This document shows positions 1 through 64,000 of a stretch of 64,000 bases of DNA, one piece after another. The position numbers and the translations under genes were made by a program. The notes under the pieces were generated by a model, which was not told where the DNA came from, searched no databases, and was given only the letters and a program-made list of their open reading frames with translations. Source of the stretch: an uncultured virus (IMG/VR IMGVR_UViG_3300027747_004323) (taxonomy: Duplodnaviria > Heunggongvirae > Uroviricota > Caudoviricetes); the IMG/VR virus record IMGVR_UViG_3300027747_004323, one strand, 5' to 3'. Each line of letters opens with the position of its first letter. Within the stretch, counting starts at the first letter, position 1.

Positions 1-119
1 ATCGCAACACCAAGGTGATCTTCGCACAGCGTGGAGATGAAGATACCAAGATGAGGTTGAATGGTATCGTACATGTGAATCCCACCGGCAACAGGGGTTA
101 CGAGATCACCGGGTTTCAT
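1..119 (-). CDS. small hypothetical protein, M-x-PGDL family (runs off window edge)
   Basis: ATG at 119 reads MKPGDLVTPVAGG... and stays open to the window edge; ATGA overlap with the upstream gene. Confidence 0.6.
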   Translation of the reverse strand, partial: MKPGDLVTPVAGGIHMYDTIQPHLGIFISTLCEDHLGVA

Positions 120-346
120 GGAGATACCTTGTGGCAGAAGATCGAGTTTATGTTGTGTTCACCGGCCGGGGTGAGAATTCGATAGAAGGTTCGAGGGTTA
201 TCCGCCCCGTAGCTTTTTTCCAAAAATTCCTCCAGAAACACAACGATGGTTGGTGAGGTGTACCTGTGTGGTTCTTCTCCTCGAACCCAACCGATTGGAT
301 ACGAATGCGTGCGGGGTATTGTGGTGAGAAGATCACCGGGTTTCAT
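116..346 (-). CDS. small hypothetical protein, M-x-PGDL family (KOW/SH3-like start)
   Basis: 76 aa, MKPGDLL; ATGA-coupled to both neighbours. Confidence 0.65.
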   Translation of the reverse strand: MKPGDLLTTIPRTHSYPIGWVRGEEPHRYTSPTIVVFLEEFLEKSYGADNPRTFYRILTPAGEHNINSIFCHKVSP

Positions 347-534
347 GATGCTGGCCTGAGGTAAGATACGTGGAATCGAAGTTGGCGAAGGGTTGGATCT
401 CCAAGCCTAATCACCCGAACCATCTTTAGTTGGTAGGTGGTGAACCTACCTTGCGTTCCTGGTTGAATATCGGGGCCGATGTACACGTAGAGGGTGTTTG
501 GGGATATGTGGGTGAGAAGATCACCGGGATTCAT
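343..534 (-). CDS. small hypothetical protein, M-x-PGDL family
   Basis: MNPGDLL start at 534 overlaps the stop of the upstream ORF (ATGA). Confidence 0.65.
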   Translation of the reverse strand: MNPGDLLTHISPNTLYVYIGPDIQPGTQGRFTTYQLKMVRVIRLGDPTLRQLRFHVSYLRPAS

Positions 535-791
535 AGGATCGCCTCGAGGTGGTTCATCGGCAACCATCCGGTTTTTCCATCATCGAACAGCGCGTGGATC
601 CAAGCCTCGATCTTTTTGCCATCACCGCGAAAATCTTGTTTGATGGATCGAAGAACCAGGCAGTTGGTGTGGGGTGGAACGTAGAATCCGTGCCCGAATC
701 CATGTGGATCATCCGAGTGCCATGCGCGGTACGAATCGGTGAACACGTTGGGTTCGATCGCCTTTGTTCTGCAGAGATCCCCGGGTTGCAT
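531..791 (-). CDS. small hypothetical protein, M-x-PGDL family
   Basis: 86 aa, MQPGDLC...; ends GKTGWLPMNHLE (SH3-like). Confidence 0.65.
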   Translation of the reverse strand: MQPGDLCRTKAIEPNVFTDSYRAWHSDDPHGFGHGFYVPPHTNCLVLRSIKQDFRGDGKKIEAWIHALFDDGKTGWLPMNHLEAIL

Positions 792-806
792 TCTCGGCCT
801 TTCCGG

Positions 807-1040
807 TCAGCGCTCGATCGATACGAGGCTGTGTGGAGATATGGATCGAACTCCGGTGGGAGTGAGAAGTCGCCCGGCGATTGGATCGAGTACGAGTGCC
901 GGGAACAGCTCAGAATCCCGCAACGTTTTGTGTGACGGCATCTCTATGTAACCTCCGCCGCCTTGACGGCGGGCTGAGGACGAAGGATACACCATGAAGC
1001 CACGTCGTGTGTCATTGAGATACACGTTGCGAAGCAGCAT
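807..1040 (-). CDS. hypothetical protein
   Basis: ATG at 1040 lies 6 nt after a TATAGT -10 box. Confidence 0.5.
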   Translation of the reverse strand: MLLRNVYLNDTRRGFMVYPSSSARRQGGGGYIEMPSHKTLRDSELFPALVLDPIAGRLLTPTGVRSISPHSLVSIER

Positions 1041-1127
1041 TGAAACACTATAACACTCGACAGGAGAAGTTTGCATCTCGGCGAGACGCCCGAAAGAAAC
1101 GAAGCAAACACACAAAATATTTGGTGA

Positions 1128-1937
<810 letters not shown>

Positions 1938-1952
1938 GTCGGTGCGAATGAT

Positions 1953-1994
1953 GTCGGGTCGGATGCCTCGTCGGTGTCCGACCCGACTTCTTTT
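1953..1994 (+). terminator. intrinsic terminator
   Basis: GTCGGGTCGGA...TCCGACCCGAC hairpin followed by TTCTTTT, between convergent genes. Confidence 0.75.
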
Positions 1995-2337
1995 AAGCAG
2001 TTCTACCGAAGTCGTCGGAGAGACGAACGACGTCGTCGAGCTCAGGAGTGGACACCTCGAGGACGTCGACGTCGCTCAACGCCGTCATTCGGTGGACCAA
2101 CCCCGTCGTGATGTGAAAGCAGTCTCCTGCTTCCATGTGGACCTCGTAGAGGGTGTCCTTCGTCTGACCCACTTCGAGGAGGAGGGAGCCACTCTGCACC
2201 ATGATCGTCTCGTCCTTCACCTCGTGATACTGCAGCGAAAGACGCTTTCCCGAGTCGATGTGCAGCACCTTTCCGACGTACTTCGGAGCCTCTGCCCAAA
2301 CCAACTCATATCCCCACGGTTTTTCGATACGTCTCAT
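1993..2337 (-). CDS. cupin-domain protein (mannose-6-phosphate isomerase type II-like)
   Basis: EKPWG...LSLQYHEVKDET...HRM...EVST cupin motifs. Confidence 0.8.
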   Translation of the reverse strand: MRRIEKPWGYELVWAEAPKYVGKVLHIDSGKRLSLQYHEVKDETIMVQSGSLLLEVGQTKDTLYEVHMEAGDCFHITTGLVHRMTALSDVDVLEVSTPELDDVVRLSDDFGRTA

Positions 2338-2852
2338 GTCGATACCAGCCTTTCAGCGACGGTCCTGAGCCATTTCAGCTCGTGCTTCTTGCGCATCTTG
2401 AAAGAGAAACCCGAACGAACGAACATGCGAAGGGCCGCGTCGGGCAACTCCACGAGCTCTTCGAAGGTGTACTTTCGATTGGAAGAGTGCTCCGCCTTCG
2501 TGATGAGGACGGTGGAGTCGTGCTTCCGCCAGAAGTCCCACCACGTGTCGAAGTCCTGCTCCTCACCCCTGAGGATCGACAGCGTCCTGTCGTACCTGTC
2601 CATGCGGTCGCCCACGACGCCGTGGGCACGTTGGATGTTTGTGACCTGCCCCTCCACGGCCTCGAACACCGCTGCCCGCGAGATGTGCGTGGGTCTCCAG
2701 ACGTCCTCACCTTGGAAACCTGCGATCGCCTCCTCGAAGGAGCGCTGGACGCACACGTCCGGAACGATGTTGTCCTGGATGAGGCTCCTCGAAGCGAGGT
2801 AAAATCGCTGAAGCTTCTCCTTCTCGGATTTTGTGGGATTGTCTGCGGGCAT
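2334..2852 (-). CDS. hypothetical protein
   Basis: 172 aa ORF with typical codon usage, coupled to the downstream gene. Confidence 0.65.
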   Translation of the reverse strand: MPADNPTKSEKEKLQRFYLASRSLIQDNIVPDVCVQRSFEEAIAGFQGEDVWRPTHISRAAVFEAVEGQVTNIQRAHGVVGDRMDRYDRTLSILRGEEQDFDTWWDFWRKHDSTVLITKAEHSSNRKYTFEELVELPDAALRMFVRSGFSFKMRKKHELKWLRTVAERLVST

Positions 2853-2868
2853 CTGCGTCTCTTCCTGC

Positions 2869-3138
2869 CTACTTCAGAGGTGGGATCAACGATTCACCCA
2901 TGCATGTGGGTTGTGTGGTCGGGACGGGACACACGGCGACGACCCTGTCGGTCGACCTCCAGTTGAAGCCCCACACTTCGCAGTTGCCTACGCGGAAGAG
3001 CGGCATTGCGCCCATCATCGCCTTCGAGTCCATCGTGAGGTCGCGGTGACGCTCTTCTGCTGCGGCATACGATGCGATCGCGATGAGGCCAATGAAGGCA
3101 CCCCAAGCGAAACCCCTGATCGAGTCCTTGTTGATCAC
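2869..3138 (-). CDS. hypothetical membrane or exported protein
   Basis: N-terminal hydrophobic segment. Confidence 0.55.
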   Translation of the reverse strand: MINKDSIRGFAWGAFIGLIAIASYAAAEERHRDLTMDSKAMMGAMPLFRVGNCEVWGFNWRSTDRVVAVCPVPTTQPTCMGESLIPPLK

Positions 3139-3368
3139 AAAGTCTTCTCCTTGTCGAAGTCCGAAGTCGAAAGAACTGGTTTCGTGAATGCCGCGGCGAA
3201 ATGATTCACGTCCTCGGAAAGCTCCTCGAGAGTCTCTCCGTAGGGCGCCATCGCCGATTCCGTGTACATCGACGGGCGACCCTCCTTGTCGTAGTAGACC
3301 TCGTGGATCCCGAAGTGCGTGATGCCCTCAGAATCCGTGTGTTTCACCACTCGGTAGTTCCACGTCAT
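3135..3368 (-). CDS. conserved phage hypothetical protein (WNYRV...IHEVYY)
   Basis: Recognisable phage small-protein motif; leaderless promoter upstream. Confidence 0.7.
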   Translation of the reverse strand: MTWNYRVVKHTDSEGITHFGIHEVYYDKEGRPSMYTESAMAPYGETLEELSEDVNHFAAAFTKPVLSTSDFDKEKTL

Positions 3369-3400
3369 GATACCATCATATCATGCGCAGCGCAGACTTT

Positions 3401-3670
3401 TCACGCATGGTCGAGCTCACATTTGTCGACCCAGCCCACGACTTCGCCCGAGAAGATCTTGCAGGCGTTCATGCAGACTTCAAGCACGACTGCGAGCGTG
3501 TCCCTGTCGAGTCGTGACACGGGAAGCTCCGATCCAAATGTGAAGGGAGGATTGGGCCATACTTCCACGGTCAGGAAATTGAACGTGGGAACGATGCGCA
3601 CGAGATTTCCTACTCTGAATCGAGGACGATCATTCTTGAGGACATCCAGTGCCACGCTGCCCCTATCCAT
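3401..3670 (-). CDS. hypothetical protein (KOW/SH3-like, FRVGNLVRI)
   Basis: Fills the gap in a minus-strand operon; start uncertain. Confidence 0.45.
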   Translation of the reverse strand: MDRGSVALDVLKNDRPRFRVGNLVRIVPTFNFLTVEVWPNPPFTFGSELPVSRLDRDTLAVVLEVCMNACKIFSGEVVGWVDKCELDHA

Positions 3671-4296
3671 CGCTTGTACTCCGCGGCGTTCGTGTGGATG
3701 CCGTCCTCCAGAGGTATGACGAGATCTTCGGACGCGAAGTAAATAGGAGCTGCAGACTTCACGAGTCGACGAACTTCATCGATCTTTGCAACTTTCTTTG
3801 TGCTGATCGCGGGGGGTCCGATCCACACGACGAAGGCACCGGACTCGTCGATCGTCTTCACGAATTCCTCGAAGAGCTTTGGATTCTTCGACACCGACTC
3901 GAATCCCGCTGCATCGTTCGTGCCGAGCGACACGACCACGAGCGCCGGCTTATTGACCTTGAGGTCCTGCTTGATCCATGTGAGCCACTGTGTAGTCGTC
4001 GTTCCTACCGCAGCATGGGTCACGGCACGATAACCTGCGCCGACCGCGAGCCTCTTGAACTCAGTCGACATCCCGACGGCGAGCGAATCGCCGACGAGCA
4101 TCACGGTGGCACCCTTCTTCAGTGCGGGCTCAGTGAGGACTTCTGAGCAGTCTTCCGCTGTGTCGTCGTGTGAGGGAGGTGCCGAAGAGACCGGTGGAGG
4201 AGGAGGCGTCTCGGAGACGGGTGCCGAGGCATCTGTGACAGGTGTCGGCTTGTTCACGCACGAAGCCATGATGAACAGTGTGAAAAATTTGCGCAT
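3610..4296 (-). CDS. SGNH/GDSL hydrolase, probable lipoprotein
   Basis: GDSL, GTND and DGIH blocks; signal MRKFFTLFIMASC followed by a Pro-rich linker. Confidence 0.8.
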   Translation of the reverse strand: MRKFFTLFIMASCVNKPTPVTDASAPVSETPPPPPVSSAPPSHDDTAEDCSEVLTEPALKKGATVMLVGDSLAVGMSTEFKRLAVGAGYRAVTHAAVGTTTTQWLTWIKQDLKVNKPALVVVSLGTNDAAGFESVSKNPKLFEEFVKTIDESGAFVVWIGPPAISTKKVAKIDEVRRLVKSAAPIYFASEDLVIPLEDGIHTNAAEYKRWIGAAWHWMSSRMIVLDSE

Positions 4297-4366
4297 TTCG
4301 TTCCATTGTAGCATACTTCACTCTCGTTTTTCAATCCACGTCTCGCAGAATAGTTATGATTGACTC

Positions 4367-5527
4367 ATGTCCATATTCAAGGAACACAGGACCAACGCGG
4401 ACCGCGTGGCGTCTGACCGACGTCGTCACAAGCAGAAGATCGACAAGGCGATCCGCGAGGGGATTCATCACATCGTGGCCGACGAATCGATCATCGGAAA
4501 CAACGGAAAGCAGAAGTTCCGGATCCCGGTGAGAGGAATCAAGGAGCACAGATTCGTCTACGGTGACAACGGGAAGCAGGTCGGTTCTGCACCTGGCAAG
4601 GACGTGAAGCGAGGCCAGAAGCTGGGAGGAAAAGAGCGCGGTCAGCCTGCGAGGCCTGACAAGCCCGGCTCAGAGAGCGGTGAAGAGTACTACGACGTCG
4701 AGATGTCGCTGGAGGAGCTTTCGGAGTACCTCTTCGCAGACCTGGGCCTCCCAGACCTCCAGAAGAAGCAGCTCACCAACATCTCCACGAACAAGTTGAA
4801 GCGTAGCGGCTACAGGACGGAAGGCATCATGCCGCGGCTCGACAAGAAGAAGTCCGCGATAGCACGCATCAAGCGCATGAAGGCGGCAGGATTCGATCCC
4901 GAGAAGGCCGAGGAGGGTGAGACGTTTCCCTTCCACGAGGACGACCTCAAGTATCGTCACTACAAGCTGAAGGACGAACCCTGCACAAACGCTGTGGTCT
5001 TCTTCGTGATGGACGTGTCGGGATCGATGGACCAGGACAAGAAGTTCCTCGCTCGCTCCTTCTGCTTCCTCATGTATCAGTTCATTCGTTCGAAGTACGA
5101 GAACGTCGAGGTCGTCTTCGTGACGCACGATATGGAGGCACGCGAGGTGAACGAGAACGAGTTCTTCACGGTGGCGACGACAGGTGGAACGTTCGCTTCG
5201 ACGGGTCTCGAGAAGGTGAATAGCATCGTCGAGGAGAGATTCCACCCCGACGCATGGAACCTCTACGCGTTTCACCTCTCGGACGGAGACAACTTCGACT
5301 CCGACAACGGCAAATACCTCCAGGAGCACTCGAAGCTCGAGTCCATGGTCCAGCTCTTCGGATATTGCGAACTCGAGCCGGAGAGGAGCTACATGGACGA
5401 GCAGAAGCTTTCTAGGATCCTCGCACCGAGGATAAGAGAGAAGTCTCGCTGCATCACTATCAAGAAGAAGGAAGATGTCTGGCCGGCCTTCCGAGAGATG
5501 CTCGGCGCCGCGAAGGAAGGTGTGTGA
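4367..5527 (+). CDS. yeaH: YeaH/YhbH family (UPF0229) vWA-domain protein
   Basis: DRRRH, IPVRGIKE, DDLKYR, MDVSGSM (MIDAS), GGT, WNLYAFHLSDGDN. Confidence 0.9.
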   Translation: MSIFKEHRTNADRVASDRRRHKQKIDKAIREGIHHIVADESIIGNNGKQKFRIPVRGIKEHRFVYGDNGKQVGSAPGKDVKRGQKLGGKERGQPARPDKPGSESGEEYYDVEMSLEELSEYLFADLGLPDLQKKQLTNISTNKLKRSGYRTEGIMPRLDKKKSAIARIKRMKAAGFDPEKAEEGETFPFHEDDLKYRHYKLKDEPCTNAVVFFVMDVSGSMDQDKKFLARSFCFLMYQFIRSKYENVEVVFVTHDMEAREVNENEFFTVATTGGTFASTGLEKVNSIVEERFHPDAWNLYAFHLSDGDNFDSDNGKYLQEHSKLESMVQLFGYCELEPERSYMDEQKLSRILAPRIREKSRCITIKKKEDVWPAFREMLGAAKEGV

Positions 5528-6831
5528 TGGACTACAAGCTGACAGACCTCGAGGAATGGGACGAGAAGATCTGCGCGATCGCGAAAGGTCATGGGCTGGA
5601 CTGGTACGAGATCGAGTACGAGTTCATCGACTTCTTCTCGATGATCGGGGCGATGGCTTTCCACGGCCTCCCTTCGCACTTCAACCACTGGTCCTTCGGA
5701 AAGAGCTTCGAGAGGACGCACCAGATGTACAACTTGGGCATGGAGGGTCTTCCATACGAGCTCATCATCAACTCGAATCCCTCGGTCGCCTACATGATGC
5801 GAGAGAATCCCCTCTATCTACAAATCCTCATAATGGCACACTGTGTAGGTCATTCTGATTTTTTCAGAAATAATAGGACCTTCCAGGGTACCAGACCCGA
5901 CACGATCGTGGGTCGCTGCAGGGCCGCGAAGAAGAGATTCCAAGACTACGTCGAGGATCCCTCGATAGGGATCGACAAGGTGGAGGCGGTCATCGATGCC
6001 TGCCACGCAGTCCAGTTCCAGATACAGCGTCCGGGAATGAGACGACGGACCCGAGACGAGGTGATCGAGGAGCACAAGGCGAGGCTCAAGGCAGATCCCG
6101 AACTTCCCGACATCGACACGACGAGGAATCCCCTCGAGCCCGACTACGACATCCTGGGCTTCATCTCCGAGAACGCGAAGCTGCCCTCGTGGAAGCGCGA
6201 CATCATCGACGTGTGTCGCGACGAGGGACGATACTTCTGGCCACAGATCCAGACGAAGATCATGAACGAAGGCTGGGCATCGTACTGGCACTACACTATC
6301 CTCCACGAGCTCGACCTGCCTCCTGAGCTGCACGTGGCATTCATCAAGTCACACAACCAGGTGATTCGTCCCCACATCGGTGGCATCAATCCCTACCACC
6401 TCGGCTTCCATCTCTTCCAGAGGATCAAGGAGCGAATGGGAATGGACGAGTGCTTCATCGCTCGAGAGGTGCACAACGACGCGTCGTTCTTGAGACAGTA
6501 CCTGAGGCAGGAAGACTGCGAAGACCTCAATCTCTTCTCTTACTCTCGGAAAAGAAGCGGCGACGTGTCGGTCGACGACGTGTCCGACGAGGAAGGCTGG
6601 GAAGAGGTCAGGAGCAACCTCGTGAAGCAGGTCGGCGGCGGATCGATCCCGGTGCTGTACGTCGATGAAGCCAGACGAAACGGCAACCTAGTTCTAGGTC
6701 ACGAACACGACGGAAGAGACCTAGAGCTGTCTGAGACGAAGTCCACGTTGGAGCATTTGGGCTACCTGTGGGACGACAAGGTCATTCTCAACACAATTGT
6801 TGACGGAAAGCTGCACCGAGTCGAGACATGA
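5527..6831 (+). CDS. spoVR: SpoVR/YcgB family protein
   Basis: HWSFGK, YELIINSNP, AHCVGHSDFF, QTKIMNEGWASYWH, NPYHLG. Confidence 0.92.
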   Translation: MDYKLTDLEEWDEKICAIAKGHGLDWYEIEYEFIDFFSMIGAMAFHGLPSHFNHWSFGKSFERTHQMYNLGMEGLPYELIINSNPSVAYMMRENPLYLQILIMAHCVGHSDFFRNNRTFQGTRPDTIVGRCRAAKKRFQDYVEDPSIGIDKVEAVIDACHAVQFQIQRPGMRRRTRDEVIEEHKARLKADPELPDIDTTRNPLEPDYDILGFISENAKLPSWKRDIIDVCRDEGRYFWPQIQTKIMNEGWASYWHYTILHELDLPPELHVAFIKSHNQVIRPHIGGINPYHLGFHLFQRIKERMGMDECFIAREVHNDASFLRQYLRQEDCEDLNLFSYSRKRSGDVSVDDVSDEEGWEEVRSNLVKQVGGGSIPVLYVDEARRNGNLVLGHEHDGRDLELSETKSTLEHLGYLWDDKVILNTIVDGKLHRVET

Positions 6832-6850
6832 GTGTATAATTCGGAGAGGA

Positions 6851-8794
6851 ATGCAAAAGATGAGCGTACGTAAAAACCTTCTGAGCAAGATCGCGGAAGC
6901 AAGATCCAAGTCAGAGTCTGAGAAGAAGTTCAACGGGACTTTGATGGACTACGTTGAGCTCGTGGAGAAGGACCCGACCATCGTGAAGACTGCGCATCAG
7001 CGCCTTTACGAATCGATCACAGAACACGGCTCGTACGCGATGCCCGATTCCGATCCGCGTAAGTTCAAGGTGTTCGACGGCGAGAACATCAAGATCCACA
7101 AGTACTTCGAGGGCGAGTTCTTCGGCATGGAGAACGTCGTCGCGAAGGTGATGTCGTTCCTCGACTCGGCAGCGCATAGAGGTGAGGAATCCCGTCAGGT
7201 CCTCCTCCTCATGGGACCCGTCGGCGCTGGTAAGTCGGCCCTCACGGAGCACATCAAGCGCGCTCTCGAAGGTAAGAAGTTCTTCCACCTGAAGGGTGAT
7301 CCACACCGCGGCGAACCGCTCCAGCTCATCCCACGGTCTCTTCGACCTGAGTTCGAGAAGGAGCTCGGCGTGAAGATCGAGGGTGACATCTCACCTGTCG
7401 CTCGTCACAAGCTCCTCAACGACTTGAAGGGCAAGTACGAGGACTTCGAGGTCGAGGAGAGCTCTTTCTCTCAGCGTGCACGTCGTGGCGTGGCCGCAGT
7501 TCCTCCGATGGACGCGAACTCGCAGGACGTCTCGGTCCTCATCGGTTCGGTCGACATCTCCAAGCTCGACAAGTTTGCCGAGGACGATCCGCGTGCACTC
7601 TCTCTAAACGGTGCGTTCAACGTGGGCAACCGTGGCATCGTGGAGCTCGTCGAGGTGTTCAAGAACGAGATCGAGTTCCTCCACACCATCATCACTGCAA
7701 CACAGGAGAAGAGAGTTCCTTCGCCCGGCAAGTCCGACATGTTGCACTTCGATGGTGTGATCCTCGCGCACTGCAACGAGGCCGAGTGGAACCGTTTCCA
7801 GAGTGAACACACCAACGAGGCGATCATGGACCGCATCGTGAAGGTCGCCGTGCCGTACTGCCTGGAGCTCAACCAGGAGATCAAGATCTACGAGAAGATG
7901 CTCGGTAAGAGCGACTTCAACGTCCACGTTGCACCCCACACCCTCAAGGTGGCATCGATGTTCTCCGTCATGTCCCGCCTCAAGCCCTCGGCCAAGTGTG
8001 ATCCTCTGACCAAGCTGAAGATCTACAACGGCGAGGACGTCCTCGAGAAGGGGCGCGTCAAGAAGGTCGACATCAAGGACCTCCGTGAGGAGGCGAAGCA
8101 CGAGGGAATGGACGGAATCTCCACCCGATTCATCACGAAGGCGATAGACCATGCGCTGTCGAATTCGGACAAGGGAATGGTCACGCCCATCTCCGTCATG
8201 GACTCACTCACGAAGATGGTTCGTGAACAGATCACAGACGACGCATTCAAGAAGACGTGCCTCGAGATCCTCCAGAAGACGGTCCGCGACGAGTATCTCA
8301 AGATCCTCGAGACCGAGATCGCGAAGGCATTCGTCACCGCCTACGAGGAGCAGGCACAGAGCCTCTTCAACTCCTACCTCGACAACGCAGAGGCCTACAC
8401 CACGAGGTCGAAGCTGAAGGACAAGGTCACGAAGGAGGAACGCCTCCCCGACGAGGACTTCATGAAGTCGATCGAAGAGAACATCGGCATCAGTGGCTCT
8501 GCCAAGGACGGTTTCCGAAGCGACGTCACCGCCTACATGTTTGCGAAGATGCGAAGAGGCGACAAGGTCGACTACAAGGCTTATGAGCCACTCCGCGAGG
8601 CGATCGAGGCATACCTCATCAATTCAGTGAAGTCTTTCGCTCGAATCGTGACGAAGTCCAAGTCACGTGATTCTGAACAGCAAGAGAAATACTCTGAGAT
8701 GGTGAAGACGATGATCAAGGACTACGGTTACACAGCCGAGTCTGCAGAAGAGATTCTGGCATACGCTTCGAATCACCTCTGGAGAGACGGCTGA
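6851..8794 (+). CDS. prkA: PrkA/YeaG family AAA+ ATPase (serine kinase)
   Basis: Walker A GPVGAGKS, NRGIVELVEVFK, EAIMDRI, VPYCL, EGMDGISTRF. Confidence 0.92.
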   Translation: MQKMSVRKNLLSKIAEARSKSESEKKFNGTLMDYVELVEKDPTIVKTAHQRLYESITEHGSYAMPDSDPRKFKVFDGENIKIHKYFEGEFFGMENVVAKVMSFLDSAAHRGEESRQVLLLMGPVGAGKSALTEHIKRALEGKKFFHLKGDPHRGEPLQLIPRSLRPEFEKELGVKIEGDISPVARHKLLNDLKGKYEDFEVEESSFSQRARRGVAAVPPMDANSQDVSVLIGSVDISKLDKFAEDDPRALSLNGAFNVGNRGIVELVEVFKNEIEFLHTIITATQEKRVPSPGKSDMLHFDGVILAHCNEAEWNRFQSEHTNEAIMDRIVKVAVPYCLELNQEIKIYEKMLGKSDFNVHVAPHTLKVASMFSVMSRLKPSAKCDPLTKLKIYNGEDVLEKGRVKKVDIKDLREEAKHEGMDGISTRFITKAIDHALSNSDKGMVTPISVMDSLTKMVREQITDDAFKKTCLEILQKTVRDEYLKILETEIAKAFVTAYEEQAQSLFNSYLDNAEAYTTRSKLKDKVTKEERLPDEDFMKSIEENIGISGSAKDGFRSDVTAYMFAKMRRGDKVDYKAYEPLREAIEAYLINSVKSFARIVTKSKSRDSEQQEKYSEMVKTMIKDYGYTAESAEEILAYASNHLWRDG

Positions 8795-8804
8795 TGTCCG
8801 GCCT

Positions 8805-9563
8805 TCACGTCAAATTGACGTAAGCGACCCACTCTGTACGGTCGACGGTGCCGCCTCTGCGGACGTTGGGCACCTTGCGTGTCACGACGGACGTCCAGGC
8901 ATAGTCAGGAAAGTGATCCTGCGCCCCGTCGCCGTACGTGAATACGACGGGATTCGACGTCTTCGAGATCAGGTCGATCGTGTCCGAAGCCTTGTAGGAA
9001 GCTTCGTGATTCTTGACGCGACTCTTCTCTACATAGCCTGCAGTCGTGCCGAGATACGGCGGATCGACGAACAGCAGGTCTCCGTCTTGGTGAACGTATT
9101 CGTTCGCCGATCCGTGGATGACTTCGATGTCCTTAAGCCTAGGCAGGCACAGCGCCGTTTGCTCGTAAGGAAGTCTGTTCTGTGGATATATCTTCCACGC
9201 AGTGAGCTGCCCCACGAGCACTCCCGTCGTGTTGATCCTCACGTAAGTCTGTTGACCGAGGCTGAGACCTAGCATGAGACGGACATCGGGCTTGGTCGGT
9301 GTGTTCGGGTCTATCTTGATCGCTTCCACAGCATCGTGAAGGTCCTTGAGTTCGGACGGAGTCGTCTGCTTGAGCCACTGCCACATCGCGACGATGTCAC
9401 CGTTCGTTTCATATCCCAGGCCAGGAAGGTCTGTCGACAGGAAATAGCATCCGCTCCCGAGGTAGGGCTCCACGATTCTCTTCGTGCCCTGAGGTGGTCT
9501 CTTGTAGTACTTGAGGAGCCTCGATTTGCTGCCGCTGTACCTAAAAAGTCTCGATTGTTTCAT
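8805..9563 (-). CDS. DNA adenine methyltransferase (Dam/D12-like)
   Basis: YSGSK, VEPYLGSG and DPPY motifs. Confidence 0.8.
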   Translation of the reverse strand: MKQSRLFRYSGSKSRLLKYYKRPPQGTKRIVEPYLGSGCYFLSTDLPGLGYETNGDIVAMWQWLKQTTPSELKDLHDAVEAIKIDPNTPTKPDVRLMLGLSLGQQTYVRINTTGVLVGQLTAWKIYPQNRLPYEQTALCLPRLKDIEVIHGSANEYVHQDGDLLFVDPPYLGTTAGYVEKSRVKNHEASYKASDTIDLISKTSNPVVFTYGDGAQDHFPDYAWTSVVTRKVPNVRRGGTVDRTEWVAYVNLT

Positions 9564-9620
9564 TGATGATCTTGCCTCGTATAGTTATTTCCATGAGCAG
9601 TCGTTCACAGGAGGCCCGGC

Positions 9621-10298
9621 ATGAAGAAGTTCGTAGCATTGATGTGTCTGGCTTTCTTTGGGTCGGTAACATGTAGTGGCCAGCATCCAACAGAAAGTCC
9701 CAAGTACGGTAAGAAGGCGATGGTCGAGAGGCTGCAGAAGACGACTGTGGCGCTCGTCTTGCCTGACGACGAAGGAGGACTTCACGCTTACTGCAGCGGC
9801 GTCTGGGTCGGACCAAACACGGTCCTCACGGCGAAGCATTGCATAGAAGACCGACCCATAGTGGGGTACGAGACGCTTGGCGACACTCATGACAAGATCC
9901 CGAAGTTGGGTGTCGTCGTCGCTGTCGAAGAAGACAACGACCTTGCTCTGCTGAAAGTCGACCCAAAGACGATGCCTGAACATCCCGTCGCATTGCTCGG
10001 TGAGGAAGTATGGACGGGAGAACACGTCAACATCGTAGGACACACAACGGGGTACTGGTGGACATACATCGAAGGTGTCGTGTCGTCCTCCGAGCTTCAT
10101 GAGATGGTCAGCAAGGGAAGACGTCCTTACGCAATGCAGGTCTCTTCACCTGCATGGTTCGGAAACAGCGGAGGAGGAGCCTTTGACGATGAGGGTAAGC
10201 TCATTGGAATCAGCTCGTGGATCTCAGTGAAGGCACCAAACGTGTCGTTCTTCGTGCATCGAAGCATGATCAAGGACTTTCTCGAGAAGTATCGCTGA
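9621..10298 (+). CDS. trypsin-like serine protease with signal peptide/lipobox
   Basis: TAKHC, DLALL, GNSGG triad; hydrophobic N-terminus ending in Cys; SD AGGAGG. Confidence 0.85.
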   Translation: MKKFVALMCLAFFGSVTCSGQHPTESPKYGKKAMVERLQKTTVALVLPDDEGGLHAYCSGVWVGPNTVLTAKHCIEDRPIVGYETLGDTHDKIPKLGVVVAVEEDNDLALLKVDPKTMPEHPVALLGEEVWTGEHVNIVGHTTGYWWTYIEGVVSSSELHEMVSKGRRPYAMQVSSPAWFGNSGGGAFDDEGKLIGISSWISVKAPNVSFFVHRSMIKDFLEKYR

Positions 10299-10626
10299 CC
10301 TTCTTTTCCTTGAGGGACTTCTTCACCACGATTCCGTACTTGTCGAGTCCCACGGGACTGAAGACGAACCACTGACCTCGAGTCTCATCGAACGTGTGGA
10401 CATTTTCACCTTCGATCGAAGTCACTGTACACAGTGATTTCTGCATCCTGCCGTCACGGAGACGGACGACCACGAGCTCGTCGCCTACGGATCCGATAAA
10501 CTTTTCGTCTTGGACGGCATCAGGAAGAGCATCCAAGTTCCATTTGGAATTGACCTTCTTTGCCTTCGGCGCGTCTGACTCAGGCTTCTCTTTCTTCTTG
10601 TCTTTGAGAGGCTTTCTAGCAACCAT
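10270..10626 (-). CDS. hypothetical protein
   Basis: 118 aa ORF with SD GGAGGAG. Confidence 0.6.
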   Translation of the reverse strand: MVARKPLKDKKKEKPESDAPKAKKVNSKWNLDALPDAVQDEKFIGSVGDELVVVRLRDGRMQKSLCTVTSIEGENVHTFDETRGQWFVFSPVGLDKYGIVVKKSLKEKKVSDTSRESP

Positions 10627-11032
10627 GTCGTCTCCTCCACATGTAGTAAAGAGTCAAGGCGTGATCTTTGGGACATTCAGGCGGCATCGTGTTCTTCACG
10701 AAGATCTCCCAGGCTGCTGCAGCATAGGGACCGATGCCAGGAAGCTCGGAAGCATGCTTCCACGTTGGTCTCAGAAAATGTTTCGACATCTCAATGATGT
10801 TTCTAGCACGCCTATTTCTGAAGCCTAAAGGCGCGATGATCGACGACAGGACATCAAAATCTGCCGCTGCCATCGATGAGGCGTCTGGGTACTTCGAGAA
10901 GAGCTTGGGAATCACTTTCTCCACGGCTCGACGGGTGGTGCAGTTCAACAACATGCATGTGACGAGAATCTTGAACTCGTCGGGCCAGAGGTCTTCTTGG
11001 ATGAGACCGTAGGGCGACCTGGGAGGAATCAT
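10616..11032 (-). CDS. MBD4-like HhH-GPD DNA glycosylase
   Basis: PPRSPYGLIQE...LLNCT, HhH LPGIGPYA and PKDH (catalytic Asp) match the MBD4 catalytic domain. Confidence 0.8.
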   Translation of the reverse strand: MIPPRSPYGLIQEDLWPDEFKILVTCMLLNCTTRRAVEKVIPKLFSKYPDASSMAAADFDVLSSIIAPLGFRNRRARNIIEMSKHFLRPTWKHASELPGIGPYAAAAWEIFVKNTMPPECPKDHALTLYYMWRRRHGC

Positions 11033-11034
11033 GA

Positions 11035-12090
11035 TCAACTCCTGTTGAAGATCTTTGCGATTTTTTCGAGGTCTGCCTGGGTCTTCACGGGAACGTAGCG
11101 AGACGATCTCGGGACTGCGAGGAAGAGCGTCTTGAAATTTGACGTGAGTTCCTGGAGGAGCCGCTCGTATTGAACGAGGAGCTGGCCTGCGACGTTCTTC
11201 TTCACGCGATGCCACGACCATCTGATCGCATTGAAATCGATGTCGGTGTTGAACACCATGGAGTTGGTACTGAGCCAGCCGAACTCGTCGACGTTGGTCT
11301 CAGGCGAGAGCCTGAATTGCTCCACGATCTGCTCGAAACCGAGATGACTGCAGAGGACGCCTCCCGTGTCGTTCACGGTCCTCTCGACCACCTCACAAGT
11401 TACGGGCCTTCCTCCCACGATGTGCTGGCCTACGACTCCCGGATCCATCGTCGCATACACGTTGTCCACGTTGACGACGACGACTCTTTTCCCGCCTGAC
11501 GAGACGAAATCGTCGTACAAGCCGCTGTTCTTCAGGGCAGGGATCACGTCACCGTGACCGCAAGGATGCAAGTCAGGCTGGCCATCGACGAAGTGGAGTC
11601 GATTGTCAGGCGTGAGCCTGAAGGACTCGTATTGAGTGAAGACCTTGACGTGCTGTCCTCCGACTGCATTGAGGTGTGTCCGAATCTCGGCCTCGTTGCC
11701 GGGAGACGCCATGACCCACACGTTCTTCGCAGGTCCTGCCTGCAGCAGCTTCAGGCTCAAGAGGGACGTCGAAGTGCCTGGAAGTCGCAGGAAACCCTTG
11801 GATGTTCCGATTCGGGTACCACTGCCGCCCGCGAGGATGCAGTATGCCGTGGAACCGTCCTTGATGGCCTCGTTGCCTAGGCGATACGTGTCCTGGGACG
11901 CGTCCTCCAGTCTGCATGATGGCACGGAAGGGTCTGGGATGTCGACAGAATAATCGACGGGTTTGACGAGGAGGTTCATCAGGTCGTGCGTCCCGAGGCC
12001 ACCGAATCGATTTACCCTCTCAAGGGTCTCTAGAGGAAGACTCTCGAGTTGCTGCTGAAGTGTCACCAAGAAACCCGGAGTGCTTCTCAT
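11035..12090 (-). CDS. UDP-sugar pyrophosphorylase (UDPGP/UAP family)
   Basis: LAGGSGTRIG...KG, PCGHGD, NVDN, RYVPVK. Confidence 0.82.
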   Translation of the reverse strand: MRSTPGFLVTLQQQLESLPLETLERVNRFGGLGTHDLMNLLVKPVDYSVDIPDPSVPSCRLEDASQDTYRLGNEAIKDGSTAYCILAGGSGTRIGTSKGFLRLPGTSTSLLSLKLLQAGPAKNVWVMASPGNEAEIRTHLNAVGGQHVKVFTQYESFRLTPDNRLHFVDGQPDLHPCGHGDVIPALKNSGLYDDFVSSGGKRVVVVNVDNVYATMDPGVVGQHIVGGRPVTCEVVERTVNDTGGVLCSHLGFEQIVEQFRLSPETNVDEFGWLSTNSMVFNTDIDFNAIRWSWHRVKKNVAGQLLVQYERLLQELTSNFKTLFLAVPRSSRYVPVKTQADLEKIAKIFNRS

Positions 12091-12097
12091 GACCATG

Positions 12098-12127
12098 ATT
12101 ATAGGATGCCTCTTTCGATAAGTTCAA
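12098..12127 (-). promoter_or_regulatory. sigma70-like leaderless promoter
   Basis: TTGAAC-N18-TATAAT-N7-ATG(12090). Confidence 0.7.
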
Positions 12128-12135
12128 TCGTCTGT

Positions 12136-12726
12136 CTATCTTGTGATCTTGCGTGACTCAGACAGAGCCTCGCCGTGGAGCGACTCGAGCATCTCCCTGA
12201 AGTAGTCTCCGAAAGAAGACCCGAGGAGCACGTCGCGAGTTTCCCAGCTCGGAACTCCCTCGTGTGACGGCTTAAGCTTGCCGTGATAGGACGTCACCTT
12301 GAATGTCGTGACGAGCTTGCCGTTGCTCACACGGGTGAACACGGGAAACAGCTCGTCTGCCTTGATGCCCGTCTCCTCCCAGAGCTCACGAGCTGCGGCT
12401 TCGAGGGGATCCTCCCCGTGTTCGACGCCGCCGCCGGGCATGTTGAGGTCCGTCGCGTCGCCGAAGCGGGTGACAGCGAGGACCTTGTCGCCCTTCGTCA
12501 CATAGACGACTGCGGCCTTGGGAATCGAATCGAGACGCTGCTTTTCGGCCTGCGCTTCGGCCTCGACGTCACCGAGGAGCGACGTCCTGTTGCCTCTGAC
12601 TGCGGCGTCACCTCTCAGGTTGCCGGGTGCGGTTGCCCTCAGGGTGGAGGCCATGCTGTAATCGCCTCTCACCTCTGTGACGTGTTCAGATCGACTTGAG
12701 GTCCTCTTCGTCTTCAGCTTCTTCAC
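12136..12726 (-). CDS. NUDIX hydrolase with N-terminal extension
   Basis: Nudix box GGGVEHGEDPLEAAARELWEETG; start uncertain. Confidence 0.85.
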   Translation of the reverse strand: MKKLKTKRTSSRSEHVTEVRGDYSMASTLRATAPGNLRGDAAVRGNRTSLLGDVEAEAQAEKQRLDSIPKAAVVYVTKGDKVLAVTRFGDATDLNMPGGGVEHGEDPLEAAARELWEETGIKADELFPVFTRVSNGKLVTTFKVTSYHGKLKPSHEGVPSWETRDVLLGSSFGDYFREMLESLHGEALSESRKITR

Positions 12727-13102
12727 GCTTTCGAATCTCCTTCTCGATCGTCCTGATCTCTGGCGAGAACTTTGCAGACAGTGCCTTCTTCGTCAACGAC
12801 TTTGCCTTTTCGATGTCTCCCTTTGCACGGGCAGCGATCTTGGGCATCTTGATCCGTGCGAATTTGACGATCTTTTCCTTGGTTTCGTCGGGAAAGTCTA
12901 TGTCGTAATACAGTTCCATGTCCTCGATCCACTCCGAAGAGAGGTCGTCTGCAGGACCCGTTCCAGTGAAGAAAGACTTCAGCTTGTCGAGGAAGCCTCG
13001 CTTCTTCGTCTTCTTCTCTTCGCTTTCTTTTTCGTTGCCACGCCAGTAGAACTCCTCGTTGAGGACGGACTTGACGTACTCTTTCAGCAGTCTGTCGTTC
13101 AT
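12686..13102 (-). CDS. hypothetical protein with LLKEYV leader
   Basis: MNDRLLKEYVKSVLNEE. Confidence 0.65.
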   Translation of the reverse strand: MNDRLLKEYVKSVLNEEFYWRGNEKESEEKKTKKRGFLDKLKSFFTGTGPADDLSSEWIEDMELYYDIDFPDETKEKIVKFARIKMPKIAARAKGDIEKAKSLTKKALSAKFSPEIRTIEKEIRKREEAEDEEDLKSI

Positions 13103-13103
13103 G

Positions 13104-13574
13104 TCAGGCCTTCTTCGCTTCCTTGAGCTTCTTTATGGTTCCGACGACGTCGATGACTTGACCGGCGGCTCGACGGGCATCGATCTCGAAGGGACTGTCA
13201 TAATAGGGATCGCTTCCAGGGCAACCCAGCTTTATCGCGATGTAGCTGAGAGCATACACGATGGGCTGGAACACACCGAGCCTCATGCACTGTTGGACGT
13301 GGCGTAGTTCATGGGTCACGAGGGCCGACTTCTCGTCGGGCGTCGCGTTGAGAACTACGACGTTTCCGATGGTGTGTCCTCCCCATGCCTTCCATGCGGA
13401 GTTGAGCCAAGCAGGCGACTTGTCACGGAGGACCTGCCACACCATTGCGTCGCCTATCACACCGTGCCACCTGTACCACCCGACCAGCGTGAACAAACCT
13501 GCATAGGCAAGACCAGGAAGCGTCACAGGAGATGCCCATGCATAACCCAAGATTTTTTTGACTTTGTCCCACAT
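13104..13574 (-). CDS. membrane-associated HExxH zinc metallopeptidase-like protein
   Basis: HELRHVQQ...FEIDAR; hydrophobic segments. Confidence 0.65.
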   Translation of the reverse strand: MWDKVKKILGYAWASPVTLPGLAYAGLFTLVGWYRWHGVIGDAMVWQVLRDKSPAWLNSAWKAWGGHTIGNVVVLNATPDEKSALVTHELRHVQQCMRLGVFQPIVYALSYIAIKLGCPGSDPYYDSPFEIDARRAAGQVIDVVGTIKKLKEAKKA

Positions 13575-13627
13575 GACAGTGTCCTCCGCGAGGCAAATAT
13601 GATCGAAGTGCCCTCAGGCGTTCTCAA

Positions 13628-13652
13628 TAACTATGCAGATTCCGCATATTTA
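13628..13652. promoter_or_regulatory. back-to-back ATAnTTA phage promoter motifs
   Basis: ATAGTTA (minus, 13628-13634) and ATATTTA (plus, 13646-13652) between divergent genes. Confidence 0.7.
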
Positions 13653-13657
13653 GAAGC

Positions 13658-14269
13658 ATGAAGATCACCGAGAGCAAACTCCGAGTCATCGTCAGAGAAG
13701 AGTATCTCAAGAATTCTGAGGCGGCAGGATTCACTCCCAACCTCACGGAGGGCATGAGATGGCACCTGACCGAATCAGTTCCGTTCGATAGACCAGTATA
13801 CCGTGCAGGAACGGAAAAGTACTTCACTTTGATCAGGGAGGCACGCAACCTCTACGGCTCCGGAGACTACACACCGATGAGCGACTTCGAGAGAGACCTG
13901 CTGGAATCTGACCTCGGTGAGTACGACATGTTCGAGGGTGCGATGGTTCCTCTCGACTTTCCGTTCCGCGAAGGTGACCTCACGGAGGCGAAATACAAGG
14001 GCAAGGAAGTCGAACTCGGCAAGCCGAAGCACGGCGAGGGCGGCAAGGCCTACGTCTACGTCAGGGACCCAAAGTCAGGCAACGTGAAGAAGGTGAAGTT
14101 CGGTTCGTCGATGCCCGATGCGATGGGCGACTCAGACGCCGCGAGGAAGAGGCGCAAGTCGTTCGGTGATCGTCACGACTGTGCCAACAAGAAGGACAGG
14201 ACGAAGCCGGGCTATTGGGCATGCAGGGCCACCAAGTTCTTCGGTAGGGACATACCCGGTTGGTGGTGA
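13658..14269 (+). CDS. leader-motif protein with conserved phage C-terminal domain (RRKSFxxRHxC...GYWAC)
   Basis: MKITESKLRVIVREE leader; basic Cys/His domain typical of large phages. Confidence 0.75.
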   Translation: MKITESKLRVIVREEYLKNSEAAGFTPNLTEGMRWHLTESVPFDRPVYRAGTEKYFTLIREARNLYGSGDYTPMSDFERDLLESDLGEYDMFEGAMVPLDFPFREGDLTEAKYKGKEVELGKPKHGEGGKAYVYVRDPKSGNVKKVKFGSSMPDAMGDSDAARKRRKSFGDRHDCANKKDRTKPGYWACRATKFFGRDIPGWW

Positions 14270-14541
14270 AGTTTCCGTTCGACGAAGAGACTCTCGAGAG
14301 CGGTTCGAGACTCCGAACTTTCTCAAGTGACTCTGCGCTAGAAGAACTGGTTTGGCACAGGGATGCCGACGACAGACTTGTGCGAGTCATCAAGTCGCAG
14401 GGCTGGTACATTCAGTTCGAAGATGAGCTGCCGAGAGAGATGCGGCCTGGTGACGTCTTCTTCATTCCGAAGGAGACGTGGCACCGTGTGATCCGCAAGA
14501 GTGACAGCCCACTCGTCGTCGAAATCGAAAGTCAGTCGTAA
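14260..14541 (+). CDS. small cupin-like phage protein
   Basis: ELVWHRD...IPKETWHRVI. Confidence 0.7.
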   Translation: MVVKFPFDEETLESGSRLRTFSSDSALEELVWHRDADDRLVRVIKSQGWYIQFEDELPREMRPGDVFFIPKETWHRVIRKSDSPLVVEIESQS

Positions 14542-15209
14542 TACGACGTCGCCGGTCGGCGCTTCTGCGGAGCGATCTTTCTCGCGCCGTGGTCGAACAT
14601 CCACTGCGCGAGCTCGGGAAGGCCTGCCACGCCCGTTCCCCTGAGGTCAGTCGCCATGATGACGCCTGTGATTCCGCGACCTGCGGGGTCGTAGTTGAAT
14701 GCGATGCTGTCCTTGCGGAGTCGAATGGAGAACGCCTTCACGGAGTTGAGAGACGGCGTGCCGTAGGTGGTCACTCTGCCCAGCATCTTGAGGATCTTCT
14801 CGTCCTTCTTCGTGAGATTCTCTCCACCGTCGACCTGCTTGATCTTCGCGAGAGCGGCCTTATGAGCCCATGCAGTGCCACCGGCACGAGAATCGTACTC
14901 AGGGACGCGGACGAGCTCGCCAGGAGCGAAGGTGGACGTCATGTCTGCGGCCCAGATCCACACTCCCGGACTACCTGGCTTGGGTCCTGCGCCGGGCTCC
15001 CACGACATGTCGTCTGGAAAGTCTGCGAGGTCTCCTGCGTCTTCGATCTCGTCGAAGAAGACTTCTTCACCGCCGTACTCGGGTTCTTCGACCGAGACGT
15101 ACACGTCGCCTTCTTGAGGCATGGCACCAGGGTTTCCCGCTGTGGCTTCGGTTACGCGAGCGACTTCTTCTTTGATGATGCGTCGAAGGTGATCGATGGA
15201 GATTCTCAT
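14532..15209 (-). CDS. leader-motif hypothetical protein
   Basis: MRISIDHLRRIIKEEV; ATAGTTA motif 6 nt upstream. Confidence 0.7.
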   Translation of the reverse strand: MRISIDHLRRIIKEEVARVTEATAGNPGAMPQEGDVYVSVEEPEYGGEEVFFDEIEDAGDLADFPDDMSWEPGAGPKPGSPGVWIWAADMTSTFAPGELVRVPEYDSRAGGTAWAHKAALAKIKQVDGGENLTKKDEKILKMLGRVTTYGTPSLNSVKAFSIRLRKDSIAFNYDPAGRGITGVIMATDLRGTGVAGLPELAQWMFDHGARKIAPQKRRPATSYYD

Positions 15210-15221
15210 GGCGTTTAACTA

Positions 15222-16058
15222 TCACACTCCCCACAGCTTGTCGAAGGTGCCCACGAACTTTTGCCATGTACCGTCCTTCACGATCGACGCGAACTCGAAC
15301 TGGGAGAACCTCGACTTGACGGTGTCCCAGTCCTTGGCGGGAGTCGACGACGTCATGTCTGCGGCCTCGTCGCGAGACCACTCGACGAACTGAATGAGGT
15401 CCATGTTCCTCGTGAAGATCGCCTCGCGGTCACCTTGCAGGAGGTAGTCCTTGAACTCGTCGGTTCCCACGGCCTCCGCGAGCTTGGCGGCCGTCTTGTC
15501 ACCACAGCCAGGAATGCCTGGGATGTTGTCGGTGGCGTCGCCGCGGAGGGCCTTCCACACGACGTAGGGATAGTTCTCGGGTGCCTTGACGAACTCCTTG
15601 CGGACAGGATTGTAGAGACGCATGTTGGGATTCGTCTCGAGCAGTTGGATGAAGTCTGAATCGGAGGACGCCACGACCCAGTCGATGGCCGACGACGACG
15701 AGCGGACGAGGTTTGCGATCGTGTCGTCGGCCTCGTGTCGGGGATGCCGCACGACGGAGACGGGGAAGTGATTGACCAGAAGCTCCTTGATGATGTCGAC
15801 CTGTCGAAAGAATTTCGCCATCTCGGCGGCACGTGGGTCGTCCGCTGCCACCACACGGTTCGCCTTGTACTCGCCCATCAGTTCGTGACGTGCCTGTGGC
15901 CGGCCTTCGAGGGCGACGTAGACGCGTGTCGGCTTGAACTGTTCGACGAGAGCACGAAATCCGCGAAAGAAGTTGAAGACGACGGGATGATCCCCTGCGA
16001 GGAAGCCGCTGCGTGCACGATGTGCTGCGTTCATGAAGTCGAGGGCGAGGATTGTCAT
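15222..16058 (-). CDS. 5'-3' exonuclease / flap endonuclease (Pol I N-terminal type)
   Basis: YKANR, EADD, SSDSDF, GDATDNIPGIPGCGDKTA. Confidence 0.92.
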   Translation of the reverse strand: MTILALDFMNAAHRARSGFLAGDHPVVFNFFRGFRALVEQFKPTRVYVALEGRPQARHELMGEYKANRVVAADDPRAAEMAKFFRQVDIIKELLVNHFPVSVVRHPRHEADDTIANLVRSSSSAIDWVVASSDSDFIQLLETNPNMRLYNPVRKEFVKAPENYPYVVWKALRGDATDNIPGIPGCGDKTAAKLAEAVGTDEFKDYLLQGDREAIFTRNMDLIQFVEWSRDEAADMTSSTPAKDWDTVKSRFSQFEFASIVKDGTWQKFVGTFDKLWGV

Positions 16059-16130
16059 GAGTCTACTATACCACCGATCCGGTTGACTTTGCAAAGTTGA
16101 CGGTCTACTTGTCCTGCGTAGGTCCAGAGA

Positions 16131-17132
16131 TCACAGTGTTTTCGATTGATTCTGGAACCAGACGCGGGCGTGATTCATGCATGCCTTGTACGCCTCTTTG
16201 GCGTCGAGCTTCGAGGCCTCGAGTTCCGCCGAAGTCTCCTTCAGCAGGTCGGAGTTGATCCACTTGAGAAATGCTCCCATGTCGCGCACGTCGTAGAGTG
16301 CACCCGACCCGACAGCAGCGGCATGTGCAGCTCCCTGCTCAAGCCTCGGTGTGGTGACCACGAGGTCCACGAACTCCACGAGAGCCTCCACAGACGTGGC
16401 GCTCACCTGCACAGGCTTCGTGCGTGCCACGGTGTTGTGCTTCTCGCCCTTCGCCTTGAACACGAGGTTCTTGAACGTGGAATACGAGTCGCCGCGCCCC
16501 ACGGGATACAGGACCAAACCCTCTCCCACACCTTCGACGCCGAATTCATCTGCAACCCACGGGTCCCTGTTCTCCACGTCGGACACCCTCACATTGATCT
16601 TGTCGACGACGTCTTGAAGACGTGACCCGGTCGACAGCCAGTCGACGGCATACTCTTCCCCGCCGTTGAACCACGGGATGACGCGGACTTCGGGGATGCC
16701 CTCCACGAGGGCGGTGAGGAACGCAGGATCGAAGCCGATGCCGTCGATCTCAGGTGCTCGCATGCCGAACACCGCGAAAACCTTTCCCGGAATCTTGCTG
16801 ACTGCGACGCCCTTCTGGATCCCGGGACCGCACCACTCCCCGAACACGACGATGGTGAAGTTACGCGCCAGACGAGCGAAGTCGGACTCGTGTCGTGCGA
16901 CCCAGCGGGCGAAACCTGCGTTGTCGTTGTCTGGGGTGATCACAGACGTGCGAGAGAGTGCCGTGACGGTGCCGTCCGGATCGATCCTCACACCTGCGTT
17001 CGTGCCGTGGAGCTTCACTTTCGCACGATACGTCACCGCGGAGGAGTCACCCAGGACGTGGGGAGACTTCTCGAGTTGACGTCTCAGCGAGTGGAAGTTC
17101 TCGATCTCGGTCCAGGAAATGTGTTCCTTCAT
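16131..17132 (-). CDS. RNA ligase (Rnl2 family)
   Basis: KLHGTN, FGEWCGPGIQK, GEGLV, FKAK. Confidence 0.85.
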   Translation of the reverse strand: MKEHISWTEIENFHSLRRQLEKSPHVLGDSSAVTYRAKVKLHGTNAGVRIDPDGTVTALSRTSVITPDNDNAGFARWVARHESDFARLARNFTIVVFGEWCGPGIQKGVAVSKIPGKVFAVFGMRAPEIDGIGFDPAFLTALVEGIPEVRVIPWFNGGEEYAVDWLSTGSRLQDVVDKINVRVSDVENRDPWVADEFGVEGVGEGLVLYPVGRGDSYSTFKNLVFKAKGEKHNTVARTKPVQVSATSVEALVEFVDLVVTTPRLEQGAAHAAAVGSGALYDVRDMGAFLKWINSDLLKETSAELEASKLDAKEAYKACMNHARVWFQNQSKTL

Positions 17133-17142
17133 GTCTCTGATC

Positions 17143-17316
17143 CTACTCCTCTGATACGACGATCTTCAGGTCTGCTTCGTCGGGCGCGCCCTTGTAGGGG
17201 CAGTTCCGACACCTGTGGTTGCAGCAATAACCCCTGCGGAGGAGGAAGTCGCGTGTGAGCACGACCTTGCCGTCCTCGAGGGTGTAGTCTATTTGGAGTT
17301 CAAGTCTTCCGCGCAT
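17143..17316 (-). CDS. small Cys-rich protein (RGYCCxxxCRNCPY, DUF5522-like)
   Basis: 57 aa ORF translated by hand (below the track cutoff): MRGRLELQIDYTLEDGKVVLTRDFLLRRGYCCNHRCRNCPY... Confidence 0.7.
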   Translation of the reverse strand: MRGRLELQIDYTLEDGKVVLTRDFLLRRGYCCNHRCRNCPYKGAPDEADLKIVVSEE

Positions 17317-17341
17317 GTGTCAAATATGCGCGTCTCTCCCG

Positions 17342-17527
17342 TCACGACGTGACTTCGTCGTCGTCGAAAGTGAAGACGTCACAGACGTCACCCATGATGG
17401 CGTTGACGACTTCCACCTCGACGGCCTCGGGCGTGGGGTTGTCCACGTGCTTGTGTGCGCGGTTCCACCCGCGGCGGAATCCCTCCTCGACTGCACGCTG
17501 CAAGATCACATACGACTTTGCCTTCAT
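17342..17527 (-). CDS. conserved phage hypothetical protein (RAVEEG...RAHKH)
   Basis: MKAKSYVILQRAVEEG; ATGA overlap with polX. Confidence 0.7.
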   Translation of the reverse strand: MKAKSYVILQRAVEEGFRRGWNRAHKHVDNPTPEAVEVEVVNAIMGDVCDVFTFDDDEVTS

Positions 17528-18111
17528 TGTGCCACCTTCACGTACTTCTTGATCACCCTGTGGTCGACACGTTCCTCGGGCGGAACGAAGTCCATCTCGA
17601 GGAGGTCGAAGAAGTCCTGCTCCTCGGGAATCCACAGCTGTTCGCCCGTGGGCATCGTCGGCATCGCGTCGGTCATGCGGCCGCCGCCCGACAGCTTCTT
17701 CCAACGCTTGAACATGCCGGGGATGAAGCCGTTGAAGGCGTTACCGTCGGGACCGACGCCGCTGCCCGTCCGCATCATGAAGAGGCCACCCCAGTTGTTG
17801 GGCGAAGCGAGGAAGAGGTCGAGGTTCATCTCCTCTGCGAGGCGGACCCGGATGTATCGGGCACCGGGCTTCGGTGACCACGGGATGACACCAGGAACGC
17901 CCGGTTTAATCGTTTGACCAACATCACCAAGCAATTTGACGAGTTTATCCTGGTTGGCCTGGATGCCCACGATCTCGATGTCACCCACCACCGGCTTTCG
18001 ACGTCGGATGGAGCCTGCGATCTCCGCACGGTCCATCGCAGGTGCGATGTGTTGCATCACCTTCGATGCGATGTCGATGGCTGAGGTGAGCTCGATCTTT
18101 CCGATTCCCAT
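17524..18111 (-). CDS. polX: minimal DNA polymerase X family protein
   Basis: AGSIRR...GDIEIV, DLF, RTGS, EEQDFF...PPEER. Confidence 0.85.
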   Translation of the reverse strand: MGIGKIELTSAIDIASKVMQHIAPAMDRAEIAGSIRRRKPVVGDIEIVGIQANQDKLVKLLGDVGQTIKPGVPGVIPWSPKPGARYIRVRLAEEMNLDLFLASPNNWGGLFMMRTGSGVGPDGNAFNGFIPGMFKRWKKLSGGGRMTDAMPTMPTGEQLWIPEEQDFFDLLEMDFVPPEERVDHRVIKKYVKVAQ

Positions 18112-18115
18112 GGTT

Positions 18116-18526
18116 CTAATCTACCACGAGAGGGTCCTTCTTTGCACGGCGTCGCGACTTGATTTCTTCAAGTCTGTCGAGCAGTTGACGTTCTTCGCGA
18201 TCGATCTCGGCGTCTTTCCATTCATCGACGAGATCACTTGTGAACCACGTGTTTCGTGGGCCGTACTTCGACTCGTATGCCGCGATCGCCTCGTCCCAGC
18301 AGGAGATCCACGTCACTCTGTTCCGCCTGCAACGTTCAAGCCACATGACGCCGTCAAGTCTATTGCGGTCGTAGAGCTCCTGTTGGAGGTTGTCGGTGAT
18401 CATGTTGATCCTTCCGGATCTCCTGATCCACTCGACGTCCCTGACCTCCTCGAAGGAAGGTGCTGCACGCATCTTCCTGTCCCATGCCTTGATCGTCTCC
18501 TCGGTCGTGGGGATCTTCGTCTGCAT
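18116..18526 (-). CDS. hypothetical protein
   Basis: 136 aa ORF in the operon. Confidence 0.6.
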   Translation of the reverse strand: MQTKIPTTEETIKAWDRKMRAAPSFEEVRDVEWIRRSGRINMITDNLQQELYDRNRLDGVMWLERCRRNRVTWISCWDEAIAAYESKYGPRNTWFTSDLVDEWKDAEIDREERQLLDRLEEIKSRRRAKKDPLVVD

Positions 18527-18537
18527 GTGTCACTCCG

Positions 18538-18963
18538 TCACATGTCGGGGAGCTTGATCTTCGCGACTGTTCCGTCGGGAAGCATCACGGTGGTCGTGTC
18601 AGGTGCCTGCTGAGAAGGCTCCGAGCGATGTGTGAAGTCAGGAAGGTCATCGATCGTCTGGGCAGAAGCTTGGTCCGTCCCGTACCATTCCTTCGACTTC
18701 GAGACGGCAGCATCGACGATCTTGTTGACCATCGTCGTCGCCCTCTTCACGAGGACGGACCGAGCCTTCTCTGCATTGTCGAAGATCTCGCCGTCGATCT
18801 CGTCGAGCATGACGGTCGTCGCCCCGCTCGAGCCCGCCTGAAGGACGTATCGTACGTCCTCACCCTGCAGTGTCTTCTTCGTGATCACTTCGACCACCTG
18901 CATGGGATACACCTGACTCTTCTTCGCGAGGACGACGAAGATGACCTGTCCTATCGTGTACAT
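18538..18963 (-). CDS. hypothetical protein
   Basis: 141 aa ORF with SD GGAGGAG. Confidence 0.65.
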   Translation of the reverse strand: MYTIGQVIFVVLAKKSQVYPMQVVEVITKKTLQGEDVRYVLQAGSSGATTVMLDEIDGEIFDNAEKARSVLVKRATTMVNKIVDAAVSKSKEWYGTDQASAQTIDDLPDFTHRSEPSQQAPDTTTVMLPDGTVAKIKLPDM

Positions 18964-18966
18964 GTC

Positions 18967-19308
18967 CTACTCCTCCTCGACGTCGTCGGATTCGTCCTCC
19001 GAGTCGTCTCCACGTGGGTCCGTAGTGATCTGAAACACAGAAAGTGCAGGAGTCCCCGCGTGTGCCACGACGTAGTCGGGAGCATCGTCACCCACTGGAA
19101 GACCTGCAGCCTCTGCTGCCGTGTGGATCTTCTTCCAGAGCATCGATTCGACGAGGGTGCGTCCCTCGAGCTCTGCGAGGGCCTGACTCAGCGTCTTCGA
19201 TGCGTCTGGTGGAAGGACGACGCTGAACATGTCCCTGAGGTGGAGAAGCTCGAACTTCGTGAGTCTGAGGTCGTACGTCTTTCGTTTCTTGATATCGTTC
19301 GTTTTCAA
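18967..19308 (-). CDS. hypothetical protein
   Basis: 113 aa, TTG start with SD AGGAGG; acidic tail. Confidence 0.6.
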   Translation of the reverse strand: MKTNDIKKRKTYDLRLTKFELLHLRDMFSVVLPPDASKTLSQALAELEGRTLVESMLWKKIHTAAEAAGLPVGDDAPDYVVAHAGTPALSVFQITTDPRGDDSEDESDDVEEE

Positions 19309-19356
19309 TGTAGTCCTCCTGTGCTGGGTTCGTCCGAGCTTCTCGCACCGTTCGTG

Positions 19357-19644
19357 TCACTGCGCGGGATCTGTCAGTGCCTCGATGAAGAGGTCGAAGG
19401 TGTCGCGGTGGACGACCTCACGCTGGATCTTCACGACCTTGAGCGCCGCCTGGAGGGTCTTGTAGTCGAGCTTCTCCTCGTACTCTTCGATGATCTCCTT
19501 GCGGTCAGTCTTGAGGAGCTCGATCTCGTTGTCGACCGACTCGATCTTGCCGACGAACTCCTTCACCAGAGATCGAAGTGCATTGATCTCGTCGGGTTGC
19601 ATCGTCGCCGTGTTGTAGTTCTTGGGTGCTTGCTTCTTAGGCAT
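19357..19644 (-). CDS. GapR/DUF2312- or T4 DsbA-like DNA-binding protein
   Basis: Coiled pattern LRSLVKEFVGKIESVDNEIELLKTDRKEI...DYKTLQAALK. Confidence 0.55.
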   Translation of the reverse strand: MPKKQAPKNYNTATMQPDEINALRSLVKEFVGKIESVDNEIELLKTDRKEIIEEYEEKLDYKTLQAALKVVKIQREVVHRDTFDLFIEALTDPAQ

Positions 19645-19676
19645 GCATCAATGATACACAACGACGAGGCCTTTGT

Positions 19677-20789
19677 TCAGAGTGCCTTTATCTTTTGGAT
19701 CACAGCACGATAGTCCTTGATGTACTGCGCTTCTTCGGGTATGCCGGCCTTGAGGACCTTGTCGACGTGATCCTCGAGGCTCTTGATGTAGAACTCCTTG
19801 GAAGCCTTTCGCGAGCCGTCGACGAGCATCTTCTCCGCCTTGGTTTTCTCCTGAGGTGGGAGCTTCTTGATCTCCTCGACCTTCGCCTTCGCGTCGCCTT
19901 TCAACTTGCTTCCTGCGGCCTTCTCGATGTCCTCGATCGTCTTCACCTTCTTGAGGACGTTCTCGGCCTGTGAGAAGACGTCGGTCAGCGTCTTCCTGTA
20001 GACCTTCGTCGCATCGGCCTGCATCTTCTTGACCTGCGGTGCATCGAGGGCCTTCGCGAGGAACTTCTTGCTGGAGAGTATCTTTGCGGGAGTGAACTTC
20101 TTCTTGTCGTCTGGCTCGTCGTCTTCTCTCAGCTGTGACTCTCCCCACATGGAGCGAGGACCGTCCTTCTTCTTGGAGGGCTTGGATCCGCCTCTGCCGT
20201 CGTCGCCCAGTGCCATCCTACCGGCGGCCTCCAGCTTCGACGTGACGGAGTCGTACAGTTCATCGGAAAAACCACCCGTCACTGCGGATAGAAGCTCCTT
20301 GGACACGGCGGCGCTCTTCTTCGTGGCGACCGCACCGAGGACGAGAGCAGGCGACGCCATGAACGCGAGGAGTCCTGCGTCGGGCGACGCCAGAGCTGCG
20401 TCGGTGCGCGCATACACGTCCTTGTACTCACCCTTGATCTTCTCGATGTCTTCCTTTTCCTTGTCGAAGACGTCTGCATAGTTGTAGCCGTATATCGGGA
20501 TCAGCGTGGTGAGTACCGTCTGAAGGCCGACCCAGAGGACGGTCCTCGCCTTACGGGTGATCTCCTTGGTCTTTCCTACTGCCGTCTTGAAGACGTCGAC
20601 GAACGGTCCGATGAAGGCATCGTACATGTCGTTGCCGCTGCCGTAATGTGCTCCGCCCATGCCCATGCCCGAATCGTACGAAGAAAATCCTCCGCCGAAC
20701 ATCGCGGGATTGCCGCCAGCCTCATCCTCAACGAGGAGGGAATTCCTGACGTATTCACGCAGCAGAATCTCGTCTCTTCTATATCGCAT
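19677..20789 (-). CDS. hypothetical protein with LLREYV leader
   Basis: 370 aa; ATATTTA motif upstream. Confidence 0.7.
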   Translation of the reverse strand: MRYRRDEILLREYVRNSLLVEDEAGGNPAMFGGGFSSYDSGMGMGGAHYGSGNDMYDAFIGPFVDVFKTAVGKTKEITRKARTVLWVGLQTVLTTLIPIYGYNYADVFDKEKEDIEKIKGEYKDVYARTDAALASPDAGLLAFMASPALVLGAVATKKSAAVSKELLSAVTGGFSDELYDSVTSKLEAAGRMALGDDGRGGSKPSKKKDGPRSMWGESQLREDDEPDDKKKFTPAKILSSKKFLAKALDAPQVKKMQADATKVYRKTLTDVFSQAENVLKKVKTIEDIEKAAGSKLKGDAKAKVEEIKKLPPQEKTKAEKMLVDGSRKASKEFYIKSLEDHVDKVLKAGIPEEAQYIKDYRAVIQKIKAL

Positions 20790-20797
20790 CGTGCATC

Positions 20798-20822
20798 TAA
20801 ATATACTTCGATCCCATATTTA
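20798..20822. promoter_or_regulatory. back-to-back ATATTTA phage promoter motifs
   Basis: Minus copy at 20798-20804 and plus copy at 20816-20822, each 6-8 nt from a divergent ATG. Confidence 0.7.
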
Positions 20823-20828
20823 TGGGTC

Positions 20829-21422
20829 ATGAGAAGCATTGGACTCGTCCCCATGGCAGCGAAGCCGTATCACGCAGGTCACGACGGTCTCGTGAGGATC
20901 GCAGCGAAGGAGAACGATGAGGTACGTCTGTTCGTGTCGCTGCTCGACAGGGTGCGAAAGGGAGAGACTCCCGTATACGGAGTCGACATGAAGAAGGTCT
21001 GGGACCTCTTCATAGAGCCGTCTCTGCCTGGAAACGTCGAGGTCCAGTACGTCAACGTTCCCGTCCAGGAAGTGTATCGATCGATCGAGGAAGCTGAAGG
21101 AGACGAAGACGTCCTGTTCAGGATCTATTCTGACGACGAGGACATCTTGAAGTACAGCGACGCGTCGCTGTCTAAGTCTGCGCCAAAGCTGTTCGCCAAC
21201 GGACAGATCGAAAGACGCGGAGTGGCGAGATCAGAGACGGTTCCCGTCAGCGGAACAGAGATGAGGGGCTACATCGGGTCAGGTGACGTAGAGAAGTTCA
21301 TCGAGTTGCTTCCTCCCGCCGTGAGGAAGAACGGTCAAGAGATCTACGATCTCCTCAGCAGACGCCCGATGGGTGAGAGCCTGCTGAGGAGATATGTCGG
21401 ATTGTGCTTATCAGCGTCTTGA
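20829..21422 (+). CDS. HIGH-superfamily cytidylyl/nucleotidyltransferase-like protein
   Basis: KPYHAGH and SGTEMR motifs; ATATTTA 6 nt before ATG. Confidence 0.8.
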   Translation: MRSIGLVPMAAKPYHAGHDGLVRIAAKENDEVRLFVSLLDRVRKGETPVYGVDMKKVWDLFIEPSLPGNVEVQYVNVPVQEVYRSIEEAEGDEDVLFRIYSDDEDILKYSDASLSKSAPKLFANGQIERRGVARSETVPVSGTEMRGYIGSGDVEKFIELLPPAVRKNGQEIYDLLSRRPMGESLLRRYVGLCLSAS

Positions 21423-22691
21423 CGTCTTCTTTGCAGACAGGGCGTTTGCTACTACACTCTGTACTTTCTTCAGGGTTGTTGCAGCACTTCCTCCTGGTGC
21501 TTTGGCCATGGGACCTGCATGAACTTTGTACTGTATCACCAAATTAGTGCCTTGAAGTGAAACTGCTTCTGGCATGCTGTCTTTCACTGCACTAATGCTC
21601 TTCAGCTCTGGGGGGGTCAGGCTGATTCTTGACGTTGATCCTCCCGTACCAGGTCTAAACATCAGAATAGGCTTGTGGGAAGTGTCACTTGGGATGTTAT
21701 TTTTGGCATCGCGTGCGTAAAGATGACCATTTTCTCCAACGTCAAGCTTGTACAAGTTTCCAGCTTTCTTGAGTGTCATGCCAGCGATGTCAGAAACTAT
21801 GATGAAAGCACATTCGTCAGCAGGATCTCCCTTGGGTCCATAGATGAATACTTCTGCAATCTTTGGGTCGTCAATTTCTGCATACCAGCCAGAGACATAA
21901 GACGTCTCGCCTGCAACTAACATGTCCTTGTATGTCGCTGTGGATTCTTCGATAAACTTCTGAGTGAAGTCAATCAGTTTCTTTTCGTTCTTGTCGCCAG
22001 AACCTGATGCATTCAAATTCTGAAGCAGTCTAGTCACTGCTGAGTAAGTCTGAGGGGGCATGTTGCCTTTTTGTACCTTGTGTGATATGCCCGTGCCTTC
22101 TATTTGGTTTCCAGACGTATCGACCAGAATAAAGTCCGAGTGTGCTGCCTTGTTCTCGTTCTTTATGATTCCGCCGACGCCGGAGAAATTCTTGCCAGCA
22201 ATTTGAACAGTTATCGGCTTTCTACCGCCTTGCGTAGCTTCGTCAAATGAAGCCTGCAAGTTTTGAAGAGCTCCTGCCTCTGCATGCAATTCTTCGCCCT
22301 TAGAGACGAGCCAGCTGTATTTCGCGCCTGGCGTCACACTCATACTGTAGACGTTAGGTGATTTATCAAATTCAGCGTTTCTCTGGGGGCGCTTACCCTT
22401 AGCCAAACTATTGGCTGCACCTATCTCATCAGGTGTAAAGTCTCTGTTCAGCAAATTGATGTTGAGCTCAGAACCATCTGGTGTCAAAACACCCACCAGA
22501 CGTCTGTCTAAGTCATCTGGGTTGACCTTGACTCTCTTTTTTGTCAATGCTGCTGTGATTGCAGTCTTGACAGGGACAGGTGCGTTGGAAAACTTCACAC
22601 CAAAGTAAGGTCGCTCTGGCCGAATAGTGCCTTCTAGCAGTGGCCTAAGACCCAAAGCTAGCTTCAGATACTCTCTCAATAGTTTGCTCAT
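21411..22691 (-). CDS. AT-rich hypothetical protein, possible PD-(D/E)XK nuclease, with LLREYL leader
   Basis: 426 aa; E...HSDFIL...GISHK motif; codon usage differs from the flanking genes. Confidence 0.6.
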   Translation of the reverse strand: MSKLLREYLKLALGLRPLLEGTIRPERPYFGVKFSNAPVPVKTAITAALTKKRVKVNPDDLDRRLVGVLTPDGSELNINLLNRDFTPDEIGAANSLAKGKRPQRNAEFDKSPNVYSMSVTPGAKYSWLVSKGEELHAEAGALQNLQASFDEATQGGRKPITVQIAGKNFSGVGGIIKNENKAAHSDFILVDTSGNQIEGTGISHKVQKGNMPPQTYSAVTRLLQNLNASGSGDKNEKKLIDFTQKFIEESTATYKDMLVAGETSYVSGWYAEIDDPKIAEVFIYGPKGDPADECAFIIVSDIAGMTLKKAGNLYKLDVGENGHLYARDAKNNIPSDTSHKPILMFRPGTGGSTSRISLTPPELKSISAVKDSMPEAVSLQGTNLVIQYKVHAGPMAKAPGGSAATTLKKVQSVVANALSAKKTSRR

Positions 22692-23953
22692 GACTTCTTC
22701 CCTTTTCTTCCGTACTTAAACAGACCCAGTATCTGGTTCGCAGCGGCAAAACTGCCCGTGAACTTGTAGGCGTTGCCCTTGTAGATGAAGACGACGCCCT
22801 CCATGGGAGACGTGATGTTCTCCACGGATTTGAGCTTGTCCATCTGCGCTGCGAGGACAGACATCGACATCTCGTCGCCGCTCGACTCGATCGAGTCGAT
22901 TGCATTCTGCACCTCACCGCGGAGGCGCTCAACTTCGCGTGCCGTGTCGTCGATCAGCGTGGACTGCAGTCCCTTGAGTACCTCGACTGCGAAGTCGTTG
23001 ACCGCCAGCTCGATGGGCCTCACGAACGACTTCAGCAGGGCAGGAGAATTCCTCACAAATGCAGATACCTGTTCTCCTGTCGATTTGTCCAACTTTTTCT
23101 TGATGTCGTTGAGAGACGGTGCACCGTCCTCCTCGAGGCAGCGAGACATCACCATGCCCTCTATGTCGGGAGGGAGTCCCAGTTCTTCCACCTTCTCAGA
23201 GAGAAGCTCCCTGAGGTAGTCGCCCATCGTGTCGGAGTCGGAAACTCCCGCATCGGCCATCGCAGACTCGATCTGTGAAGTCGTCGAGGAATAGACCTCT
23301 CCGTTCGACAGGTTCTTCATCCTCACGATCGAAGGCCCTCTCACCTTCCAGCCCGTGGCCTCCACTGCGGACTGCATCCTGTCGATGTACTGCGTCAATA
23401 TGTCGACTCCCCCCGCATCGTCCTGAGTCATCTGCACCGATCCGTCGGACGACCTCTTGAACACGGGCCACCCGTGGAAGACGACGTTGTTGGAGTCGTA
23501 GTTGATCACGTTGGGGTTCTTCGTGTAGATGACCTCCATCGAGTACCACCGATTCGCCGAGTCCCCGAAGACATTGCGCTTCACCTTGCCTGGTAGGGCT
23601 CCGATCGCTCCTTCGAGCACCTTGAAGGCCTTGGTGAAGGCCTCCTCCACGGATCCTCTTCCCGCGAACTTGGCGGCCAGAGCAGCAGCGTCCATGCCGC
23701 CGCCCTTGATGTCTGAGCCACGTGTCACCTTCACCTGACCCTCGGAGTCGTCGTAGGAGAAGACGAGGTTCATGCCGTCCATCTTCTCTGACACCTTCTC
23801 GAGGCGACCCGTTGAAGCCTTGCGAAGGATGGACTTGATCTCCCCGAAGGTGAGCTCCTTGTTGTCGTATAGATGCTGAAGGTGGCCGACAAGCCCTCCG
23901 CATAACAGGAGCTGCTTTCCTCCAAAGGGATAATGAAGACGTTCACGAAGCAT
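22688..23953 (-). CDS. ligase-like nucleotidyltransferase of large phages (DUF6267-like)
   Basis: GHLQHLYD, motif I EKMDG, C-terminal EGVVF...YKFTG. Confidence 0.7.
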   Translation of the reverse strand: MLRERLHYPFGGKQLLLCGGLVGHLQHLYDNKELTFGEIKSILRKASTGRLEKVSEKMDGMNLVFSYDDSEGQVKVTRGSDIKGGGMDAAALAAKFAGRGSVEEAFTKAFKVLEGAIGALPGKVKRNVFGDSANRWYSMEVIYTKNPNVINYDSNNVVFHGWPVFKRSSDGSVQMTQDDAGGVDILTQYIDRMQSAVEATGWKVRGPSIVRMKNLSNGEVYSSTTSQIESAMADAGVSDSDTMGDYLRELLSEKVEELGLPPDIEGMVMSRCLEEDGAPSLNDIKKKLDKSTGEQVSAFVRNSPALLKSFVRPIELAVNDFAVEVLKGLQSTLIDDTAREVERLRGEVQNAIDSIESSGDEMSMSVLAAQMDKLKSVENITSPMEGVVFIYKGNAYKFTGSFAAANQILGLFKYGRKGKKS

Positions 23954-24082
23954 TATTCGCCTCAAAAAGATTAAGCAACATTTCACACGACATATGACTT
24001 TTCGACTTTTTGCTTTGTTCTCTGAAGAAGGAATGATTCTTAGATTTGAAAGACATGCAGTTACTTCAACAGCTAGACCGCC
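23943..24082 (-). pseudogene. remnant of an HNH endonuclease C-terminus
   Basis: GLAVEVTACLSNLRIIPSSENKAKSR/SHMSCEMLL (one frameshift) aligns with the end of ORF 42992..43885; AT-rich; no start codon. Confidence 0.6.
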
Positions 24083-24085
24083 TAA

Positions 24086-24352
24086 CTATTTCTGCTTCTC
24101 GTTGATCTGATTCTTCTTCTTCGCGGACTGAAGTTCCTTGCGGAGGTGGTTGTACACGTTGCGGTAGTGTCCCCTCTTCTCGGAGCCTTGAGGATACTTG
24201 TCGCGCCAATAGGCTGCGTCAGAGCAACGTGCCTCGAGATCGGCCACGTGGTCGTCCGAGCCCCACTCGGATGTGCGATCCCCGCTGAGAAGGGCCTGTT
24301 TCATTTTTCGCTCTATGATGAGCCTGACGTACGTCTCAATCAGCTTTTCCAT
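24086..24352 (-). CDS. hypothetical protein with LIETYV leader
   Basis: 88 aa; SD GGAGG. Confidence 0.65.
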   Translation of the reverse strand: MEKLIETYVRLIIERKMKQALLSGDRTSEWGSDDHVADLEARCSDAAYWRDKYPQGSEKRGHYRNVYNHLRKELQSAKKKNQINEKQK

Positions 24353-24536
24353 CTGCTTCCTCCAACGCCCTTTTCATGGCGGACGTGAGATAGTACTTGA
24401 CATGTCGTTCGGTGATGTGGTTCACCGTGTCGAGGTCGAAGGACGTCCTGATCCTCTCAAGAAGCGTCTCAGACATGTCGAGCGTGAAAACCTGTCCTGA
24501 CTTCATCTGGATCTCGATTGTCTTTGCGACGTGCAT
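24336..24536 (-). CDS. hypothetical protein
   Basis: 66 aa; SD GAGGAG. Confidence 0.6.
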   Translation of the reverse strand: MHVAKTIEIQMKSGQVFTLDMSETLLERIRTSFDLDTVNHITERHVKYYLTSAMKRALEEADGKAD

Positions 24537-24543
24537 TTTCTCC

Positions 24544-25170
24544 TCACTTCTTCTTCGGTGTGATGGGAACGGGGCCCGACGTGTCCTCTGACGACGGCTT
24601 CTTCTCTGACTTCTCCTTCTCAGGAGCCTTTATCACGTTGGGCTTGATGGACTTCGTCTTCTTCTCTTCCTTGTCGCCCTTCTTCATCTCGACGTCGGGG
24701 TCAGGATCTGCGGGATTCGTCGCATCTGCAGCCGGGATCTCTCCCGTCACGATCTGTGCGAGGCCCTTGAGGAACGCGAGGAGCGCGACCTTCTCGGCCT
24801 TGGAGAGGCTTTTGACGTACTCGTCGAGGTGTGCGGATATTGATTCGTCCTTGAAGGACTTGCCGCTACGTATCGTGTTGAGCTTGTCGACGATGTCCTT
24901 CGTCTCGATCTCACCCTTCTTGAGCTTGTCCTTCTCGGCGTCTGTCGTCTTCGACGATCCTGAGTCTGACGTCTCCTTGTCGTCCTTCTTCTCTTCCCCT
25001 TCGTCATCACCACCGAAGAGGTCGTCGTCTTCCTCGCCGAGCATCTTCTGCTGCTTCTCTTTCTCGTCCACAGCGTTCTGGTAGAGCGACTGCTTGAGGC
25101 TCTCCTTCATGATGGCCTCAATGGCCTTTGACAACGAACGACCTGACTGAATCTTAGTTTGCTTTTCCAT
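24544..25170 (-). CDS. hypothetical acidic/charged protein
   Basis: 208 aa; ATATTTA motif and SD upstream. Confidence 0.7.
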   Translation of the reverse strand: MEKQTKIQSGRSLSKAIEAIMKESLKQSLYQNAVDEKEKQQKMLGEEDDDLFGGDDEGEEKKDDKETSDSGSSKTTDAEKDKLKKGEIETKDIVDKLNTIRSGKSFKDESISAHLDEYVKSLSKAEKVALLAFLKGLAQIVTGEIPAADATNPADPDPDVEMKKGDKEEKKTKSIKPNVIKAPEKEKSEKKPSSEDTSGPVPITPKKK

Positions 25171-25197
25171 TGAACTCCACCGCCTCTAAATATATCT

Positions 25198-25602
25198 TCA
25201 TGTCGGAATTAGATCCACTCCTAGCGTGCACGTCTTGCTTTGTGGATCGAAGTCGAGGACCTTGGGTGACGCGACGTCGAAGAGGCCAAAGAGCTGAATG
25301 TCGTCGTCGCCGAGCGTGACGAAGCACGTCTTACACTTCAAGAGTCCCGTGGTGAACTTCTTCATGATGCCGTATGCGTCTGCGGTCTTGACACGCAAGT
25401 CCACCTTGATCGATCCAGACGATTCCAGGGAAAATCCCACGGCGGCGCCTGAGACGTAGGTGTCTTCTTCCTCGCCCGAATTGAAGAGCATCGATACGAC
25501 GAGGAAGGCATCCTCGTACGCCTTGACGTTCTCTTCTAGTTCAGGAACGACGCCCTTCAAGGCGTCACTCATCAGCAGTCTATCTACCAGCGCTTCGTTC
25601 AT
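25198..25602 (-). CDS. hypothetical protein
   Basis: 134 aa; leaderless sigma70-like promoter. Confidence 0.6.
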   Translation of the reverse strand: MNEALVDRLLMSDALKGVVPELEENVKAYEDAFLVVSMLFNSGEEEDTYVSGAAVGFSLESSGSIKVDLRVKTADAYGIMKKFTTGLLKCKTCFVTLGDDDIQLFGLFDVASPKVLDFDPQSKTCTLGVDLIPT

Positions 25603-25966
25603 GCGAACGACTATACACTACGTCCTTGTATAGTTCATCCGCCCACTTTGCGTACTCTTTGTCGAGTTCGGTCACTTCGCCGATGTCCTTCGTCTGGAGG
25701 TTCAGCGTGACCGCCTCCTCGGTGACGTGGATGGACGCATGATGCCCCACTTCAGCTTCGTGGTCGAGAAGCTGCTTCACGAAGTCATTTCTTTGCTCTT
25801 GCAATCTGAACGTGTAGGTCTTCTGAAGAGAACCGTCCTTCTTCGACCACTTGTTCACTGCGATGAGTGGAACGTCGGTCGCTTGCGGAATGACAGGCAG
25901 GCCGCCGAACGACATGGGTCGACGTGCCTTATCGAGAAATTCTTCGTGAAGACGTGTCAGCTTCAT
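25580..25966 (-). CDS. pterin-4-alpha-carbinolamine dehydratase-like protein
   Basis: W...LQKTYTF...GHHASI...TKDIGEVTELD. Confidence 0.75.
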   Translation of the reverse strand: MKLTRLHEEFLDKARRPMSFGGLPVIPQATDVPLIAVNKWSKKDGSLQKTYTFRLQEQRNDFVKQLLDHEAEVGHHASIHVTEEAVTLNLQTKDIGEVTELDKEYAKWADELYKDVVYSRSHERSAGR

Positions 25967-25978
25967 TCGATGTCCTTG

Positions 25979-26731
25979 TCACAGTATGACTGCCCCGCCG
26001 ACGACGGCCGCCTCAGTGAAAGACGAACCGTGAGTCCAGACCTTCTTGTTCCTGTCGACGACGCATGAGCCGCCCTTGAAACTGAGGTCTCTCTCCTTGC
26101 CTACTCTGTTGGACACTACGACGTTCGCAGAAGTCTCTTCTGCGAGTTCGACCCACGACGAATCAGGATAACCGTAATCGGAACCCCAATTGGTGAGAAG
26201 TGCTATCGTGTCGACAGACCCCTGCTTGTAGAAGCGTTGCTCCGATTTGTAGAATTTATACGTGTCCCTGTAGTTGTTCATCACGTCGCGGCAAATGAGC
26301 ACGCCGAGGCGCCCAGCACGTGTGGTGACCACGGGATGCATCGATTCAGATGCCACGGACCAGAGGTTATCGGACCCCCACAAGTTGTGCTTCTGGCAGT
26401 TGGCGACGAGACCCGAGGGTCCGACGACAGCAGCAGAGTTGTACAGCTTGCCTTCGCAGACTTCAACGTAGCCGAAGACGATGTGCGTGTTGAAGCGACG
26501 TGCGATGGGAAGGAAGGCTTCGGTCTGAAATCCTCCCTTCTGTTGTGCACAGTCGGCAGCCTCCCGCGAGTTCTCGAGGACGTAGCCGCTGGTGCACAGC
26601 TCTGGGAGGACCACCAGAGCTGCACCTTTGCCTGCCGCCTCGAAAGCCATCTGTTGTGCAGTCTTCAAGTTGGCATACACGTCGTGTATCACCGGCTTGA
26701 ACTGCACTGCTGCTACGATGGGTGTCTGCAT
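25979..26731 (-). CDS. carbon-nitrogen hydrolase (nitrilase superfamily)
   Basis: Glu-Lys-Cys triad: LPEL, QKHNL, LICRD; YNSA; GGS. Confidence 0.9.
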   Translation of the reverse strand: MQTPIVAAVQFKPVIHDVYANLKTAQQMAFEAAGKGAALVVLPELCTSGYVLENSREAADCAQQKGGFQTEAFLPIARRFNTHIVFGYVEVCEGKLYNSAAVVGPSGLVANCQKHNLWGSDNLWSVASESMHPVVTTRAGRLGVLICRDVMNNYRDTYKFYKSEQRFYKQGSVDTIALLTNWGSDYGYPDSSWVELAEETSANVVVSNRVGKERDLSFKGGSCVVDRNKKVWTHGSSFTEAAVVGGAVIL

Positions 26732-26734
26732 GAC

Positions 26735-27607
26735 TTACTCCAGGGGATCGATGACCTTTTGACCCGACTTGCGCGCCTTTGAGAGCGACTTGTCGAGGAA
26801 CTCTCGGAAGCCGTCGAGGCCTGCGACGATGTTCGGGTGGTCCTTCATCAACTGGACGTCCGCGGACGTGAGCTCACCGGACTTGCGAAGAAAGTCGATG
26901 TAGTCGTTCATCGCGGTGAGGGTGAGGATCTCTGCCTCGTCGGAATCCATCGTCATCACGAACTTCGCCTTCTCGAGTGCCCTCTGGACTGCCTGGCGGG
27001 CGCCTGGCACTCCTGCATATCCGAGCTCCTTTGCGATCTCTTCGAATGTCGCTTCCTCGTCGCTTGCCATCGTATAGCCGCGCTTCGTCGACTTGATCGC
27101 GCCTGTGCCCTTGCATGCCTTGCAGTCCTTGCCGTCAGGCATGATTCCTTCGCCCTCGCAGGCCTCACACTCTTGATAACCTGCACGAACGCCAGACCCG
27201 ATGGATCCAGCGAGGCCTGCAGAAGCGAGGTCGTTGTAGGAAGCCTCTCGAAGCATCTTTCTCACAGCGAGACGGATCGTCTCTTCAACCTTCTTGTCCT
27301 TGTTCATCTCTTTGTCCTCTTCTTTCATGTCTTCGACGACGTCTGTGACGGCAGAGTAGAAAGATTCTGCGTCGTCGTCCGAAATGCTATCTATGAGGGT
27401 CGATAAAGCCGAACGAAGTTCCATTCGGTTTTTCGGCCTGAAGTTGGGATTGCCCGGATCTGTCTCTGCAGCAGAGGGATCCACGACAGGCGACACACCT
27501 ACGGGAGCCGTCGATAGGTCTCCGGTCGACTGCCAACCCATGCCCGGCGTCGTGATCATCTCGCGGATGTATTCGCGGACGGCGATGTCGCTGACGACGA
27601 GCTTCAT
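26735..27607 (-). CDS. protein with DnaJ-type CxxCxGxG zinc finger and sigma region 4-like HTH
   Basis: CEACEGEG, CKACKGTG, TFEEIAKELG...ARQAVQRALEK; start MKLVVSDIAVREYIREM. Confidence 0.65.
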   Translation of the reverse strand: MKLVVSDIAVREYIREMITTPGMGWQSTGDLSTAPVGVSPVVDPSAAETDPGNPNFRPKNRMELRSALSTLIDSISDDDAESFYSAVTDVVEDMKEEDKEMNKDKKVEETIRLAVRKMLREASYNDLASAGLAGSIGSGVRAGYQECEACEGEGIMPDGKDCKACKGTGAIKSTKRGYTMASDEEATFEEIAKELGYAGVPGARQAVQRALEKAKFVMTMDSDEAEILTLTAMNDYIDFLRKSGELTSADVQLMKDHPNIVAGLDGFREFLDKSLSKARKSGQKVIDPLE

Positions 27608-27906
27608 TGACCTGCCGGTGCCTCGGGTGTCGGTGTCGATGCCTGAGGCGCATGTGCATCCGTGTGCTTGCGACCGAAGTAGAGCGCAAGGACGGGTGTG
27701 AGATAGGCCGCACAGACCGACGGGTCGAAGGGTCTGATTGAGAACGGACCGATCTTCTCGAAGATCGATGCGATATAGACGACCGTCGTCGTGACGAACG
27801 CCACCGTGGCGAAGGTCGCCGACATCGAAGGCTTGCCATTCGTGCCTATGATCCATCCTCGCGAAGGCTCCTGCGACTTGATCGTTTTCTTGGACGATTC
27901 TGACAT
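27604..27906 (-). CDS. small two-TM membrane protein (holin-like)
   Basis: Two hydrophobic segments, GKPS motif, YFGRK tail. Confidence 0.55.
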   Translation of the reverse strand: MSESSKKTIKSQEPSRGWIIGTNGKPSMSATFATVAFVTTTVVYIASIFEKIGPFSIRPFDPSVCAAYLTPVLALYFGRKHTDAHAPQASTPTPEAPAGQ

Positions 27907-27942
27907 GACTGTCCCCTTACCCAGCTAAATAGGCAGTTGACT

Positions 27943-28467
27943 TCATTTAGTCGCTTGTGTTACCGCAAAAACGGTGAGCACGGTAACGATGACACCGGCT
28001 CCTGCACCGATTCCGAACCACAGAGTCCTGTCAGGTGCGCTGTCTTGCGCCTTCTTGAGTTCCGTCTCGAGCAGTTGAATCCTCTTCAAGTTGGCTTCGT
28101 TCGTCGCCTCCGCCCTTGACTTGTCAGAAGCATAGAGGATGTTGAGCTCGTTGTACTTGAAGTCCTTCTTCGCTTCCGAGCTCCTGACAGCTACTTCGAC
28201 TTCGATCTGAGTCCTCTCCTTTGCAGTCGAGAGGTCCGTCGCGACGGAGGCCGCGGCCCTGGGAGAGAAGAGTATGCCAGGAAACGGAGCAGGCTGACCC
28301 TGCTTCAGTGGTGCGATCACGGCAGGGTCTTGAGGCGTCGTGGGAGCCTGTGGGTCGGGGCTCGCCGGAGTAGCTGTCGTCTCAGCGGGAGGCTTTGGAG
28401 GATCTGCCCACGAGATCGTTGACAGGGTCATTGAGGTCACGAGGATCGATGCTATTAGTCTTTTCAT
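27943..28467 (-). CDS. exported coiled-coil protein with C-terminal TM segment
   Basis: Signal MKRLIASILVTSM, APFPGILF motif, C-terminal hydrophobic helix. Confidence 0.6.
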   Translation of the reverse strand: MKRLIASILVTSMTLSTISWADPPKPPAETTATPASPDPQAPTTPQDPAVIAPLKQGQPAPFPGILFSPRAAASVATDLSTAKERTQIEVEVAVRSSEAKKDFKYNELNILYASDKSRAEATNEANLKRIQLLETELKKAQDSAPDRTLWFGIGAGAGVIVTVLTVFAVTQATK

Positions 28468-28469
28468 GG

Positions 28470-28874
28470 TCATTTCTCCGGAACCACTAGGGGGAAACCC
28501 GTGACGTCGCTGAGCTGCTTCGCCATGCCCACGGGATCGTCCTTGTACTTCTTGACGAGCTGATTCACCTGTTCGGTCTTCCTGTCCTCCAGCTTCTTGA
28601 TCTTCTCGTCGTAGTTCTTCTTTGCGTTGTTGAGGTCCGTCTCGAGCTTCTGGTAGTTCTCCTCGTGCGCCTTGCGCTCCTTGTCCTGGGCGTCCTTGAG
28701 CTTCTTCATCTCTTCGTCGTTGATGGTTTGTTGTTTCTGAAGCTGCGTGACGAGGTCGGACTTCTGACGAGACAGGAGGACATAGCCTGCGACGCAGGCG
28801 GCGAGGACGAGAAGCATGGGCACGACGTGGGGTTTCACGTAGCCCCACAGTTTATTCAGGAATAGCAGAATCAT
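28470..28874 (-). CDS. N-terminally anchored coiled-coil protein (i-spanin-like topology)
   Basis: One TM followed by a long charged helix. Confidence 0.6.
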   Translation of the reverse strand: MILLFLNKLWGYVKPHVVPMLLVLAACVAGYVLLSRQKSDLVTQLQKQQTINDEEMKKLKDAQDKERKAHEENYQKLETDLNNAKKNYDEKIKKLEDRKTEQVNQLVKKYKDDPVGMAKQLSDVTGFPLVVPEK

Positions 28875-28881
28875 GATAACC

Positions 28882-29184
28882 TCAGTTTGGTTTCTCTGAT
28901 TTTTCTCTTCGCATCCCAGGAAGGTCCACGTCAGATTCTGAAGACTTCAGGTGACGCAGTATGACTTCCTGCGCTGCGAAGAGCTCGTTGATGGCCGTGT
29001 TGTGGCTGTACACGGTCACGGTGAGGAGCGACACTGTCTTTGCGAGGTTCTTGAACTCGTCTGCGAGGAGCTTCACCGATCCTGCAAGCATGTTGACGTC
29101 GTCAGGAAGCTCGACGCTTTTCTTGACGATCGAGGTCAAGAGCGCGAACATGCCGCTTTCATTCTTCGGTGTTGTCTTTTCCAT
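28882..29184 (-). CDS. hypothetical protein
   Basis: ORF in the operon. Confidence 0.55.
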   Translation of the reverse strand: MEKTTPKNESGMFALLTSIVKKSVELPDDVNMLAGSVKLLADEFKNLAKTVSLLTVTVYSHNTAINELFAAQEVILRHLKSSESDVDLPGMRREKSEKPN

Positions 29185-29473
29185 CTTCGGTGCCTTCCAA
29201 CAGATTGTACAACGTCTCGCTGTCGAGTTCACCGATGTGAAGGTGACGATTCCTGTTCGTCTTCTCTAGCGTGGCGATCAGCTTCTTCTTTGCCACTCTC
29301 TGGAGGAGACGCTCTGCCTTTGGACTCTCAGACAACACCATGTCGGCAGCCTCCTGAAAGAGATCCTGCATGGTAATGCCGTACCTGAAGAGCTTCTCTC
29401 TGAGGGCGGCATGAGACTCCTTCGTCAATTTCACGTGAACACTCTTCCTTCCGAAGAAGAGGTCGTGTCTCAT
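29159..29473 (-). CDS. ribbon-helix-helix-like DNA-binding protein
   Basis: KSVHVKLTKESHAALREKLFRYGITMQDLF. Confidence 0.55.
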   Translation of the reverse strand: MRHDLFFGRKSVHVKLTKESHAALREKLFRYGITMQDLFQEAADMVLSESPKAERLLQRVAKKKLIATLEKTNRNRHLHIGELDSETLYNLLEGTEDGKDNTEE

Positions 29474-30048
29474 GCACCGCCTCCGCCGGCTGGGCCTGCG
29501 GCCGCGGCCTTCGGTGCCTGGAACTCCGTCTCGTCTTCCTTCTCAGACTGCGAGACTCCGATCTCGACGCCGTAGGACTCGAGTAGTTCCTCCTTGAACG
29601 TCTCCACTGCAGACTTGTCGTAGTTCTTTGCGAGGTAATTGGACGCCCTGCGGAGGATCGTGTTGCGGATCTCGAGGAGGTTGTCGTAGTTGTCGACGAG
29701 GCGCATCACGTCAGTGACGAAAGATCCGACGTCGATGTCGTCGGAGGAGAGCTTCTCTGGCTCTGCGTCCTCCTTCTCCTCGTCTCCCTTCTCTTCGTCT
29801 TTGTCGTCCTCTTTCTCGTCTTCTTCCTCGTCAGCCTCGACGAGGAATCTCCTCGTCATCATACGAAAGTTGAGGCCTTCGTTCTTCGCATTCTTTGCCT
29901 CTGCCTCGTACTCCGACAGATACTTGTCGATCTGAGCATCGAGAGAGTCCTCACCCTTCTCTTTCTCAGGCTCAGCAGCCTCGACGATTCTTGAGGTGCT
30001 TCCTCTTCGAAGGGATCGAGCCAGCTCCTTCAGCAGGGAAGTCATCAC
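29470..30048 (-). CDS. hypothetical acidic protein
   Basis: 192 aa; LLKEL leader; acidic tract after LVEA. Confidence 0.65.
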   Translation of the reverse strand: MMTSLLKELARSLRRGSTSRIVEAAEPEKEKGEDSLDAQIDKYLSEYEAEAKNAKNEGLNFRMMTRRFLVEADEEEDEKEDDKDEEKGDEEKEDAEPEKLSSDDIDVGSFVTDVMRLVDNYDNLLEIRNTILRRASNYLAKNYDKSAVETFKEELLESYGVEIGVSQSEKEDETEFQAPKAAAAGPAGGGGA

Positions 30049-30782
30049 TTCACCACCTGGGCCATCGCTTCTGCCTTCTTGAAGCGGTCCTCAATGACCG
30101 ACCAGTTGAACTCTCTCATCTGCGAAATGAGGTAGGACTTGGGATCATTGAGATAGTCCTTGTAGTACGCGTGCTCCCACATGTCGACGACGACGAGGGG
30201 ATAGAAGCCCATCGGGACGCTGCCTGCATGGTCGTCTATCATGAAGTTGACGTACTTCTTCAGGAAGAGGTGGTAGCCACAGACTGCCCAACCGCCACGT
30301 GATGCGAGGGCACACGCCATGAAATCCCTCTGCCAGTCGTCGAACGTCCCGAAGTCACGCTGTAGCCTGAGGAAGGCGAGAGAATCCATCACCACCTCGC
30401 TGTGCGGATCGAAGCAGTTTGCGAAGTACAGCTCGTGGAGCCACACGGCGTTGAGGTTCCACGTCTCGTCGAGCTTCAGCGTCCTAAACTGAGAGTGGCG
30501 ATGATTGACGTCCGATCTCTCTGCAGTGTCGAGCTCCGCCGACACCTTGTTGAGGGACTCGACGTAGTTCTTGTACTTCTCGATGTGCGCTGACTTCGTC
30601 TTCTGGGAGACGAATTCCGAGACCTGCTTGAACTGCTTCGGCTCGGCAACGTATGACTCGTTCAAAGACTCGTCGGAGGGTAGCTTCGCAGTCTCCTTGA
30701 CGAGATGTGACTGGATGGTTCTCTTGATGATACCGTCGACGTCGATGCCGGCGAGAGGATGCTTCTTGTCAATCGATTTCAT
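30045..30782 (-). CDS. sod: Fe/Mn superoxide dismutase with N-terminal extension
   Basis: AHIEKY, LHELYF, GWA, DMWEHAYY supply the four metal ligands. Confidence 0.88.
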   Translation of the reverse strand: MKSIDKKHPLAGIDVDGIIKRTIQSHLVKETAKLPSDESLNESYVAEPKQFKQVSEFVSQKTKSAHIEKYKNYVESLNKVSAELDTAERSDVNHRHSQFRTLKLDETWNLNAVWLHELYFANCFDPHSEVVMDSLAFLRLQRDFGTFDDWQRDFMACALASRGGWAVCGYHLFLKKYVNFMIDDHAGSVPMGFYPLVVVDMWEHAYYKDYLNDPKSYLISQMREFNWSVIEDRFKKAEAMAQVVK

Positions 30783-31050
30783 AGTTCTTCTCCAGGTCTT
30801 CTTTGTTCACGAGAAACTGCTTTCCTTCGGGCGTCTTCAGGATCACGTCGCGAGGGCCGACAGACATGACGGTGTAGAGAAACTGCGTTTTCTTGTGGCG
30901 CAGCTTCAGGTCTGTATCGATCAGCGTCTTTTCCTCGCCGTCGACCTTGCCCTTCATGACAGCGTCAACTGTTTCCGAGAGGGCAGCAACCTTTGCGTTC
31001 CATTCCTCTCTCATGATTCGTATGATGTCGGCCTCTTCGAGTTTTTTCAT
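30769..31050 (-). CDS. leader-motif hypothetical protein
   Basis: MKKLEEADIIRIMREEW; ATATTTA upstream. Confidence 0.65.
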   Translation of the reverse strand: MKKLEEADIIRIMREEWNAKVAALSETVDAVMKGKVDGEEKTLIDTDLKLRHKKTQFLYTVMSVGPRDVILKTPEGKQFLVNKEDLEKNYEID

Positions 31051-31052
31051 GG

Positions 31053-31478
31053 CTAACCTGTAAATATCACGTCGGCGTATCTATTGACGACTACGTCACA
31101 AGATTGGAGGATCTTGATGCCGTTGAGATCCCTGTACTCTTCGTCATAGACGACCTCTGAGATGTCGGCATTCACGATAAGCTTTGCGCACTGCACGCAA
31201 GGTGAGTGCGTGAGGTACATGATCTTCTTGCGATTGAAGTTGTAGTCACACTTGACGAGTGCATTCACTTCAGCATGTATGAAACCACTCTGTCCTGGGT
31301 CCGCCGAATCGGGAACGTTAGGTCCTCCCCTGTAGTTTCCGTTGTATCCCAGTGAGAGGAGACGAGTGTTGTCGTCTGAGACGACGATCGCTCCCACCTT
31401 GAGACGAGGATCGTAGGACCTCTCGGCCACGGTTCGAGCGATCGACATCCAGGATTCGTGCCAGGACGGTCTACGCAT
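31053..31478 (-). CDS. dCMP deaminase
   Basis: KVGA, GYNG, HAEVNA, SPCVQC. Confidence 0.92.
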   Translation of the reverse strand: MRRPSWHESWMSIARTVAERSYDPRLKVGAIVVSDDNTRLLSLGYNGNYRGGPNVPDSADPGQSGFIHAEVNALVKCDYNFNRKKIMYLTHSPCVQCAKLIVNADISEVVYDEEYRDLNGIKILQSCDVVVNRYADVIFTG

Positions 31479-31479
31479 G

Positions 31480-32058
31480 TCAGTTCTCGTGGATCTTAGG
31501 ACGCAGGTCGATCGAGATGTGATGCGAGTAGCATCTCGGCTCATAGAGCTCTGCACCTCCCACCTCGATCTCTTCGCCGTTTGTCTGCTTCTTGTGTGTG
31601 TAGTGGGCGTCCCTGCCGCAGACTGTGCACACAGCAGTGCATTTCTCGACGTGAGTCGACCACACGAGCATCTTCTCGATCTCGTGAAAAGGCTTGCCCG
31701 AGTAAGACATTTCGAGCGAGGAGACGACGATGGTGAAACCGCTCTTGTAGAGCCAGATGAGGGACTCTGCGATGCCTGGAATCATGAAGGCCTCGTCGAC
31801 CGCGATGACGTGAGGATTCTCGTCGAGGTTCGTGAGATGCTCGAGGATGTCCGCACCCGACTTGATGCACACAGCGGGAACCTTCCAGCCACCGTGGGTG
31901 ACGACCTCACTAGGACTGTATCTGTCGTCGATCAGCGGCTTGAAGACGACGACTTTCTTGTGTTGATACTTGTATTTCTCGAGAGTTGAAAGGAGTCGCG
32001 ACGTCTTCGACCCAAACATCGGCCCAGTGTAAACGATGAACTCAGGATTGCTCAACAT
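31480..32058 (-). CDS. tdk: thymidine kinase
   Basis: GPMFGSKT, VDEA, AVCTVCG, VGGAELYEPRC. Confidence 0.93.
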   Translation of the reverse strand: MLSNPEFIVYTGPMFGSKTSRLLSTLEKYKYQHKKVVVFKPLIDDRYSPSEVVTHGGWKVPAVCIKSGADILEHLTNLDENPHVIAVDEAFMIPGIAESLIWLYKSGFTIVVSSLEMSYSGKPFHEIEKMLVWSTHVEKCTAVCTVCGRDAHYTHKKQTNGEEIEVGGAELYEPRCYSHHISIDLRPKIHEN

Positions 32059-32067
32059 TCTCTTACC

Positions 32068-33024
32068 TCACATGTCCTTGATCTTGTCCCAAGACTTCTC
32101 ATACCACTCGATGGTTCGATCGAGTCCGTCCCAAAACCGAACAAGCGGAACGTAACCGAGAACCGCTGTGGTCTTCGATATGTCTGCCTGTGTGTGCATC
32201 ACGTCTCCAGCACGCCACGGAGCTGTGTGGTGCTGGGCATAAGGATAGACTTCCTGGAGTTTTCCGAGCACCTCTGCGTTTGATGTCCTGTCGCCGCAGG
32301 CCACGTTGAGAGGTTCTGCGGCCAATGGACCGACGTGCTCGACTGCTCTCATGCAAGCATCGACGACGTTGTCGACGTAGCACATGTCCCGTGTCTGCGA
32401 GCCGTCTCCGTCCGATCGCATGGAGTCGCCCTTCTTGATCGCAGTCAACCATGCCGAGACCGCGGTCGAATAAGGCGAATTTCCTAGCTGATTGGGTCCG
32501 AAGACGTTGAAGAAGCGAAGGGCGACGGAATCAAGACCGTAGAGGTTGTAGTAGACCTTCATGTAGTCTTCGATGATCGACTTCTGGAGTGCGTAAGGTG
32601 ACTTTGGATCCTTGGGATACGTCGTCGGAGTCGGCATGAAGTCTGCACCGCCATATACAGAACTCGATGATGCGAAGACGAACCGTCTCGCGTTGCCGCG
32701 GCAGGCCTGCATGAGGCGCAACGTCTTCGTCACATTCGTCTCGTGTGTCTCAAGAGGAAACTCCACGGAATAGCTCACACGAGGCACAGCGGCCAAGTGA
32801 ACGACGGCGTCGAATTGCCCTGAGACGACAGCATGAAGCACGTTCGGTGCCGAGAAGTCGCTTACCAGGAAGTTGTCTGATTCGACGAATCGAGAGTCGA
32901 GAAACTCTTCGTGGCCGTTGCTCATGTCGTCCACGCCGAAGACATCCCAGCCTGATTCGAGGCATTTCTTCGTCAGGTTGCTGCCGATGAATCCCGCAGC
33001 ACCTGTGATGAGAACCTTAGTCAT
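32068..33024 (-). CDS. NAD-dependent NDP-sugar epimerase/dehydratase
   Basis: TGAAGFIG, HLAA, ASSSSVYG, YALQK, RFFNVFGP. Confidence 0.92.
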   Translation of the reverse strand: MTKVLITGAAGFIGSNLTKKCLESGWDVFGVDDMSNGHEEFLDSRFVESDNFLVSDFSAPNVLHAVVSGQFDAVVHLAAVPRVSYSVEFPLETHETNVTKTLRLMQACRGNARRFVFASSSSVYGGADFMPTPTTYPKDPKSPYALQKSIIEDYMKVYYNLYGLDSVALRFFNVFGPNQLGNSPYSTAVSAWLTAIKKGDSMRSDGDGSQTRDMCYVDNVVDACMRAVEHVGPLAAEPLNVACGDRTSNAEVLGKLQEVYPYAQHHTAPWRAGDVMHTQADISKTTAVLGYVPLVRFWDGLDRTIEWYEKSWDKIKDM

Positions 33025-33030
33025 GCGTCC

Positions 33031-33060
33031 ATTATAGGACGCATGCCTTCAAGAGTTCAC
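33031..33060 (-). promoter_or_regulatory. sigma70-like leaderless promoter
   Basis: GTGAAC-N18-TATAAT-N6-ATG. Confidence 0.7.
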
Positions 33061-33827
33061 CTCGTCTTGATCACGATTTCGACACCTTTGGGATCGGTGG
33101 TCAAAAAAGCCTTGAGGCGGTCGCCCTCGTAATCGATCATGACACCCTCATCTTCACTAGTGAGTTCTCCCTTGAGTGAGGACTCGAATCCCAGCTTCTT
33201 CATCACCTCGTCGCAGTACAAGGCAATCTGATCCAGCATGGCGAGCTGTTTCGATGGCACCAGGACCCTGACGTTGACAGAAGTCTTGCTCAGCTCTTCG
33301 ATGGTGACCTTTGATCCCTCAGACTCAAGGTCTTTCTTGATCGCGGAAGCGACGGCCATCTTGTCGGTGGGTGAAGGAGGTGCCGCAGTGACCTCCCCGC
33401 CCTTCATGACGGCGACGACCTTCTTTGCGAGAGCGCCCGCGTCGATCTTCTTCACTCTGCGGCCGGGTTCATAGTTCATCGGATTGAGGAATCCACCTAC
33501 CATGTCAAGGACGGCATCGTGGACGTAGTACTCGACCATGCTGAGCCATTCGTCCCTTCTGTCGACGGGGTCCTTGATGCCCCTCATCTCTGACTCGATG
33601 TTTGACCAAGCGTCCCACATCGCTCCGAAAACCGGACCGCCCTCGTAAGAAGTATCTGAAGCCTCGTCGACGAGGTCTTCCGGGGCCCCTGCGGCCGTGA
33701 GTGCTGCAGAGAACACATTACGAAACTTCATGAAGCTGTCGGGCGGGGAGGCAGCAGCCTTCGCGGCTTCGGCGATTTGCCTCTTGACAGAGGCACGAAT
33801 CATTCGACGGAGTTCGTTGAGAGTCAT
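33057..33827 (-). CDS. leader-motif hypothetical protein
   Basis: MTLNELRRMIRASVKRQIAE; ATACTTA 5 nt upstream. Confidence 0.7.
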   Translation of the reverse strand: MTLNELRRMIRASVKRQIAEAAKAAASPPDSFMKFRNVFSAALTAAGAPEDLVDEASDTSYEGGPVFGAMWDAWSNIESEMRGIKDPVDRRDEWLSMVEYYVHDAVLDMVGGFLNPMNYEPGRRVKKIDAGALAKKVVAVMKGGEVTAAPPSPTDKMAVASAIKKDLESEGSKVTIEELSKTSVNVRVLVPSKQLAMLDQIALYCDEVMKKLGFESSLKGELTSEDEGVMIDYEGDRLKAFLTTDPKGVEIVIKTR

Positions 33828-33842
33828 GCGTCTAAGTATTCT

Positions 33843-34838
33843 TCACTTCTTCCAGAAGTCATACATTCCCTTGGCGACCTCGTATTTCATCATCTTGACG
33901 GGACGTGGCGGCTGCTCCTTCGCCCAGACGAACATCTTCTCGACGAGGTCCTCAAAGTCTGTGTCGTCTACGAATCCCAGGTCTCTCTTCGCCTTTGTGT
34001 GGTCGCAGTAGGCGTGCTGCACCTCGTCACGAGGCTCGAGGTGGACTATCGCCACGTCGTGTCCCAATTTGGCCGCGACGCGTCGGAATCGAGAAGCCGC
34101 ATCGGCGATCGTCATGTGTGAATCGGCACCCATGTTGTACGTCTCACCGTCGCCGGCATTCATCAAGGTCTCAAAGGGCGCCATGTAGTACTTGATGTCT
34201 GAGAACGACCGCGTCTGTGAGCCATCACCGAAGACTGTGATGGGCTGACCCGACAATGTCTGTCTAATCCAGATGCCTAACACATTCCTGTATTTGTCCC
34301 AGATATTCTGGTGTACTCCAAAGACGTTGTGCGGACGCACGACAGTGTAGTTGAGACCGAAGAGCCTGTGGGCCTGCTTCAGGTCCAACTCCACAGCATA
34401 CTTTGCGATGCCGTAGGGATCTTCAGGCATCGGCACAAAGTCCTCGACGTAGGGCGGGTGATGATGGCTTCCGTAGACGTCCATGGACGACGTGAAGACA
34501 ATCTTCTTCGAGTCGTGATTGACGCACGCATTGATCACGTTTGCAGACCCCACCACGTTGTTCGAGTAGTTGAAGCTCCTGATGAAGGGACTGAGCCCCA
34601 CCGCAGCATAGGCAGCGAAGTGATAGACGTACTGGGGTCTTCGTGTCCGAAATGCCTCGTCGACCGCGGACGAATCGACGAGGTTCACCTCCAAGAAATC
34701 GAGTCGTTCGTCGAGGTTCTCTCTATAACCACCACTCAAGTCGTCGATGCCCGTCACCGTGTGACCGCGGTCGAGAAGGTGTCTCGAGAAATGACTTCCT
34801 AGTAGGCCTGCCACGCCTGTGATCAATACACTCGCCAT
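33843..34838 (-). CDS. NAD-dependent NDP-sugar epimerase/dehydratase
   Basis: TGVAGLLG, HFAA, TSSMDVYG, YGIAK, RPHNVFG. Confidence 0.92.
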   Translation of the reverse strand: MASVLITGVAGLLGSHFSRHLLDRGHTVTGIDDLSGGYRENLDERLDFLEVNLVDSSAVDEAFRTRRPQYVYHFAAYAAVGLSPFIRSFNYSNNVVGSANVINACVNHDSKKIVFTSSMDVYGSHHHPPYVEDFVPMPEDPYGIAKYAVELDLKQAHRLFGLNYTVVRPHNVFGVHQNIWDKYRNVLGIWIRQTLSGQPITVFGDGSQTRSFSDIKYYMAPFETLMNAGDGETYNMGADSHMTIADAASRFRRVAAKLGHDVAIVHLEPRDEVQHAYCDHTKAKRDLGFVDDTDFEDLVEKMFVWAKEQPPRPVKMMKYEVAKGMYDFWKK

Positions 34839-34847
34839 GATCCAGCA

Positions 34848-35753
34848 TTATACAGCATCACGACGCACGTGGAGGCTGTCGAACTGAACGACGAGTCTCA
34901 CTGAGTTGACAGCCCAGCCGAAGGTCCGAGGAATTTCGGTGGAAAGGTGGGCAAGGAATCGAAGGTCGAGTGTACCGTTCTTCACGGAGTCCGTGCTCCT
35001 CAGAAGACTGATGACCTTGAGGTCGCCATCACGAGGCAAGAAGTGTATCGAAGAGATGCACGTGTCGCTGTGGTAGTAGAACCGCCTCGAGTCGAGTCCT
35101 TGTGGCGCTCCATAGGGATTTTTCCCTGACATCTCGTCGTGGATCACTTCCTCGCACGACTTGAGGATGTCCAAGAAGTACTCGCCTTCGTGGGGATCGT
35201 TGAGGATGGAGGGATCCGTGTACTGAGGTGGGACGTCGAACTCCACGCGTGCCTGCACCTCTTGGTCCTTTGACAGGAAAGTACAGTGTCTAATCGTGTG
35301 ACCAAACACCCCCGGAGATTGTTCCGAATATTCCTGGATGTCCCTGCTGACTTCTCGTGCCTGGTCCGACAGGGAAGCGTCCCTCGAGAGGACGAGGACG
35401 TTGGGAAGTGCGATGATCTTCGAGACCTCTTCCTGGAAGATCCTGTAGAGTTTCAAGAGCGAAGCGTCGTCCTGGAACTCGTCGCCTCGTGAGCGTAGTC
35501 TCTCGAGGACGACGTTGACAGGAGGCATCAGGACGACGAGGAAGTTGTTGAGATCACAGAGCTCTTCGCGGAGGGCAGCTCGATGCTCCGCCTCAGGCCG
35601 TCCGTAGAGACGCGCATAGCACAGCATCGAGAGGAAGGACCGGTCTTGAATGTTGTACTTGAACTTCGTTTCCTTGTGCAGGGCTGAATAGAGCGAAGTC
35701 TTGCCGCTGCAGTCCGGTCCCTCTAGAATGACGTATTTGATCGGAATGTTCAT
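34848..35753 (-). CDS. dNMP kinase fused to a thymidylate synthase-fold (dCMP hydroxymethylase-like) domain
   Basis: P-loop EGPDCSGKT and DRS; C-terminal SRR...CISSIHF...RSTD...D...SLHV. Confidence 0.78.
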   Translation of the reverse strand: MNIPIKYVILEGPDCSGKTSLYSALHKETKFKYNIQDRSFLSMLCYARLYGRPEAEHRAALREELCDLNNFLVVLMPPVNVVLERLRSRGDEFQDDASLLKLYRIFQEEVSKIIALPNVLVLSRDASLSDQAREVSRDIQEYSEQSPGVFGHTIRHCTFLSKDQEVQARVEFDVPPQYTDPSILNDPHEGEYFLDILKSCEEVIHDEMSGKNPYGAPQGLDSRRFYYHSDTCISSIHFLPRDGDLKVISLLRSTDSVKNGTLDLRFLAHLSTEIPRTFGWAVNSVRLVVQFDSLHVRRDAV

Positions 35754-38026
35754 GCCATCTGCCTCATCTTGAAGATCGAAGTCGAGAAGCCCCACTGAGG
35801 ATCGTGTTGTGCCTTGCCTACCCACAGGGTGTAGGGTTTGATCTCCTCCTGCGGCGTGCCCCATACTCGAATCCACGCGATCCTAAACTCGTCGTCCATC
35901 GCTTTACAACGATAGAACGACTTTCCGTTCTTCGTCTTCTTCAGCTCGGCGGACGCCATGCAGAACCAGCCGATGCCCTCCGTGCCCGGCGGGATGTCGT
36001 GGAGGCGAGGCACTTCCTTCGACGCGACCTTCTCCATGATCTCGGGTGGAAAGAGGAGGTCTGCGTCGATCGTGGACGTGAGGTCGAAGCGTAGGTTGAT
36101 CTTCTCGTCACGAGTCCAGTCCTCCGTTTCTGCGAGCTCCTCGAGGAGGAAGTCGACGATGGGAATCACGGGTTCACCGGCCTTCGCCTTCTTCTTCAGT
36201 TGCGATGCAGTGAGACCGTAGAGGCCCTTTCGGAGGGTCTCGTAGTTCTTTTCCTCGGTGAGTGCGAGGAGGAGCTGCCGATGATTCGCGATGCGGCCGT
36301 ACTGGAAGTCCTCGAGGGACTCTAGGCCTTCGATCTGACACAGGGCGGAGAGCACCGTCTTGTTCACCTTGCTGTGTCTCCATTCGCCGGCGTCGTCGTA
36401 CAGCATCCCCTTGAGGTCCTTATACGGTCGGTTGACCATGATCTCCTCGACGGCGGCGTTTCCGATGCCCTTCACCGAACCGAGGGGCGGAACGAAGGCG
36501 TTGGCCTCGTCGGAGAAGTCCCACTGCTTGCCCGAGTAGTTGACGTCGTGCTTCGAGAAGCTGTATCCCAATGCCTTCACCTCGGAGATCACCTTGGAGA
36601 GCTCCTTGGGATTGGACGAGGCAGACTGCAGGATCGTGGCGAGCCAGTCCTTCTCGTAGTGGGTGTGGAGCCATGCCGCGTAGTAGGAGTCGATGGCATA
36701 GGACACGGAGTGGGACTTGTTGAAGCCGTAGAGCGAGAAGAACTCGATCTTGTCGAACAGCGCATTGGTGATGTCTTCCGAGATTCCGTGGATTTCTTTG
36801 GCGCCCTTCACGAACTTCTCGCGGAGCATCACCTTCTCGCCCGACTTCTTGTCGAGTGTGTCGAGTGACTTCTTCACGAGCGTCTTCCTCATCTGGTCGG
36901 ACTCGCCCGGTGAGAAACCGCCGAGCTCCACGGCGAGGCTCATGAACTGTTCCTGGAAGGCGATGAAGCCGCGGGTCACACCGAGCACCTTCTCGATGAG
37001 CGGATGGTCGTACTTGATGCCCTCGATGTTCTTACCGGCGTCGACGTACATATTGTGGACGTTCGCCTTGAGGGGACCGGGTCGGTAGATGGCAGTGATC
37101 GCCGCGAGCTCGTCGATCGTGTTGGGATTCGCCTGCATGCAGAACTTCCGGGCTCCGCTGGCAGTGAACTGGAAGACGCCGACGAAGCGACCTTCCTGGT
37201 ACACGTGCTTCCACACCGCGGGGTCGTCCTGCTTCACGTATCGACAGTTGAGGTGCTTGTCGAAGAACGCCTTGACGTCGAGGAACGTCGGATCGGGATT
37301 GCCCTGCTTCACGAGGATGCGTCGGATGCAGTTCTCGACGTCCTTGAGGAGGGTGAGTCCCAGGAAGTCGAACTTGAGGAAGCCGTTGTCCTCGAGGTTG
37401 CGGAAGTTCATGCCCTCGGTCCACGGAGTCTGAAGCTCGCCGCGGACGCCGATGATGGGCATCGTGGCGGACAACTCCTCGGGATCGGCGACGAGGACGC
37501 CGCCGGCGTGACGGCCCACGGATCGGTTCTGCATGAAGAGCGTGCTGATGTGGTCCTCGACCTCCGGGTACTTCTCCATGAAGGCCTTGTACTTCGGAGA
37601 GAACCTCATACAGTCCTCGTGCTTCAGGACGAAGACGGACTTCTCCTGGTCCTCGTCCCGGGCGAGAGGCTCGACCTCCGCTTGGAGCGGGCCTGTCACC
37701 TCATTCACCTCCTCGAACGGAATGCCGTAGATTTTTGAGATGTCCTTGACGAGGGACTTCAGCTTCAGGGTGTTGAAGTTGGACACGGGAATGACCGCGT
37801 CCTCACCGAAGAGATTTCGAGCTTCCTCGATCAACACGTCTCGATCTGCAGCATCAGAGTCGATATCGGGCCACGAAGTATTGTGTGTCAGTGCAAAGTC
37901 CTTGCCTACTGTTGACACAAAAAACGTATGATCATTAGCAACCTCGATGTCGACGTATTCTTCAGCTTTGTCGCTAAAGATGACTTCTTCGATCTCTACT
38001 TCTTCAAACTCGAGAGTTGACAACAA
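35750..38026 (-). CDS. dnaE: DNA polymerase III alpha, C-terminal half, preceded by C-intein
   Basis: DIEV...HTF...THN/T then PDIDSD, HAGG, KFDFLGL, GVFQF, RPGP, YGFNKSH; likely TTG start at 38026 with SD AAGGA (track start 38077). Confidence 0.92.
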   Translation of the reverse strand: MLSTLEFEEVEIEEVIFSDKAEEYVDIEVANDHTFFVSTVGKDFALTHNTSWPDIDSDAADRDVLIEEARNLFGEDAVIPVSNFNTLKLKSLVKDISKIYGIPFEEVNEVTGPLQAEVEPLARDEDQEKSVFVLKHEDCMRFSPKYKAFMEKYPEVEDHISTLFMQNRSVGRHAGGVLVADPEELSATMPIIGVRGELQTPWTEGMNFRNLEDNGFLKFDFLGLTLLKDVENCIRRILVKQGNPDPTFLDVKAFFDKHLNCRYVKQDDPAVWKHVYQEGRFVGVFQFTASGARKFCMQANPNTIDELAAITAIYRPGPLKANVHNMYVDAGKNIEGIKYDHPLIEKVLGVTRGFIAFQEQFMSLAVELGGFSPGESDQMRKTLVKKSLDTLDKKSGEKVMLREKFVKGAKEIHGISEDITNALFDKIEFFSLYGFNKSHSVSYAIDSYYAAWLHTHYEKDWLATILQSASSNPKELSKVISEVKALGYSFSKHDVNYSGKQWDFSDEANAFVPPLGSVKGIGNAAVEEIMVNRPYKDLKGMLYDDAGEWRHSKVNKTVLSALCQIEGLESLEDFQYGRIANHRQLLLALTEEKNYETLRKGLYGLTASQLKKKAKAGEPVIPIVDFLLEELAETEDWTRDEKINLRFDLTSTIDADLLFPPEIMEKVASKEVPRLHDIPPGTEGIGWFCMASAELKKTKNGKSFYRCKAMDDEFRIAWIRVWGTPQEEIKPYTLWVGKAQHDPQWGFSTSIFKMRQMA
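37880..38026 (-). other. split intein C-terminal fragment (about 49 aa)
   Basis: Block F EYVDIEVANDHTFFV, block G THN, +1 Thr. Confidence 0.88.
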
Positions 38027-38924
38027 GATTTTTTGTTCCTTTGTAGTTTCTGAATTCGAGATTTGGAATGACATCAAACAACTCCTGAGTCTTTAGGCTG
38101 TTATAGAAATCTTTCATATAGAGCACACGAATGTTCAATCCGTCTGCCTTTAGCACTTCGAGAGCAAGCAAATTCTTCTCAAAGGCATGATCTCTTCTTC
38201 CTGCTTTCAGCTCTACATACTCGTTAGTATCTGGATGAAAGAAGTCCGGTGTGTAGCTTACTTCTGTTTCAGCGACTTTTACGGAGAAGGTCTTGTGTTC
38301 GTAATGAACTTCAATTCCTACATGATTGCAGTAACGAAAGTAGTCAGCCTCGAGCGAACTTCTGAAGTAGATTCCTAAGTCAGAACGAACGCCAGATCGA
38401 CCCCTAGAATAGAGTTTGATCTCTCCGCTTGATTGAGCTGCATACTGACACTTGCGTCCACAAAATCTTACCACAGACGTAGTGTACTTTTCAAAATTAC
38501 TACCGCAGACTTTACATGGGACTATCACTCTTGTTGCAGTTCGACTTGCATCCCTGGCACATGGGAGTGAACAGTATTTACGGTTGCTGCCTTCGATTAC
38601 TTCGAAATTTGCGCCACATGAACTGCAAATCAGAGTGACGCGCTCTTTTTCGCTTGACTTAGCATACGACCGATTTTGGCATGCTCTCGAGCAATACTTC
38701 GATTGTTTCGCTAAACTGGGCGGTAACGTGTAGTCTCTTTCACAGTAGTTGCACTTGAGCGTCATTGATGAAATTGACTTTTCTCTCCTTTTTGCACCTT
38801 TGCATTCTTTCGAGCAGTACTTCTTGTTGCAAGAACTGAAGCCTCCCTGTGTATGGGTGAAGGTGACAACGAAGTCCTTGTTGCAATGTTTGCATGTGAG
38901 AGATTTCGTGCTTGTGTTTCCCAT
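38004..38924 (-). mobile_element. free-standing putative homing endonuclease (Zn-ribbon repeats plus PD-(D/E)XK domain)
   Basis: Four CxxC...(Y/F)CxxxC repeats, FRSSLE, YTPDF...VELKAG; AT-rich; lies between the intein halves. Confidence 0.8.
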
Positions 38925-38963
38925 GAATCTTCTCCGTTATGATTCACTGGGATACGTATCATG

Positions 38964-39254
38964 TCACGGAGACTTCTTCTTGACGAAGAGCAGCTTGTCG
39001 CCCTTCTTGAGGTCGGTCGTCATAACTTCTTTCACTTCGCCAGCGCGACGGACGAGCCAGCGATGGTTTGGCGAGCATGAGAAATTCTCTCTCGAAGTCT
39101 TGATGACAGCATTGATGTCATGTCCTACATCATCTTCCTTGTCGATGACAGACTCATAAGTACCGCCATGCGTGAGGACCTTCTCTCCAAGGCCGAGGTC
39201 TTTGATGGGCTTGACTCCATTTTCTGTCAAGACAAGTGAGTCTTTCTGAAGACA
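38964..39254 (-). other. split intein N-terminal fragment (96 aa)
   Basis: Block A CLQKDSLVLT, block B CSPNHRW, ends ...DLKKGDKL...stop. Confidence 0.9.
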
Positions 39255-40730
39255 ACGGTGCCGACCGAGGAATCGGCTCCACAGGAGACCGTACGGAATC
39301 GGATCGATCTGGGTGATGCCGAGGAGGTAGTTGACGAGAGAACCGGGACCGCTGCCACGTCCGGGTCCGAAGAGGGTCCGCGTCTCGGCACGCTTGAAGA
39401 TCTTGTACATTGTCACGAAGTACGAGGCATGACCCAGGTACTTGATGTCGGACAGCTCGGACTTCGCTCGTTCGACGTACTCGGGCTTGTCCACCATTCC
39501 CTCGCGGACGAGTCCCTCCTTGACGAGGTCGGTGAGCTGCTGGAATGCGGTCCTCTCAGGAGTGTCGAGCTTCGGGAGCTTCGCCTTGACATCGACCCAG
39601 GTGTCCTCGCAGTTCTGCCAAGCGAGGTCGTGGGTCCGCTCGATCGCGTCGCGGACCTCCTCCTCAGCACCTCGGTAGAAGTCGTAGGAGTCGTACGACG
39701 ACTTGAACTCGTCCCACATCTGGGTGGCGTTCTTGGGATACAGCTCGCACTTCAGGTCCTCGAACTTGGGCAGCGCCGTCTGATCCAGCTTCGCACCCAT
39801 CCAGCCGAGCTTCTTGTAGAGCTCGCGGGCCTGCCATTTGGAGGGATCGGGATAGTGGGCATCGCAGGTGGCGATCAGCTTCACGCCGCTTCGTCGAGAC
39901 AGGTCGATGAGGTACTTGTTCACCACGTGCTGCTTCGGCAGCTTGTTGAACTGTAGCTCGAGGAAGAAGTTGTCACGACCGACCGCGTCGGTGAACCTGT
40001 CGGTGAGGTTCTGCAGCTCACTGATGATCTGATCGGATGTCTTACCGTACGCCTCGCCGCGGAGGATCGTGCCGCTGTAGATGCCGCCGAGGCACGCCGT
40101 CGACCAGATGATGCCCTTACCCCACTTTCGGAGGAGGTCGAAGTCGATGCGAGGATAGCGGTAGAAGCCGTCCTTGAAAGACGCCTTCACGAGGCGGTTG
40201 ATGTTCGCGAGACCCTCGGCTGTCTGGGCGACCGCGACAAGGTGGTATCGACGCTGCCAGTCGGGCTTCTCCTTGTAGTCGTCCGACTTGGTCTCTGCCT
40301 CGTCCTCGACGACGTGGCCTCCCGCCTCCTCTTCCTCTGCGACCTCGTCTGCGTCGACGTCCGTCCGGACCTTCGCCTTCTTCTCAGCTTCGGCCGCGGT
40401 CTTCGCGTCCTTGATCGACTGCTTGTGTGCTTCGTAGTCGAGCTTCCACTGTGCGAGCGAAGTAACAAAGTAGAACTCCACGCCGTAGAGCTGTCTGTAC
40501 TTCACGCCCTTCTTCTGCAGCTTCTTTGCCGCAGAATGTGCATGGGCGAGACCGTTGCCGTTGCCGTGGTCGGTGAGGGCCCACGCGTCCTGCCCTTGCG
40601 ACTCGGAGGTCACGAACTTCACGTGATCCTCGGGATACCCGAGGCCGTCGAATGTCGAAAATCCGCTGTGATTGTGGAAGGAAACGAACTTCTGGGGAGG
40701 GCGAATCAGATCGACGGGACGATTTGACAT
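38964..40730 (-). CDS. dnaE: DNA polymerase III alpha, N-terminal half (PHP domain) plus N-intein
   Basis: HNHSGFSTFDG, ALTDHG, GVEFY, TACLGG, DAHY, GPGRGS, GITQIDP, RFL. Confidence 0.93.
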   Translation of the reverse strand: MSNRPVDLIRPPQKFVSFHNHSGFSTFDGLGYPEDHVKFVTSESQGQDAWALTDHGNGNGLAHAHSAAKKLQKKGVKYRQLYGVEFYFVTSLAQWKLDYEAHKQSIKDAKTAAEAEKKAKVRTDVDADEVAEEEEAGGHVVEDEAETKSDDYKEKPDWQRRYHLVAVAQTAEGLANINRLVKASFKDGFYRYPRIDFDLLRKWGKGIIWSTACLGGIYSGTILRGEAYGKTSDQIISELQNLTDRFTDAVGRDNFFLELQFNKLPKQHVVNKYLIDLSRRSGVKLIATCDAHYPDPSKWQARELYKKLGWMGAKLDQTALPKFEDLKCELYPKNATQMWDEFKSSYDSYDFYRGAEEEVRDAIERTHDLAWQNCEDTWVDVKAKLPKLDTPERTAFQQLTDLVKEGLVREGMVDKPEYVERAKSELSDIKYLGHASYFVTMYKIFKRAETRTLFGPGRGSGPGSLVNYLLGITQIDPIPYGLLWSRFLGRHRCLQKDSLVLTENGVKPIKDLGLGEKVLTHGGTYESVIDKEDDVGHDINAVIKTSRENFSCSPNHRWLVRRAGEVKEVMTTDLKKGDKLLFVKKKSP

Positions 40731-40775
40731 GTTACACCAACCATAACACGTGAGGAAGCCCGTTTACACTCGGAT

Positions 40776-40813
40776 TTTCGAAAACGATTCGGGCTCCACA
40801 GAGGAGCCCGAAG
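40776..40813 (-). terminator. intrinsic terminator
   Basis: TTCGGGCTCC-loop-GGAGCCCGAA hairpin with minus-strand T-run. Confidence 0.6.
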
Positions 40814-40839
40814 TCGCAACGATCTGTCAGAGGTCTATT

Positions 40840-41442
40840 TCAGACCCGGTAGCCCTTGTCCACAGCCAGCGTCTCTGCCTCTATGCCAGCAGCTTCGAGC
40901 TGATCGACGATGGCTTGTGCCTCCTCCTCTGAAGCGAAGGCACGAGACGAATTGTAGCCGGGGTTGGCGCTCGAAGCACCCACGAGCTTGAACTTGATGC
41001 CATTTTTCGCAGCAATTGCATCGAAGGTCTTCTTGGTCTTGTCCCACTCCTTCGCAGAAAGGCCAGAATAAGACGGCGGAAGTATGTGTCCGCTGAGGGC
41101 AACAACCCACTCTCTCGGGGCCGAAGAGAAAGAGTCTATGTATTCGAGGACCGCGGAGGTCATGTTGGCCTCGGTCGCTCCCTGGGAGATCCAGTCCGCC
41201 ATCCTGTCGACGATTGGATCGGTCTCTTTAGGGGGATACATGACGCCTGGGAGACCACGAAGATACGACCAGGCTTCAACGGCAGCGCCGTATGCATTGC
41301 CTGTCTTAAAGGCCTTGACGAACCCTGCGTTGGCCAATACCCTCTTGACGATCTGTGCACTGACGTCGGTTCCTTCGCGGAGGGCGACCTTCTGCACTTC
41401 TTCCTTGATGATTCTGCGAAGCTGACTGACTGTGATCTTCAT
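40840..41442 (-). CDS. leader-motif hypothetical protein
   Basis: MKITVSQLRRIIKEEVQKVALREG. Confidence 0.75.
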   Translation of the reverse strand: MKITVSQLRRIIKEEVQKVALREGTDVSAQIVKRVLANAGFVKAFKTGNAYGAAVEAWSYLRGLPGVMYPPKETDPIVDRMADWISQGATEANMTSAVLEYIDSFSSAPREWVVALSGHILPPSYSGLSAKEWDKTKKTFDAIAAKNGIKFKLVGASSANPGYNSSRAFASEEEAQAIVDQLEAAGIEAETLAVDKGYRV

Positions 41443-41485
41443 GCGTTTTTCCTTTTGATCGAAAGAAATGCAAATAAATATTCCG

Positions 41486-42478
41486 TCAGGCCGGAAAGTG
41501 CTGCAGCAGGTCCACTTTCTTTGCGGCTGCCTCGTCGAGGTACTTCAGCGGGTTGTAGTCCTCGGATCCCCTGATCCACTCCAGGGTCTCTCGAATACCC
41601 TGCGACAAATCAAGTTCTGGTTTCCACCCAAGCTTTTCCCTGATTTTCTGAGAGGACAATCGGTGGTTACCGAGGTAGTCCGTCTTGGGATGCCACACCA
41701 GCCGTCCGCTCGTGCCAGGGAGGTGGGCATCGACTTCGGACACGACCTCGGACGCGGGACGGGCAGTCTCCGCCGCAACGTTCCAGTCGGTTCCCCATCC
41801 CTGACCCATGGGATCTCGGCACACGACCTCGATCGCCTTGCAGAAGTCCGACACGTGGAGGTAGTCCTTCACCTTGGTGGGATCGAGGAACATGTCGATC
41901 GAAGGTCGACCTTTCAGGGAGGCATAGATCGACTTCGCGATGAGGGAGTTCATGTCACCGAGACCTCCGAAGGCGAAGAGGGGACGCACGATCGTCCATC
42001 GATTCGCCATCGCGGTGACGATCTGCTCGGCCGCGAGCTTCTGGACGCCGTAATATGTCCGCGGGCACTTGTCAGAGGCTTCCGTGATCCACTCGTCCTG
42101 GTATTTCGGAGTATCGTAGATCACCGTCGTGCCGAGGTAGCAGACAGCCGCCTTGGCCCTGTTCGCAGCCCGGACGATGTTGTAGGTGCCTTGCACGTTG
42201 GAAAGCACAGCTTCCTGAGGATCGAGCGCGACGACGTCTGTACCTACGACGGCCGCATTGTGCACGACGACGTCGATGTCGTTACCGTAGAGAACGTTGT
42301 ACCATGCATCTTCTGAGTTCTGCCAGATGCATGCCTCCCCCGTCTTCGGAACCTTCTTGGGTTCTGCTGCGTCGGAGAAGAGCTCACCGTCAGTGACGAC
42401 CTCGTGCTTACGAGACTCGAGGACGACCTTGAGGTTGCGTGAGATCAGCCCGTTTTGGCCCGTGATGTAGAACTTCAT
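41486..42478 (-). CDS. divergent NAD-dependent NDP-sugar epimerase/dehydratase
   Basis: TGQNGLIS, HNAA, SNVQGT, YGVQK, KDYLHVSD. Confidence 0.85.
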   Translation of the reverse strand: MKFYITGQNGLISRNLKVVLESRKHEVVTDGELFSDAAEPKKVPKTGEACIWQNSEDAWYNVLYGNDIDVVVHNAAVVGTDVVALDPQEAVLSNVQGTYNIVRAANRAKAAVCYLGTTVIYDTPKYQDEWITEASDKCPRTYYGVQKLAAEQIVTAMANRWTIVRPLFAFGGLGDMNSLIAKSIYASLKGRPSIDMFLDPTKVKDYLHVSDFCKAIEVVCRDPMGQGWGTDWNVAAETARPASEVVSEVDAHLPGTSGRLVWHPKTDYLGNHRLSSQKIREKLGWKPELDLSQGIRETLEWIRGSEDYNPLKYLDEAAAKKVDLLQHFPA

Positions 42479-42496
42479 TGTACCTCCATCATAAAC

Positions 42497-42530
42497 GGCT
42501 CGGGCGGCCATTTTCACAGCCGCCCGAGCC
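42497..42530. terminator. GC-rich intergenic hairpin
   Basis: GGCTCGGGCGGC...GCCGCCCGAGCC perfect 12-bp stem. Confidence 0.55.
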
Positions 42531-42539
42531 GAAGCTATC

Positions 42540-42995
42540 TCACTCAATTTCCTTGTCGTACGGTTCGTAGAGCATCTTTCCTGCGGCCTTGCTGCGATCG
42601 AGATAATCCTCGAGCTCTTCGAATGAAGTACACACGCGTGCACCTGATCTACTCAACATGAGGTTGAATTTTGCTCCAGCTGGGAGTCCGGCGCAGAAGT
42701 AGATGATGTGCTTGTCGAAGGCTGTTGCATATCCGCACTCCATGATAGTGCCCAAGTCCTTATCGCGAGTGTTGACGACAAGGAAGTCAGATTCGCGGAT
42801 GTGTTTCAAATTACCCTGATAAGTCGCATCCTGAACCTCACGGGAAGCATTTGGTGGGCAAATGAAGATTCGTCGTGGAGACGCCATGTCAATCCAGTCC
42901 TTACGTGCCTCCATGATTTGTTCGAGTCTGGTGAGCTCGGCGTCTTGAACGGGGTTGAACCAGCCTGCGGCGAGGTACATCTTTTTGCGATTCAT
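42540..42995 (-). CDS. nucleoside 2-deoxyribosyltransferase / nucleotide N-glycosidase family
   Basis: YLAAGWF, DLGTIMECGYA, NLML. Confidence 0.85.
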   Translation of the reverse strand: MNRKKMYLAAGWFNPVQDAELTRLEQIMEARKDWIDMASPRRIFICPPNASREVQDATYQGNLKHIRESDFLVVNTRDKDLGTIMECGYATAFDKHIIYFCAGLPAGAKFNLMLSRSGARVCTSFEELEDYLDRSKAAGKMLYEPYDKEIE

Positions 42996-43885
42996 CTTTG
43001 ATTTGCCTTTCTAGTTGTGTATTCCAATAGTAGCATGTCTTTATCAATTGAACAACGTGACTGTTTACGCACGTTGTCAACTGCAGGAATGAATTCTAAG
43101 TTAGAAATGTCACCAATGACTTCTGGTGGCAGGCCTTGCCTAAAGCCTTCGGCAACAGAGAACTTGTGATCTAGGTGATACTCACCTCGCTTATCGTGGT
43201 TGTCGAGTTGATCTATCGGTTGCATACGAGTGAAATGATCAACTCTTCTTCTATAGTCCTGAAATTCAGGTAGATCATCGACGTACTGTTGCCAAGTTTT
43301 TCCATGCGTCTTGAGCAGCTTCTTGTCCATAGAAGAAGAGATAAACGCTGGCGATAAGACGATGTTGTGCACTCCAAACTTTTCGACACAAGTTTCTTCT
43401 GCTCGAGATCGTAGAATAGGAGATTCGAAAGTCGATGGGCCACCCCATCTATCAGTCATCGTTTGGCGCCGCCGGGCAAGCACTTCGGGATTTTCAATCG
43501 GAGACTTATAGCCGTATCTCTTCAAATTTGTCTCTTCGATCTTGGCCCTAAACTCTTCCGTCTGAGAGTAAACATCGACTCCATAACGCTCGCGAGTAGT
43601 CTTCTTCGACTTCTCTTTGGTTGAGTCAAGCTCAAATGTGCTAGCAACACCATACTTTCTAATGTTGTTATTTTTGCGTTTTTCTTTTATCTCATCGCAA
43701 GACATTGGAAAGTCTGTCCCGTGCTTCTCTAAACTCTTCTTTCGACGAAGCTCGTATGTGATACCGCCTTTCTTCTGGGCAAGGTAGATGCACTCTTTCG
43801 AGCAAAAGAAGAAGCCAGATTTGTTGCTAAGCGGATTCTTTGGCACGAATATCGTCTTGCACTGCGAGCAGATTTTCTCTTTCAT
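42992..43885 (-). mobile_element. HNH homing-endonuclease-like protein with KYG repeats
   Basis: Zn ribbon, repeated (K/R)YG units, YHLDH...SNL...N; AT-rich. Confidence 0.75.
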
Positions 43886-44006
43886 CGCCAATCCTCTCTC
43901 GAATGATCTCGGCGACGAATTGACTCATCAGTAATCCATGTTGAGCACAATACACCTTCAGCGCTTTGTGAGTCTCTTCGTCCACCGAGATCTTCGATTG
44001 TTTCAT
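43827..44006 (-). CDS. small ribbon-helix-helix regulator
   Basis: 59 aa translated by hand: MKQSKISVDEETHKALKVYCAQHGLLMSQFVAEIIRE... Confidence 0.65.
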   Translation of the reverse strand: MKQSKISVDEETHKALKVYCAQHGLLMSQFVAEIIRERIGDERENLLAVQDDIRAKESA

Positions 44007-44042
44007 GGCTATACGTATCTAAGCAAGTACTAAAGTACTTAG

Positions 44043-45026
44043 TTACTTACCTACCTTCCAATCGTTGTGCTGCCTCTTGATGGCATTCCAGTCTGTCATG
44101 TCTGCGTTCCACAGCTCGGTGAATCGCTTCTGTGGTCCGTTGCCGTGGGTGCCGTTGATGTCCTCGCGGGTCGACTGATAGATCGTGTCCTGTGGATGGA
44201 ACTCGAACGTGTCGTTCTTCGGGATGGGCCAGTAGAGGTTCGTGCCTCGCGACACGAACTTGTCACCTTCCTTGACGCGGAAGGTCTTGATGTAGTGCAT
44301 GTCGGGCTTGTTGAAGTCGATCACGGACGTGAACTCGGGGATCACCTTCGCCACCTCGACTGCCATGCGAGACGCGAGGAGGTTGTCGGCAGCCGGCTGG
44401 ATCTGGGTGTCCATTCGCTGGTAGATGAAGCCGATGAGCTCCTTGAGTGGGAGGCGCATGTAGTAGAACGACGTCATGCACTTCGGGAGGATGAGTCGGG
44501 CATCCATCATCGACACGACCTTCGAATCCGTCATGTCGGCATAGAGCTGCTTCGAGTCCTCGACGAGCTTCTTCCATCGAGCGTGGAACTCAGGAGAGTT
44601 CTGGACGGGCTCGGGAATCACAGCGTCGTCGTCTCGGAGGTCACGGTCGCCCGTGCACTGGGCGGCGAAGGTGCCGGCACGATGGCGGATGATGTGTGTC
44701 ACCTCCTGAAACGAGAGGCCGCTGAGACGGAAAGTGAAGCCGAGGCACTCCATGGGAGCGGGAAGCGTGCGGCCGCCGAACACGTCCTCGAGGTTCTTCG
44801 ACAGCTCACGCTGGGTGACGCCGCTGGTGGGATCGATGTCCGGGCGGTCTGCCCACGTCGCCTTGACGTAGTGCCACGCGACGTTCCAGGCCTGCTGACG
44901 CGTGGGAGCGTCGACTAGCTCCACCTTGAGGGCATCGAGGTTGTTGTGGAACTGGGTCTTCGGTTCTTGACCGAACTTGAGGACCATGGGAAGCTCAATG
45001 GGTTGAAGATCACGATTGATGGGCAT
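44043..45026 (-). CDS. divergent ThyX-fold (flavin-dependent thymidylate synthase-like) protein
   Basis: FTFRLSGLS...THIIRHRAGTFAAQ, DARLILP, QRMDTQIQ; C-terminal extension. Confidence 0.78.
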   Translation of the reverse strand: MPINRDLQPIELPMVLKFGQEPKTQFHNNLDALKVELVDAPTRQQAWNVAWHYVKATWADRPDIDPTSGVTQRELSKNLEDVFGGRTLPAPMECLGFTFRLSGLSFQEVTHIIRHRAGTFAAQCTGDRDLRDDDAVIPEPVQNSPEFHARWKKLVEDSKQLYADMTDSKVVSMMDARLILPKCMTSFYYMRLPLKELIGFIYQRMDTQIQPAADNLLASRMAVEVAKVIPEFTSVIDFNKPDMHYIKTFRVKEGDKFVSRGTNLYWPIPKNDTFEFHPQDTIYQSTREDINGTHGNGPQKRFTELWNADMTDWNAIKRQHNDWKVGK

Positions 45027-45102
45027 TCTTACCTCTGTGTTTGAATTGATGCAGACTCTTGTATCCTAAACAGACAAGTCGTTTCTTTGCATCGTCGGGA
45101 CG

Positions 45103-46044
45103 TCAAATGACGTAATCGACGAAACTGATGGGGTCGCTGCCCTCTGGGACATACACGACGTTCTTCATTCCCTCGACCTCGGCGTTGTAAGTCTTTTCGG
45201 GAACGATCACAGGCACTCCGTGTTTCGCGTATTCCGCTGCGTGCTTCGCAGAATCATCGACGGCGAAATACTTGCCGGTGGAGTAGTAGGGTTGGTCGGT
45301 GAGCCACACGTATTTCTCAGGCGTGAATGTCACGCCGTCGGCCGCGATGTCGTGCCTCGAAAGCCAGGAGTACGTGTCGTAGAAGGCGGTGAGATTGGAG
45401 GCAGGACGTGCAGTGACGATCTGGATCCAGTATCCTCTGTCCTTGAGGTGCCTCAGGAGACCCGTGTACTTTTCGTTGCGTTCGAGCAGGAGAAATCCGT
45501 GTGTGTCGATGAAGGTCTTGAAGAGGACCTCGTTGTTGAGTCCGCTCTTCTTCAGTTCTTCTGTGGCATAATACTGTTTGCTCTTGGGATCGAGAAAGCA
45601 ACCCGTCGTTTCGGTCACCCATCCACAGAATGAAGACCTGAACTCGGCGAGGACGTCGTCCATGTCGAACAGGGCGACAGGCTGTCCGGCCCACTTCTTT
45701 GTGGAAAGCTCGTGCCTGTAGTGGAGGAAGTCGTCCTTCTGCGACAAGGCGGCCTCGAAAGTGGAGGCGCCGATTCCCCAGAGGTTCAACATCGCGAGGA
45801 TGTAACGGTATGCGTCGACGGACTTGTAGAGTATCTTCTGCACGTCGACGGGATGCTTGACACCTCGATGATCCTTGTAGTTGACGCCCTCAACGATTCC
45901 GCTTGCTTCGGCGTGAAGTGCAAGAACGAACGTCTTGAGAAGCTCTTGCTTCTGCCAGTCGTCCAGCTTCTCAGGATCGAAGAAGATGTCTGAGAAGGCC
46001 TTCTGACGCCCTAGGGCTTCGTGCAGCTTCGACCAGTCGTTCAT
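45103..46044 (-). CDS. dimeric dUTPase/MazG-like domain fused to HAD 5'(3')-nucleotidase
   Basis: N-terminal YKDHR...SVDAYRY; HAD motifs FDMDDV, TAR, K, VDDS. Confidence 0.78.
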   Translation of the reverse strand: MNDWSKLHEALGRQKAFSDIFFDPEKLDDWQKQELLKTFVLALHAEASGIVEGVNYKDHRGVKHPVDVQKILYKSVDAYRYILAMLNLWGIGASTFEAALSQKDDFLHYRHELSTKKWAGQPVALFDMDDVLAEFRSSFCGWVTETTGCFLDPKSKQYYATEELKKSGLNNEVLFKTFIDTHGFLLLERNEKYTGLLRHLKDRGYWIQIVTARPASNLTAFYDTYSWLSRHDIAADGVTFTPEKYVWLTDQPYYSTGKYFAVDDSAKHAAEYAKHGVPVIVPEKTYNAEVEGMKNVVYVPEGSDPISFVDYVI

Positions 46045-46421
46045 CAATAGTCCTTCTTGATTCGATCGTTGATGATCTTGTCCTTCTTGAGATAGGCTTC
46101 GAACAGCTCATCCGCCGTGATTCCCAGCATGATGGGCACCGCGAGAAAGAAGTTGAACGCATCCACGTACTCCTCGAGGAATGCCTCCTGATCGAAGTCT
46201 TTCACCTCTGTCGCACGATGCGGCTTCCAGTTCTTCAGGTGCTGAAGCGCCTCGAACATCTCCTCGACGCCCTTCAGGACGTTGTCGCGCACTGCGATCT
46301 GACCCTCCTTCGAGGTGATGTCGACGGGCCACTTCTGCAACACGGCGGGCCTCGCAGCAGCGAGGTCTTTCATGAACTTCTCTCGAAGCTCCAGCATTTT
46401 CGATAGACGGTCTTCTTGCAT
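46044..46421 (-). CDS. all-alpha dimeric dUTPase/dCTPase (T4 gp56-like)
   Basis: EEMFE...WKPHR...EEYVDAFNF. Confidence 0.8.
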   Translation of the reverse strand: MQEDRLSKMLELREKFMKDLAAARPAVLQKWPVDITSKEGQIAVRDNVLKGVEEMFEALQHLKNWKPHRATEVKDFDQEAFLEEYVDAFNFFLAVPIMLGITADELFEAYLKKDKIINDRIKKDY

Positions 46422-46477
46422 GACTAAGTTCATCATACACATGGGTCAAACTGCAGTACAATCGATATTTACGGTAC

Positions 46478-46783
46478 ATGAGAAACGTCCGAAACATCGC
46501 GAAGATCCTTCAGGAGAGATTCGGTGACCCGATAGGAAGCTATGCAGGAGACGCACCCGTCGGTGTGAGAGACGAAGTTTCCGTCTGTCCACACTGCGGA
46601 ATGATGCCGGTCGGCGGTCGATGTGGATGTTCTGAGGACTGTGGATGCGGAGCACCTTCGGGCGAATGCAGCTGCGGCATGAAGACAGAGGGCGCCGACG
46701 TGACGGACGAGGGCCTCTCGACGTGCGACGAATGCGGAATGCTCGAGGTCGAAGGCGGGTGCGGATGCACCCACGAGATGTGA
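46478..46783 (+). CDS. Cys/Gly-rich small protein
   Basis: CPHCG, CGC repeats, CDECG; ATATTTA 6 nt upstream. Confidence 0.65.
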   Translation: MRNVRNIAKILQERFGDPIGSYAGDAPVGVRDEVSVCPHCGMMPVGGRCGCSEDCGCGAPSGECSCGMKTEGADVTDEGLSTCDECGMLEVEGGCGCTHEM

Positions 46784-46792
46784 GAGGACCAC

Positions 46793-47425
46793 GTGAAGTT
46801 CTCTGTCGGCGTCGTGAAGTACGGTGACATGCCATCGAAGCAGTGGTACATGTCGCCACAACACAAGGCGTGGTACTACCACACTCCCAGGACATCGCCT
46901 TCGGAGGAGCTGACGCCAAAGTTCCTCGAGGCGACGCTCGATGCTCCGCTGCGTCTCTTGGCACTGGGACTCAACTCCCTAGGATACACGACACTGCCTT
47001 CTTGCAGCGGACACTACAAGTCAGCCGACGAACTGAACGAGGCGTACGACGCCCTGGTTGACGACGCAAGAAAGATCAGAAAATCGGGCTTAGAACTAAT
47101 CGACGTTGAGACGGGGAATATTCTGACCCATCACGACGAGTCCTGGCACCTTCCCTGGGACCGACGGGAGTTCGCTGCAGCAGCGAGCGGTACCGATGGA
47201 CGTCCTGAAGGCTACCTCGGATTCTGCGTTCCGAAGAACGACGGCTACAAGGTGGGCAAGGCAGTGGACGACGCCGTCTCCTCAACGATGGGTACCCGTT
47301 ATGAGACGAAGAGGTCCCCGACGGGCTACGTGTTCGAGCTGAGGGTCCACACCGGAAAACAGAAATCCCAGGACGACGCATGGCGTGACCTGGGAGATTC
47401 CGTGATGTTGGGACTGTTGAAGTAG
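46793..47425 (+). CDS. hypothetical protein with TxxSCxGH motif
   Basis: LNSLGYTTLPSCSGH. Confidence 0.6.
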   Translation: MKFSVGVVKYGDMPSKQWYMSPQHKAWYYHTPRTSPSEELTPKFLEATLDAPLRLLALGLNSLGYTTLPSCSGHYKSADELNEAYDALVDDARKIRKSGLELIDVETGNILTHHDESWHLPWDRREFAAAASGTDGRPEGYLGFCVPKNDGYKVGKAVDDAVSSTMGTRYETKRSPTGYVFELRVHTGKQKSQDDAWRDLGDSVMLGLLK

Positions 47426-47426
47426 A

Positions 47427-48089
47427 TCAGAGCATCGCGAGAGCAGACTGTAGAGTGGTTCTGTCCACCTTTCCAGCAAGCTGGTCGCCGACGTACTCCT
47501 TGAACACCGGATCGCTCACGTCATCGCATCCCAAATCGGGGCAATGTCCTTCGTAGTTGCGAATGATGTAGTCAACAAGCTTGACTGGGTCGGCAGGTAT
47601 AACGTCCATCGACCGTCTACGAGGACCGCCGCCGTCGTGTTCGGCAACGAAGCCCCAATCGCCGCTCTTCCATGCCGCGAACTCCTCTTGGGTGATGCGA
47701 GCGTGGCCCTCTTTCAACGACTTCGCCTTGCGCTTGCGAGACTCGCCCATTGGTGCAGCGGGCATCGAAACCGACGGCTTGTCGTAAGCACGAAGCTTCT
47801 CGTCACCCTCAAGGTAATCCTTGACGTGCTCCAGGTCGGTGTGAGCAGAGGCCACGAGGTCCTGCACCCAAGCAGGAAGCTGGTCTCCCATCTCGATGAG
47901 ACCGCAGATGGTCTCGGCCATGTCCTTGACGTCTGACATGCGAGACTTCACCATGTAACCCTCGTCGTCCATCGGGTGACCGGACTCAAAACCGTGGAGG
48001 AAGCGCTGGGGATCCTTGCCTCCGGCAGGCATCATGGACTCGACTTCTTCCTTGATGATCTTGCGTAGTTGTGTTGCTGTGAGCTTCAT
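47427..48089 (-). CDS. leader-motif hypothetical protein
   Basis: MKLTATQLRKIIKEEV; contains DDEGYM...LPAWVQ...DYL domain. Confidence 0.75.
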   Translation of the reverse strand: MKLTATQLRKIIKEEVESMMPAGGKDPQRFLHGFESGHPMDDEGYMVKSRMSDVKDMAETICGLIEMGDQLPAWVQDLVASAHTDLEHVKDYLEGDEKLRAYDKPSVSMPAAPMGESRKRKAKSLKEGHARITQEEFAAWKSGDWGFVAEHDGGGPRRRSMDVIPADPVKLVDYIIRNYEGHCPDLGCDDVSDPVFKEYVGDQLAGKVDRTTLQSALAML

Positions 48090-48101
48090 TGTAGTCGTCC
48101 T

Positions 48102-48560
48102 TTACTTCTTCCTTGTTGCCTTGAAATCCGCAGTCGCCTTGCCTGTGGGTTGGAATTTCTGACCGAAGCCGGCCTTCCACAGCATGCCTGTGGCCGTCTC
48201 GGCGTAGTAGAAGTCGCCGTCCCTGAAGAACTTCACGAGCTTGTTCTTCTTTGCCTCTGCAGGAGTCGTCCTCGTCGCACCGAATGCCTGCTCCGCGGGC
48301 ACCGGTTGGAGCCTCTGACCCAGAGGAGTCGTCGCGACGTACTCATCGCGACGATTCTTGCGTAGCGTCTCGGCAGCTCGGGCTGCGGCCACGACGAGGT
48401 CAAGTTGCTCGTCGTCGATATCATCGAGAGAAGATACACCAAAGAGGCTGAGAAGCGGCGTCTCGTCGACTCTCGCGCCGTATTTGTCCTTGATGACCTC
48501 AGTGATAGAAGTCATTTCTTCTTTGATGATCCTGCGAAGTTGTGTTGCTGTGAGTTTCAT
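48102..48560 (-). CDS. leader-motif hypothetical protein
   Basis: MKLTATQLRRIIKEEMTSITE. Confidence 0.75.
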   Translation of the reverse strand: MKLTATQLRRIIKEEMTSITEVIKDKYGARVDETPLLSLFGVSSLDDIDDEQLDLVVAAARAAETLRKNRRDEYVATTPLGQRLQPVPAEQAFGATRTTPAEAKKNKLVKFFRDGDFYYAETATGMLWKAGFGQKFQPTGKATADFKATRKK

Positions 48561-48562
48561 CG

Positions 48563-48808
48563 TCACCACCGGCTCCCTCTACGGCCGTAACTTCCGCCTG
48601 AGCTTCCGCCCTCAAAGGGAGTCGCCTCCCCGTCCTCGAGCCACGAGTATTCGGGGCTCTCAGCAGAGTCGAAGTACTCCTCATTGCCCTCGTCGTCCAC
48701 GAGGTATAGCTCAGTGCCGCGCCGCACGATCGACTGTTCGTGCTCGAGCAGCACCTTCTGCAGTTCTTCTTTGATGATACGGCGGAGTTGTGTCGTTGTG
48801 ATCTTCAT
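48563..48808 (-). CDS. leader-motif hypothetical protein
   Basis: MKITTTQLRRIIKEELQKVLLE. Confidence 0.75.
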   Translation of the reverse strand: MKITTTQLRRIIKEELQKVLLEHEQSIVRRGTELYLVDDEGNEEYFDSAESPEYSWLEDGEATPFEGGSSGGSYGRRGSRW

Positions 48809-49359
48809 TGCGGTAGCACCCTTTGCTTCAGTAGATATACGTGTCCTTCGTGCTTGTCCTCGATGCCCTGTAGCATGTTGTCGAGGCCACGCGTCATCGT
48901 GCCGCACTCCTTAAGGAGCTCGGCGAGGTGGGACATCACCTTCAAGAAGTTCATCTCGGCGAGATACGACCGCTTCGCGAGCTCGGTGGGCTGCGGGATG
49001 GTCGACGTCATGCCGTATCCCTGGACGAGTTTCATGAGCTGTGAAGTGACGAGGACGAGGTCCACACACGCGGTGGAGCCGAGACCGATCGACTTCTCGG
49101 CGACTGTGTCGACGTCCTCGACTGTCGCCTCGTGGATGCGCTGAAAGAGGAGGTGATCACCGTAGAAAGGATCACCCTTCGTGATCCAGTGGTGGTTCTG
49201 GTGCACCGCCGCGAGGAACTTGAGGTGGACGAGAGCCACCGAGAGCTGTGCATAGGGCGTGGATCCCCACTGTGCGACCATGTTGTCGGTCATGATGTCG
49301 AGGTTCGGCTCGACGACGATCGCCATCTCGAGAGTCTCTGAAAGCCTTCTCTTTGTCAT
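48805..49359 (-). CDS. Dps/ferritin-like protein
   Basis: HQNHHWITKGDPFYGDHLLF...DTVAEK...HEGHVY. Confidence 0.8.
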   Translation of the reverse strand: MTKRRLSETLEMAIVVEPNLDIMTDNMVAQWGSTPYAQLSVALVHLKFLAAVHQNHHWITKGDPFYGDHLLFQRIHEATVEDVDTVAEKSIGLGSTACVDLVLVTSQLMKLVQGYGMTSTIPQPTELAKRSYLAEMNFLKVMSHLAELLKECGTMTRGLDNMLQGIEDKHEGHVYLLKQRVLPQ

Positions 49360-50507
49360 CACTTCAGCTCCAAGTTAAAGCCAACGAGGTCCACGCCAAG
49401 GGGATGAGGTCCCCACGTGATCCTGTACGGTTCGCCACGCAGCGACTGCTGGTTGTTCCAATGCGACACATAAGCGTCGAGAGCCTTCTCGGCTTTCGCA
49501 TCGAAGCCACCCGGAACGGATGCCTTGACGGGCACGAGAGTCTCGGAGTTTCGGCCCTCGCCGATCCGATACTTCTTGATGCCTGCTGGAACCGTCGACT
49601 TGCGGACGGAGAATATCTTCTCCGCCTTCTCGATGTACTCTGAGGACGAGAGCGACGCCTCGAGGAGGTCTGCGACGGGATTCGCTGGTACTTCGATGAC
49701 GGGCATCACGGCCTCGTCGAGGTGTGCCTCGGACCGAAGCCGGCGGACGATCGACATCAGCGATCCTTCACCGAGGACCTCCTTGTCGCGGTCCTCGATG
49801 CACTTGTATATCGCCTTGAGAAGCTTCTCTCTGTCCACCTTCACGCCTGAAGTGGCGTAGTGCGAGGCGGAGACCCGAGTCGCGAGGATCTCTTCCCACT
49901 GTCCCTCCAGGTTGGTGCCGTATTCCTTGCACAGCTTGTGTGCGAGCCTCTCGTACCAAGTGTCGGGCAGGTCCTTCAGGGGATCGGGAGACTTGACTGC
50001 GTCGCCGAGCGGGCCGTCGCCGTACATGTCGAAGGGCTCGTCCTGGGTCTTCGGCGTCGGAAGTCCTCCTTCTGCGAGGCGCTTCTCACGGGCGATCGAA
50101 CGAAGCTGATCGTCACCGGGATTCATCTTGACGGCCTCCTTCACGAGGGAGAGGGGGAGGCGGCGTGCAGCGGCACATCTCACGGAAGACGCTGCGTCTT
50201 CGAGGAGCCTGGCTGCGTGTCTCTCTGGAAGGAGACGGGCTGCGACCTTGCGGAGGACGACGGACTTGCTCGATGCCGCCTCGATGAGGACGGTGGTCTT
50301 TATCGCGGTGCGGTTGACTCCTCGTCCCGTGGACTCGAGGAGGTCGAGTTGTTCGATGGCGGCCTCTGCGACTTTCTCGCAGTTGCTTGAGACCATCACC
50401 GGAGGCCCAAATACTCTGAAAAGCTCGTCGCGAAGTGCGGTTCTGCTCTTCTCTTCTCTAATTGTGTTCTTCGCTACTCGCTGCAGCTCTTGAAGCTTCA
50501 GATGCAT
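49359..50507 (-). CDS. hypothetical protein with leader-like N-terminus and short HEAT-like repeats
   Basis: 382 aa; MHLKLQELQRVAKNTIREE; ATACTTA and SD upstream. Confidence 0.7.
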   Translation of the reverse strand: MHLKLQELQRVAKNTIREEKSRTALRDELFRVFGPPVMVSSNCEKVAEAAIEQLDLLESTGRGVNRTAIKTTVLIEAASSKSVVLRKVAARLLPERHAARLLEDAASSVRCAAARRLPLSLVKEAVKMNPGDDQLRSIAREKRLAEGGLPTPKTQDEPFDMYGDGPLGDAVKSPDPLKDLPDTWYERLAHKLCKEYGTNLEGQWEEILATRVSASHYATSGVKVDREKLLKAIYKCIEDRDKEVLGEGSLMSIVRRLRSEAHLDEAVMPVIEVPANPVADLLEASLSSSEYIEKAEKIFSVRKSTVPAGIKKYRIGEGRNSETLVPVKASVPGGFDAKAEKALDAYVSHWNNQQSLRGEPYRITWGPHPLGVDLVGFNLELK

Positions 50508-50555
50508 GTTGAATAGACTCCTTTGCGTAAGTATCCGACAAGGAGTAAATCATAA

Positions 50556-50744
50556 TCACTTAGAGGACAATTTCATGTCCTTTGCCCATGCCCTGATCTT
50601 CTTCTTCGCCCAGTTGGGGACATAGACGCTGTCCTCTTCGAAGGCAGGATCGTCCATGAGCTCCATGGTATAGGTCTCGTCAGGCTGTGATCCTCCGAAG
50701 ACCTTCCTCACTGTCTCGCGTAGTTGTCCTATCGTCATCCTCAT
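50556..50744 (-). CDS. small leader-motif protein
   Basis: MRMTIGQLRETVRK; ATACTTA 6 nt upstream. Confidence 0.65.
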   Translation of the reverse strand: MRMTIGQLRETVRKVFGGSQPDETYTMELMDDPAFEEDSVYVPNWAKKKIRAWAKDMKLSSK

Positions 50745-51277
50745 GACTGGTAAGTATCGCTTCCGAAGAAAGCAGTCCAGTCGGGATGCCACGTGTGGTG
50801 AGGATTGTACTCCCAGAAGTGGAGTACGCTAGGATCTGTCGGGTTCTTTCGAAGCTGCATTCCGACCTCCGACAGCGTCCGAGACCCCTTCTTCCAGTTG
50901 CACCGCTTGCACGACGCGACGCAGTTCTTCCAGTTAGTCGGTCCGCCTCTGGATCGCGGCATGACGTGGTCGATCGTGATCGTCTTCTGGTCGAGCTTGA
51001 TGCCGCAGTACTGACACTGCCAGTTGTCACGATTGAACAACACCCACTTCCTGAAGCGAGGCGCGGTGTACTTCCTGTTGACTCTCTCGAGGAGTCGAAG
51101 AGTCGCAGGCATCTCGAACGACCTCGAGGGTGAGGACACCCTCTCGTTCCACAGACTTGGCCTCTCGCTCATCGAGATGACCTCGGCACGTCCCTTGAAG
51201 ATGAGGTTGAGGGCTCTGAAGCCCGACACGAAGTTGAGAGGCGACCAATCTGCGTTGAGGAGGAGTACTCTGTTCAT
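50741..51277 (-). CDS. HNH endonuclease (McrA-like)
   Basis: VLLLNAD, RDNWQCQYCG, TIDHVMPRSRGG, NCVASCKRCN. Confidence 0.88.
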   Translation of the reverse strand: MNRVLLLNADWSPLNFVSGFRALNLIFKGRAEVISMSERPSLWNERVSSPSRSFEMPATLRLLERVNRKYTAPRFRKWVLFNRDNWQCQYCGIKLDQKTITIDHVMPRSRGGPTNWKNCVASCKRCNWKKGSRTLSEVGMQLRKNPTDPSVLHFWEYNPHHTWHPDWTAFFGSDTYQS

Positions 51278-52230
51278 GACATCATCTTGAAGTCGAAGAA
51301 GACCTCGCCGGTATCCGCGTCTACGTGAGTGATGGCACCGATGGGAATCGGGCTCGTGTGAGGACCATGTGAGAAGCTGTAGCCGTACGTGCAAGGAACA
51401 CCTGCACCGAAGTATTCGAGTATGACGTCCTCCACGGAGGGCACCTTGGGATCTGTCCTGCAGTCGACGTCCTCGAACTCTCCGATCACGACGGCGGAGA
51501 GGCACGTGTAGAAGCCTGCGAGGCGAAGATGGAGAAGCTCACGTGAGATCTCTTCGCCGCCCTTGTGGACGTCCTCGATGAACAAGACCTTCCCACCGGG
51601 ATCTGGCATGTATGGGGTTCCGATGAGATGCACGAAGGTGTCCATGTTGCCTCCCACGGCGATGCCGACCGCGGAGCCCGGCGACACCACCCTGGGAAAG
51701 TGAGGATTGAAGTCGAAGGGACGAGAGCCCCACACCTGATCGGACTTCAGCAGCTCCAGCGTCAGCTTGAAGGACTCAGAGTCTGCCTCGCGGATCTTCC
51801 GCCCCTTGTCGAGCCTTATCGACGGTGTCTGGGCATTGAAGCTGATGAGACCCGATTTCGAGAGGATGCCCGTGTTGATGGCGGTGAGGTCGGACATCCC
51901 GACGAAGGCCTTGCGAGATGCACGAATCGTGTCGTAGTCGAGGTAGGGAAGGAGCGCCGCACTTCCCTCGCCGCCCACCGCGCCGATCACACCTGCGACG
52001 CTGGGATTCGAGAAGGCCCAGTTGAGCTCGTCGACCCTGTCCTTGACGGAGGCAGCATGGGCTGCCGTGGTCTTCAACGACTTGACGCAAGGACCGAGAA
52101 CGGGTTCGAGTCCGCACTCTCTGATGATGTCTATGCCTGCCTGAACCTCATCTGTGATGATAGGACCGGAAGGTGCCACGATCGCGACTCTTGAACCCGA
52201 ACGCAATCGCTTAGGTGAGATGATGTTCAT
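51274..52230 (-). CDS. S66 family peptidase (LD-carboxypeptidase/MccF-like)
   Basis: VAPSG, GMSD (Ser), GGN, FIED (Glu), FSH (His), IPIG. Confidence 0.88.
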   Translation of the reverse strand: MNIISPKRLRSGSRVAIVAPSGPIITDEVQAGIDIIRECGLEPVLGPCVKSLKTTAAHAASVKDRVDELNWAFSNPSVAGVIGAVGGEGSAALLPYLDYDTIRASRKAFVGMSDLTAINTGILSKSGLISFNAQTPSIRLDKGRKIREADSESFKLTLELLKSDQVWGSRPFDFNPHFPRVVSPGSAVGIAVGGNMDTFVHLIGTPYMPDPGGKVLFIEDVHKGGEEISRELLHLRLAGFYTCLSAVVIGEFEDVDCRTDPKVPSVEDVILEYFGAGVPCTYGYSFSHGPHTSPIPIGAITHVDADTGEVFFDFKMMS

Positions 52231-52238
52231 GTCGTTAA

Positions 52239-53045
52239 CTATCCTTGGATCTCGACCTTTTCGTTCGAGCCGAAGCGGGTCCTCATCACGTCGATTGCAT
52301 GCTGACTTTCGTCGCACACGATGAAATTTCGACCTGTCTGTAGGGCGGCGTCGGCCGTCGTGCCGCTGCCTGCGAAAGGATCCACGACGAGCTCGCCGGC
52401 GTTCGAGGATGCGAGCACTGCCCTCTTCACGAGTTTCACGGGTTTCTGATTGGGATATCCCAAGCGTTCCTTCGAGGCGGTACCGACGATAGACATCGAC
52501 CAGACATCGGTAGGTACCTGACCCTCCATTATCCTCTTCTCGGCTTCCTCACGAGTCCGGCCGACGTACTGTAGTTCCGGGGCTGCATAGGGCACCCTAT
52601 CGATGTCGCCCCAGTTGAAGGTGTGTCGACCCTTCTTCTTGACGTAGACGAGGATGTTGTCATGCTTCGTGGGCCACTTGTCCTTTCCGCGACCGCCGAA
52701 GTTATACGACCACACGACGTCGTTGAGGAAGTTCTCCATTCCGAAGATCTCGTCGCACATCACCTTCGCATAGTGGACCCAGCGCCAGTCCAGGTGAAGG
52801 TAGAGAGTTCCTGTCTCCTTGAGGACCCTGTGCATGTCTCTCAGGTGAGGCTCCAAGAAATCGAGATAATCTTCGTACTTATCACAGTATTGTATTTTGG
52901 AGACTATGTTGCCGAGTTTGCGGCGAGCCATTGTCTGCATGTCACCCGTCCCAAACGGTGGGTCGGTATAGATCATGTCGACAGAGTCGGTCTGGAGCGA
53001 CTCGAGAAGCTCCGACGCCCTGCACCGACGTATCGTGCCGCTCAT
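52239..53045 (-). CDS. beta-class N4-C/N6-A DNA methyltransferase
   Basis: DPPF, YPNQKP, DPFAGSGTT. Confidence 0.9.
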   Translation of the reverse strand: MSGTIRRCRASELLESLQTDSVDMIYTDPPFGTGDMQTMARRKLGNIVSKIQYCDKYEDYLDFLEPHLRDMHRVLKETGTLYLHLDWRWVHYAKVMCDEIFGMENFLNDVVWSYNFGGRGKDKWPTKHDNILVYVKKKGRHTFNWGDIDRVPYAAPELQYVGRTREEAEKRIMEGQVPTDVWSMSIVGTASKERLGYPNQKPVKLVKRAVLASSNAGELVVDPFAGSGTTADAALQTGRNFIVCDESQHAIDVMRTRFGSNEKVEIQG

Positions 53046-53827
53046 CGCTTCCTCTTGCCGTTTCTCAGTGCCTCGACGGCCTCGTCGAACATCTTCGTGT
53101 CTCGCTCGACGCAGATCCAGCGCCTGTCCAGCTTCCTCGCGGCGAAGGCAGCAGTCATGGATCCTGCGAAGGGATCGAGGACCCAGTCGCCCGGGTTCGT
53201 GTTCGCCTCGATGGGAATCTCGTACACCTTCAGCGGCTTCTGTGTCGGATGGACCTTGCCGCTGAAGATCTCCGTGGTGTCCATCCACACGTTGGTTCGA
53301 CGGTAGAACTCGCTCTTCGCCGGGTATTTGGCGTTGTAGCCGGCGTAGCCTCTCTTCGTCTCGAGGTACGGCACGTTAAAGACTGCAGGCTTCTTGACGT
53401 TTCCCTTCACGAGGTAGAGTACGTCCTCCCGCGTTGCGAGGTAGTTGTGTTGAACTCCGTACGCCCTCTTCTTCGACCACGTGATGATGTTCGCCATGCG
53501 GAGAGGTGTCTCACCCTCGAGACGTGCAGCATATTCGAAAAACGGCCTGAATCCCGGCACGCCGTAGCCACCCCAGACATAGAACGCCCCTCCGTCCACG
53601 AGAAGGTCCGTGTAGGAATTGGTCCAGCCCATCATCCAGTCGACGAAGGCCTTCTGACCCTTGTTCCACTTGTCCCATTCTTCATCGATGATGTTTCCGT
53701 AGGGAGGGTCGGTGACGACGAGGTGGGAAAGCTTGTCGCCCATTCTGGACTTCACCTCATCGAGGACGTCCTGTTGTGTACAGTCACCGTTGATGGCGAC
53801 GCCATCGTTGAAAACTTCGACTCTCAT
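53042..53827 (-). CDS. beta-class N4-C/N6-A DNA methyltransferase
   Basis: DPPY, HPTQKP, DPFAGS. Confidence 0.9.
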   Translation of the reverse strand: MRVEVFNDGVAINGDCTQQDVLDEVKSRMGDKLSHLVVTDPPYGNIIDEEWDKWNKGQKAFVDWMMGWTNSYTDLLVDGGAFYVWGGYGVPGFRPFFEYAARLEGETPLRMANIITWSKKRAYGVQHNYLATREDVLYLVKGNVKKPAVFNVPYLETKRGYAGYNAKYPAKSEFYRRTNVWMDTTEIFSGKVHPTQKPLKVYEIPIEANTNPGDWVLDPFAGSMTAAFAARKLDRRWICVERDTKMFDEAVEALRNGKRKR

Positions 53828-53877
53828 GTGCCTCTCATCGTCATTATAGTCAACGCGGCTTCGATGTTCAGATCCTG

Positions 53878-54741
53878 TCAAGGCAGCTGGATCGTGCCAA
53901 TCATGCGAGGATTTCCGTACTCCGCCCCGCCGACGTGACAGAACAAGTTCTCCTCGATCTGATCGTCGAACTGTCCGTGGGTGTGGCCACAGAACACCTC
54001 GAACCTCGTCTGAGGGTTTGCTGCAGCGACATCAGTCAATGCGTCGCCCATCAGCTTCGAAGTGTACCACGGCATCGCCGCGGCGGAACCCGATTTCCCG
54101 TTGTGACGATGCACTTGTGGAAAAGGCGGGACATGCGTGAGGACGATCACTATCCGATGATCGCGAGCAGCAGCAGATGCGACTTCTCTCACGTGCTCTG
54201 CGGCCTCGAACGAGGCCTTCCTGGAGATCGAGACGATGTTTCCAATGGAGAAGTTCGCTAGCGGTAGAAGACGGGCCCAGGGAAGTCCCGTGGAACCCGC
54301 ATTGACGTAGTCCTCGATCTTGTGCCAGTCCGTCATGACGATGTTGGAACGGGCGACATCTCCCCAGTAAGCATCGTACCAACCGTCGTGGCCCACCACG
54401 GCAGTGTTCTCCGTGAGCGAAACGTGTCTTTCGTTGGTGAGATACCGAAGGTTCTTGGAGTCCTTGCAAAGGGAAACGACTTCACCCCTCACTCTCTCGA
54501 AAGATCCACCGTAGAAATCGTGGTTGCCGAGGACGAAATAGATGGGTTTGTCCACGACCGAATCGAGTATCCTGAGATGGCGAACGATGTCGTTTGCCAA
54601 GGAGATGTCACCTGTCAAGAAGACGCCGTCCACGCCAGAATTCGACAGAGGACGTGCGAATTCCTCGTGGACCCGCCCGGTTTCGTTGGGACCGTCGATG
54701 AAATCGAGATGGATGTCGGTGCACCATGCGAATTTCTTCAC
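53878..54741 (-). CDS. calcineurin-like metallophosphoesterase
   Basis: TDIH, TGD, GNHD, THVPP, GHTH. Confidence 0.88.
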   Translation of the reverse strand: MKKFAWCTDIHLDFIDGPNETGRVHEEFARPLSNSGVDGVFLTGDISLANDIVRHLRILDSVVDKPIYFVLGNHDFYGGSFERVRGEVVSLCKDSKNLRYLTNERHVSLTENTAVVGHDGWYDAYWGDVARSNIVMTDWHKIEDYVNAGSTGLPWARLLPLANFSIGNIVSISRKASFEAAEHVREVASAAARDHRIVIVLTHVPPFPQVHRHNGKSGSAAAMPWYTSKLMGDALTDVAAANPQTRFEVFCGHTHGQFDDQIEENLFCHVGGAEYGNPRMIGTIQLP

Positions 54742-55223
54742 TTCGTGGTTCCTGTAGTCCAGCGTTGAGCCCGCTTCTTTTCATACTCCTCACGGCAAGG
54801 AGCACAGAGGGTTCTGATCCAGCCGTCGTTGGACGACTTTCCTGGGTTGCCGCATTCCTCACAGAGCTTGTATGACATCGCCTCAGTCATTCGAATCATG
54901 CCGTGCACCTCTTCGTCAGCATATCCGACGTAGAAGCGAAGGCCTCCGAACTTCTCCTTCACCTGTGCGGCGACGACCTGAAGGTCTTCCTCGGGCACGA
55001 GGTCTTCTTCTTTGACCTCGCCCCGGGCGTGAGCATACTTTTGTCTGCTGATCTTTTGATCGACGTGTTGCTGGATCTGGTAACAAAGGGTGTCGATCAG
55101 GTCGTACCAGCCGTCGGCGCATGAAAATCCCCAGCACATGCAGGTCGCTTGTGGAGAACCGTTTCGGTCACGAAAGATCTTGGGATACTTCTCGCAGAGC
55201 TGTGCGTCTTTCTCGGGAGTCAT
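54738..55223 (-). CDS. conserved phage hypothetical protein (QVKEKFGGLRFY, CxxC)
   Basis: GW...QVKEKFGGLRFY...CEECG...WIRTLC. Confidence 0.75.
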   Translation of the reverse strand: MTPEKDAQLCEKYPKIFRDRNGSPQATCMCWGFSCADGWYDLIDTLCYQIQQHVDQKISRQKYAHARGEVKEEDLVPEEDLQVVAAQVKEKFGGLRFYVGYADEEVHGMIRMTEAMSYKLCEECGNPGKSSNDGWIRTLCAPCREEYEKKRAQRWTTGTTK

Positions 55224-55287
55224 AGAATCATGATATACCAAACAGTGTCAGTTATACACTGAGTGAAGAAATATCGAGATCGTTGCG

Positions 55288-55327
55288 GCAAAACAAGAGT
55301 GCCTCTGAGCGGGGTACTCAGAGGCAC
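55288..55327 (-). terminator. intrinsic terminator
   Basis: GTGCCTCTGAG/CTCAGAGGCAC stem followed by TCTTGTTTT on the minus strand. Confidence 0.8.
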
Positions 55328-55332
55328 ATCTG

Positions 55333-56520
55333 TCAGGCAGCGATCTTAATCGCGTCCAGATCGTCAAGTGCTGCAAGAATCTTGGCGATGGATCCCTCGT
55401 CTGCCTCGGGTCCAACTGCCTTCTTGACGTCTTCTAGCGCTGCGCCGTATTTTTTCTTGGCTTCTTCGGCAGCTTCTTTGGCCTTTTCGTCGCTCTTGCC
55501 TATGTTCTTGAGGTCTACGCCTGCATCTTTAGCTGCCTTCTCGATAGCCTCGGGCTTCTTCTCGCCGATCTTCGCAATGACTCCTTCGAGTCCTATGTCG
55601 CCGATCTGCTTCTCGAGCTCATCCACATTTATCTTCAAGGCTTTGGCAAGGTTTTCTCTGAAGCCGTCGTACATCGCTGTCTTCTGCTGAAGACCCTTGG
55701 CAAGGTCTTCTGCCTCTTCTTTCCAATTGTGATCGTCTTCTGTCAACAAGCCTCTTCTGCCGCCGAAGCCTGCAAGCTGCTGCCACCTCTCAATGATTCT
55801 TTTCCCTCTTTCTTGAGAGGCACCGACTTCTTTCGCCGCCTTGAGCAAGTCTTTGGCGTTAGGTCTGAAGATGCCTTCCGCCACAAGATGTCCAGACTTC
55901 ATCAGCGCTTGGATGACTTGCGAAGTCAACTTGACATCCGTCCCTGTTTGCTTTGAGATGGATTTAGCAAGAACTTCTGTGGCTTTTTCGGGAGTGACCT
56001 TCTTTTCTTCAGCATCAGCAAGTGCTTTGTCGGGATCTATGTTCGCTGCCTGCGCAGCGCTTCTGACAAGAGCAGGAGTCGCCTGTTCTGGCTTGCCAGG
56101 ATCGATTGCTGTGCCTGGCTTTGGCCCGCCAGATTCACCCTTGTCTCCGCCCTCGCCGCCTGTGGGCTTCGCAGAAGCGACTGCGGCGGGATCCACGCCG
56201 GCACCATCCAGGACTCCTTTGAGGAATTCATTCACGACTCCTTCGTCAACGCCTGCTTTTGACGCAACGTCCTTGAGATCCTTCACCGCCTTGGTGATGT
56301 TGTCCTTGGCAGTGGCGAAGAGCTTCTGGTTCGCTTTGTCCTTGAAGAGCTTACCAAGATCAGCACCTACTTCCATGCCGCCTCCGAGAAATGCCTTGAC
56401 CTTGTCAAGGAATCCCAGCTCGAGGAGCATGTCGTACTGCCTGTTGCTGATATTGCCTTCAAGAAGTTGCGTGTAAAGCTTGTACTTCAGTGCAGCGTTA
56501 TTCATTGCGTGTTTCCTCAT
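55333..56520 (-). CDS. hypothetical Ala/Lys-rich protein, probable virion component
   Basis: LLEG, ERWQQLAG and LLTE motifs; ATACTTA 6 nt upstream. Confidence 0.7.
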   Translation of the reverse strand: MRKHAMNNAALKYKLYTQLLEGNISNRQYDMLLELGFLDKVKAFLGGGMEVGADLGKLFKDKANQKLFATAKDNITKAVKDLKDVASKAGVDEGVVNEFLKGVLDGAGVDPAAVASAKPTGGEGGDKGESGGPKPGTAIDPGKPEQATPALVRSAAQAANIDPDKALADAEEKKVTPEKATEVLAKSISKQTGTDVKLTSQVIQALMKSGHLVAEGIFRPNAKDLLKAAKEVGASQERGKRIIERWQQLAGFGGRRGLLTEDDHNWKEEAEDLAKGLQQKTAMYDGFRENLAKALKINVDELEKQIGDIGLEGVIAKIGEKKPEAIEKAAKDAGVDLKNIGKSDEKAKEAAEEAKKKYGAALEDVKKAVGPEADEGSIAKILAALDDLDAIKIAA

Positions 56521-56542
56521 CAGAACTAAGTATCTTGCAATC

Positions 56543-56585
56543 AAAAAAAGAAAGCGACAGGAGTACAGAAGAGCCCCTGTCGCTT
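56543..56585 (-). terminator. intrinsic terminator of hsp20
   Basis: AAGCGACAGG/CCTGTCGCTT stem with long minus-strand T-run. Confidence 0.8.
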
Positions 56586-56605
56586 CGGTATCGTATCTGT
56601 GATTT

Positions 56606-56989
56606 CTACTTCAGTTTGATCTCAATGTTCTTGACTGACGCAGCTGCCGTCTTCTTGAACGATAGGGTCAGGACTCCGTCCTCAAGCGAGGCATCAGCAG
56701 TGTCAGCGTCGTATTCTCTAGAGAGTCGATAGGTGTGCTTGAAGTCTTCTCCTCGAAGCTTGCCGGTCACCTTCACGTCCCTCCCCGTGACCTGCACGGA
56801 AAGGTCAGTCGATTTGACGCCGGGAAGATCGATCGACAGTCTGAGTCCTGAGTCAGTGGCTTCTGTGCGATATGCCGACGACGTCCATTTCTTCGATCTC
56901 GACGCTGTCCCATAGTAGTCGTCGAAGAGGCGAAAAGTGTCGAAGAGGTCGGGTGTCTTCAGCATCGAATCGTAGTAATTGACAAGCAT
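56606..56989 (-). CDS. Hsp20/alpha-crystallin small heat-shock protein
   Basis: DLPGV, ASLEDGVLTL. Confidence 0.88.
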   Translation of the reverse strand: MLVNYYDSMLKTPDLFDTFRLFDDYYGTASRSKKWTSSAYRTEATDSGLRLSIDLPGVKSTDLSVQVTGRDVKVTGKLRGEDFKHTYRLSREYDADTADASLEDGVLTLSFKKTAAASVKNIEIKLK

Positions 56990-57163
56990 GACGTTTCTTT
57001 CTCCTTTGTTCTGACGAGGTTGTCTCCTCGTTGGAATGCAAGATAATCACCTCGCGGAAGGAGGTAACCCCTCGAGAGAAAACTTTTTACTCGTCGTCGT
57101 CCATTACGAAGAATCTTACGTAGAACAACACGGAAAACATGCACACGAGAACGATGAAGGAGA

Positions 57164-57403
57164 TCACACGAAGAACTTGCCTCTCAGGTCCTTCTTCTCG
57201 GCGGCCTCTGATTCGTACTTCTTGTGCATGTCCTCGACCGACTTGACGTACTCGGGATCCAGAGTGAGACAGTTCTCTTCTGTCTTGTCCTCTACGAGGC
57301 GAACTTGACGAAAGAGGTCAGCGCCATCGATCCCAAAGATGACGGCTTCTTGAAAGATCTGGATCATGCGCATCGCGACGGCGTCTGAAATCTTGTAGCT
57401 CAT
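57164..57403 (-). CDS. hypothetical protein
   Basis: 79 aa; SD AGGAG and sigma70-like promoter. Confidence 0.65.
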   Translation of the reverse strand: MSYKISDAVAMRMIQIFQEAVIFGIDGADLFRQVRLVEDKTEENCLTLDPEYVKSVEDMHKKYESEAAEKKDLRGKFFV

Positions 57404-57448
57404 TGGTAAACTCCTGTGTGTCGATACTACACTGTTGACGATTTTCGG

Positions 57449-58042
57449 TCAAGCTGGGATGCAACGGACAGTTGCGAGGATCGTCCTAATCTCCTGTGCG
57501 ACTTTCTCCTTCGACTTCTCACAGTCTACGACGTGGACCTTCTCCTCTTGAGCGTCCACCCACTTCGCGTAGAGATCCCTCACTTTTTGCTGCAGGACGG
57601 TGTCTTTCTCGTAGGCGTCCTCGGCCTCGTGGGCATGTGCCTTGCCGAGAAGGACGAGCGTGAAATCGGGACAACGTAGAAGTCGATACATCTTGTCGAT
57701 CGTGGCCTCATCGATCCCCTCGGCCATTCCGTACACAGAAGTCGAAGGACTCCACCTGTCGAAGATGATGTAGTCGTACTCGTGCTCGAGTTTGACGAGC
57801 TGGAAGCTCTGAAAAATCCATCTATTCAAGACCTGTAACCACTGGAAAGTTTTTGGAAACTTTTTCGCAGACCCATTCCGCAACATCCAGTAGATCAATC
57901 GATAGGTGACGTTGTCGTGGATCGGCACCTCGACGACGCATGCCCTCTTCTTGAGGGCTCCCGTGATGTGATCGCAGAGCATTTGGCTCTGTGTCGCCTT
58001 TCCGACACGGTCCGGTCCCTCGATGACGATGATCCTGCTCAT
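57449..58042 (-). CDS. tmk: thymidylate kinase
   Basis: IEGPDRVGKATQ, DRWSPS, PDFT. Confidence 0.88.
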   Translation of the reverse strand: MSRIIVIEGPDRVGKATQSQMLCDHITGALKKRACVVEVPIHDNVTYRLIYWMLRNGSAKKFPKTFQWLQVLNRWIFQSFQLVKLEHEYDYIIFDRWSPSTSVYGMAEGIDEATIDKMYRLLRCPDFTLVLLGKAHAHEAEDAYEKDTVLQQKVRDLYAKWVDAQEEKVHVVDCEKSKEKVAQEIRTILATVRCIPA

Positions 58043-58725
58043 TCGAACGGCTCCCTGAGAGTGCTCACATACTGTCCGTGTGGAACCATTTCCTCGAAAG
58101 TCAACTTGAACGCCTCCAGCGTGGCATCGAACACGCCGAGGTCGGACACCTGTGCGAGCATCTCGTGTGCAAGCTCCCTGACTTCGAGTTGTGCGTGCTT
58201 AGAATAGCGCAGCTTGAGAAAGTGATAGAAGCTGCGGAAGTTGAACATGACGTCTGCTGTGATCTGGTTTCCGTAGGGGAGGTAGAATCGGGCAGATTCC
58301 TTTGCCCTCTTGCGAGGCATTCCTTTCGAGACGAGTCGTTCTAGCGTCTCGTGATACTTGTGGAGAGAATACTCGAGGTGTGTGATGTACTTCTCTCGTT
58401 CCTCGGTGTCCCAATCGACAGGAACATAGTACTTGTCGTCTTTCAACTCCTTGTATCGGGCCGACTCCGCATTGACGGAGACGCCGATTCGATGCTTCAA
58501 GATGTGAATGTGTGTCGCTACGTCCGTGGTGACGAGGAAGTGCAACGCACTCTTCTCGAAGGGCGTCTCGTGACTGTTCTCAGCCAGCATCTGCAAGAGA
58601 GAAGGAATTCGGGCTCTCTTCTCTTCTGTCAAGTCTCTCGACGTCGACGTCCAAGCAGAGAGCCCGTGTGTTTCGTCGGAACCATAATGTCCGACAAGCT
58701 CTACTTTGTTTTCTTGTGCAGGCAT
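58039..58725 (-). CDS. thyX: flavin-dependent thymidylate synthase
   Basis: HETPFE, KHRIGVSVNAESARY, KESARFYLP, NFRS, LR...HAQLE. Confidence 0.93.
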   Translation of the reverse strand: MPAQENKVELVGHYGSDETHGLSAWTSTSRDLTEEKRARIPSLLQMLAENSHETPFEKSALHFLVTTDVATHIHILKHRIGVSVNAESARYKELKDDKYYVPVDWDTEEREKYITHLEYSLHKYHETLERLVSKGMPRKRAKESARFYLPYGNQITADVMFNFRSFYHFLKLRYSKHAQLEVRELAHEMLAQVSDLGVFDATLEAFKLTFEEMVPHGQYVSTLREPFE

Positions 58726-58731
58726 GTTCCG

Positions 58732-58760
58732 ATCTTACACCGGAATGCGCCAAAGTTCAA
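58732..58760 (-). promoter_or_regulatory. sigma70-like leaderless promoter of thyX
   Basis: TTGAAC-N17-TAAGAT-N6-ATG. Confidence 0.65.
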
Positions 58761-58781
58761 ACGTGAGGTGTCTTCTCAGTC

Positions 58782-59063
58782 TCAGAGAACGGCGTCGATC
58801 GCATGCATCATGATGCTGAAAATTGCCTCTGAGCGGACGTCGCCTCGTTCTGCCTTCTCAGCGTATGCCTGCATGAAGGCTTCTTCGAGACCCGGAAGCG
58901 AAAATACCTTGGGAGCATCCGTCGTCGTCGTGTAGAGGTCCCAGTAGTGTTTCGCCTCACGTGAGATTCGAGGATCAACGGGAGGTGCCACGTCGGCTTC
59001 GCCTAGAGCCTTCTGAGCTTCTTCTCTGATTATCCTGCGGAGTTGTGTCGTAGTGATCTTCAT
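58782..59063 (-). CDS. leader-motif hypothetical protein
   Basis: MKITTTQLRRIIREEAQKALGE. Confidence 0.75.
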   Translation of the reverse strand: MKITTTQLRRIIREEAQKALGEADVAPPVDPRISREAKHYWDLYTTTTDAPKVFSLPGLEEAFMQAYAEKAERGDVRSEAIFSIMMHAIDAVL

Positions 59064-59077
59064 GACGCTTCTCCTAA

Positions 59078-59371
59078 CTATGTGCTCCTGATGAATTGTA
59101 GCATCTTGTCCTCGAGAACTTTCTTGATGTCTTCTTCAATCTCTTCGAGGACTTCGTTCGCTGCAGCGAGCATCTCTCTCTGACGTACCGAATCCGATGC
59201 TGTTATCTGTATGTGACGTTTGAGGTGACGCTTGAGTCCCTCGGCTGCGTCGGATGCCACCTGCGACAGAGCGAAGTCAGGTATGCCACGAGCATAGTCT
59301 TCCGCAAGGACAGTTCGAATTTCTTCGACGACCAAACGCCTCAGTCCTGCCCTCGCGTCTTTCAAGGTCAC
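59078..59371 (-). CDS. leader-motif hypothetical protein
   Basis: LRRLVVEEIRTVLAE. Confidence 0.65.
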   Translation of the reverse strand: MTLKDARAGLRRLVVEEIRTVLAEDYARGIPDFALSQVASDAAEGLKRHLKRHIQITASDSVRQREMLAAANEVLEEIEEDIKKVLEDKMLQFIRST

Positions 59372-59817
59372 ACCTCTTCAGTGTAGGCGAGCTTGGAGTT
59401 GTGGACGAGCAAAGCTATCTGATCGACGTATCTCTCAGCAGCTGCCGTGATGTCAGAGACGAGTTCCTGTTGGACTTCCATGACTCCGTCCTGGTCGAAA
59501 TCCTCCAGGTCGTTGCTGAGGGTCGTCGGAGACATCTTCTCGACTCCGTACTTCTTCAGGGTGTCGGCAAGGACCTTGTACATGGCCTTGTCGAGGTCCT
59601 TCAAGAAGGCCTGCGCCATCTCGACAGACTTCTCGCTGACGATCCCCGAGACTTCCATCTCAAAGTTGTCAGGATTCTCTGCTTCGAACATGAGCGTCTC
59701 GACGAGACGTGACTGAGACTGCATGCGATTTCTGGCATGATAGGCAGCAGAGATTTCTTCACGACCCTCGTTGAGGATGTCGGAGATGCTCAAAGCCTGA
59801 CGTCTTCCTAGTTTCAT
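59368..59817 (-). CDS. hypothetical acidic protein
   Basis: 149 aa; ILNEG, LVE, LMFE; ATACTTA and SD upstream. Confidence 0.65.
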   Translation of the reverse strand: MKLGRRQALSISDILNEGREEISAAYHARNRMQSQSRLVETLMFEAENPDNFEMEVSGIVSEKSVEMAQAFLKDLDKAMYKVLADTLKKYGVEKMSPTTLSNDLEDFDQDGVMEVQQELVSDITAAAERYVDQIALLVHNSKLAYTEEV

Positions 59818-59882
59818 TTCTGTGACTCCTTCGTCTAAGTATCGTCTCCATCGTGATTTGGTGATCTAAGATTCCACTTGGA

Positions 59883-62480
59883 TCAGCCGCATTTGCTCGC
59901 GCCGCAGTTGACGCAGGTCACGCAGCCCTCCTTGTAGACGAGGCCATCGACTCCACAATTGCTGCAGTTCTTGTCGGAAGCCGACTTTGTTCCGTCCGGG
60001 ATGTATCCCTTCAGGACTCGGGCGAGGACCCGCGAGAAGCTCTGCATGTCACTGTGTTTGTCCTTCTGCAGCTGCTCCACGACGTAACTGACGGGAACAC
60101 CATGACGAAGCGCCAGTGAAAGCGTGCGAGTGAAAGCACCGTGATTCGGATTCGCGAAGAGCTCCACGACGTCCTTGAAGAGGAGGTGGTCGTCGTCGCC
60201 CAGAGGAATGGAGAGATTGTACGTCGCGACGCCGTCCTTCTTTCCGTTCTTGACGAGGACTCCGCTCTTCACCTTCTTGGGCACTTCGACGTGTGAAGAG
60301 AGACCACAGAACACCTCGTAAGGAGCTCCATCGAGCTTACCCACGAGCACGAGATAGCTCTCAGGTCCCCCAGAACCCTTCACGTTAATGCGGTGAATAT
60401 CACACGGTAATTCCTTCGGACGTTTTGGTGCATGATTCTCTGTGACCTTCGACGGCTGCTCGTCGGTCGGGGCGGCCTCAGCCTTCTTTGGCTCGTCGGC
60501 AACGAGTACTCCAGTCCTGCAACCGTCGCGATAGATCGTGACGCCCTTGCAACCCGTCTCCCAACCGCGCATGTAGATCTCCTTGACAACGTCGACCGAC
60601 GTGGAGTTGGGAATGTTCGTAGTGTTGGAGATCGAGTGGCAGATCCATTTCTGCGCTGCCGCCTGGAGGTCGACCTTCTTGACCCAGTCGATGTCGTTGG
60701 CGGTACCACCGAAGTACGGTGACTCCTTGACGTCCGTCTCGGTCTTGTGGTTGGCATCCATCCACTTCTTGAAAGCGTGGTGATAGACGGTGTACTCCTG
60801 CCACTTGTCGCCCATGGGATCCACGAAGTCGACACGAGCTGTAGGGTCTGCAGACGTCACCTTCTTCCGACGCTTGTAGAAGAGCATGAAGGCAGGCTCG
60901 ATTCCCGAGGTCGTCTGCGTGAGGCACGAGACGGAACCGGCCGGAGCCGTTGTGGTCAGAGCGATGTTTCTGCGACCGAACTTGTCGTAGTTCGCTGCAA
61001 GCTCTGGGTCGGCCTCGAGCACCTGGAGGATGAACGGGTGCTTCGACTCGAAGTTGTGCGAGTACACCGGGAACGCTCCGCGTTCCTCTGCCATCTTGAC
61101 GGAAGAACGGTAGGCGTTGAGGCACAGTCCCTTATAGAGAGTCTCTGTCATCGTGATAGAGATGTCGCTACCGTACACGAAGTTCATGGCAGCGAGTGCG
61201 TCTCCGAGGCCCGTCACGCCAAGTCCGGTCCTACGACCACCGAGAGCCGCCGACTTGATCTTGTTCCACAACTCGAGCTCGGACCTCTTCACATCCATCG
61301 GCTCTGGATCCGCCTCGATCTTTGCGATGATCCTGTCTACCGCCTCGATCTCCAGGTCGATGAGGTCGTCCATGAGCCGCTGGGCCTTCTGAACTGTTGC
61401 GTGGAAGCGAGGCATGTCGTAAGCTGCCTCGGATGTGAACGACTTCTTGACAAACTTGTAGAGGTTGACGAGAAGAAGACGACAAGAATCGTACGGAGAA
61501 AGGACGATCTCCCCACAAGGATTGGTCGACACCGACTTGTAACCGTCGTAGCACTCGGTGGGTGTGCGCTTCTTGACCGTGTCCCAGAAGAGGAGTCCAG
61601 GCTCAGCCGAAGCCCATGCTGCCTCGATGATCTCGTGCCATAGTTCCTTGGCGTCTACCCAGCTCTCCACGGTGTGGACCGCATCCGCTTGAACAGGGAA
61701 GCGTAGATGGACCTTGCCACCGTCCTTCACCGCCTGCATGAACTCGTCAGTGAGACGGATGGAGATGTTTGCGCCAGTCACCTTCTTGAGGTCGCGCTTG
61801 ATGTTGATGAAGGTGCGAATCTCGGGGTGGTGGACATCGATCGTGAGCATCAGGGCTCCTCGACGACCACCCTGCGCAACCTCACGGCAGGTGTTGGAGA
61901 ACCTCTCCATGAAGACGCTGATGCCGTCGGTGGTACGTGCAGCGTTGGCAGTGACCAAGCCCTTGGGTCGAATCGTAGAGATGTCGAAGCCGACGCCGCC
62001 TCTACGCTTCATGATCTGCGCCTGCTCCTGGTCGGCCTTGAGGATGCCGGCATAGGAGTCGTAAGGTGACTCCACGACGAAGCAGTTGGAGAGTGACTGG
62101 TACTGATAGGGATTCCCGACCGCAGACATGGGAGAACCCTGCGGGACGACAGGTCCCAGACCGCGAGACTCCGCAGCCAGCTCATCCAAGGTCATGACTT
62201 CACGTCGAGAAGCATCGATGTGCTCAACGTCGGCGAGGAGACAGAAGATCTCCTTCTCCGACATCGGGTTGGGATACTTTGCCTCGATTCGTGCGAACTC
62301 TCGTGCGAGTCGTCGGTGCATGTCCGACGGCGTCTTCTCGAGAATGTTGCCTGAGTTGTCCCTCAGCGCGTACTTGGACACGAAGACAGAGGCGGCGAGT
62401 TCGTCACCGCCAAAGTATTCCAACGTCGCGCTGTAAGCCTCGTCCTGTGTGTACTTGGTCATGATTTGCGATTGCTCCAT
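59883..62480 (-). CDS. nrdJ: class II (B12-dependent) ribonucleotide reductase
   Basis: SLSNCFV, GGVG, RRGALM, TNPCGE, APAGS, SGIEP, KGVTIYRDG, C-terminal TSCPD-like domain with CxxC pairs. Confidence 0.92.
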   Translation of the reverse strand: MEQSQIMTKYTQDEAYSATLEYFGGDELAASVFVSKYALRDNSGNILEKTPSDMHRRLAREFARIEAKYPNPMSEKEIFCLLADVEHIDASRREVMTLDELAAESRGLGPVVPQGSPMSAVGNPYQYQSLSNCFVVESPYDSYAGILKADQEQAQIMKRRGGVGFDISTIRPKGLVTANAARTTDGISVFMERFSNTCREVAQGGRRGALMLTIDVHHPEIRTFINIKRDLKKVTGANISIRLTDEFMQAVKDGGKVHLRFPVQADAVHTVESWVDAKELWHEIIEAAWASAEPGLLFWDTVKKRTPTECYDGYKSVSTNPCGEIVLSPYDSCRLLLVNLYKFVKKSFTSEAAYDMPRFHATVQKAQRLMDDLIDLEIEAVDRIIAKIEADPEPMDVKRSELELWNKIKSAALGGRRTGLGVTGLGDALAAMNFVYGSDISITMTETLYKGLCLNAYRSSVKMAEERGAFPVYSHNFESKHPFILQVLEADPELAANYDKFGRRNIALTTTAPAGSVSCLTQTTSGIEPAFMLFYKRRKKVTSADPTARVDFVDPMGDKWQEYTVYHHAFKKWMDANHKTETDVKESPYFGGTANDIDWVKKVDLQAAAQKWICHSISNTTNIPNSTSVDVVKEIYMRGWETGCKGVTIYRDGCRTGVLVADEPKKAEAAPTDEQPSKVTENHAPKRPKELPCDIHRINVKGSGGPESYLVLVGKLDGAPYEVFCGLSSHVEVPKKVKSGVLVKNGKKDGVATYNLSIPLGDDDHLLFKDVVELFANPNHGAFTRTLSLALRHGVPVSYVVEQLQKDKHSDMQSFSRVLARVLKGYIPDGTKSASDKNCSNCGVDGLVYKEGCVTCVNCGASKCG

Positions 62481-62500
62481 GATGTGGATCCTTAACTATA

Positions 62501-63937
62501 CTACAATGCTCGTGCTTCTTCAGCGACGTTCGGGCTGGTTTTCTGAGGAGGGAATTCGTTCTTCATTTCCTTCCACTTCGCGCGAAGAGCTTGACGTTGG
62601 GCCTCTTCTTCGGACACCACCGCCGTGTCAGGAGCGTCTGACTCTCCTGTGATCTCAAACTTACTACGTGCCGTGTTCATCTTCAGAGGAAAGACAAGGC
62701 CGTCTCGGCCTGCACGATTCTTAGCCACATAGAGGCGACCCCAGCCGCTTGCTTTCTCGTGTGGTCGCCTCGAGACCGAGACGATGAGGTCGCAAATCAT
62801 CGCCTTGCCGTAGGCCTCTGACATGTTCGTCATGTCGATCACCTCGGCATTCGCACCCTCTTTGTTCGACTGTGATGCAGTCCAGATGGGTACGCCAAGC
62901 TCCATCGCGAGGCCTCGTAGCTCCTCGTAGACGAGCTTGAGCTCGTGTCGTAGAGAGTCGAACTGTCGAGTCGACCTCATGATGTCAGCGTAGTCGATGA
63001 TGATGATGTCTGGCTTGAATCCCTTTAGGTCGAGACGTTCGATGTGCGACTTGATCGTGTAGATGGATGCTGTATTTGTGGGATATTCTTTGATGAACAA
63101 CCGACCAAGTCGATTGTCCTCGTAGAACTTCTTGACCTCCTCCTTACGGTCCATCACCTCGTTCGAGTCGATGTCACAGAGATTGGAGTCGTACCTGATA
63201 CCGACTGCCGTCTCGGACAGCTCGAAGGTGTAGTGGAGGACGTTCTTGCCTTCACGAAGGGCGTTGGCTCCAATCATGGTGAGCCAGTGAGACTTGCCGC
63301 TGCCGGAGGCACCGACGACGCAGAGGAGTTCACCCTTGCCGCTGCCGCCGTTGAGGATCTCTTTCTTGTCGAGCTCCGGGATTCGAGTCGGAATGGTGTC
63401 ACGCTTCAACTTCGTGAAACGTGCGTCCATCTCGTTGAAGAAGTCGTGTCCCACAGAGGGAGCAGTACCGACTTGGACGGCCTTCTTGATCGTCTCCACG
63501 ATGGACTCATATTTGTTCGCCTGCATCTGGTCGACTGCAGACTCGAGAGCCTTCTTGAGTGCCTGCTTCCTGCAGAACTCGAGCGACTTCTCCTTGACGT
63601 ACTGAAGGTCGCCAGGATCTGGGTTCGCCTTCATTCTCTGGAGGTAGTCGATGATCTGGTCCCGCAGGATGACGTCCGTTCCCGTCTTCAGATCGTCACG
63701 AATGATCGTGACGAGAAGCTGTAGCGTCGGAAACACCTTGTATTTCTTCGAATACGCAAAGTAACGATCCGCCAAGAACTTGAGATAATTCACCTCGAAG
63801 TAGGAGATGTCGACCACCTCCGTCATCTGTTCGGCCCATTTGTGATCGGTCAGAAGAGCTTGTCCGAGTTTCTCCTGGAAGGACTTGCCGAACTGACCGA
63901 AAGTTACGCCTGAGTGCTTATTGTCGTTTTCTAGCAT
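62501..63937 (-). CDS. replicative helicase (DnaB / T4 gp41-like)
   Basis: GASGSGKS, TFELSE, IKEYPT, IDYAD, WTASQ, KNR. Confidence 0.92.
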   Translation of the reverse strand: MLENDNKHSGVTFGQFGKSFQEKLGQALLTDHKWAEQMTEVVDISYFEVNYLKFLADRYFAYSKKYKVFPTLQLLVTIIRDDLKTGTDVILRDQIIDYLQRMKANPDPGDLQYVKEKSLEFCRKQALKKALESAVDQMQANKYESIVETIKKAVQVGTAPSVGHDFFNEMDARFTKLKRDTIPTRIPELDKKEILNGGSGKGELLCVVGASGSGKSHWLTMIGANALREGKNVLHYTFELSETAVGIRYDSNLCDIDSNEVMDRKEEVKKFYEDNRLGRLFIKEYPTNTASIYTIKSHIERLDLKGFKPDIIIIDYADIMRSTRQFDSLRHELKLVYEELRGLAMELGVPIWTASQSNKEGANAEVIDMTNMSEAYGKAMICDLIVSVSRRPHEKASGWGRLYVAKNRAGRDGLVFPLKMNTARSKFEITGESDAPDTAVVSEEEAQRQALRAKWKEMKNEFPPQKTSPNVAEEARAL

Positions 63938-64000
63938 TGACTCTCCGAAGTATATCTCAGCTTCTCAATGCACTTGAGGTCATAGAAGAACCCCTCAGCA

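Follow-up and report, generated by a model that had tools for sequence, protein, structure and literature searches.

Many otherwise unrelated proteins of an uncultured phage with a T4-type head, and of its relatives, begin with the same 15-residue leader, MK(I/L)TxxQLRRII(K/R)EE, which on sequence grounds is probably a removable capsid address cut by a gp21-type protease. The leader is a predicted amphipathic helix. It would dock on the prohead core as the head assembles; cleavage at the following hydrophobic-x-Glu, mostly at residue 21-22, by the gp21-type protease that the phage itself encodes would then remove it and leave the mature body in the head. We infer late expression, core binding, cutting and retention of the leader proteins; least supported is that the cargo is ejected into the host and serves as effectors there. 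The stretch analysed (the window) comprises 64,000 nucleotides of IMG/VR record IMGVR_UViG_3300027747_004323, and genome-wide counts refer to the 126-kb contig.

A leader matrix was built from the 7 leaders of the window, with the Met column switched off. Six-frame matching at ≥20 bits gave 15 strict leaders on the contig (the 7 seeds and 8 outside the window) vs 0 in 20 shuffles; the contig has about 10 weaker copies besides. Fourteen of the 15 begin at Met and one begins one residue past it. The 12 leader N-termini listed by an earlier sequence-only reading all exist, each coordinate being a start codon, with only 13658 on the + strand and the other 11 on the − strand. The scan of the genome and relatives which that reading had proposed also found the leader on orthologues: for the weak sites 50744, 59371, 31050 and 50507 a clear leader is present in orthologues of two related genomes (scores 31, 31, 17 and 16). 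Weak site 33827, for which the loci compared held no homologue, ranks 2nd of 38,598 non-leader positions by matrix score. Copy number in relatives ranges from 0 in Mel-JY01 and 2 in the cultured Flavobacterium phage immuto to arrays of up to 44 leader copies. In immuto (vB_FspM_immuto_2-6A, MW353175) the leader genes lie near 102,880 and 113,188, and the cargo domain at 101,528. Leader-matching proteins form 6,590 clusters at 50% identity, almost none with a family name, both leader database searches being biased toward multi-copy proteins.

No match covering the leader was found in Pfam, PHROG or PDB. The 26-residue leader gave no tblastn match in annotated phages, a two-copy query matched LR756508 alone (E=1), and the leads from an ESM Atlas search all fell below 0.9. 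The motif was not found in the literature searched; supplements could list such motifs. Moraphages (PMC12619734) were checked, and no link to the contig was established from that source.

The + strand leader gene (13658..14269, 203 aa) is strict and has a two-module body, in which LTE precedes module 2 (phrog_7595); the motif ATAnTTA, a putative late promoter element, lies at 13646..13652, 5 nt before its ATG. All other genes of the window listed in this paragraph, with their motifs, are on the − strand. Strict leaders are carried by 14532..15209 (225 aa, VTE site at residue 21, no homologue in the loci compared; ATAnTTA at 15216..15222, 6 nt before the ATG), 40840..41442 (200 aa, LRE at residue 23; 41475..41481, 32 nt) and 58782..59063 (93 aa, LGE at residue 22; 59075..59081, 11 nt). 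Three more belong to a gap-free run headed by a weak leader gene (49359..50507, 382 aa; ATAnTTA at 50528..50534, 20 nt before the ATG), which continues through a ferritin-like gene to 48563..48808 (81 aa, LLE at residue 22), 48102..48560 (152 aa, ITE at residue 21) and 47427..48089 (220 aa, residues 17-30 without a site). The leaders of the last two share 10 of 13 codons, and in the relative G001 the 48089 orthologue forms the rear part of an in-frame fusion with another leader protein. The remaining weak leaders are those of 30769..31050 (93 aa, clearer leader on the G001 orthologue; ATAnTTA at 31061..31067, 10 nt before the ATG), 33057..33827 (256 aa, shortened leader, IAE site; 33833..33839, 5 nt), 50556..50744 (62 aa, clear leader on the G001 orthologue; 50751..50757, 6 nt) and 59078..59371 (97 aa, LAE site, clear leader on the G002 orthologue). 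One gene without a leader, 55333..56520, also stands behind ATAnTTA and holds at residue 243 an internal copy of the scaffold C-terminal motif, whose score of 15.9 is inside the range of shuffled maxima.

That most leader genes follow ATAnTTA was borne out, the motif lying within 40 nt of the start in 8 of the 12 genes; 48808, 48560, 48089 and 59371 are downstream of a copy within gap-free gene runs. A relaxed ATAnnTA match before 48808 falls in coding sequence and was left uncounted as a promoter. The motif was found at the gene or at most 4 genes away for 13/15 strict genes vs 8/39 replication/metabolism genes (p=1e-5), and also before the scaffold, tube and both sheath genes. Two relatives repeat this enrichment; LR756508 shows none. 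The leader genes are presumably expressed late, and their transcripts are predicted to start leaderless 5-6 nt past ATAnTTA.

The expectation that (L/I/V)xE usually follows the leader was checked as hydrophobic-x-Glu, which follows 11 of the 15 strict leaders (5/7 in the window) vs 40/136 other genes; the site is absent behind the other four, including 13658 and 48089, by the rule used. After de-duplicated leaders it was found in 171/236, with a mean of 74 and a maximum of 97 in 2000 shuffles. The Glu is residue 21 or 22 in 134 leaders, and the next window contains a site in only 45/236. Leu, Ile or Val occupies P3 in 159 of the 171 sites, the rule having scored hydrophobic P3 alone. In the capsid protein of the contig, VLKE-S aligns with FLTE65-A of T4 gp23, which is the cut position in T4 (PMC9958956).

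Besides gp23, the contig (G000) encodes a gp20 portal, a terminase and, at 115886-116497, a gp21-type S77 protease (Peptidase_S77) that aligns with T4 gp21. Three leader genes sit inside this head cluster, between terminase and portal or protease and scaffold, and their leader is kept in 71/71, 36/36 and 73/73 orthologues; these three proteins could be core components, not variable effectors. The scaffold has hydrophobic-x-Glu at 18 of 28 conserved Glu and a block that is invariant in 47/47 scaffolds. That the capsid N-terminus, the protease C-terminus and a scaffold block might be leader copies was not borne out by hhalign or by matrix scores, which placed them among 38,598 positions at rank 67, at about rank 220 and further down; against 28,780 windows the two termini and the invariant block came only 13th, 27th and 37th, in the company of ordinary helices.

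The bodies behind the leader had been called unrelated, and no pair among 33 was similar at BLAST E≤0.01. PADLOC and NCBIfam gave no defence or other family over the cut-off for 26 proteins, these libraries being unable to show an injection or anti-defence role. The head-cluster genes would suit proteins with the same address and cut that serve as scaffold-like core fillers or assembly helpers and are digested, leaving the head like T4 gp22, gp67 and gp68, with no injected cargo. The T4 core proteins are alike in that leader genes lie in the head operon and the scaffold-tail motif occurs on cargo, one family of which carries that motif at its C-terminus; many bodies are also short and fall below enzymes in hydrophobicity (0.29 vs 0.34). 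However, gp22, gp67 and gp68 are digested to peptides, whereas most leader bodies have no excess of internal sites (observed/expected 1.06-1.11; replication proteins 1.09; scaffold 1.30). Some bodies are folded or enzyme-like, with a PAP2 domain over the Pfam cut-off (in a scan of the 81 cargo representatives minus an immuto terminase, removed as a false positive), a model of pLDDT 66 with an acetyltransferase lead, and an invariant DGHHRW motif. Cutting would moreover restore the N-terminus of a free-standing protein, module 2 of gene 13658, and digested fillers without injected cargo are considered unlikely.

This module gives a natural control. Three phages without an S77 protease encode it with Met as its very first residue, and in four T4-type phages (the contig phage, immuto, Melnitz and HTVC008M) it stands behind hydrophobic-x-Glu. 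The site precedes it in 94/94 homologues that were anchored by patterns, out of 120. In the family of G000 103395-104357 the site lies directly before the conserved domain in 73/74 homologues anchored by patterns, out of 120, and four different N-tag classes alternate before the one site. As C-tag, 72 have the scaffold tail motif and 7 the leader; homologues inside one family are not independent observations. Leader and scaffold tail motif occur together in 74/120 homologues of the cargo family, and the tail motif on leader-bearing cargo scores 24.2 vs a maximum of 19.0 in 30 shuffled proteomes. A ParB/SerK-like reading of G000 103395-104357 is a lead only (matches of E 0.12-0.8 over one motif), and its structure model was poor (pLDDT 37) and set aside. 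Relatives also encode shuffled in-frame polyproteins with internal leaders, counted after three membrane-protein-like matches had been set aside. A site lies just before 99/187 internal leaders; for random windows the figure is 7%, and for ribosome-site-matched separate genes 11/91.

These placements bear on whether the leader is instead a general-purpose helix that oligomerises or localises proteins in the infected cell, in which case the Glu behind it would simply belong to the helix. Three apparently bacterial membrane protein-like sequences among the top database matches repeat a similar helix 6-9 times, the one usable cargo model has a continuous helix over residues 5-29, and hhalign found no match between the leader and scaffold profiles (probability 0.1-0.3), all of which would fit such a module. 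Yet the site follows domain boundaries, at varying distances and whichever of the unrelated tags stands before it, precedes internal leaders and is missing in phages that lack a gp21-type protease, and the leader is absent from all replication and metabolism enzymes of the contig; a generic helix is improbable. We give still less credit to a pro-peptide by which the head protease would activate or destroy late cytoplasmic proteins, as a timing switch or decoy and without packaging. It fits the site counts and the late-type motif before the genes equally well, but T4 gp21 turns active once the prohead is complete (PMC9958956), and a pro-peptide gives no reason why 15 residues are conserved or why the leader is exchanged for the scaffold tail motif.

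An expression cassette acting at the DNA level, in which a promoter and favourable first codons travel together by recombination and the peptide itself has no role, is very improbable. In its favour, codon identity is somewhat raised (472/865 vs 423/865 expected) and highest between neighbouring genes, stretches of about 30 nt 5' of G000 109593 and G000 109893 are near-identical, and G004 has a tandem leader array. Such a cassette would account for leader spread but not for conservation. The leader is conserved as protein with at least 5 Leu and several Arg codons at invariant positions in genomes of 39-56% GC, 46/187 internal copies keep the motif though no Met is nearby, and copies occur at C-termini too. 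The leader genes themselves probably spread as promoter-plus-leader cassettes that duplicated and recombined.

The preferred reading, a removable capsid address, was compared with two known systems. The T4 capsid-targeting sequence (CTS) is a short N-terminal peptide found on proteins that are otherwise unlike one another (PMC12373910, PMC3012670); the T4 internal proteins, discovered via their leader, are all three reported to be anti-restriction factors (PMC12373910). T4 Alt is cut at both ends, at ITE-6 and LTE-619 (PMC5694885), and PMC9958956 treats the way in which proteins reach the T4 scaffolding core as an unsettled question. Like the CTS of IPI-III, which gp21 removes, the leader is N-terminal, on unrelated proteins and ends in hydrophobic-x-Glu, and both phages have a T4-type head and an S77 protease. 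It differs in length (about 15 + 6-7 residues; CTS about 10), in copies per genome (15-44; CTS 3), in its internal and C-terminal copies, in swapping with other tags including the scaffold-tail motif and in its presence on conserved head-operon genes. The leader profile gave 0 matches in the T4 genome; IPII and IPIII have a core score of 0.0 and rank 8-9 of 67 T4 N-termini (strict leaders score 17-27), with only the closing Glu in register. The earlier proposal of a T4-like address label with gp21-type removal is the best reading, independently supported by the sites, the swapping and the module control, and what fell away is homology to the T4 CTS by sequence; it is likely that the leader works like the CTS, yet it does not group with that family by sequence. 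The second system is the propeptides of ejection proteins in phiKZ-like giant phages (SPN3US, protease gp245): there too N-terminal propeptides of head proteins are removed behind a Glu, and two paralogues have an identical N-terminus (PMC10052503, PMC5694885). The motif in those phages is A-X-E and most propeptides exceed 100 residues, whereas the leader phage has mostly Leu/Ile/Val at P3 of the sites scored, a T4-type head module and a protease that is Peptidase_S77, not phiKZ-type.

The leader likely does what T4's tag does, but on a scale that is far larger and more mix-and-match. A tentative extension, to which we give less than even weight, is combinatorial loading in a widespread clade of large T4-type phages: interchangeable clip-off tags (the leader, the scaffold-tail mimic and short CTS-like tags) would sit at the ends of or between shuffled modules, and the gp21-type protease would free dozens of proteins per genome in the head for injection. 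The leader hypothesis is testable because the cultured phage immuto carries two copies. The leader would allow packaged phage proteins to be searched for by sequence and may be a tool for capsid loading, and the swapped tags would form a natural set for locating the binding site in the core. If combinatorial loading is true, thousands of unnamed protein clusters would be candidate injected effectors.

Leaders, defined as MK(I/L)TxxQLRRII(K/R)EE at the N-terminus of unrelated proteins, were searched for in six frames by means of a matrix derived from 7 leaders of the window, the Met column being ignored and at least 20 bits required (strict; all others weak). On the virus contig (G000; 126,032 bases, of which the window covers 1–64,000), 15 matches reached 20 bits (the 7 seeds and 8 new), all at a start, and about 10 weaker copies lay beyond these; no match was obtained in 20 shuffles. 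Across 79 related loci (1.06 Mb), an ATG was located within −8 to +2 residues of 144 of 145 matches. All 12 leaders quoted in the sequence-only reading were found; one lies on the plus strand and the other 11 on the minus strand. Four of the five weak window sites have a clear leader in orthologues, and the fifth, at 33827, ranked 2nd by score of 38,598 other positions. The downstream bodies are indeed unrelated, as the sequence-only reading had stated, with no pair among 33 alike at E ≤ 0.01. It had proposed a profile search genome-wide and in related phages, and a full search of this kind gave 6,590 clusters at E ≤ 0.001.

Whole records contained 18 (G001, a close relative with a complete genome of 298 kb), 22 (G002), 27 (uncultured LR756508, 484 kb) and 2 (Flavobacterium phage immuto) copies, and the related genomes G003 to G006 contained 6, 44, 11 and 11; those of Microcystis phage Mel-JY01 and T4 had 0 each. 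LR756508, immuto and Mel-JY01 carry the nearest annotated capsid proteins. In G004, about 30 short leader genes, some of them fused in frame, stand in tandem over 15 kb (L134, G004 145–162 kb).

On G000, 151 genes were called and 150 scanned for families, which identified a T4-type major capsid protein (110093–111952), a Peptidase_S77 prohead protease (115886–116497), a gp20 portal, terminase, two sheaths, a tube and a family C DNA polymerase. The acidic 705-residue gene preceding the capsid gene had no family match and is probably the scaffold, judging from position and composition. The portal gene has an intein containing an HNH domain (L004 5362–8514), and the polymerase lies in two frames flanking an endonuclease gene (35750–40730, −), its first part ending in a weak Hint match below cut-off. 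An actin-family (Volactin) gene (64954–65958; L001 2957–3958; E 9e-64) and tRNA-Ala, -Met and -Ile with a tmRNA (99.9–100.6 kb; L003 1913–2616) were also detected.

T4 gp21 cuts 65 residues off gp23 and short peptides off IPI–III and Alt (PMC9958956), the Alt positions being ITE-6 and LTE-619 (PMC5694885). The G000 protease can be aligned to gp21 over conserved blocks, the capsid protein aligns VLKE-S to T4 FLTE65-A, and in the scaffold 18 of 28 conserved Glu residues are matched by a conserved hydrophobic residue at the second position before them. A comparable hydrophobic-x-Glu site had been proposed after the leader, and on G000 it follows 11/15 strict leaders versus 40/136 other genes (p=0.001); 4 strict leaders have no nearby site. 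Among de-duplicated sequences it was present in 171 of 236 (2,000 shuffles: mean 74, maximum 97), with Glu at 21/22 in 134; the next window has a site in 45/236.

A natural control is offered by the second module (phrog_7595) of the strict leader gene at 13658–14269 (+). It is free-standing with a Met-Ala start in HTVC026P, Kolga and CRP-901, from which the S77 protease is absent; it is preceded by LTE, LDE, MME or LEE in this phage, immuto, Melnitz and HTVC008M, all with the protease. A cut in this phage is predicted to yield an AKY start, identical to two free forms, and the site is present in all 94 anchored homologues (of 120).

The gene at 103395–104357 has a leader at its N-end and the scaffold's last motif at its C-end (score 24.2; the highest score from 30 shuffled proteomes was 19.0). 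Its 120 homologues, mutually dependent and not separate evidence, carry both tags (74), leader only (9), tail only (13) or neither by the patterns used (24). A site immediately precedes the conserved domain in 73/74 anchored homologues, following a leader (50), a scaffold-tail-like (5), short KLxxLLE (2) or ENWRxF (2) tag, or another or truncated start (15); C-ends are scaffold tail (72), leader (7), other (16) or unanchored (25). N-terminal plus at least one internal leader occurred in 176/260 database matches, although the searches were enriched for multi-copy proteins and the counts do not measure polyprotein frequency. The six residues preceding internal leaders held a site in 99/187, versus 7% of random windows and 11/91 ribosome-binding-site-matched separate genes, and 43/65 multi-member families occur with at least two partners. 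A possible internal scaffold-tail copy was seen in a leader-less gene (55333–56520, −), more clearly in its G001 orthologue. In immuto, a cultured phage, gene N-termini copy the scaffold C-terminal motif (L085 6675–7139 and L118). A looser N-terminal pattern, LL(R/K)EY(V/I), retained in orthologues, is possibly another tag class (12686–13102, 19677–20789, 21411–22691, 24086–24352 and 26735–27607, −).

ATAnTTA occurs 40 times on G000, mostly directly 5' of a start on the coding strand: before 9/15 strict and 9/17 weak leader genes, 6/19 structural genes (scaffold, tube, both sheaths, neck, fibre), 3/39 replication or metabolism genes and 3/61 others. Most leader genes had been said to follow it; with gap-free runs included, the counts are 13/15 strict versus 8/39 replication/metabolism (p=1e-5). 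The looser ATAnnTA is enriched at leader genes in G001 (12/17 versus 46/264) and G002 (16/23 versus 49/254), and scarcely in LR756508 (4/26 versus 18/145). The distance to ATG is 5–6 nt in 10/15 leader genes and 21–33 nt in 5/6 structural genes. ATAnTTA may be a late promoter giving leaderless leader-gene transcripts. DUF444, SpoVR and PrkA kinase genes form one run after an ATAnTTA (4367–8794, +).

Head-operon leader genes occupy the terminase–portal and the protease–scaffold intervals, and their leader is retained in 36/36, 73/73 and 71/71 orthologues. Outside the head operon the leader genes are variable, with 83 body families in 300 proteins, 64 of them singletons. Pfam gave nothing over cut-off in 15 strict leader proteins, nor did PADLOC or NCBIfam in 26; among relatives, Pfam matched 3/80 (PAP2, HTH_8, DUF2608) and marginally 3/143, and a precomputed domain was found in 1/120. 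The gene at 107678–108340 gave an alpha/beta model (pLDDT 66), with acetyltransferase as a lead from the annotation on 25% of one Atlas cluster. A Ferritin/Dps-like gene (48805–49362, −) lies within a leader-gene run, its stop overlapping the start of 48808, and an Fe/Mn superoxide dismutase-like gene (30045–30782, −), with an N-terminal extension closing in LNES, adjoins weak leader genes.

In the most likely reading, to which we give fair credence, leader genes would be transcribed late, the leader helix would bind the prohead core and the gp21-type protease would cut after Glu, freeing the body; suitable tag arrangements would allow cuts at both ends or between modules. That the proteins are core filler to be digested is unlikely; the bodies are near neutral in charge, with no enrichment of internal sites. 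A generic oligomerisation helix is less likely still. Three top profile matches (P0124, P0135, P0141), which read like bacterial membrane proteins, have 6–9 repeats of a leader-like acidic helix within a long linker, so the pattern can arise elsewhere. An invariant block in 47/47 scaffolds resembles the leader by eye; it ranked 37 of 28,780 windows, below helicase and polymerase helices, and hhalign gave no match between leader and scaffold. We regard pro-proteins that stay unpackaged as improbable. Constraint acts on the protein, because many codons encode the invariant positions (genomes of 39–56% GC), and a DNA cassette is very improbable. Codon identity is modestly above expectation (472 versus 423 of 865) and peaks among neighbours, which points to local duplication. 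About 30 nt including ATAnTTA are near-identical upstream of the adjacent leader genes 109593 and 109893, which suggests a duplicated cassette.

The leader has no sequence match to the T4 capsid targeting sequence. The principle is that of the T4 internal proteins, Ip1–3, which have only a leader in common and each block a GmrSD nuclease (PMC12373910, PMC3012670). SPN3US differs, its cut motif being A-X-E and its propeptides mostly long (PMC10052503). No description of the motif was found in the open-access main texts searched, where six literal forms of it gave no match. The leader is real, and the system is probably a greatly enlarged, apparently unpublished modular variant of capsid targeting; this reading would be directly testable in immuto.

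Follow-up and report, generated by a model that had tools for sequence, protein, structure and literature searches.

Why would an uncultured freshwater jumbo phage flank its split dnaE with pyrimidine-nucleotide genes? An earlier note on the 64,000-nucleotide stretch analyzed here (the window) proposed that these genes make a noncanonical, possibly glycosylated, dC triphosphate that a family C polymerase incorporates. We give a probability of roughly one half to the reading that the block is a pre-replicative pyrimidine-nucleotide modification module, probably acting on cytosine, based on sequence comparisons and structure models. Its logic would be like that of cytosine replacement in T4, but the proteins involved are different.

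Genes around the split polymerase

ORF calling, Pfam, and PHROGs place every cluster gene named in the earlier note where it had put them, all on the minus strand. Its list lacked the split in dnaE, two endonuclease genes, and two ORFs of no known family. At the upstream end is a 132-aa MazG/dimeric-dUTPase-like all-alpha NTP pyrophosphatase (46044..46442; PF08761 dUTPase_2, 26.7 bits, cut-off 22.9; phrog_12184 nucleotide pyrophosphohydrolase, E = 1.3e-18), which is a candidate for clearing a canonical dNTP. The adjacent gene (45103..46047) fuses an all-alpha pyrophosphatase domain (about residues 1–115) to a HAD 5'(3')-deoxyribonucleotidase of the NT5C family (residues 123–293; PF06941, 25.8 bits, cut-off 24.8). 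Residues 56–111 of this fusion are 32% identical to residues 71–127 of the MazG-like protein (E = 4e-5), and both the gp56-like pyrophosphatase and the dUTPase-like::HAD fusion of the earlier note are recovered.

The next gene encodes a divergent, or rewired, ThyX paralogue of 327 aa (44043..45026; PF02511). A DUF7487 homing endonuclease (42992..43891; PF24308, E = 2.4e-24; phrog_3339 homing endonuclease) lies between it and a 151-aa protein of the nucleoside 2-deoxyribosyltransferase (NDT) family (42540..42995; PF05014, E = 6.9e-13). Few relatives carry the endonuclease here, and it is a mobile insertion outside the pathway. The NDT protein retains the catalytic Glu, and its invariant residues are Y7, G11-W12-F13, D80, E86, N111, and Y146. 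Its closest solved sequences are true NDTs, both matched over their full length (6evs, E = 3.5e-4; 1f8x, E = 6e-4), while matches to DNPH1 are weaker (E = 0.05–0.5). As such, the protein appears to be a genuine nucleoside deoxyribosyltransferase, and a hydrolase of the MilB/BlsM type is less likely; of the label "deoxyribosyltransferase/N-glycosidase" the first half holds and the second is disfavored.

Two ORFs follow, i.e. SDR3, an extended-SDR epimerase/reductase-like protein of 330 aa from its likely Met (41486..42478), and a 200-aa ORF of no known family (40840..41442). The N-terminal piece of DnaE (38964..40730; PF02811, PF07733) carries the PHP domain and the start of the Pol III alpha domain, and ends in an N-intein, with the extein end '...GRHR' followed by 'CLQKDSLVLTENG'. 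The C-terminal piece (35750..38077; PF17657, PF07733, PF14579) opens with a C-intein ('...VANDHTFFVSTVGKDFALTHN'), followed by the extein 'TSWPDIDSD'. A 306-aa endonuclease ORF separates the two pieces (38004..38924; phrog_1271 HNH endonuclease, E = 7e-15, with a weak PF05367 match). Judged from these signatures, dnaE is divided by a split intein accompanied by a free-standing endonuclease gene, whereas the DnaE of relatives is a single ORF of about 1170–1194 aa. In distant relatives, homologues of this endonuclease (41–45% identity) are found at a different site, after SDR3.

Downstream of dnaE are a 301-aa fusion of a dNMP/deoxynucleoside kinase to a small thymidylate synthase (TS)-fold domain, hereafter miniTS (34848..35753), SDR2, an extended-SDR epimerase-like protein (33843..34838; 331 aa), a 256-aa ORF of no known family (33057..33827), and SDR1, an extended-SDR GalE/TviC-like epimerase (32068..33024; 318 aa). 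The block ends with a TK1-type thymidine kinase (31480..32058; PF00265, E = 1.4e-39; NF003296, 148 bits, under its cut-off of 183) and a dCMP deaminase (31053..31556; PF00383, E = 7e-21; phrog_174, E = 9e-48) with both zinc motifs, HAE and PCxxC. The two ORFs of no known family have no match in Pfam or PHROGs and no tblastn match in 11 related loci, and are not kept among relatives. The N-terminal tag of the first, MKIT..QLRRIIKEEV, has a related tag at the N-terminus of the second.

A canonical thyX (58039..58725, minus strand; TIGR02170, 96.9 bits, cut-off 87.9), with readable 'HETPFE' and 'S.N..S.RY' motifs, and a canonical tmk (57449..58042, minus strand; PF02223) are encoded separately. 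By their family matches they are the ordinary dTMP/dTDP supply, in line with the earlier note. An independent 2022 metagenome contig spans positions 31001–44525 with 71 differences and no gaps, and the arrangement of the cluster is therefore not an assembly artefact.

The kinase fusion and the rewired ThyX

The miniTS domain (158 residues, about residues 146–301) has no match to PF00303, nor does a profile search of PDB sequences find one. The AF2 model of the whole fusion has a pLDDT of 93.9 (90.5 for the C-domain modelled alone), and the top 7 of 48,161 chains matching miniTS all belong to the TS superfamily (Z = 8.9–10.8), the next chain having a Z of 5.5. The kinase domain (residues 1–145) matches YorR (3kb2, Z = 14.2) and thymidylate kinases (Z about 12.5). 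Nine residues of the fusion are invariant in 27 of 27 sequences (R223, R224, C232, R252, S253, T254, D255, D263, and H295). Among these, C232, R252 (+20), D255 (+23), and D263 (+31) have the spacing of ThyA C146, R166, D169, and N177. The residue at the N177 position switches specificity from dUMP to dCMP, with Asp there specifying dCMP, according to a recent report (PMC13326640). MiniTS thus retains both the catalytic Cys and the Arg residues that bind phosphate, with an Asp of cytosine type at the N177 position, which agrees with the fused TS-fold domain of the earlier note.

TS-fold, flavin-dependent 5-hydroxy-dCMP synthases, published in 2025–26, carry Asn at the D169 position as their signature (PMC13326640). 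The miniTS of the window has Asp there, which under the published rule sets it apart from the flavin 5-hydroxylases. These synthases are now a close precedent for the pathway, which the earlier note did not recognize as characterized. Because miniTS is about 70–90 residues shorter than a normal TS, its catalysis and cofactor binding are only putative. The database holds 379 full-length relatives of the fusion, none of them from cultured phages.

The divergent ThyX reported by the earlier note is a clear family member (PF02511, E = 1.9e-16, 60.9 bits, cut-off 24.8), and the 120 best among 1003 database matches share 79–93% identity with it. Aligned to T. maritima ThyX, its active site is rebuilt: RHR and two further Arg (equivalents of R147 and R174) are retained, while an invariant Cys124 stands in for the motif Ser, SxRY is missing, 'HETPFEH' becomes 'LPAPMEC', and residues of both the flavin and the folate site are changed. 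A retained Arg corresponds to the uracil O4 contact of the T. maritima enzyme, which suits a uracil-type substrate, not cytosine. All 5 tested records hold the rewired ThyX together with a canonical one.

Conservation among relatives and in phage GR1

Across 80 related viral loci centered on the rewired ThyX, with informative loci as denominators, the gene set co-occurs. Specifically, NDT follows the rewired ThyX in 71/71 loci, the MazG-like gene lies upstream of it in 63/63, the pyrophosphatase::HAD fusion is found in 61/71, and kinase::miniTS follows dnaE in 17/19. All 6 larger records with a contig extending far enough likewise carry the kinase fusion (4 further contigs end earlier), and the thymidine kinase lies downstream in those relatives with a flank long enough to reach it. 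Within the aquatic clade, relatives have the same gene order across the entire region, and SOD, nitrilase-like, and PCD genes belong to it; synteny within the clade is therefore largely inheritance and not proof of coupling. Gaps in the module of 15 relatives hold Fpg/Nei, DnaJ/DnaK, peptidoglycan hydrolases, and methyltransferases.

Geobacillus phage GR1, a cultured HK97-type siphovirus, has a DnaE just 20% identical to that of the window, and around it a ThyX paralogue (47% identity), an NDT (38%, E = 1e-28), a kinase encoded as a separate gene (33%, E = 1e-12), and a separate 151-aa miniTS (hhalign probability 94.4%, E = 9.5e-8, 99 columns), along with a dUTPase_2-family protein, an HD 5'-deoxynucleotidase-like protein, and a TK. 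By sequence similarity, the core of the module recurs unfused in this unrelated cultured phage. Since kinase and miniTS are separate in GR1 and fused in the window, they provide Rosetta-stone evidence for a joint function. The two miniTS proteins differ at the D169 position, where GR1 has Asn, the 5-hydroxy-dCMP synthase signature, and the window Asp. The GR1 cassette also contains an alpha-glucosyltransferase-family gene (phrog_2888, E = 6e-53) and a nitroreductase-family gene, suggesting that the gene set serves to modify DNA bases. The GR1 paper (PMC10237291) does not treat DNA modification in the passages searched.

Proposed function and alternatives

In the proposed module, the MazG-like enzymes would hydrolyze a canonical dNTP, most likely dCTP, and miniTS would place a one-carbon or similar group on C5 of dCMP, our best guess being 5-hydroxymethyl or 5-methyl. 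The fused kinase would hand the modified nucleotide on towards the triphosphate for incorporation by DnaE, while dTTP would still be supplied through the dCMP deaminase together with the ordinary ThyX and Tmk. A second branch at the nucleoside level may comprise the rewired ThyX, its constant partner NDT, the nucleotidase, and TK, taking a dNMP to the nucleoside, exchanging its base, and re-phosphorylating it. NT5C-type nucleotidases and TK1-type kinases prefer dU/dT nucleotides, and here the pair would suit plain salvage just as well.

Ordinary salvage and pool balancing, with no noncanonical base, is an unlikely explanation, albeit the strongest of the alternatives. Host dNTPs and dNMPs would be taken to nucleosides, NDT would swap bases to turn surplus deoxynucleosides into dU/dT for TK to re-phosphorylate, the dCMP deaminase and two ThyX would make dTMP, and miniTS would be a dCMP-binding or regulatory part of the kinase. 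All the enzyme classes found here have a role in salvage, NDT belongs with the true transferases, the phage encodes TK, a dCMP deaminase, RNR, ThyX, and Tmk, and the region is one of general replication and metabolism with unrelated insertions. Moreover, GR1 has no second ThyX and no ThyA beside the rewired ThyX (in a search that included PF00303), so this sole ThyX/ThyA-type gene could still be a working thymidylate synthase. However, the invariant Cys, Arg set, and cytosine-type Asp of miniTS would be superfluous in a mere binding domain. The rewired ThyX has lost its SxRY and His-containing motifs, yet is closely conserved among its best matches and accompanied by a normal ThyX, and the GR1 cassette holds a gene of a DNA alpha-glucosyltransferase family.

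We also doubt that the pathway chiefly makes a modified uracil or thymine instead of a modified cytosine. Here the rewired ThyX would turn deaminase-derived dUMP into 5-hydroxymethyl-dUMP or similar, its flavin reaction halted at the exocyclic-methylene stage, and the product would replace T in part, with NDT, nucleotidase, and TK handling the corresponding nucleosides. The retained nucleotide contacts of ThyX, the ThyX–NDT pair as the tightest linkage, and the dU/dT preference of the NT5C and TK1 families are consistent with this route. By contrast, canonical ThyX and Tmk are retained, so T is still made, the Asp of miniTS indicates cytosine, and the altered flavin and folate sites leave even flavin chemistry uncertain. 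Such a route can coexist with the cytosine module as its second branch.

The full version of the earlier note, with an NDP-sugar from the three epimerases attached to the modified cytosine and the DNA glycosylated as a result, is very improbable. All three SDRs match PF01370 (SDR1, E = 2.8e-52; SDR2, E = 3.5e-50; SDR3, E = 4.1e-28); the best NCBIfam matches of SDR1, TviC and GalE, are both far under their cut-offs, and SDR3 reaches no NCBIfam equivalog cut-off. SDR3 lies between NDT and dnaE in 33/40 loci, the window has a UDPGP-family gene (11035..12096), GR1 has its alpha-glucosyltransferase-family gene, and glycosylated 5-hydroxy- and 5-hydroxymethyl-cytosines are known from phages (PMC13326640). 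Against this, SDR1 is found in 9/11 informative loci, SDR2 between the kinase fusion and TK in only 1/11 loci of the ThyX set (4/11 of the closest loci), and some loci have no SDR whatever. As the earlier note had observed, the window has no glycosyltransferase family (Pfam, 69 of the 92 greedy ORFs of at least 50 aa); the rest of the genome, which it proposed to search, yields none in 34 ORFs from the remainder of the 103.7-kb source record, and none is seen among 48 unknown ORFs lying in gaps of the module in the 15 relatives. The phrog_2888 family is absent from 9/9 relatives' records, with GR1 detected as a positive control, and GR1 has no annotated epimerase among 35 features flanking the cassette or 52 at 41–79 kb. 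The sugar enzymes next to the nucleotide genes are probably not part of the module, and the three epimerases would most likely be accessory sugar-nucleotide genes in variable slots. In the complete 284-kb genome of one relative, a glycan island adjoining baseplate genes (about 125–150 kb) contains 7 glycosyltransferases and 4 further SDRs, roughly 100 kb from the module (about 17–29 kb).

The gene block around dnaE and its phage

ORF calling together with Pfam and PHROGs searches recovers every gene that the earlier note had assigned to a cytosine-modification block, all on the minus strand. In transcription order, the block opens with a MazG/dUTPase_2-like pyrophosphatase (46044-46442), a fusion of a pyrophosphatase domain and an NT5C-type HAD nucleotidase (45103-46047), whose N-terminal domain is paralogous to the preceding protein, and a divergent paralogue of ThyX (44043-45026; Pfam Thy1), here called the rewired ThyX. 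These are followed by a DUF7487 homing endonuclease (42992-43891), an NDT-family protein (42540-42995; PF05014), the epimerase-like protein SDR3 (41486-42478; PF01370), an ORF without assigned function (40840-41442), and the split dnaE, whose two pieces flank an endonuclease ORF (35750-40730). Downstream lie the kinase::TS-fold fusion (34848-35753), SDR2 (33843-34838; PF01370), a further ORF without assigned function (33057-33827), SDR1 (32068-33024; PF01370), thymidine kinase (TK; 31480-32058), and, last, dCMP deaminase (31053-31556). The canonical thyX and tmk genes at 57449-58725, to which ordinary dTTP supply had been ascribed, are confirmed as well, and this canonical ThyX has normal motifs.

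Judged by its sequence, dnaE is a "fractured gene" with a split intein and a free-standing 306-aa HNH/endonuclease ORF. The N-terminal piece ends in an N-intein (GRHR|CLQKDSLV...) and the C-terminal piece opens with a C-intein ending in THN|TSWPDIDSD, i.e. a Cys follows the first extein and a His-Asn end precedes the next nucleophile. The two extein pieces, about 492 and 709 aa, sum to about 1200 aa, compared with single uninterrupted ORFs of about 1170–1194 aa in relatives. The Hint_2 match is weak (E 0.0094). Homologues of the endonuclease in the gap occupy another site in distant relatives, after SDR3. The window also carries the DUF7487 gene at 42992-43891, which splits the ThyX paralogue from NDT, genes that are otherwise adjacent or overlapping. 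A second DUF7487 gene (L003:6497-7453) lies between recA and a gp32-like gene in G001, the 103.7-kb IMG/VR record that covers 99% of the window and has an estimated completeness of 32%.

All metagenomes containing the window DNA are freshwater or aquatic, and a complete 284-kb relative, G003, encodes a T4-like capsid (Gp23), portal, S77 prohead protease, and baseplate genes; the phage is thus best described as an uncultured jumbo myovirus. Searched by megablast against cultured phages, the block as a whole gives zero matches, and the best DnaE matches among cultured phages are 26% identical. The 20 sequencing runs listed are all metagenome contigs, none recorded as RNA, and four of these runs, compared with the window, show colinearity only. 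A contig from another study spans 31001-44525 with 71 differences and zero gaps. In run X5, one contig passes directly from 36731 to 40561, so that 3829 bases (no multiple of three) are left out; its shorter side has only 20 bases, and this low-confidence junction probably reflects a related phage or chance joining.

Downstream of the module lie three genes whose synteny is kept in the closest relatives. They encode a superoxide dismutase of the Fe/Mn type that carries an N-terminal extension (30045-30782), a nitrilase/CN-hydrolase (25979-26731), and, at 25580-25966, a pterin-4a-carbinolamine dehydratase. A dehydratase of this kind is odd in a phage; it might be connected with pterin or flavin chemistry in the module. 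A DUF444/SpoVR/PrkA trio, i.e. a YeaH-YcgB-YeaG type stress kinase system, is found at 4367-8794 and occurs in G003 too. Beyond the window, G001 encodes a Volactin-family actin-like protein (PF25216, E 8.8e-64; L003:3629-4633) between a 5'-3' exonuclease and recA, and the cultured Geobacillus phage GR1 has an actin-like protein gene too. The Volactin match raised the idea of a haloarchaeal host, which we dropped given the freshwater and aquatic sources and the T4-like structural genes of the relatives.

The kinase::miniTS fusion, the rewired ThyX, and NDT

From its likely start Met at 35753, the fusion is a protein of 301 aa. Its family comprises 379 protein clusters in the database, all of about 300 aa and all uncultured, the best 120 of these 379 matches being 42–66% identical; tblastn finds no match in cultured phages. 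An AlphaFold model (pLDDT 93.9) places residues 1–145 with dNMP/deoxynucleoside kinases (YorR 3kb2, Z 14.2; mycoplasma deoxyadenosine kinase, Z 13.6; thymidylate kinases, Z about 12.5). The small C-terminal domain (miniTS, residues 144–301, 158 residues) was also modelled alone (pLDDT 90.5). Among 48,161 chains, its best 7 matches all belong to the TS superfamily (Z 8.9–10.8, 135–146 residues aligned), and the next, unrelated chain scores Z 5.5. On the predicted structure, the miniTS has a TS fold, shorter than a normal TS by about 70–90 residues according to aligned versus target lengths. Sequence models do not recover this relationship: Pfam at E up to 0.01 gives no PF00303 match to the miniTS, a PF00303 search of G001, G003, and GR1 finds no match either, and a miniTS family profile finds none among PDB sequences at E up to 10.

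R223-R224, C232, R252, S253, D255, and D263 are invariant in 27/27 fusion sequences. Counted from C232, R252 (+20), S253 (+21), D255 (+23), and D263 (+31) reproduce the spacing of ThyA C146, R166, S167, D169, and N177, in the numbering of Lee et al. 2026 (PMC13326640). There, Asp at N177 is stated to confer a preference for dCMP, Asp or Glu at L143 accompanies a hydroxymethyl product, and 5-hydroxy-dCMP synthases are distinguished by Asn at D169. The invariant D263 occupies the N177 position, so the earlier description of a TS-fold domain with a cytosine-type Asp holds. The L143 position, located by sequence spacing, would fall on the invariant Ser229 (C-3), with C-2 mostly Asp. Asp255 stands at D169 in all 27 sequences; by the published rule, the miniTS of the fusion is therefore not a 5-hydroxylase, and we infer that this rule carries over to so reduced a domain.

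The 5-hydroxy-dCMP synthases (RB69 gp48, DLP3 gp80, HY126 AfhB) are the best structural matches of the miniTS. The flavin-dependent dCMP monooxygenase 9iqc aligns at Z 10.8 (rmsd 3.3, 146 residues), 9iqu is the top Foldseek hit (E 2.6e-6), and both the Cys nucleophile and the N177-to-Asp change recur in the miniTS; what differs is the diagnostic D169N, which the window protein lacks. The score of 9iqc ties with that of an ordinary ThyA (3ix6, Z 10.7), so the fold alone cannot pick the subfamily; MilA (Z 9.3) and T4 dCMP hydroxymethylase (Z 8.9) follow. According to PMC13326640, 5-hydroxy-dCMP synthases need a cognate dNMP kinase, and nine metaviromic TS homologues were chosen for the D169N change that the fusion family does not have.

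The rewired ThyX scores 60.9 bits with the Thy1 model (cut-off 24.8) and 32.5 bits with TIGR02170, under the equivalog cut-off of 87.9. Protein clusters matching it number 1003 (E up to 0.001), and the weakest of them may include ordinary ThyX. The best 120 of these matches are 79–93% identical, compared with 42–66% for the best 120 of the fusion, which places it among the most constrained proteins of the region. Relative to Thermotoga maritima ThyX (TM0449), with which it shares the Thy1 fold family, it retains RHR along with counterparts of two more Arg residues that bind the nucleotide. By contrast, the RHRx7S...SxRY signature and the His motif are lost: the protein reads RHRAGTFAAQCTGDR, with an invariant Cys124 in place of Ser88, SxRY is absent, LPAPMEC replaces HETPFEH, and a C-terminal extension of about 100 residues is added. 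The canonical ThyX of the window has both the SxRY-type and the His motifs, and a canonical ThyX accompanies the rewired copy in 5/5 records tested. In the ESM Atlas, the rewired ThyX occurs only in its own virus-labelled clusters, with no structure there, and phmmer against solved structures gives nothing useful, as is also the case for the MazG-like protein and the pyrophosphatase::HAD fusion.

The NDT protein exceeds its family cut-off (PF05014, 49.2 bits vs 28.8), and its DLGTIMECGYA aligns with DVGLGMELGYA of 1f8x, giving the catalytic Glu motif D-x-G-x-x-x-E-x-G-Y-A; E86 and the remaining motif residues do not vary across 17/17 sequences. The earlier note had left open an N-glycosidase. 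The closest solved sequences are instead true nucleoside 2-deoxyribosyltransferases (6evs, E 3.5e-4; 1f8x, E 6e-4; near full length), whereas DNPH1 nucleotide hydrolases match at E 0.05–0.5 over the core only (residues 59–114), and the protein resembles nucleoside transferases over nucleotide hydrolases. Together with the 5'-deoxynucleotidase domain and thymidine kinase, NDT suggests a branch acting on nucleosides. A complex prediction of the rewired ThyX with NDT, run without controls, scores 0.00 against a mark of 0.32 and is evidence neither way.

Conservation in the aquatic clade and in Geobacillus phage GR1

The earlier note proposed asking whether the gene set co-occurs in related phages, and this is borne out. 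The ThyX paralogue is encoded on 111 viral contigs in IMG/VR, and we kept 80 of these 111 loci (56–91% identity). NDT follows ThyX in 71/71 informative loci and the MazG-like gene lies upstream in 63/63; the pyrophosphatase::HAD gene is found in 61/71, SDR3 between NDT and dnaE in 33/40, and the fusion after dnaE in 17/19. The 11 loci found via the fusion share the same gene order. Among ten larger records, six carry the fusion, and the other four are uninformative, as these contigs stop a few kb past the ThyX gene. The module is common in the databases, its genes coming mostly from uncultured freshwater and marine jumbo phages. In relatives, gaps in the module contain unrelated genes, among them those for Fpg/Nei, DnaJ/DnaK, peptidoglycan hydrolases, methyltransferases, and GMP reductase. 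The relatives form one clade in which gene order is kept region-wide, including the superoxide dismutase, the nitrilase-like gene, and the pterin-4a-carbinolamine dehydratase; shared gene order inside the clade therefore says little about coupling.

The strongest support for the module comes from an independent lineage, that of the cultured phage GR1 (OK896991.1), a 79-kb siphovirus of the HK97 type. By tblastn against cultured phages, the rewired ThyX matches GR1 with 47% identity over 93% of its length, while 19 other cultured-phage records match at <31% identity over <=56% of the query. The GR1 nucleotide cassette (about 23.9-42.2 kb) resembles that of the window in having homologues of the rewired ThyX, NDT (38% identical, E 1e-28), the kinase domain of the fusion (a 145-aa protein, 33% identical, E 1e-12), and the miniTS, along with a dUTPase_2-family protein, a 5'-deoxynucleotidase-like protein, a TK, and a DnaE-type polymerase. 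The miniTS is a stand-alone protein of 151 aa, annotated "hypothetical protein", encoded directly after the ThyX paralogue, and it aligns with that of the fusion in hhalign (probability 94.4%, E 9.5e-8, 99 columns). These homologues surround a DnaE that is only 20% identical to that of the window. The dUTPase_2-family protein and TK around DnaE have no pairwise similarity to the MazG-like protein and TK of the window and are counted as functional analogues only.

Other features differ. Kinase and miniTS are separate genes in GR1 and fused in the window, which speaks for the two acting together. The nucleotidase-like protein of GR1 is of the HD type (YfbR 5'-deoxynucleotidase family; it also matches the dATP triphosphohydrolase PHROG, E 4e-37), whereas that of the window is a HAD protein, and the GR1 cassette includes an alpha-glucosyltransferase-PHROG gene (E 6e-53) and a nitroreductase-family gene. 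These three genes of GR1 and those for NDT, the kinase, the rewired ThyX, and the miniTS lie at 23.9-30.2 kb. That the gene set is shared despite unrelated structural modules and distant polymerases speaks for its acting as one functional unit.

GR1-like elements of Bacillaceae harbor the 61 members of the stand-alone miniTS family; among cultured phages, tblastn with the GR1 protein matches only GR1 itself. In 12/12 aligned members, the sequence reads QRSSN, with Asn at the D169 position, and the Cys and the N177-position Asp are kept. Applied to GR1, the published rule predicts 5-hydroxy-dCMP as the product, probably followed by glycosylation, and the DNA of this phage is accordingly predicted to carry a modified, probably glycosylated, cytosine. 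DNA modification is not mentioned in the passages searched of the GR1 paper (PMC10237291).

Possible roles of the module

We consider a base-modification module centred on cytosine to have roughly even odds (about 0.5). The part of the earlier reading that gains support is cytosine modification, from the dCMP-type Asp and the conserved gene set; the weak part is glycosylation by way of the epimerases, given the variable SDRs and the absence of a glycosyltransferase in the ORFs scanned. Starting from the observed domain folds, conserved residues, and linkage, we infer a sequence of steps. The MazG-like enzymes would clear a canonical dNTP, and the miniTS would modify C5 of dCMP, a hydroxymethyl or methyl product being favored because Asp169 is kept and no DHFR is seen in G003. 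The fused kinase would pass the modified nucleotide on for incorporation by DnaE, while dCMP deaminase and the ordinary ThyX and Tmk would supply dTTP. The rewired ThyX, NDT, nucleotidase, and TK would form a second branch.

Phage T4 replaces cytosine using gp56 dCTPase/dUTPase, gp42 dCMP hydroxymethylase, gp1 dNMP kinase, Cd dCMP deaminase, Tk, and alpha- and beta-glucosyltransferases. The window matches this set in roles, with an NTP pyrophosphatase, a TS-fold enzyme with a dCMP-type Asp, a dNMP kinase, a dCMP deaminase, and a TK; the MazG-like protein is set beside gp56 by role. T4-like structural genes (Gp23, portal, S77 protease) are also present in the relative G003. Unlike in T4, however, the TS-fold enzyme has 158 residues, is fused to a kinase, is matched by no TS sequence model, and carries Ser rather than Asp/Glu at the L143 position (by sequence spacing). 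A family C DnaE takes the place of the T4 polymerase, the rewired ThyX, NDT, and pyrophosphatase::nucleotidase fusion are additional, and no DNA glycosyltransferase was found in the aquatic-clade records and gaps scanned.

A second comparison is with nucleoside-antibiotic pathways, in which MilA/MilB and BcmA/BcmB are pairs of a C5 hydroxymethylase and an NDT-fold N-glycosidase. Here too, a C5-pyrimidine-modifying type of enzyme is tightly paired with an NDT-fold protein, i.e. the ThyX paralogue with NDT in every informative locus. In this case, though, the partner has a ThyX rather than a TS fold, NDT is nearer to nucleoside transferases, and the pair sits in a phage replication region.

Plain salvage is the first alternative. 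The TK, nucleotidase, and NDT would fit such a reading, and the rewired ThyX, being the sole ThyX or ThyA found in GR1, might still be a thymidylate synthase; on the other side stand the invariant dCMP-type Asp of the miniTS and the strong conservation of the rewired ThyX, and we consider salvage rather unlikely. A uracil- or thymine-directed product, which can coexist with the cytosine-centred module, seems to us unlikely.

Base modifications govern the fate of phage DNA against restriction enzymes and CRISPR, and are a source of enzymes for nucleic-acid chemistry. Pre-replicative pyrimidine replacement is a known kind of system; the enzymes here are new. To our knowledge, all known pyrimidine pathways begin with a full-size thymidylate-synthase homologue, and in the literature on phage dCMP hydroxylases, ThyX homologues, HY126/AfhB, and GR1 the fusion, the rewired ThyX, and the module are not described. 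If the cytosine-centred reading is true, there are two new starting enzymes, a kinase-fused minimal TS fold and a rewired ThyX, and the unfused version in cultured GR1 makes the question open to bench testing.

A joint reading goes further, and we regard it as improbable. According to it, the widespread aquatic jumbo phage clade and, separately, GR1-like Bacillaceae phages would replace a canonical pyrimidine with an undescribed base, using a minimal TS fold of ~150 residues and a ThyX with a rebuilt flavin/folate site, neither type having a characterised member, with part of the route at the nucleoside level, from nucleotidase through deoxyribosyltransferase base exchange to kinase. This would constitute a third route to modified DNA bases, beside nucleotide-pool synthesis and post-replicative modification. 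In a bolder sub-variant, the folate site of the miniTS would be reduced to its pterin-binding Asp, and the enzyme would use reduced pterin and O2, which could account for the pterin-4a-carbinolamine dehydratase kept a few kb downstream in the aquatic clade.

Support for the sugar part of the earlier note is weak. SDR1-3 are all extended SDRs of the epimerase/reductase kind (PF01370 only), and their NCBIfam scores fall below the equivalog cut-offs (TviC, 153 vs 760; GalE, 149 and 140 vs 262; RmlB, 93 vs 365). SDR3 is a frequent yet dispensable neighbor of NDT, and SDR1 and SDR2 are in a variable slot: SDR1 is present in 9/11 informative loci, SDR2 in 1/11, and no SDR lies between the fusion and TK in 2/11. 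As in the earlier note, glycosyltransferase families were not found in the window (69 ORFs scanned), nor among 34 ORFs from the rest of G001 or 48 ORFs from module gaps in 15 loci. The GR1-type alpha-glucosyltransferase family is absent in 9/9 aquatic-clade records, with GR1 positive as control, and no epimerase is found among 87 annotated GR1 features at 16.7-79.4 kb. The arabinosyl/hexosyl-5-hydroxycytosine pathway differs as well, in that its arabinose-5-phosphate isomerase, AfhE/AfhF-type genes, and DNA glycosyltransferase are not seen with the module. In G003, a glycan island at about 125-150 kb, beside the baseplate genes, holds seven glycosyltransferases, four more SDRs, a GDP-mannose dehydratase, sugar kinases, and nucleotidyltransferases, away from the module at about 17-29 kb. 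It resembles the surface-glycan clusters of jumbo phages and cyanophages, which carry 1–4 epimerase paralogues (PMC7824862). About one third of the genome is in hand, so a DNA glycosyltransferase may lie elsewhere in it. On the evidence, an epimerase-made sugar on a modified base is improbable.

A UDPGP-family nucleotidyltransferase (PF01704, E 2.5e-22) adjoins a NUDIX hydrolase at 11035-12726, about 20 kb from the module, and is a possible source of NDP-sugar.

An N-terminal tag, M[KR][IL]T..QLRRIIKEE[VIL], is common to otherwise unrelated ORFs at 14532-15209, 33057-33827, 40840-41442, 47427-48089, and 48563-48808, and to 3 further ORFs in G003. The relatives are T4-like and an S77 prohead protease is encoded in G003, so the tag may serve to direct proteins into the capsid and be removed by cleavage behind an I-x-E motif, in which case it would mark injected internal proteins; this is a speculation built on T4 biology. 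Further genes of G003 specify an adenylosuccinate-synthetase homologue of only 346 aa (L027:12731-13771), a protein of the GMP-reductase/IMPDH family (L029:13517-14581), and a small HD protein (L026:16988-17482), the first and last of which are reminiscent of the PurZ/DatZ set of 2-aminoadenine phages.

Follow-up and report, generated by a model that had tools for sequence, protein, structure and literature searches.

The 64,000-nucleotide window of a jumbo phage, part of a 126-kb virus record, encodes a nucleoside monophosphate (NMP) kinase fused to a stripped-down thymidylate synthase (TS) fold, mini-TS. Since mini-TS keeps cytosine-type residues and is almost always co-inherited with a divergent ThyX-fold flavoprotein (ThyX2), the two proteins likely make a modified cytosine for phage DNA. 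That some pathway for a modified cytosine nucleotide operates here is probable. With somewhat less than even confidence, we favor a folate-free conversion of dCMP by kinase/mini-TS and ThyX2 together, most likely to 5-hydroxy-dCMP. It is conceivable, as a provisional and broader proposal, that two unrelated TS folds were rebuilt as a two-component enzyme: a folate-stripped ThyA-type core would activate cytosine, and a ThyX-type flavoprotein, itself without its folate and methyl-transfer residues, would provide the redox chemistry. The product would be a modified cytosine that may not have been described before, and the system would operate in aquatic jumbo phages as well as Firmicute phages and pBS32, the phage-plasmid of the ancestral Bacillus subtilis strain.

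The reading frame (34848-35753, minus strand) translates without a stop into 301 amino acids, and its ATG overlaps the stop codon of the upstream DnaE fragment (ATGA). AF2 modeled the full-length protein as two domains (pLDDT 95.6) and the C-terminal domain alone (residues 146-301, 156 aa) with a pLDDT of 95.3. The N-terminal domain has a P-loop and an NMP-kinase fold, matching PDB 2axp in a profile search (E 1.7e-11) and reaching Z 14.0 by VIA (rmsd 2.7, 140 aligned residues); the PHROGs match of the protein is phrog_761, thymidylate kinase. Fold and motifs are those of the SPbeta YorR kinase (PDB 2axp/3kb2), here fused to a second domain. The whole protein matched kinases alone, and no TS, in Pfam, NCBIfam, PHROGs and PDB sequences, and Pfam TS (PF00303) did not match it; TS matches emerged solely with a domain profile or a structure model. 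A preliminary description of this DNA had proposed a kinase fused to a TS-fold domain, and this was borne out, as residues 1-145 are YorR-like and 146-301 match the TS family only.

A search of protein collections recovered 379 homologs at E <= 0.001, and we aligned the query with 119 of the top 120, almost all of them full-length kinase/TS fusions. At 50% identity, 440 clusters pass E 0.001, some at the weak end possibly being other TS homologs. Members of the jumbo clade share as little as about 30% identity over the whole protein. Look-alike clusters in the ESM Atlas carried no label beyond hypothetical protein or minor TS member, a full-length homolog was absent among 50,697 annotated phage records, and we found no description of the kinase/mini-TS family in open-licence literature. 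Judged by these alignments, 34848-35753 is a real gene under selection. The kinase fusion is dispensable for the pathway, because the kinase is a separate gene in Geobacillus phage GR1, pBS32 and other lineages.

Table 1. Features of the window, with predicted functions and the evidence for each
Feature	Coordinates	Strand	Evidence or remarks
YorR-like P-loop nucleoside-monophosphate kinase domain, residues 1-145	35319..35753	-	GPDCSGKT, DRS, RGDE; PDB 2axp, VIA, phrog_761
Mini TS-fold domain, residues 146-301, and stop codon	34848..35318	-	Foldseek, VIA
Arg223-Arg224, equivalent to phosphate-binding T4 gp42 Arg123/Arg124	35082..35087	-	hhalign; 120/120 close homologs
Cys232, predicted nucleophile (T4 Cys148, E. 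coli Cys146)	35058..35060	-	120/120, 74/74, 28/28
RSTD motif; Arg252 and Ser253 invariant, Asp255 (E. coli Asp169 position) variable	34989..35000	-	
Asp263, cytosine-type residue (T4 Asp179, E. coli Asn177 position)	34965..34967	-	119/119, 73/73, 28/28
His295 of SLH (T4 His216)	34869..34871	-	Unchanged in every homolog covering it
ThyX2, divergent ThyX-fold flavoprotein, likely partner	44043..45026	-	Pfam Thy1; alignment to T. maritima ThyX
Nucleoside 2-deoxyribosyltransferase family (NDT), likely nucleotide N-hydrolase	42540..42995	-	Pfam
MazG/dUTPase-like pyrophosphohydrolase, likely pool control	46044-46442	-	
MazG/dUTPase-related domain fused to NT5C-type nucleotidase, likely pool control	45103-46044	-	
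Phage DnaE in two pieces (38964-40730 and 35750-38077), endonuclease gene between	35750..40730	-	Pfam
NAD-dependent epimerases	33843-34838, 32068-33024	-	Downstream block 31053..34838
Thymidine kinase	31480-32058	-	Downstream block
dCMP deaminase	31053-31556	-	Downstream block
Third epimerase	41486-42643		
Canonical dTMP route: dTMP kinase (57449-58042), ordinary ThyX (58039-58725)	57449..58725	-	

Foldseek ranked AfhB (9iqu) as the best match of the C-terminal domain (TMq 0.62). By VIA, the domain matched 9iqc (Z 10.9, rmsd 3.2, 142 aligned), ThyA (Z 10.6 and 10.0), MilA (9.2) and T4 dCH (gp42; 8.7); all seven rows above Z 8 are TS family, and the next row scored Z 5.5. AfhB is the closest solved structure by two programs, although less than 1 Z unit separates it from ThyA, in effect a tie. 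The predicted fold is thus TS-like, as the preliminary description had expected. In a tree of 27 rows and 220 columns, 18 minis fell on one side of a branch with 89/83 support, under the bar; the tree identified no parent and did not place the minis with RB69 gp48.

Approximately 140 residues align across a 220-residue span of solved TS chains, with the aligned range beginning at residue 1-14 and ending at 214-231 for most. The deletion is therefore internal plus the C-terminal tail, and the earlier suggestion that the N-terminal folate-binding part is missing did not hold. The loop from Arg124 to Cys148 is 24 residues long in T4 gp42 and 8 in the query, the query lacks an equivalent of about 90 residues of the TS chain, and it stops 6 residues past His295, with no C-terminal tail. 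In TS enzymes the absent parts form the folate lid. Since these 90 residues are missing and the Asp169 position is free to vary, folate-dependent hydroxymethylation is unlikely, in keeping with the earlier remark that the chemistry may differ from that reaction.

Alignment to T4 gp42 by hhalign (probability 94.5) paired R223/R224 with R123/R124, C232 with C148, D263 with D179 and H295 with H216, and the active-site residues also mapped onto RB69 gp48. When we searched phage genomes with the domain profile, gp42 was the sole match in T4 and gp48 the sole match in RB69, and the RB49 genome gave no match. We then scored conservation in three sets: the best 120 close homologs, 74 more distant viral loci, and 28 rows from other lineages, which include a few proteins fetched twice. 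The catalytic Cys and the Asp at the E. coli Asn177 position, both placed by eye in the preliminary description, were confirmed, the Asp lying 11 residues after the RSTD Arg; both are conserved in every homolog that covers them, as the description had predicted (Cys in 74/74 and Asp in 73/73 of the viral loci). Arg252, Ser253, Asp263 and His295 are present in all 119 close homologs covering them. The proposed RSxD motif stood in part: Arg and Ser are invariant, but position 255 is D in 30, N in 28 and E in 15 of 73 viral loci, and Asn in 5 of the 28 other-lineage rows. Similarly, the reported absence of Tyr after SLH holds for close homologs, where the residue is Arg in 115/120, but not for other lineages, where Tyr occurs in 13/28 rows. 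The second Arg (Arg224) is K or Q in other lineages. At position -3 from the Cys, which would correspond to the L143 position where 5-hydroxy-dCMP synthases have an acidic residue, the query has Ser (D 30, S 16, Q 13 of 74) and at -2 Asp (51/74), in a shortened loop where the register is uncertain.

Could mini-TS have no catalytic role, and instead sense nucleotides or form part of another enzyme? The loss of catalytic loop and lid, the variable second Arg, and the presence of mini-TS beside full-size TS genes in some lineages would fit such a role. However, the Cys is invariant in all lineages even though identity within the jumbo clade falls so low, and we regard a non-catalytic role as very doubtful.

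By these sequence and model comparisons, mini-TS is a member of the TS/dCMP hydroxymethylase superfamily that resembles a dCMP-modifying TS homolog in its residues, but is predicted to be neither ThyA, a T4-type hydroxymethylase nor a D169N hydroxylase. It shares the core sheet and helix of ThyA (VIA Z 10.6), but Asn177 of ThyA is Asp in all mini-TS homologs, PF00303 does not match, and the phage has a separate dTMP route. The R-R, Cys, RS, Asp179 and His216 equivalents are common to mini-TS, T4 gp42 and MilA. Mini-TS differs from these enzymes in its shortened loop (24 to 8), internal deletion, missing tail, free Asp169 position and Arg in place of Tyr218; the full-length chain, conserved Asp169 and tail of a T4-type dCMP hydroxymethylase are not found in it.

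The FMN-dependent 5-hydroxy-dCMP synthases (HY126 AfhB, 9iqu/9iqc; RB69 gp48; DLP3 gp80) likewise have a TS fold, the Cys, Asp at the 177 position and a SAH/SLH ending; they include the top structural match, AfhB, and, as here, have a YorR-like kinase in their clusters (PMC13326640). TS homologs with Asp177 and FMN hydroxylate dCMP using O2, Asp at the 177 position is the rule for dCMP specificity, and D169N marks the dCMP hydroxylases (Lee et al., PMC13326640). These synthases are 234-238 aa long, compared with 156 aa for mini-TS, in which D169N is not fixed. Unlike them, mini-TS has no intact cofactor-binding region, is co-inherited with a ThyX-fold flavoprotein and, in this clade, is fused to a kinase.

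The ThyX-like neighbor about which the preliminary description had a hunch gave the strongest genomic signal. In whole-record searches, ThyX2 was present in 44/49 mini-TS records, including 3/3 near-complete ones, and the five records without it are 13-22% fragments; the 49 records were drawn from 48 of the 75 viral loci plus two others, minus one. We also ran the search in reverse, with 3 genome contigs and the 80 top-ranking viral ThyX2 matches out of 235. Among the 43 ThyX2 loci that have 9.5 kb or more of downstream sequence, 41 had mini-TS (24 in the flank, 10 on contigs of already-known mini-TS loci, 7 farther away), and the other 2 end at contig ends. Since most loci belong to one phage clade, these co-occurrence counts are not independent. 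The ThyX2 stop codon overlaps the mini-TS start in GR1, L080, L081 and pBS32.

ThyX2 has the Thy1 fold of ThyX but is about 100 aa longer and scores 32.5 bits against TIGR02170, for which the cut-off is 87.9. In alignment to T. maritima ThyX (the best match is an S88C mutant), it retains RHR and the R147 and R174 equivalents and carries the substitutions H53>L, E86>A, S88>C, R90>G and Y91>D, each in 36/36 sequences. Of the RHR, S88, R90 and Y91 residues and the folate-stacking H53 that characterize ThyX, only RHR is found. In ThyX, H53 stacks on folate (PMC11940539); methylene transfer is aided by S88, R90 and Y91, and base activation depends on R174 (PMC8316439). Both proteins thus appear to have shed their folate-handling parts. 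Because these residues are lost and dTMP is supplied by an ordinary ThyX or ThyA, ThyX2 is probably a flavoprotein with a job other than dTMP synthesis; since the R147 and R174 equivalents are kept, it may bind nucleotide itself rather than only reduce flavin. We rejected ThyX2 as the phage dTMP source, as a second, ordinary ThyX occurs in 10/13 jumbo records and ThyA in G048.

ThyX2 could, alternatively, pass on a one-carbon unit, its flavin carrying a methylene or formaldehyde equivalent to dCMP activated by mini-TS, giving 5-methyl- or 5-hydroxymethyl-dCMP. T4 alpha-glucosyltransferase, a relative of which is found in the GR1 cluster, acts on hydroxymethylcytosine, and the stop/start overlaps show tight coupling of the two genes. 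As ThyX activates uracil by N3 deprotonation, which would be unavailable in cytosine, a Cys-based activator would help. ThyX can activate formaldehyde on its flavin (PMC8316439). However, ThyX2 is without the methylene-transfer residues S88, R90 and Y91 and the folate-stacking H53, and the handover would require a close complex of two proteins. We consider this transfer improbable.

The module also occurs outside the jumbo clade. Cultured phage GR1 encodes ThyX2 at 47% identity and, directly after it, a mini-TS of 151 aa that stands alone (hhalign probability 91.8). Close by are genes for a separate kinase, NDT, HD nucleotidase, nitroreductase, DnaE and a dUTPase-like protein; the GR1 cluster includes a member of the alpha-glucosyltransferase PHROG, and GR1 has no Pfam-detectable TS. 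ThyX2 and a stand-alone mini-TS are each on 41 Bacillus plasmid records, including pBS32 of NCIB 3610; the pBS32-type mini-TS had no match in GTDB contigs. In Burton et al. (PMC6751061), the zpdBCDEF operon lies under a SigN promoter, is followed by zpdG (Pol III) and has a table value of 176, read here as fold induction. As zpdC is rnhP (bioRxiv 10.64898/2026.09.10.750580), which anchors the pBS32 gene order, we infer that zpdB is the kinase, zpdE ThyX2 and zpdF mini-TS. No pBS32 particles have been seen (PMC10601692), and we found no description of zpdE or zpdF function in open-licence literature.

Two prophage-like contigs from Clostridial MAGs (L190, L192) and L088 carry kinase, NDT, HD, ThyX2, mini-TS and polymerase genes, and NDT also adjoins ThyX2 in GR1, pBS32, L088 and L190-L192. 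At L190:8482-9489 and L192:8516-9487 the kinase is fused to NDT, not mini-TS, an alternative fusion within the module; L088:7748-10633, directly after mini-TS, encodes a PolB with an N-terminal uracil-DNA-glycosylase-family domain. L083-L085 combine mini-TS with a more distant ThyX2, a full-size second Asp177-type TS and a protein that is FAD-binding-like by eye. A conserved protein of approximately 300-330 aa with a GxGxxG start and no Pfam match adjoins mini-TS at L083:7740-8735, L084:7951-8946, L085:9112-10005 and L086:8905-9855. L083, a PolB-encoding virus, has three TS-fold genes (3362-4138 and 6039-6782 among their coordinates) plus ThyX2; one has His at the Asn177-neighboring motif (RSHD...GNA). 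In T4-like L089/L090, the order is kinase, gp42-type TS, mini-TS, HAD, nucleotidyltransferase-kinase and two ORFs without a family match, which resembles the DLP3 hydroxylase cluster in having a YorR-like kinase upstream and HAD and nucleotidyltransferase-kinase genes after mini-TS (PMC13326640). In the L089:9337-16352 cluster the two unmatched ORFs are 400-470 aa long, and a C5 DNA methylase-like gene is also present. The gp42-type enzyme next to mini-TS in this lineage (G055) has RSND and Asp179, and the complete G055 record contains mini-TS and no ThyX.

These contexts bear on the main rival, in which mini-TS is a second-step enzyme acting on 5-hydroxymethyl-dCMP (hm-dCMP) made by gp42-type or other TS enzymes, or by ThyX2. 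The Cys adduct would expel water to give an exocyclic methylene, trapped by an amine, thiol or hydride, with no need of folate. NDT relatives MilB and DNPH1 hydrolyze hydroxymethyl-pyrimidine monophosphates. Another candidate C5 enzyme adjoins mini-TS or lies in the genome in each context examined (gp42-type in L089/L090, Asp177-type TS in L083-L085, ThyX2), and a second step would account for G055, which is without ThyX. Yet this rival needs ThyX2 to be the source of hm-dCMP in GR1, pBS32 and the jumbo clade, even though it lacks H53 and Y91, and no conserved donor-supplying gene was seen across lineages. We judge this rival unlikely, if worth keeping in view.

Within 10 kb of mini-TS in the 75 viral loci we found DnaE in 75, dCMP deaminase in 64, thymidine kinase in 63, epimerases in 63, NDT in 45, ThyX2 in 37 and MazG/NT5C in 29. 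The downstream block of epimerases, thymidine kinase and dCMP deaminase is syntenic in the jumbo clade. We set the epimerases aside as part of the chemistry, since 14 other-lineage loci screened had no epimerase match and the complete relative G005 has a distant island of its own with glycosyltransferases and epimerases. The adduct of mini-TS at C6 might instead activate C4, making the enzyme a cofactor-free deaminase or N4-transaminase acting on dCMP or modified dCMP: C6 addition labilizes the C4 amino group, and no cofactor pocket is required. This is a poor prospect, as a standard dCMP deaminase accompanies most of the loci, and ThyX2 and the GR1 glucosyltransferase would be left unexplained.

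Other genes of the window and its relatives are listed here as observations. Terminase-, portal- and capsid-like genes are recognizable by eye, and the complete relative G005 is 284 kb. The first DnaE piece ends in a weak Hint_2 match, and the second, read by eye, opens with an intein-like C-terminal sequence whose last residues are THN. A free-standing endonuclease gene separates the two pieces (38004-38924), and similar splits occur in several related loci. This layout resembles that of a 'fractured gene'. A PrkA/YeaG kinase, YeaH (DUF444) and SpoVR trio (4367-8794, plus strand, by eye; by Pfam in G005) is a host-like stress operon on a phage. Minus-strand genes at 25979-26731, 30045-30782 and 51274-52230 encode a carbon-nitrogen hydrolase, an Fe/Mn superoxide dismutase-like and an LD-carboxypeptidase-like protein; the second is in 57/75 loci and may or may not relate to a putative O2/flavin pathway. 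Two tandem genes with DPPF/DPPY motifs (52239-53827, minus strand) look by eye like N6/N4 DNA methyltransferases. G005 also carries a separate glycosyltransferase/epimerase island far from the locus (146/162 ORFs of 170-750 aa scanned); this island (L097-L098, about 125-150 kb) holds GT1, 2, 4, 6 and 11, epimerases, a carbamoyltransferase and sugar enzymes.

We looked for signs of modified DNA in restriction-site-like palindromes. Five jumbo genomes showed no avoidance of C/G-containing 6-bp palindromes (log2 O/E -0.08 to +0.15), compared with -0.34 for T4, -0.18 for RB69 and -2.23 for RB49, the one negative control and from a different host. The sequence tested amounted to 200 kb for each of three genomes, 160 kb for T4 and RB49 and 80 kb for RB69. 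RB49 DNA is presumably unmodified. These counts may lend slight support to protected DNA in the jumbo phages, slight because the phages also encode DNA methylases. GR1 (-0.55) and pBS32 (-0.34) avoid some C-containing sites. Selective avoidance of AT-only palindromes was rejected, as the dip is seen in RB49 too. An SP-15-like dihydroxypentyl pathway was dropped, as no such phage matched in our searches. The alpha-glucosyltransferase family occurs in only 2/46 records and in neither pBS32 nor any jumbo record.

The simplest reading remains a two-component hydroxylase, because a folate-less TS core pairs with a folate-less flavoprotein. By analogy with TS chemistry, Cys232 would add to C6 and make C5 nucleophilic, while Asp263 would select cytosine. 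Since mini-TS has no folate lid, the electrophile would come from outside: ThyX2 would supply reduced flavin, and this would react with O2 in the way it does in AfhB and RB69 gp48, FMN enzymes of a single chain. The kinase would make the diphosphate, the phage polymerase would incorporate the modified base, and MazG-like, HD/NT5C and NDT enzymes would trim competing nucleotides. Some phages, such as GR1, could glycosylate the hydroxyl on DNA afterwards; the GR1 glucosyltransferase needs a hydroxyl acceptor, which fits hydroxylation. Several findings weigh against this two-component hydroxylase. The query has Asp at the D169N position, where Asn occurs in just 28/73 loci. AfhB and gp48 hold flavin themselves, and the AfhB flavin site may be among the roughly 90 residues that mini-TS has lost. 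G055 is without ThyX, L083-L085 have a further full-size TS beside ThyX2, and the alpha-glucosyltransferase family is rare. ThyX2 may itself bind a nucleotide, GR1 and pBS32 avoid some C-containing sites, the tree does not group the minis with gp48, and one phage clade accounts for most of the co-occurrence counts.

To our knowledge, the TS homologs behind the known non-canonical pyrimidine nucleotides of phages are single chains, which hold folate or FMN themselves. If our reading is true, a cofactor-less TS core that relies on a repurposed ThyX would represent a new enzyme logic and would show what the smallest catalytic unit of the TS fold is. It would also suggest that DNA is modified in a phage group that is widespread and uncultured. 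As the module is present in cultured GR1 and, by gene order, on pBS32 within the SigN-induced zpdBCDEF operon, the pathway is testable in laboratory strains.
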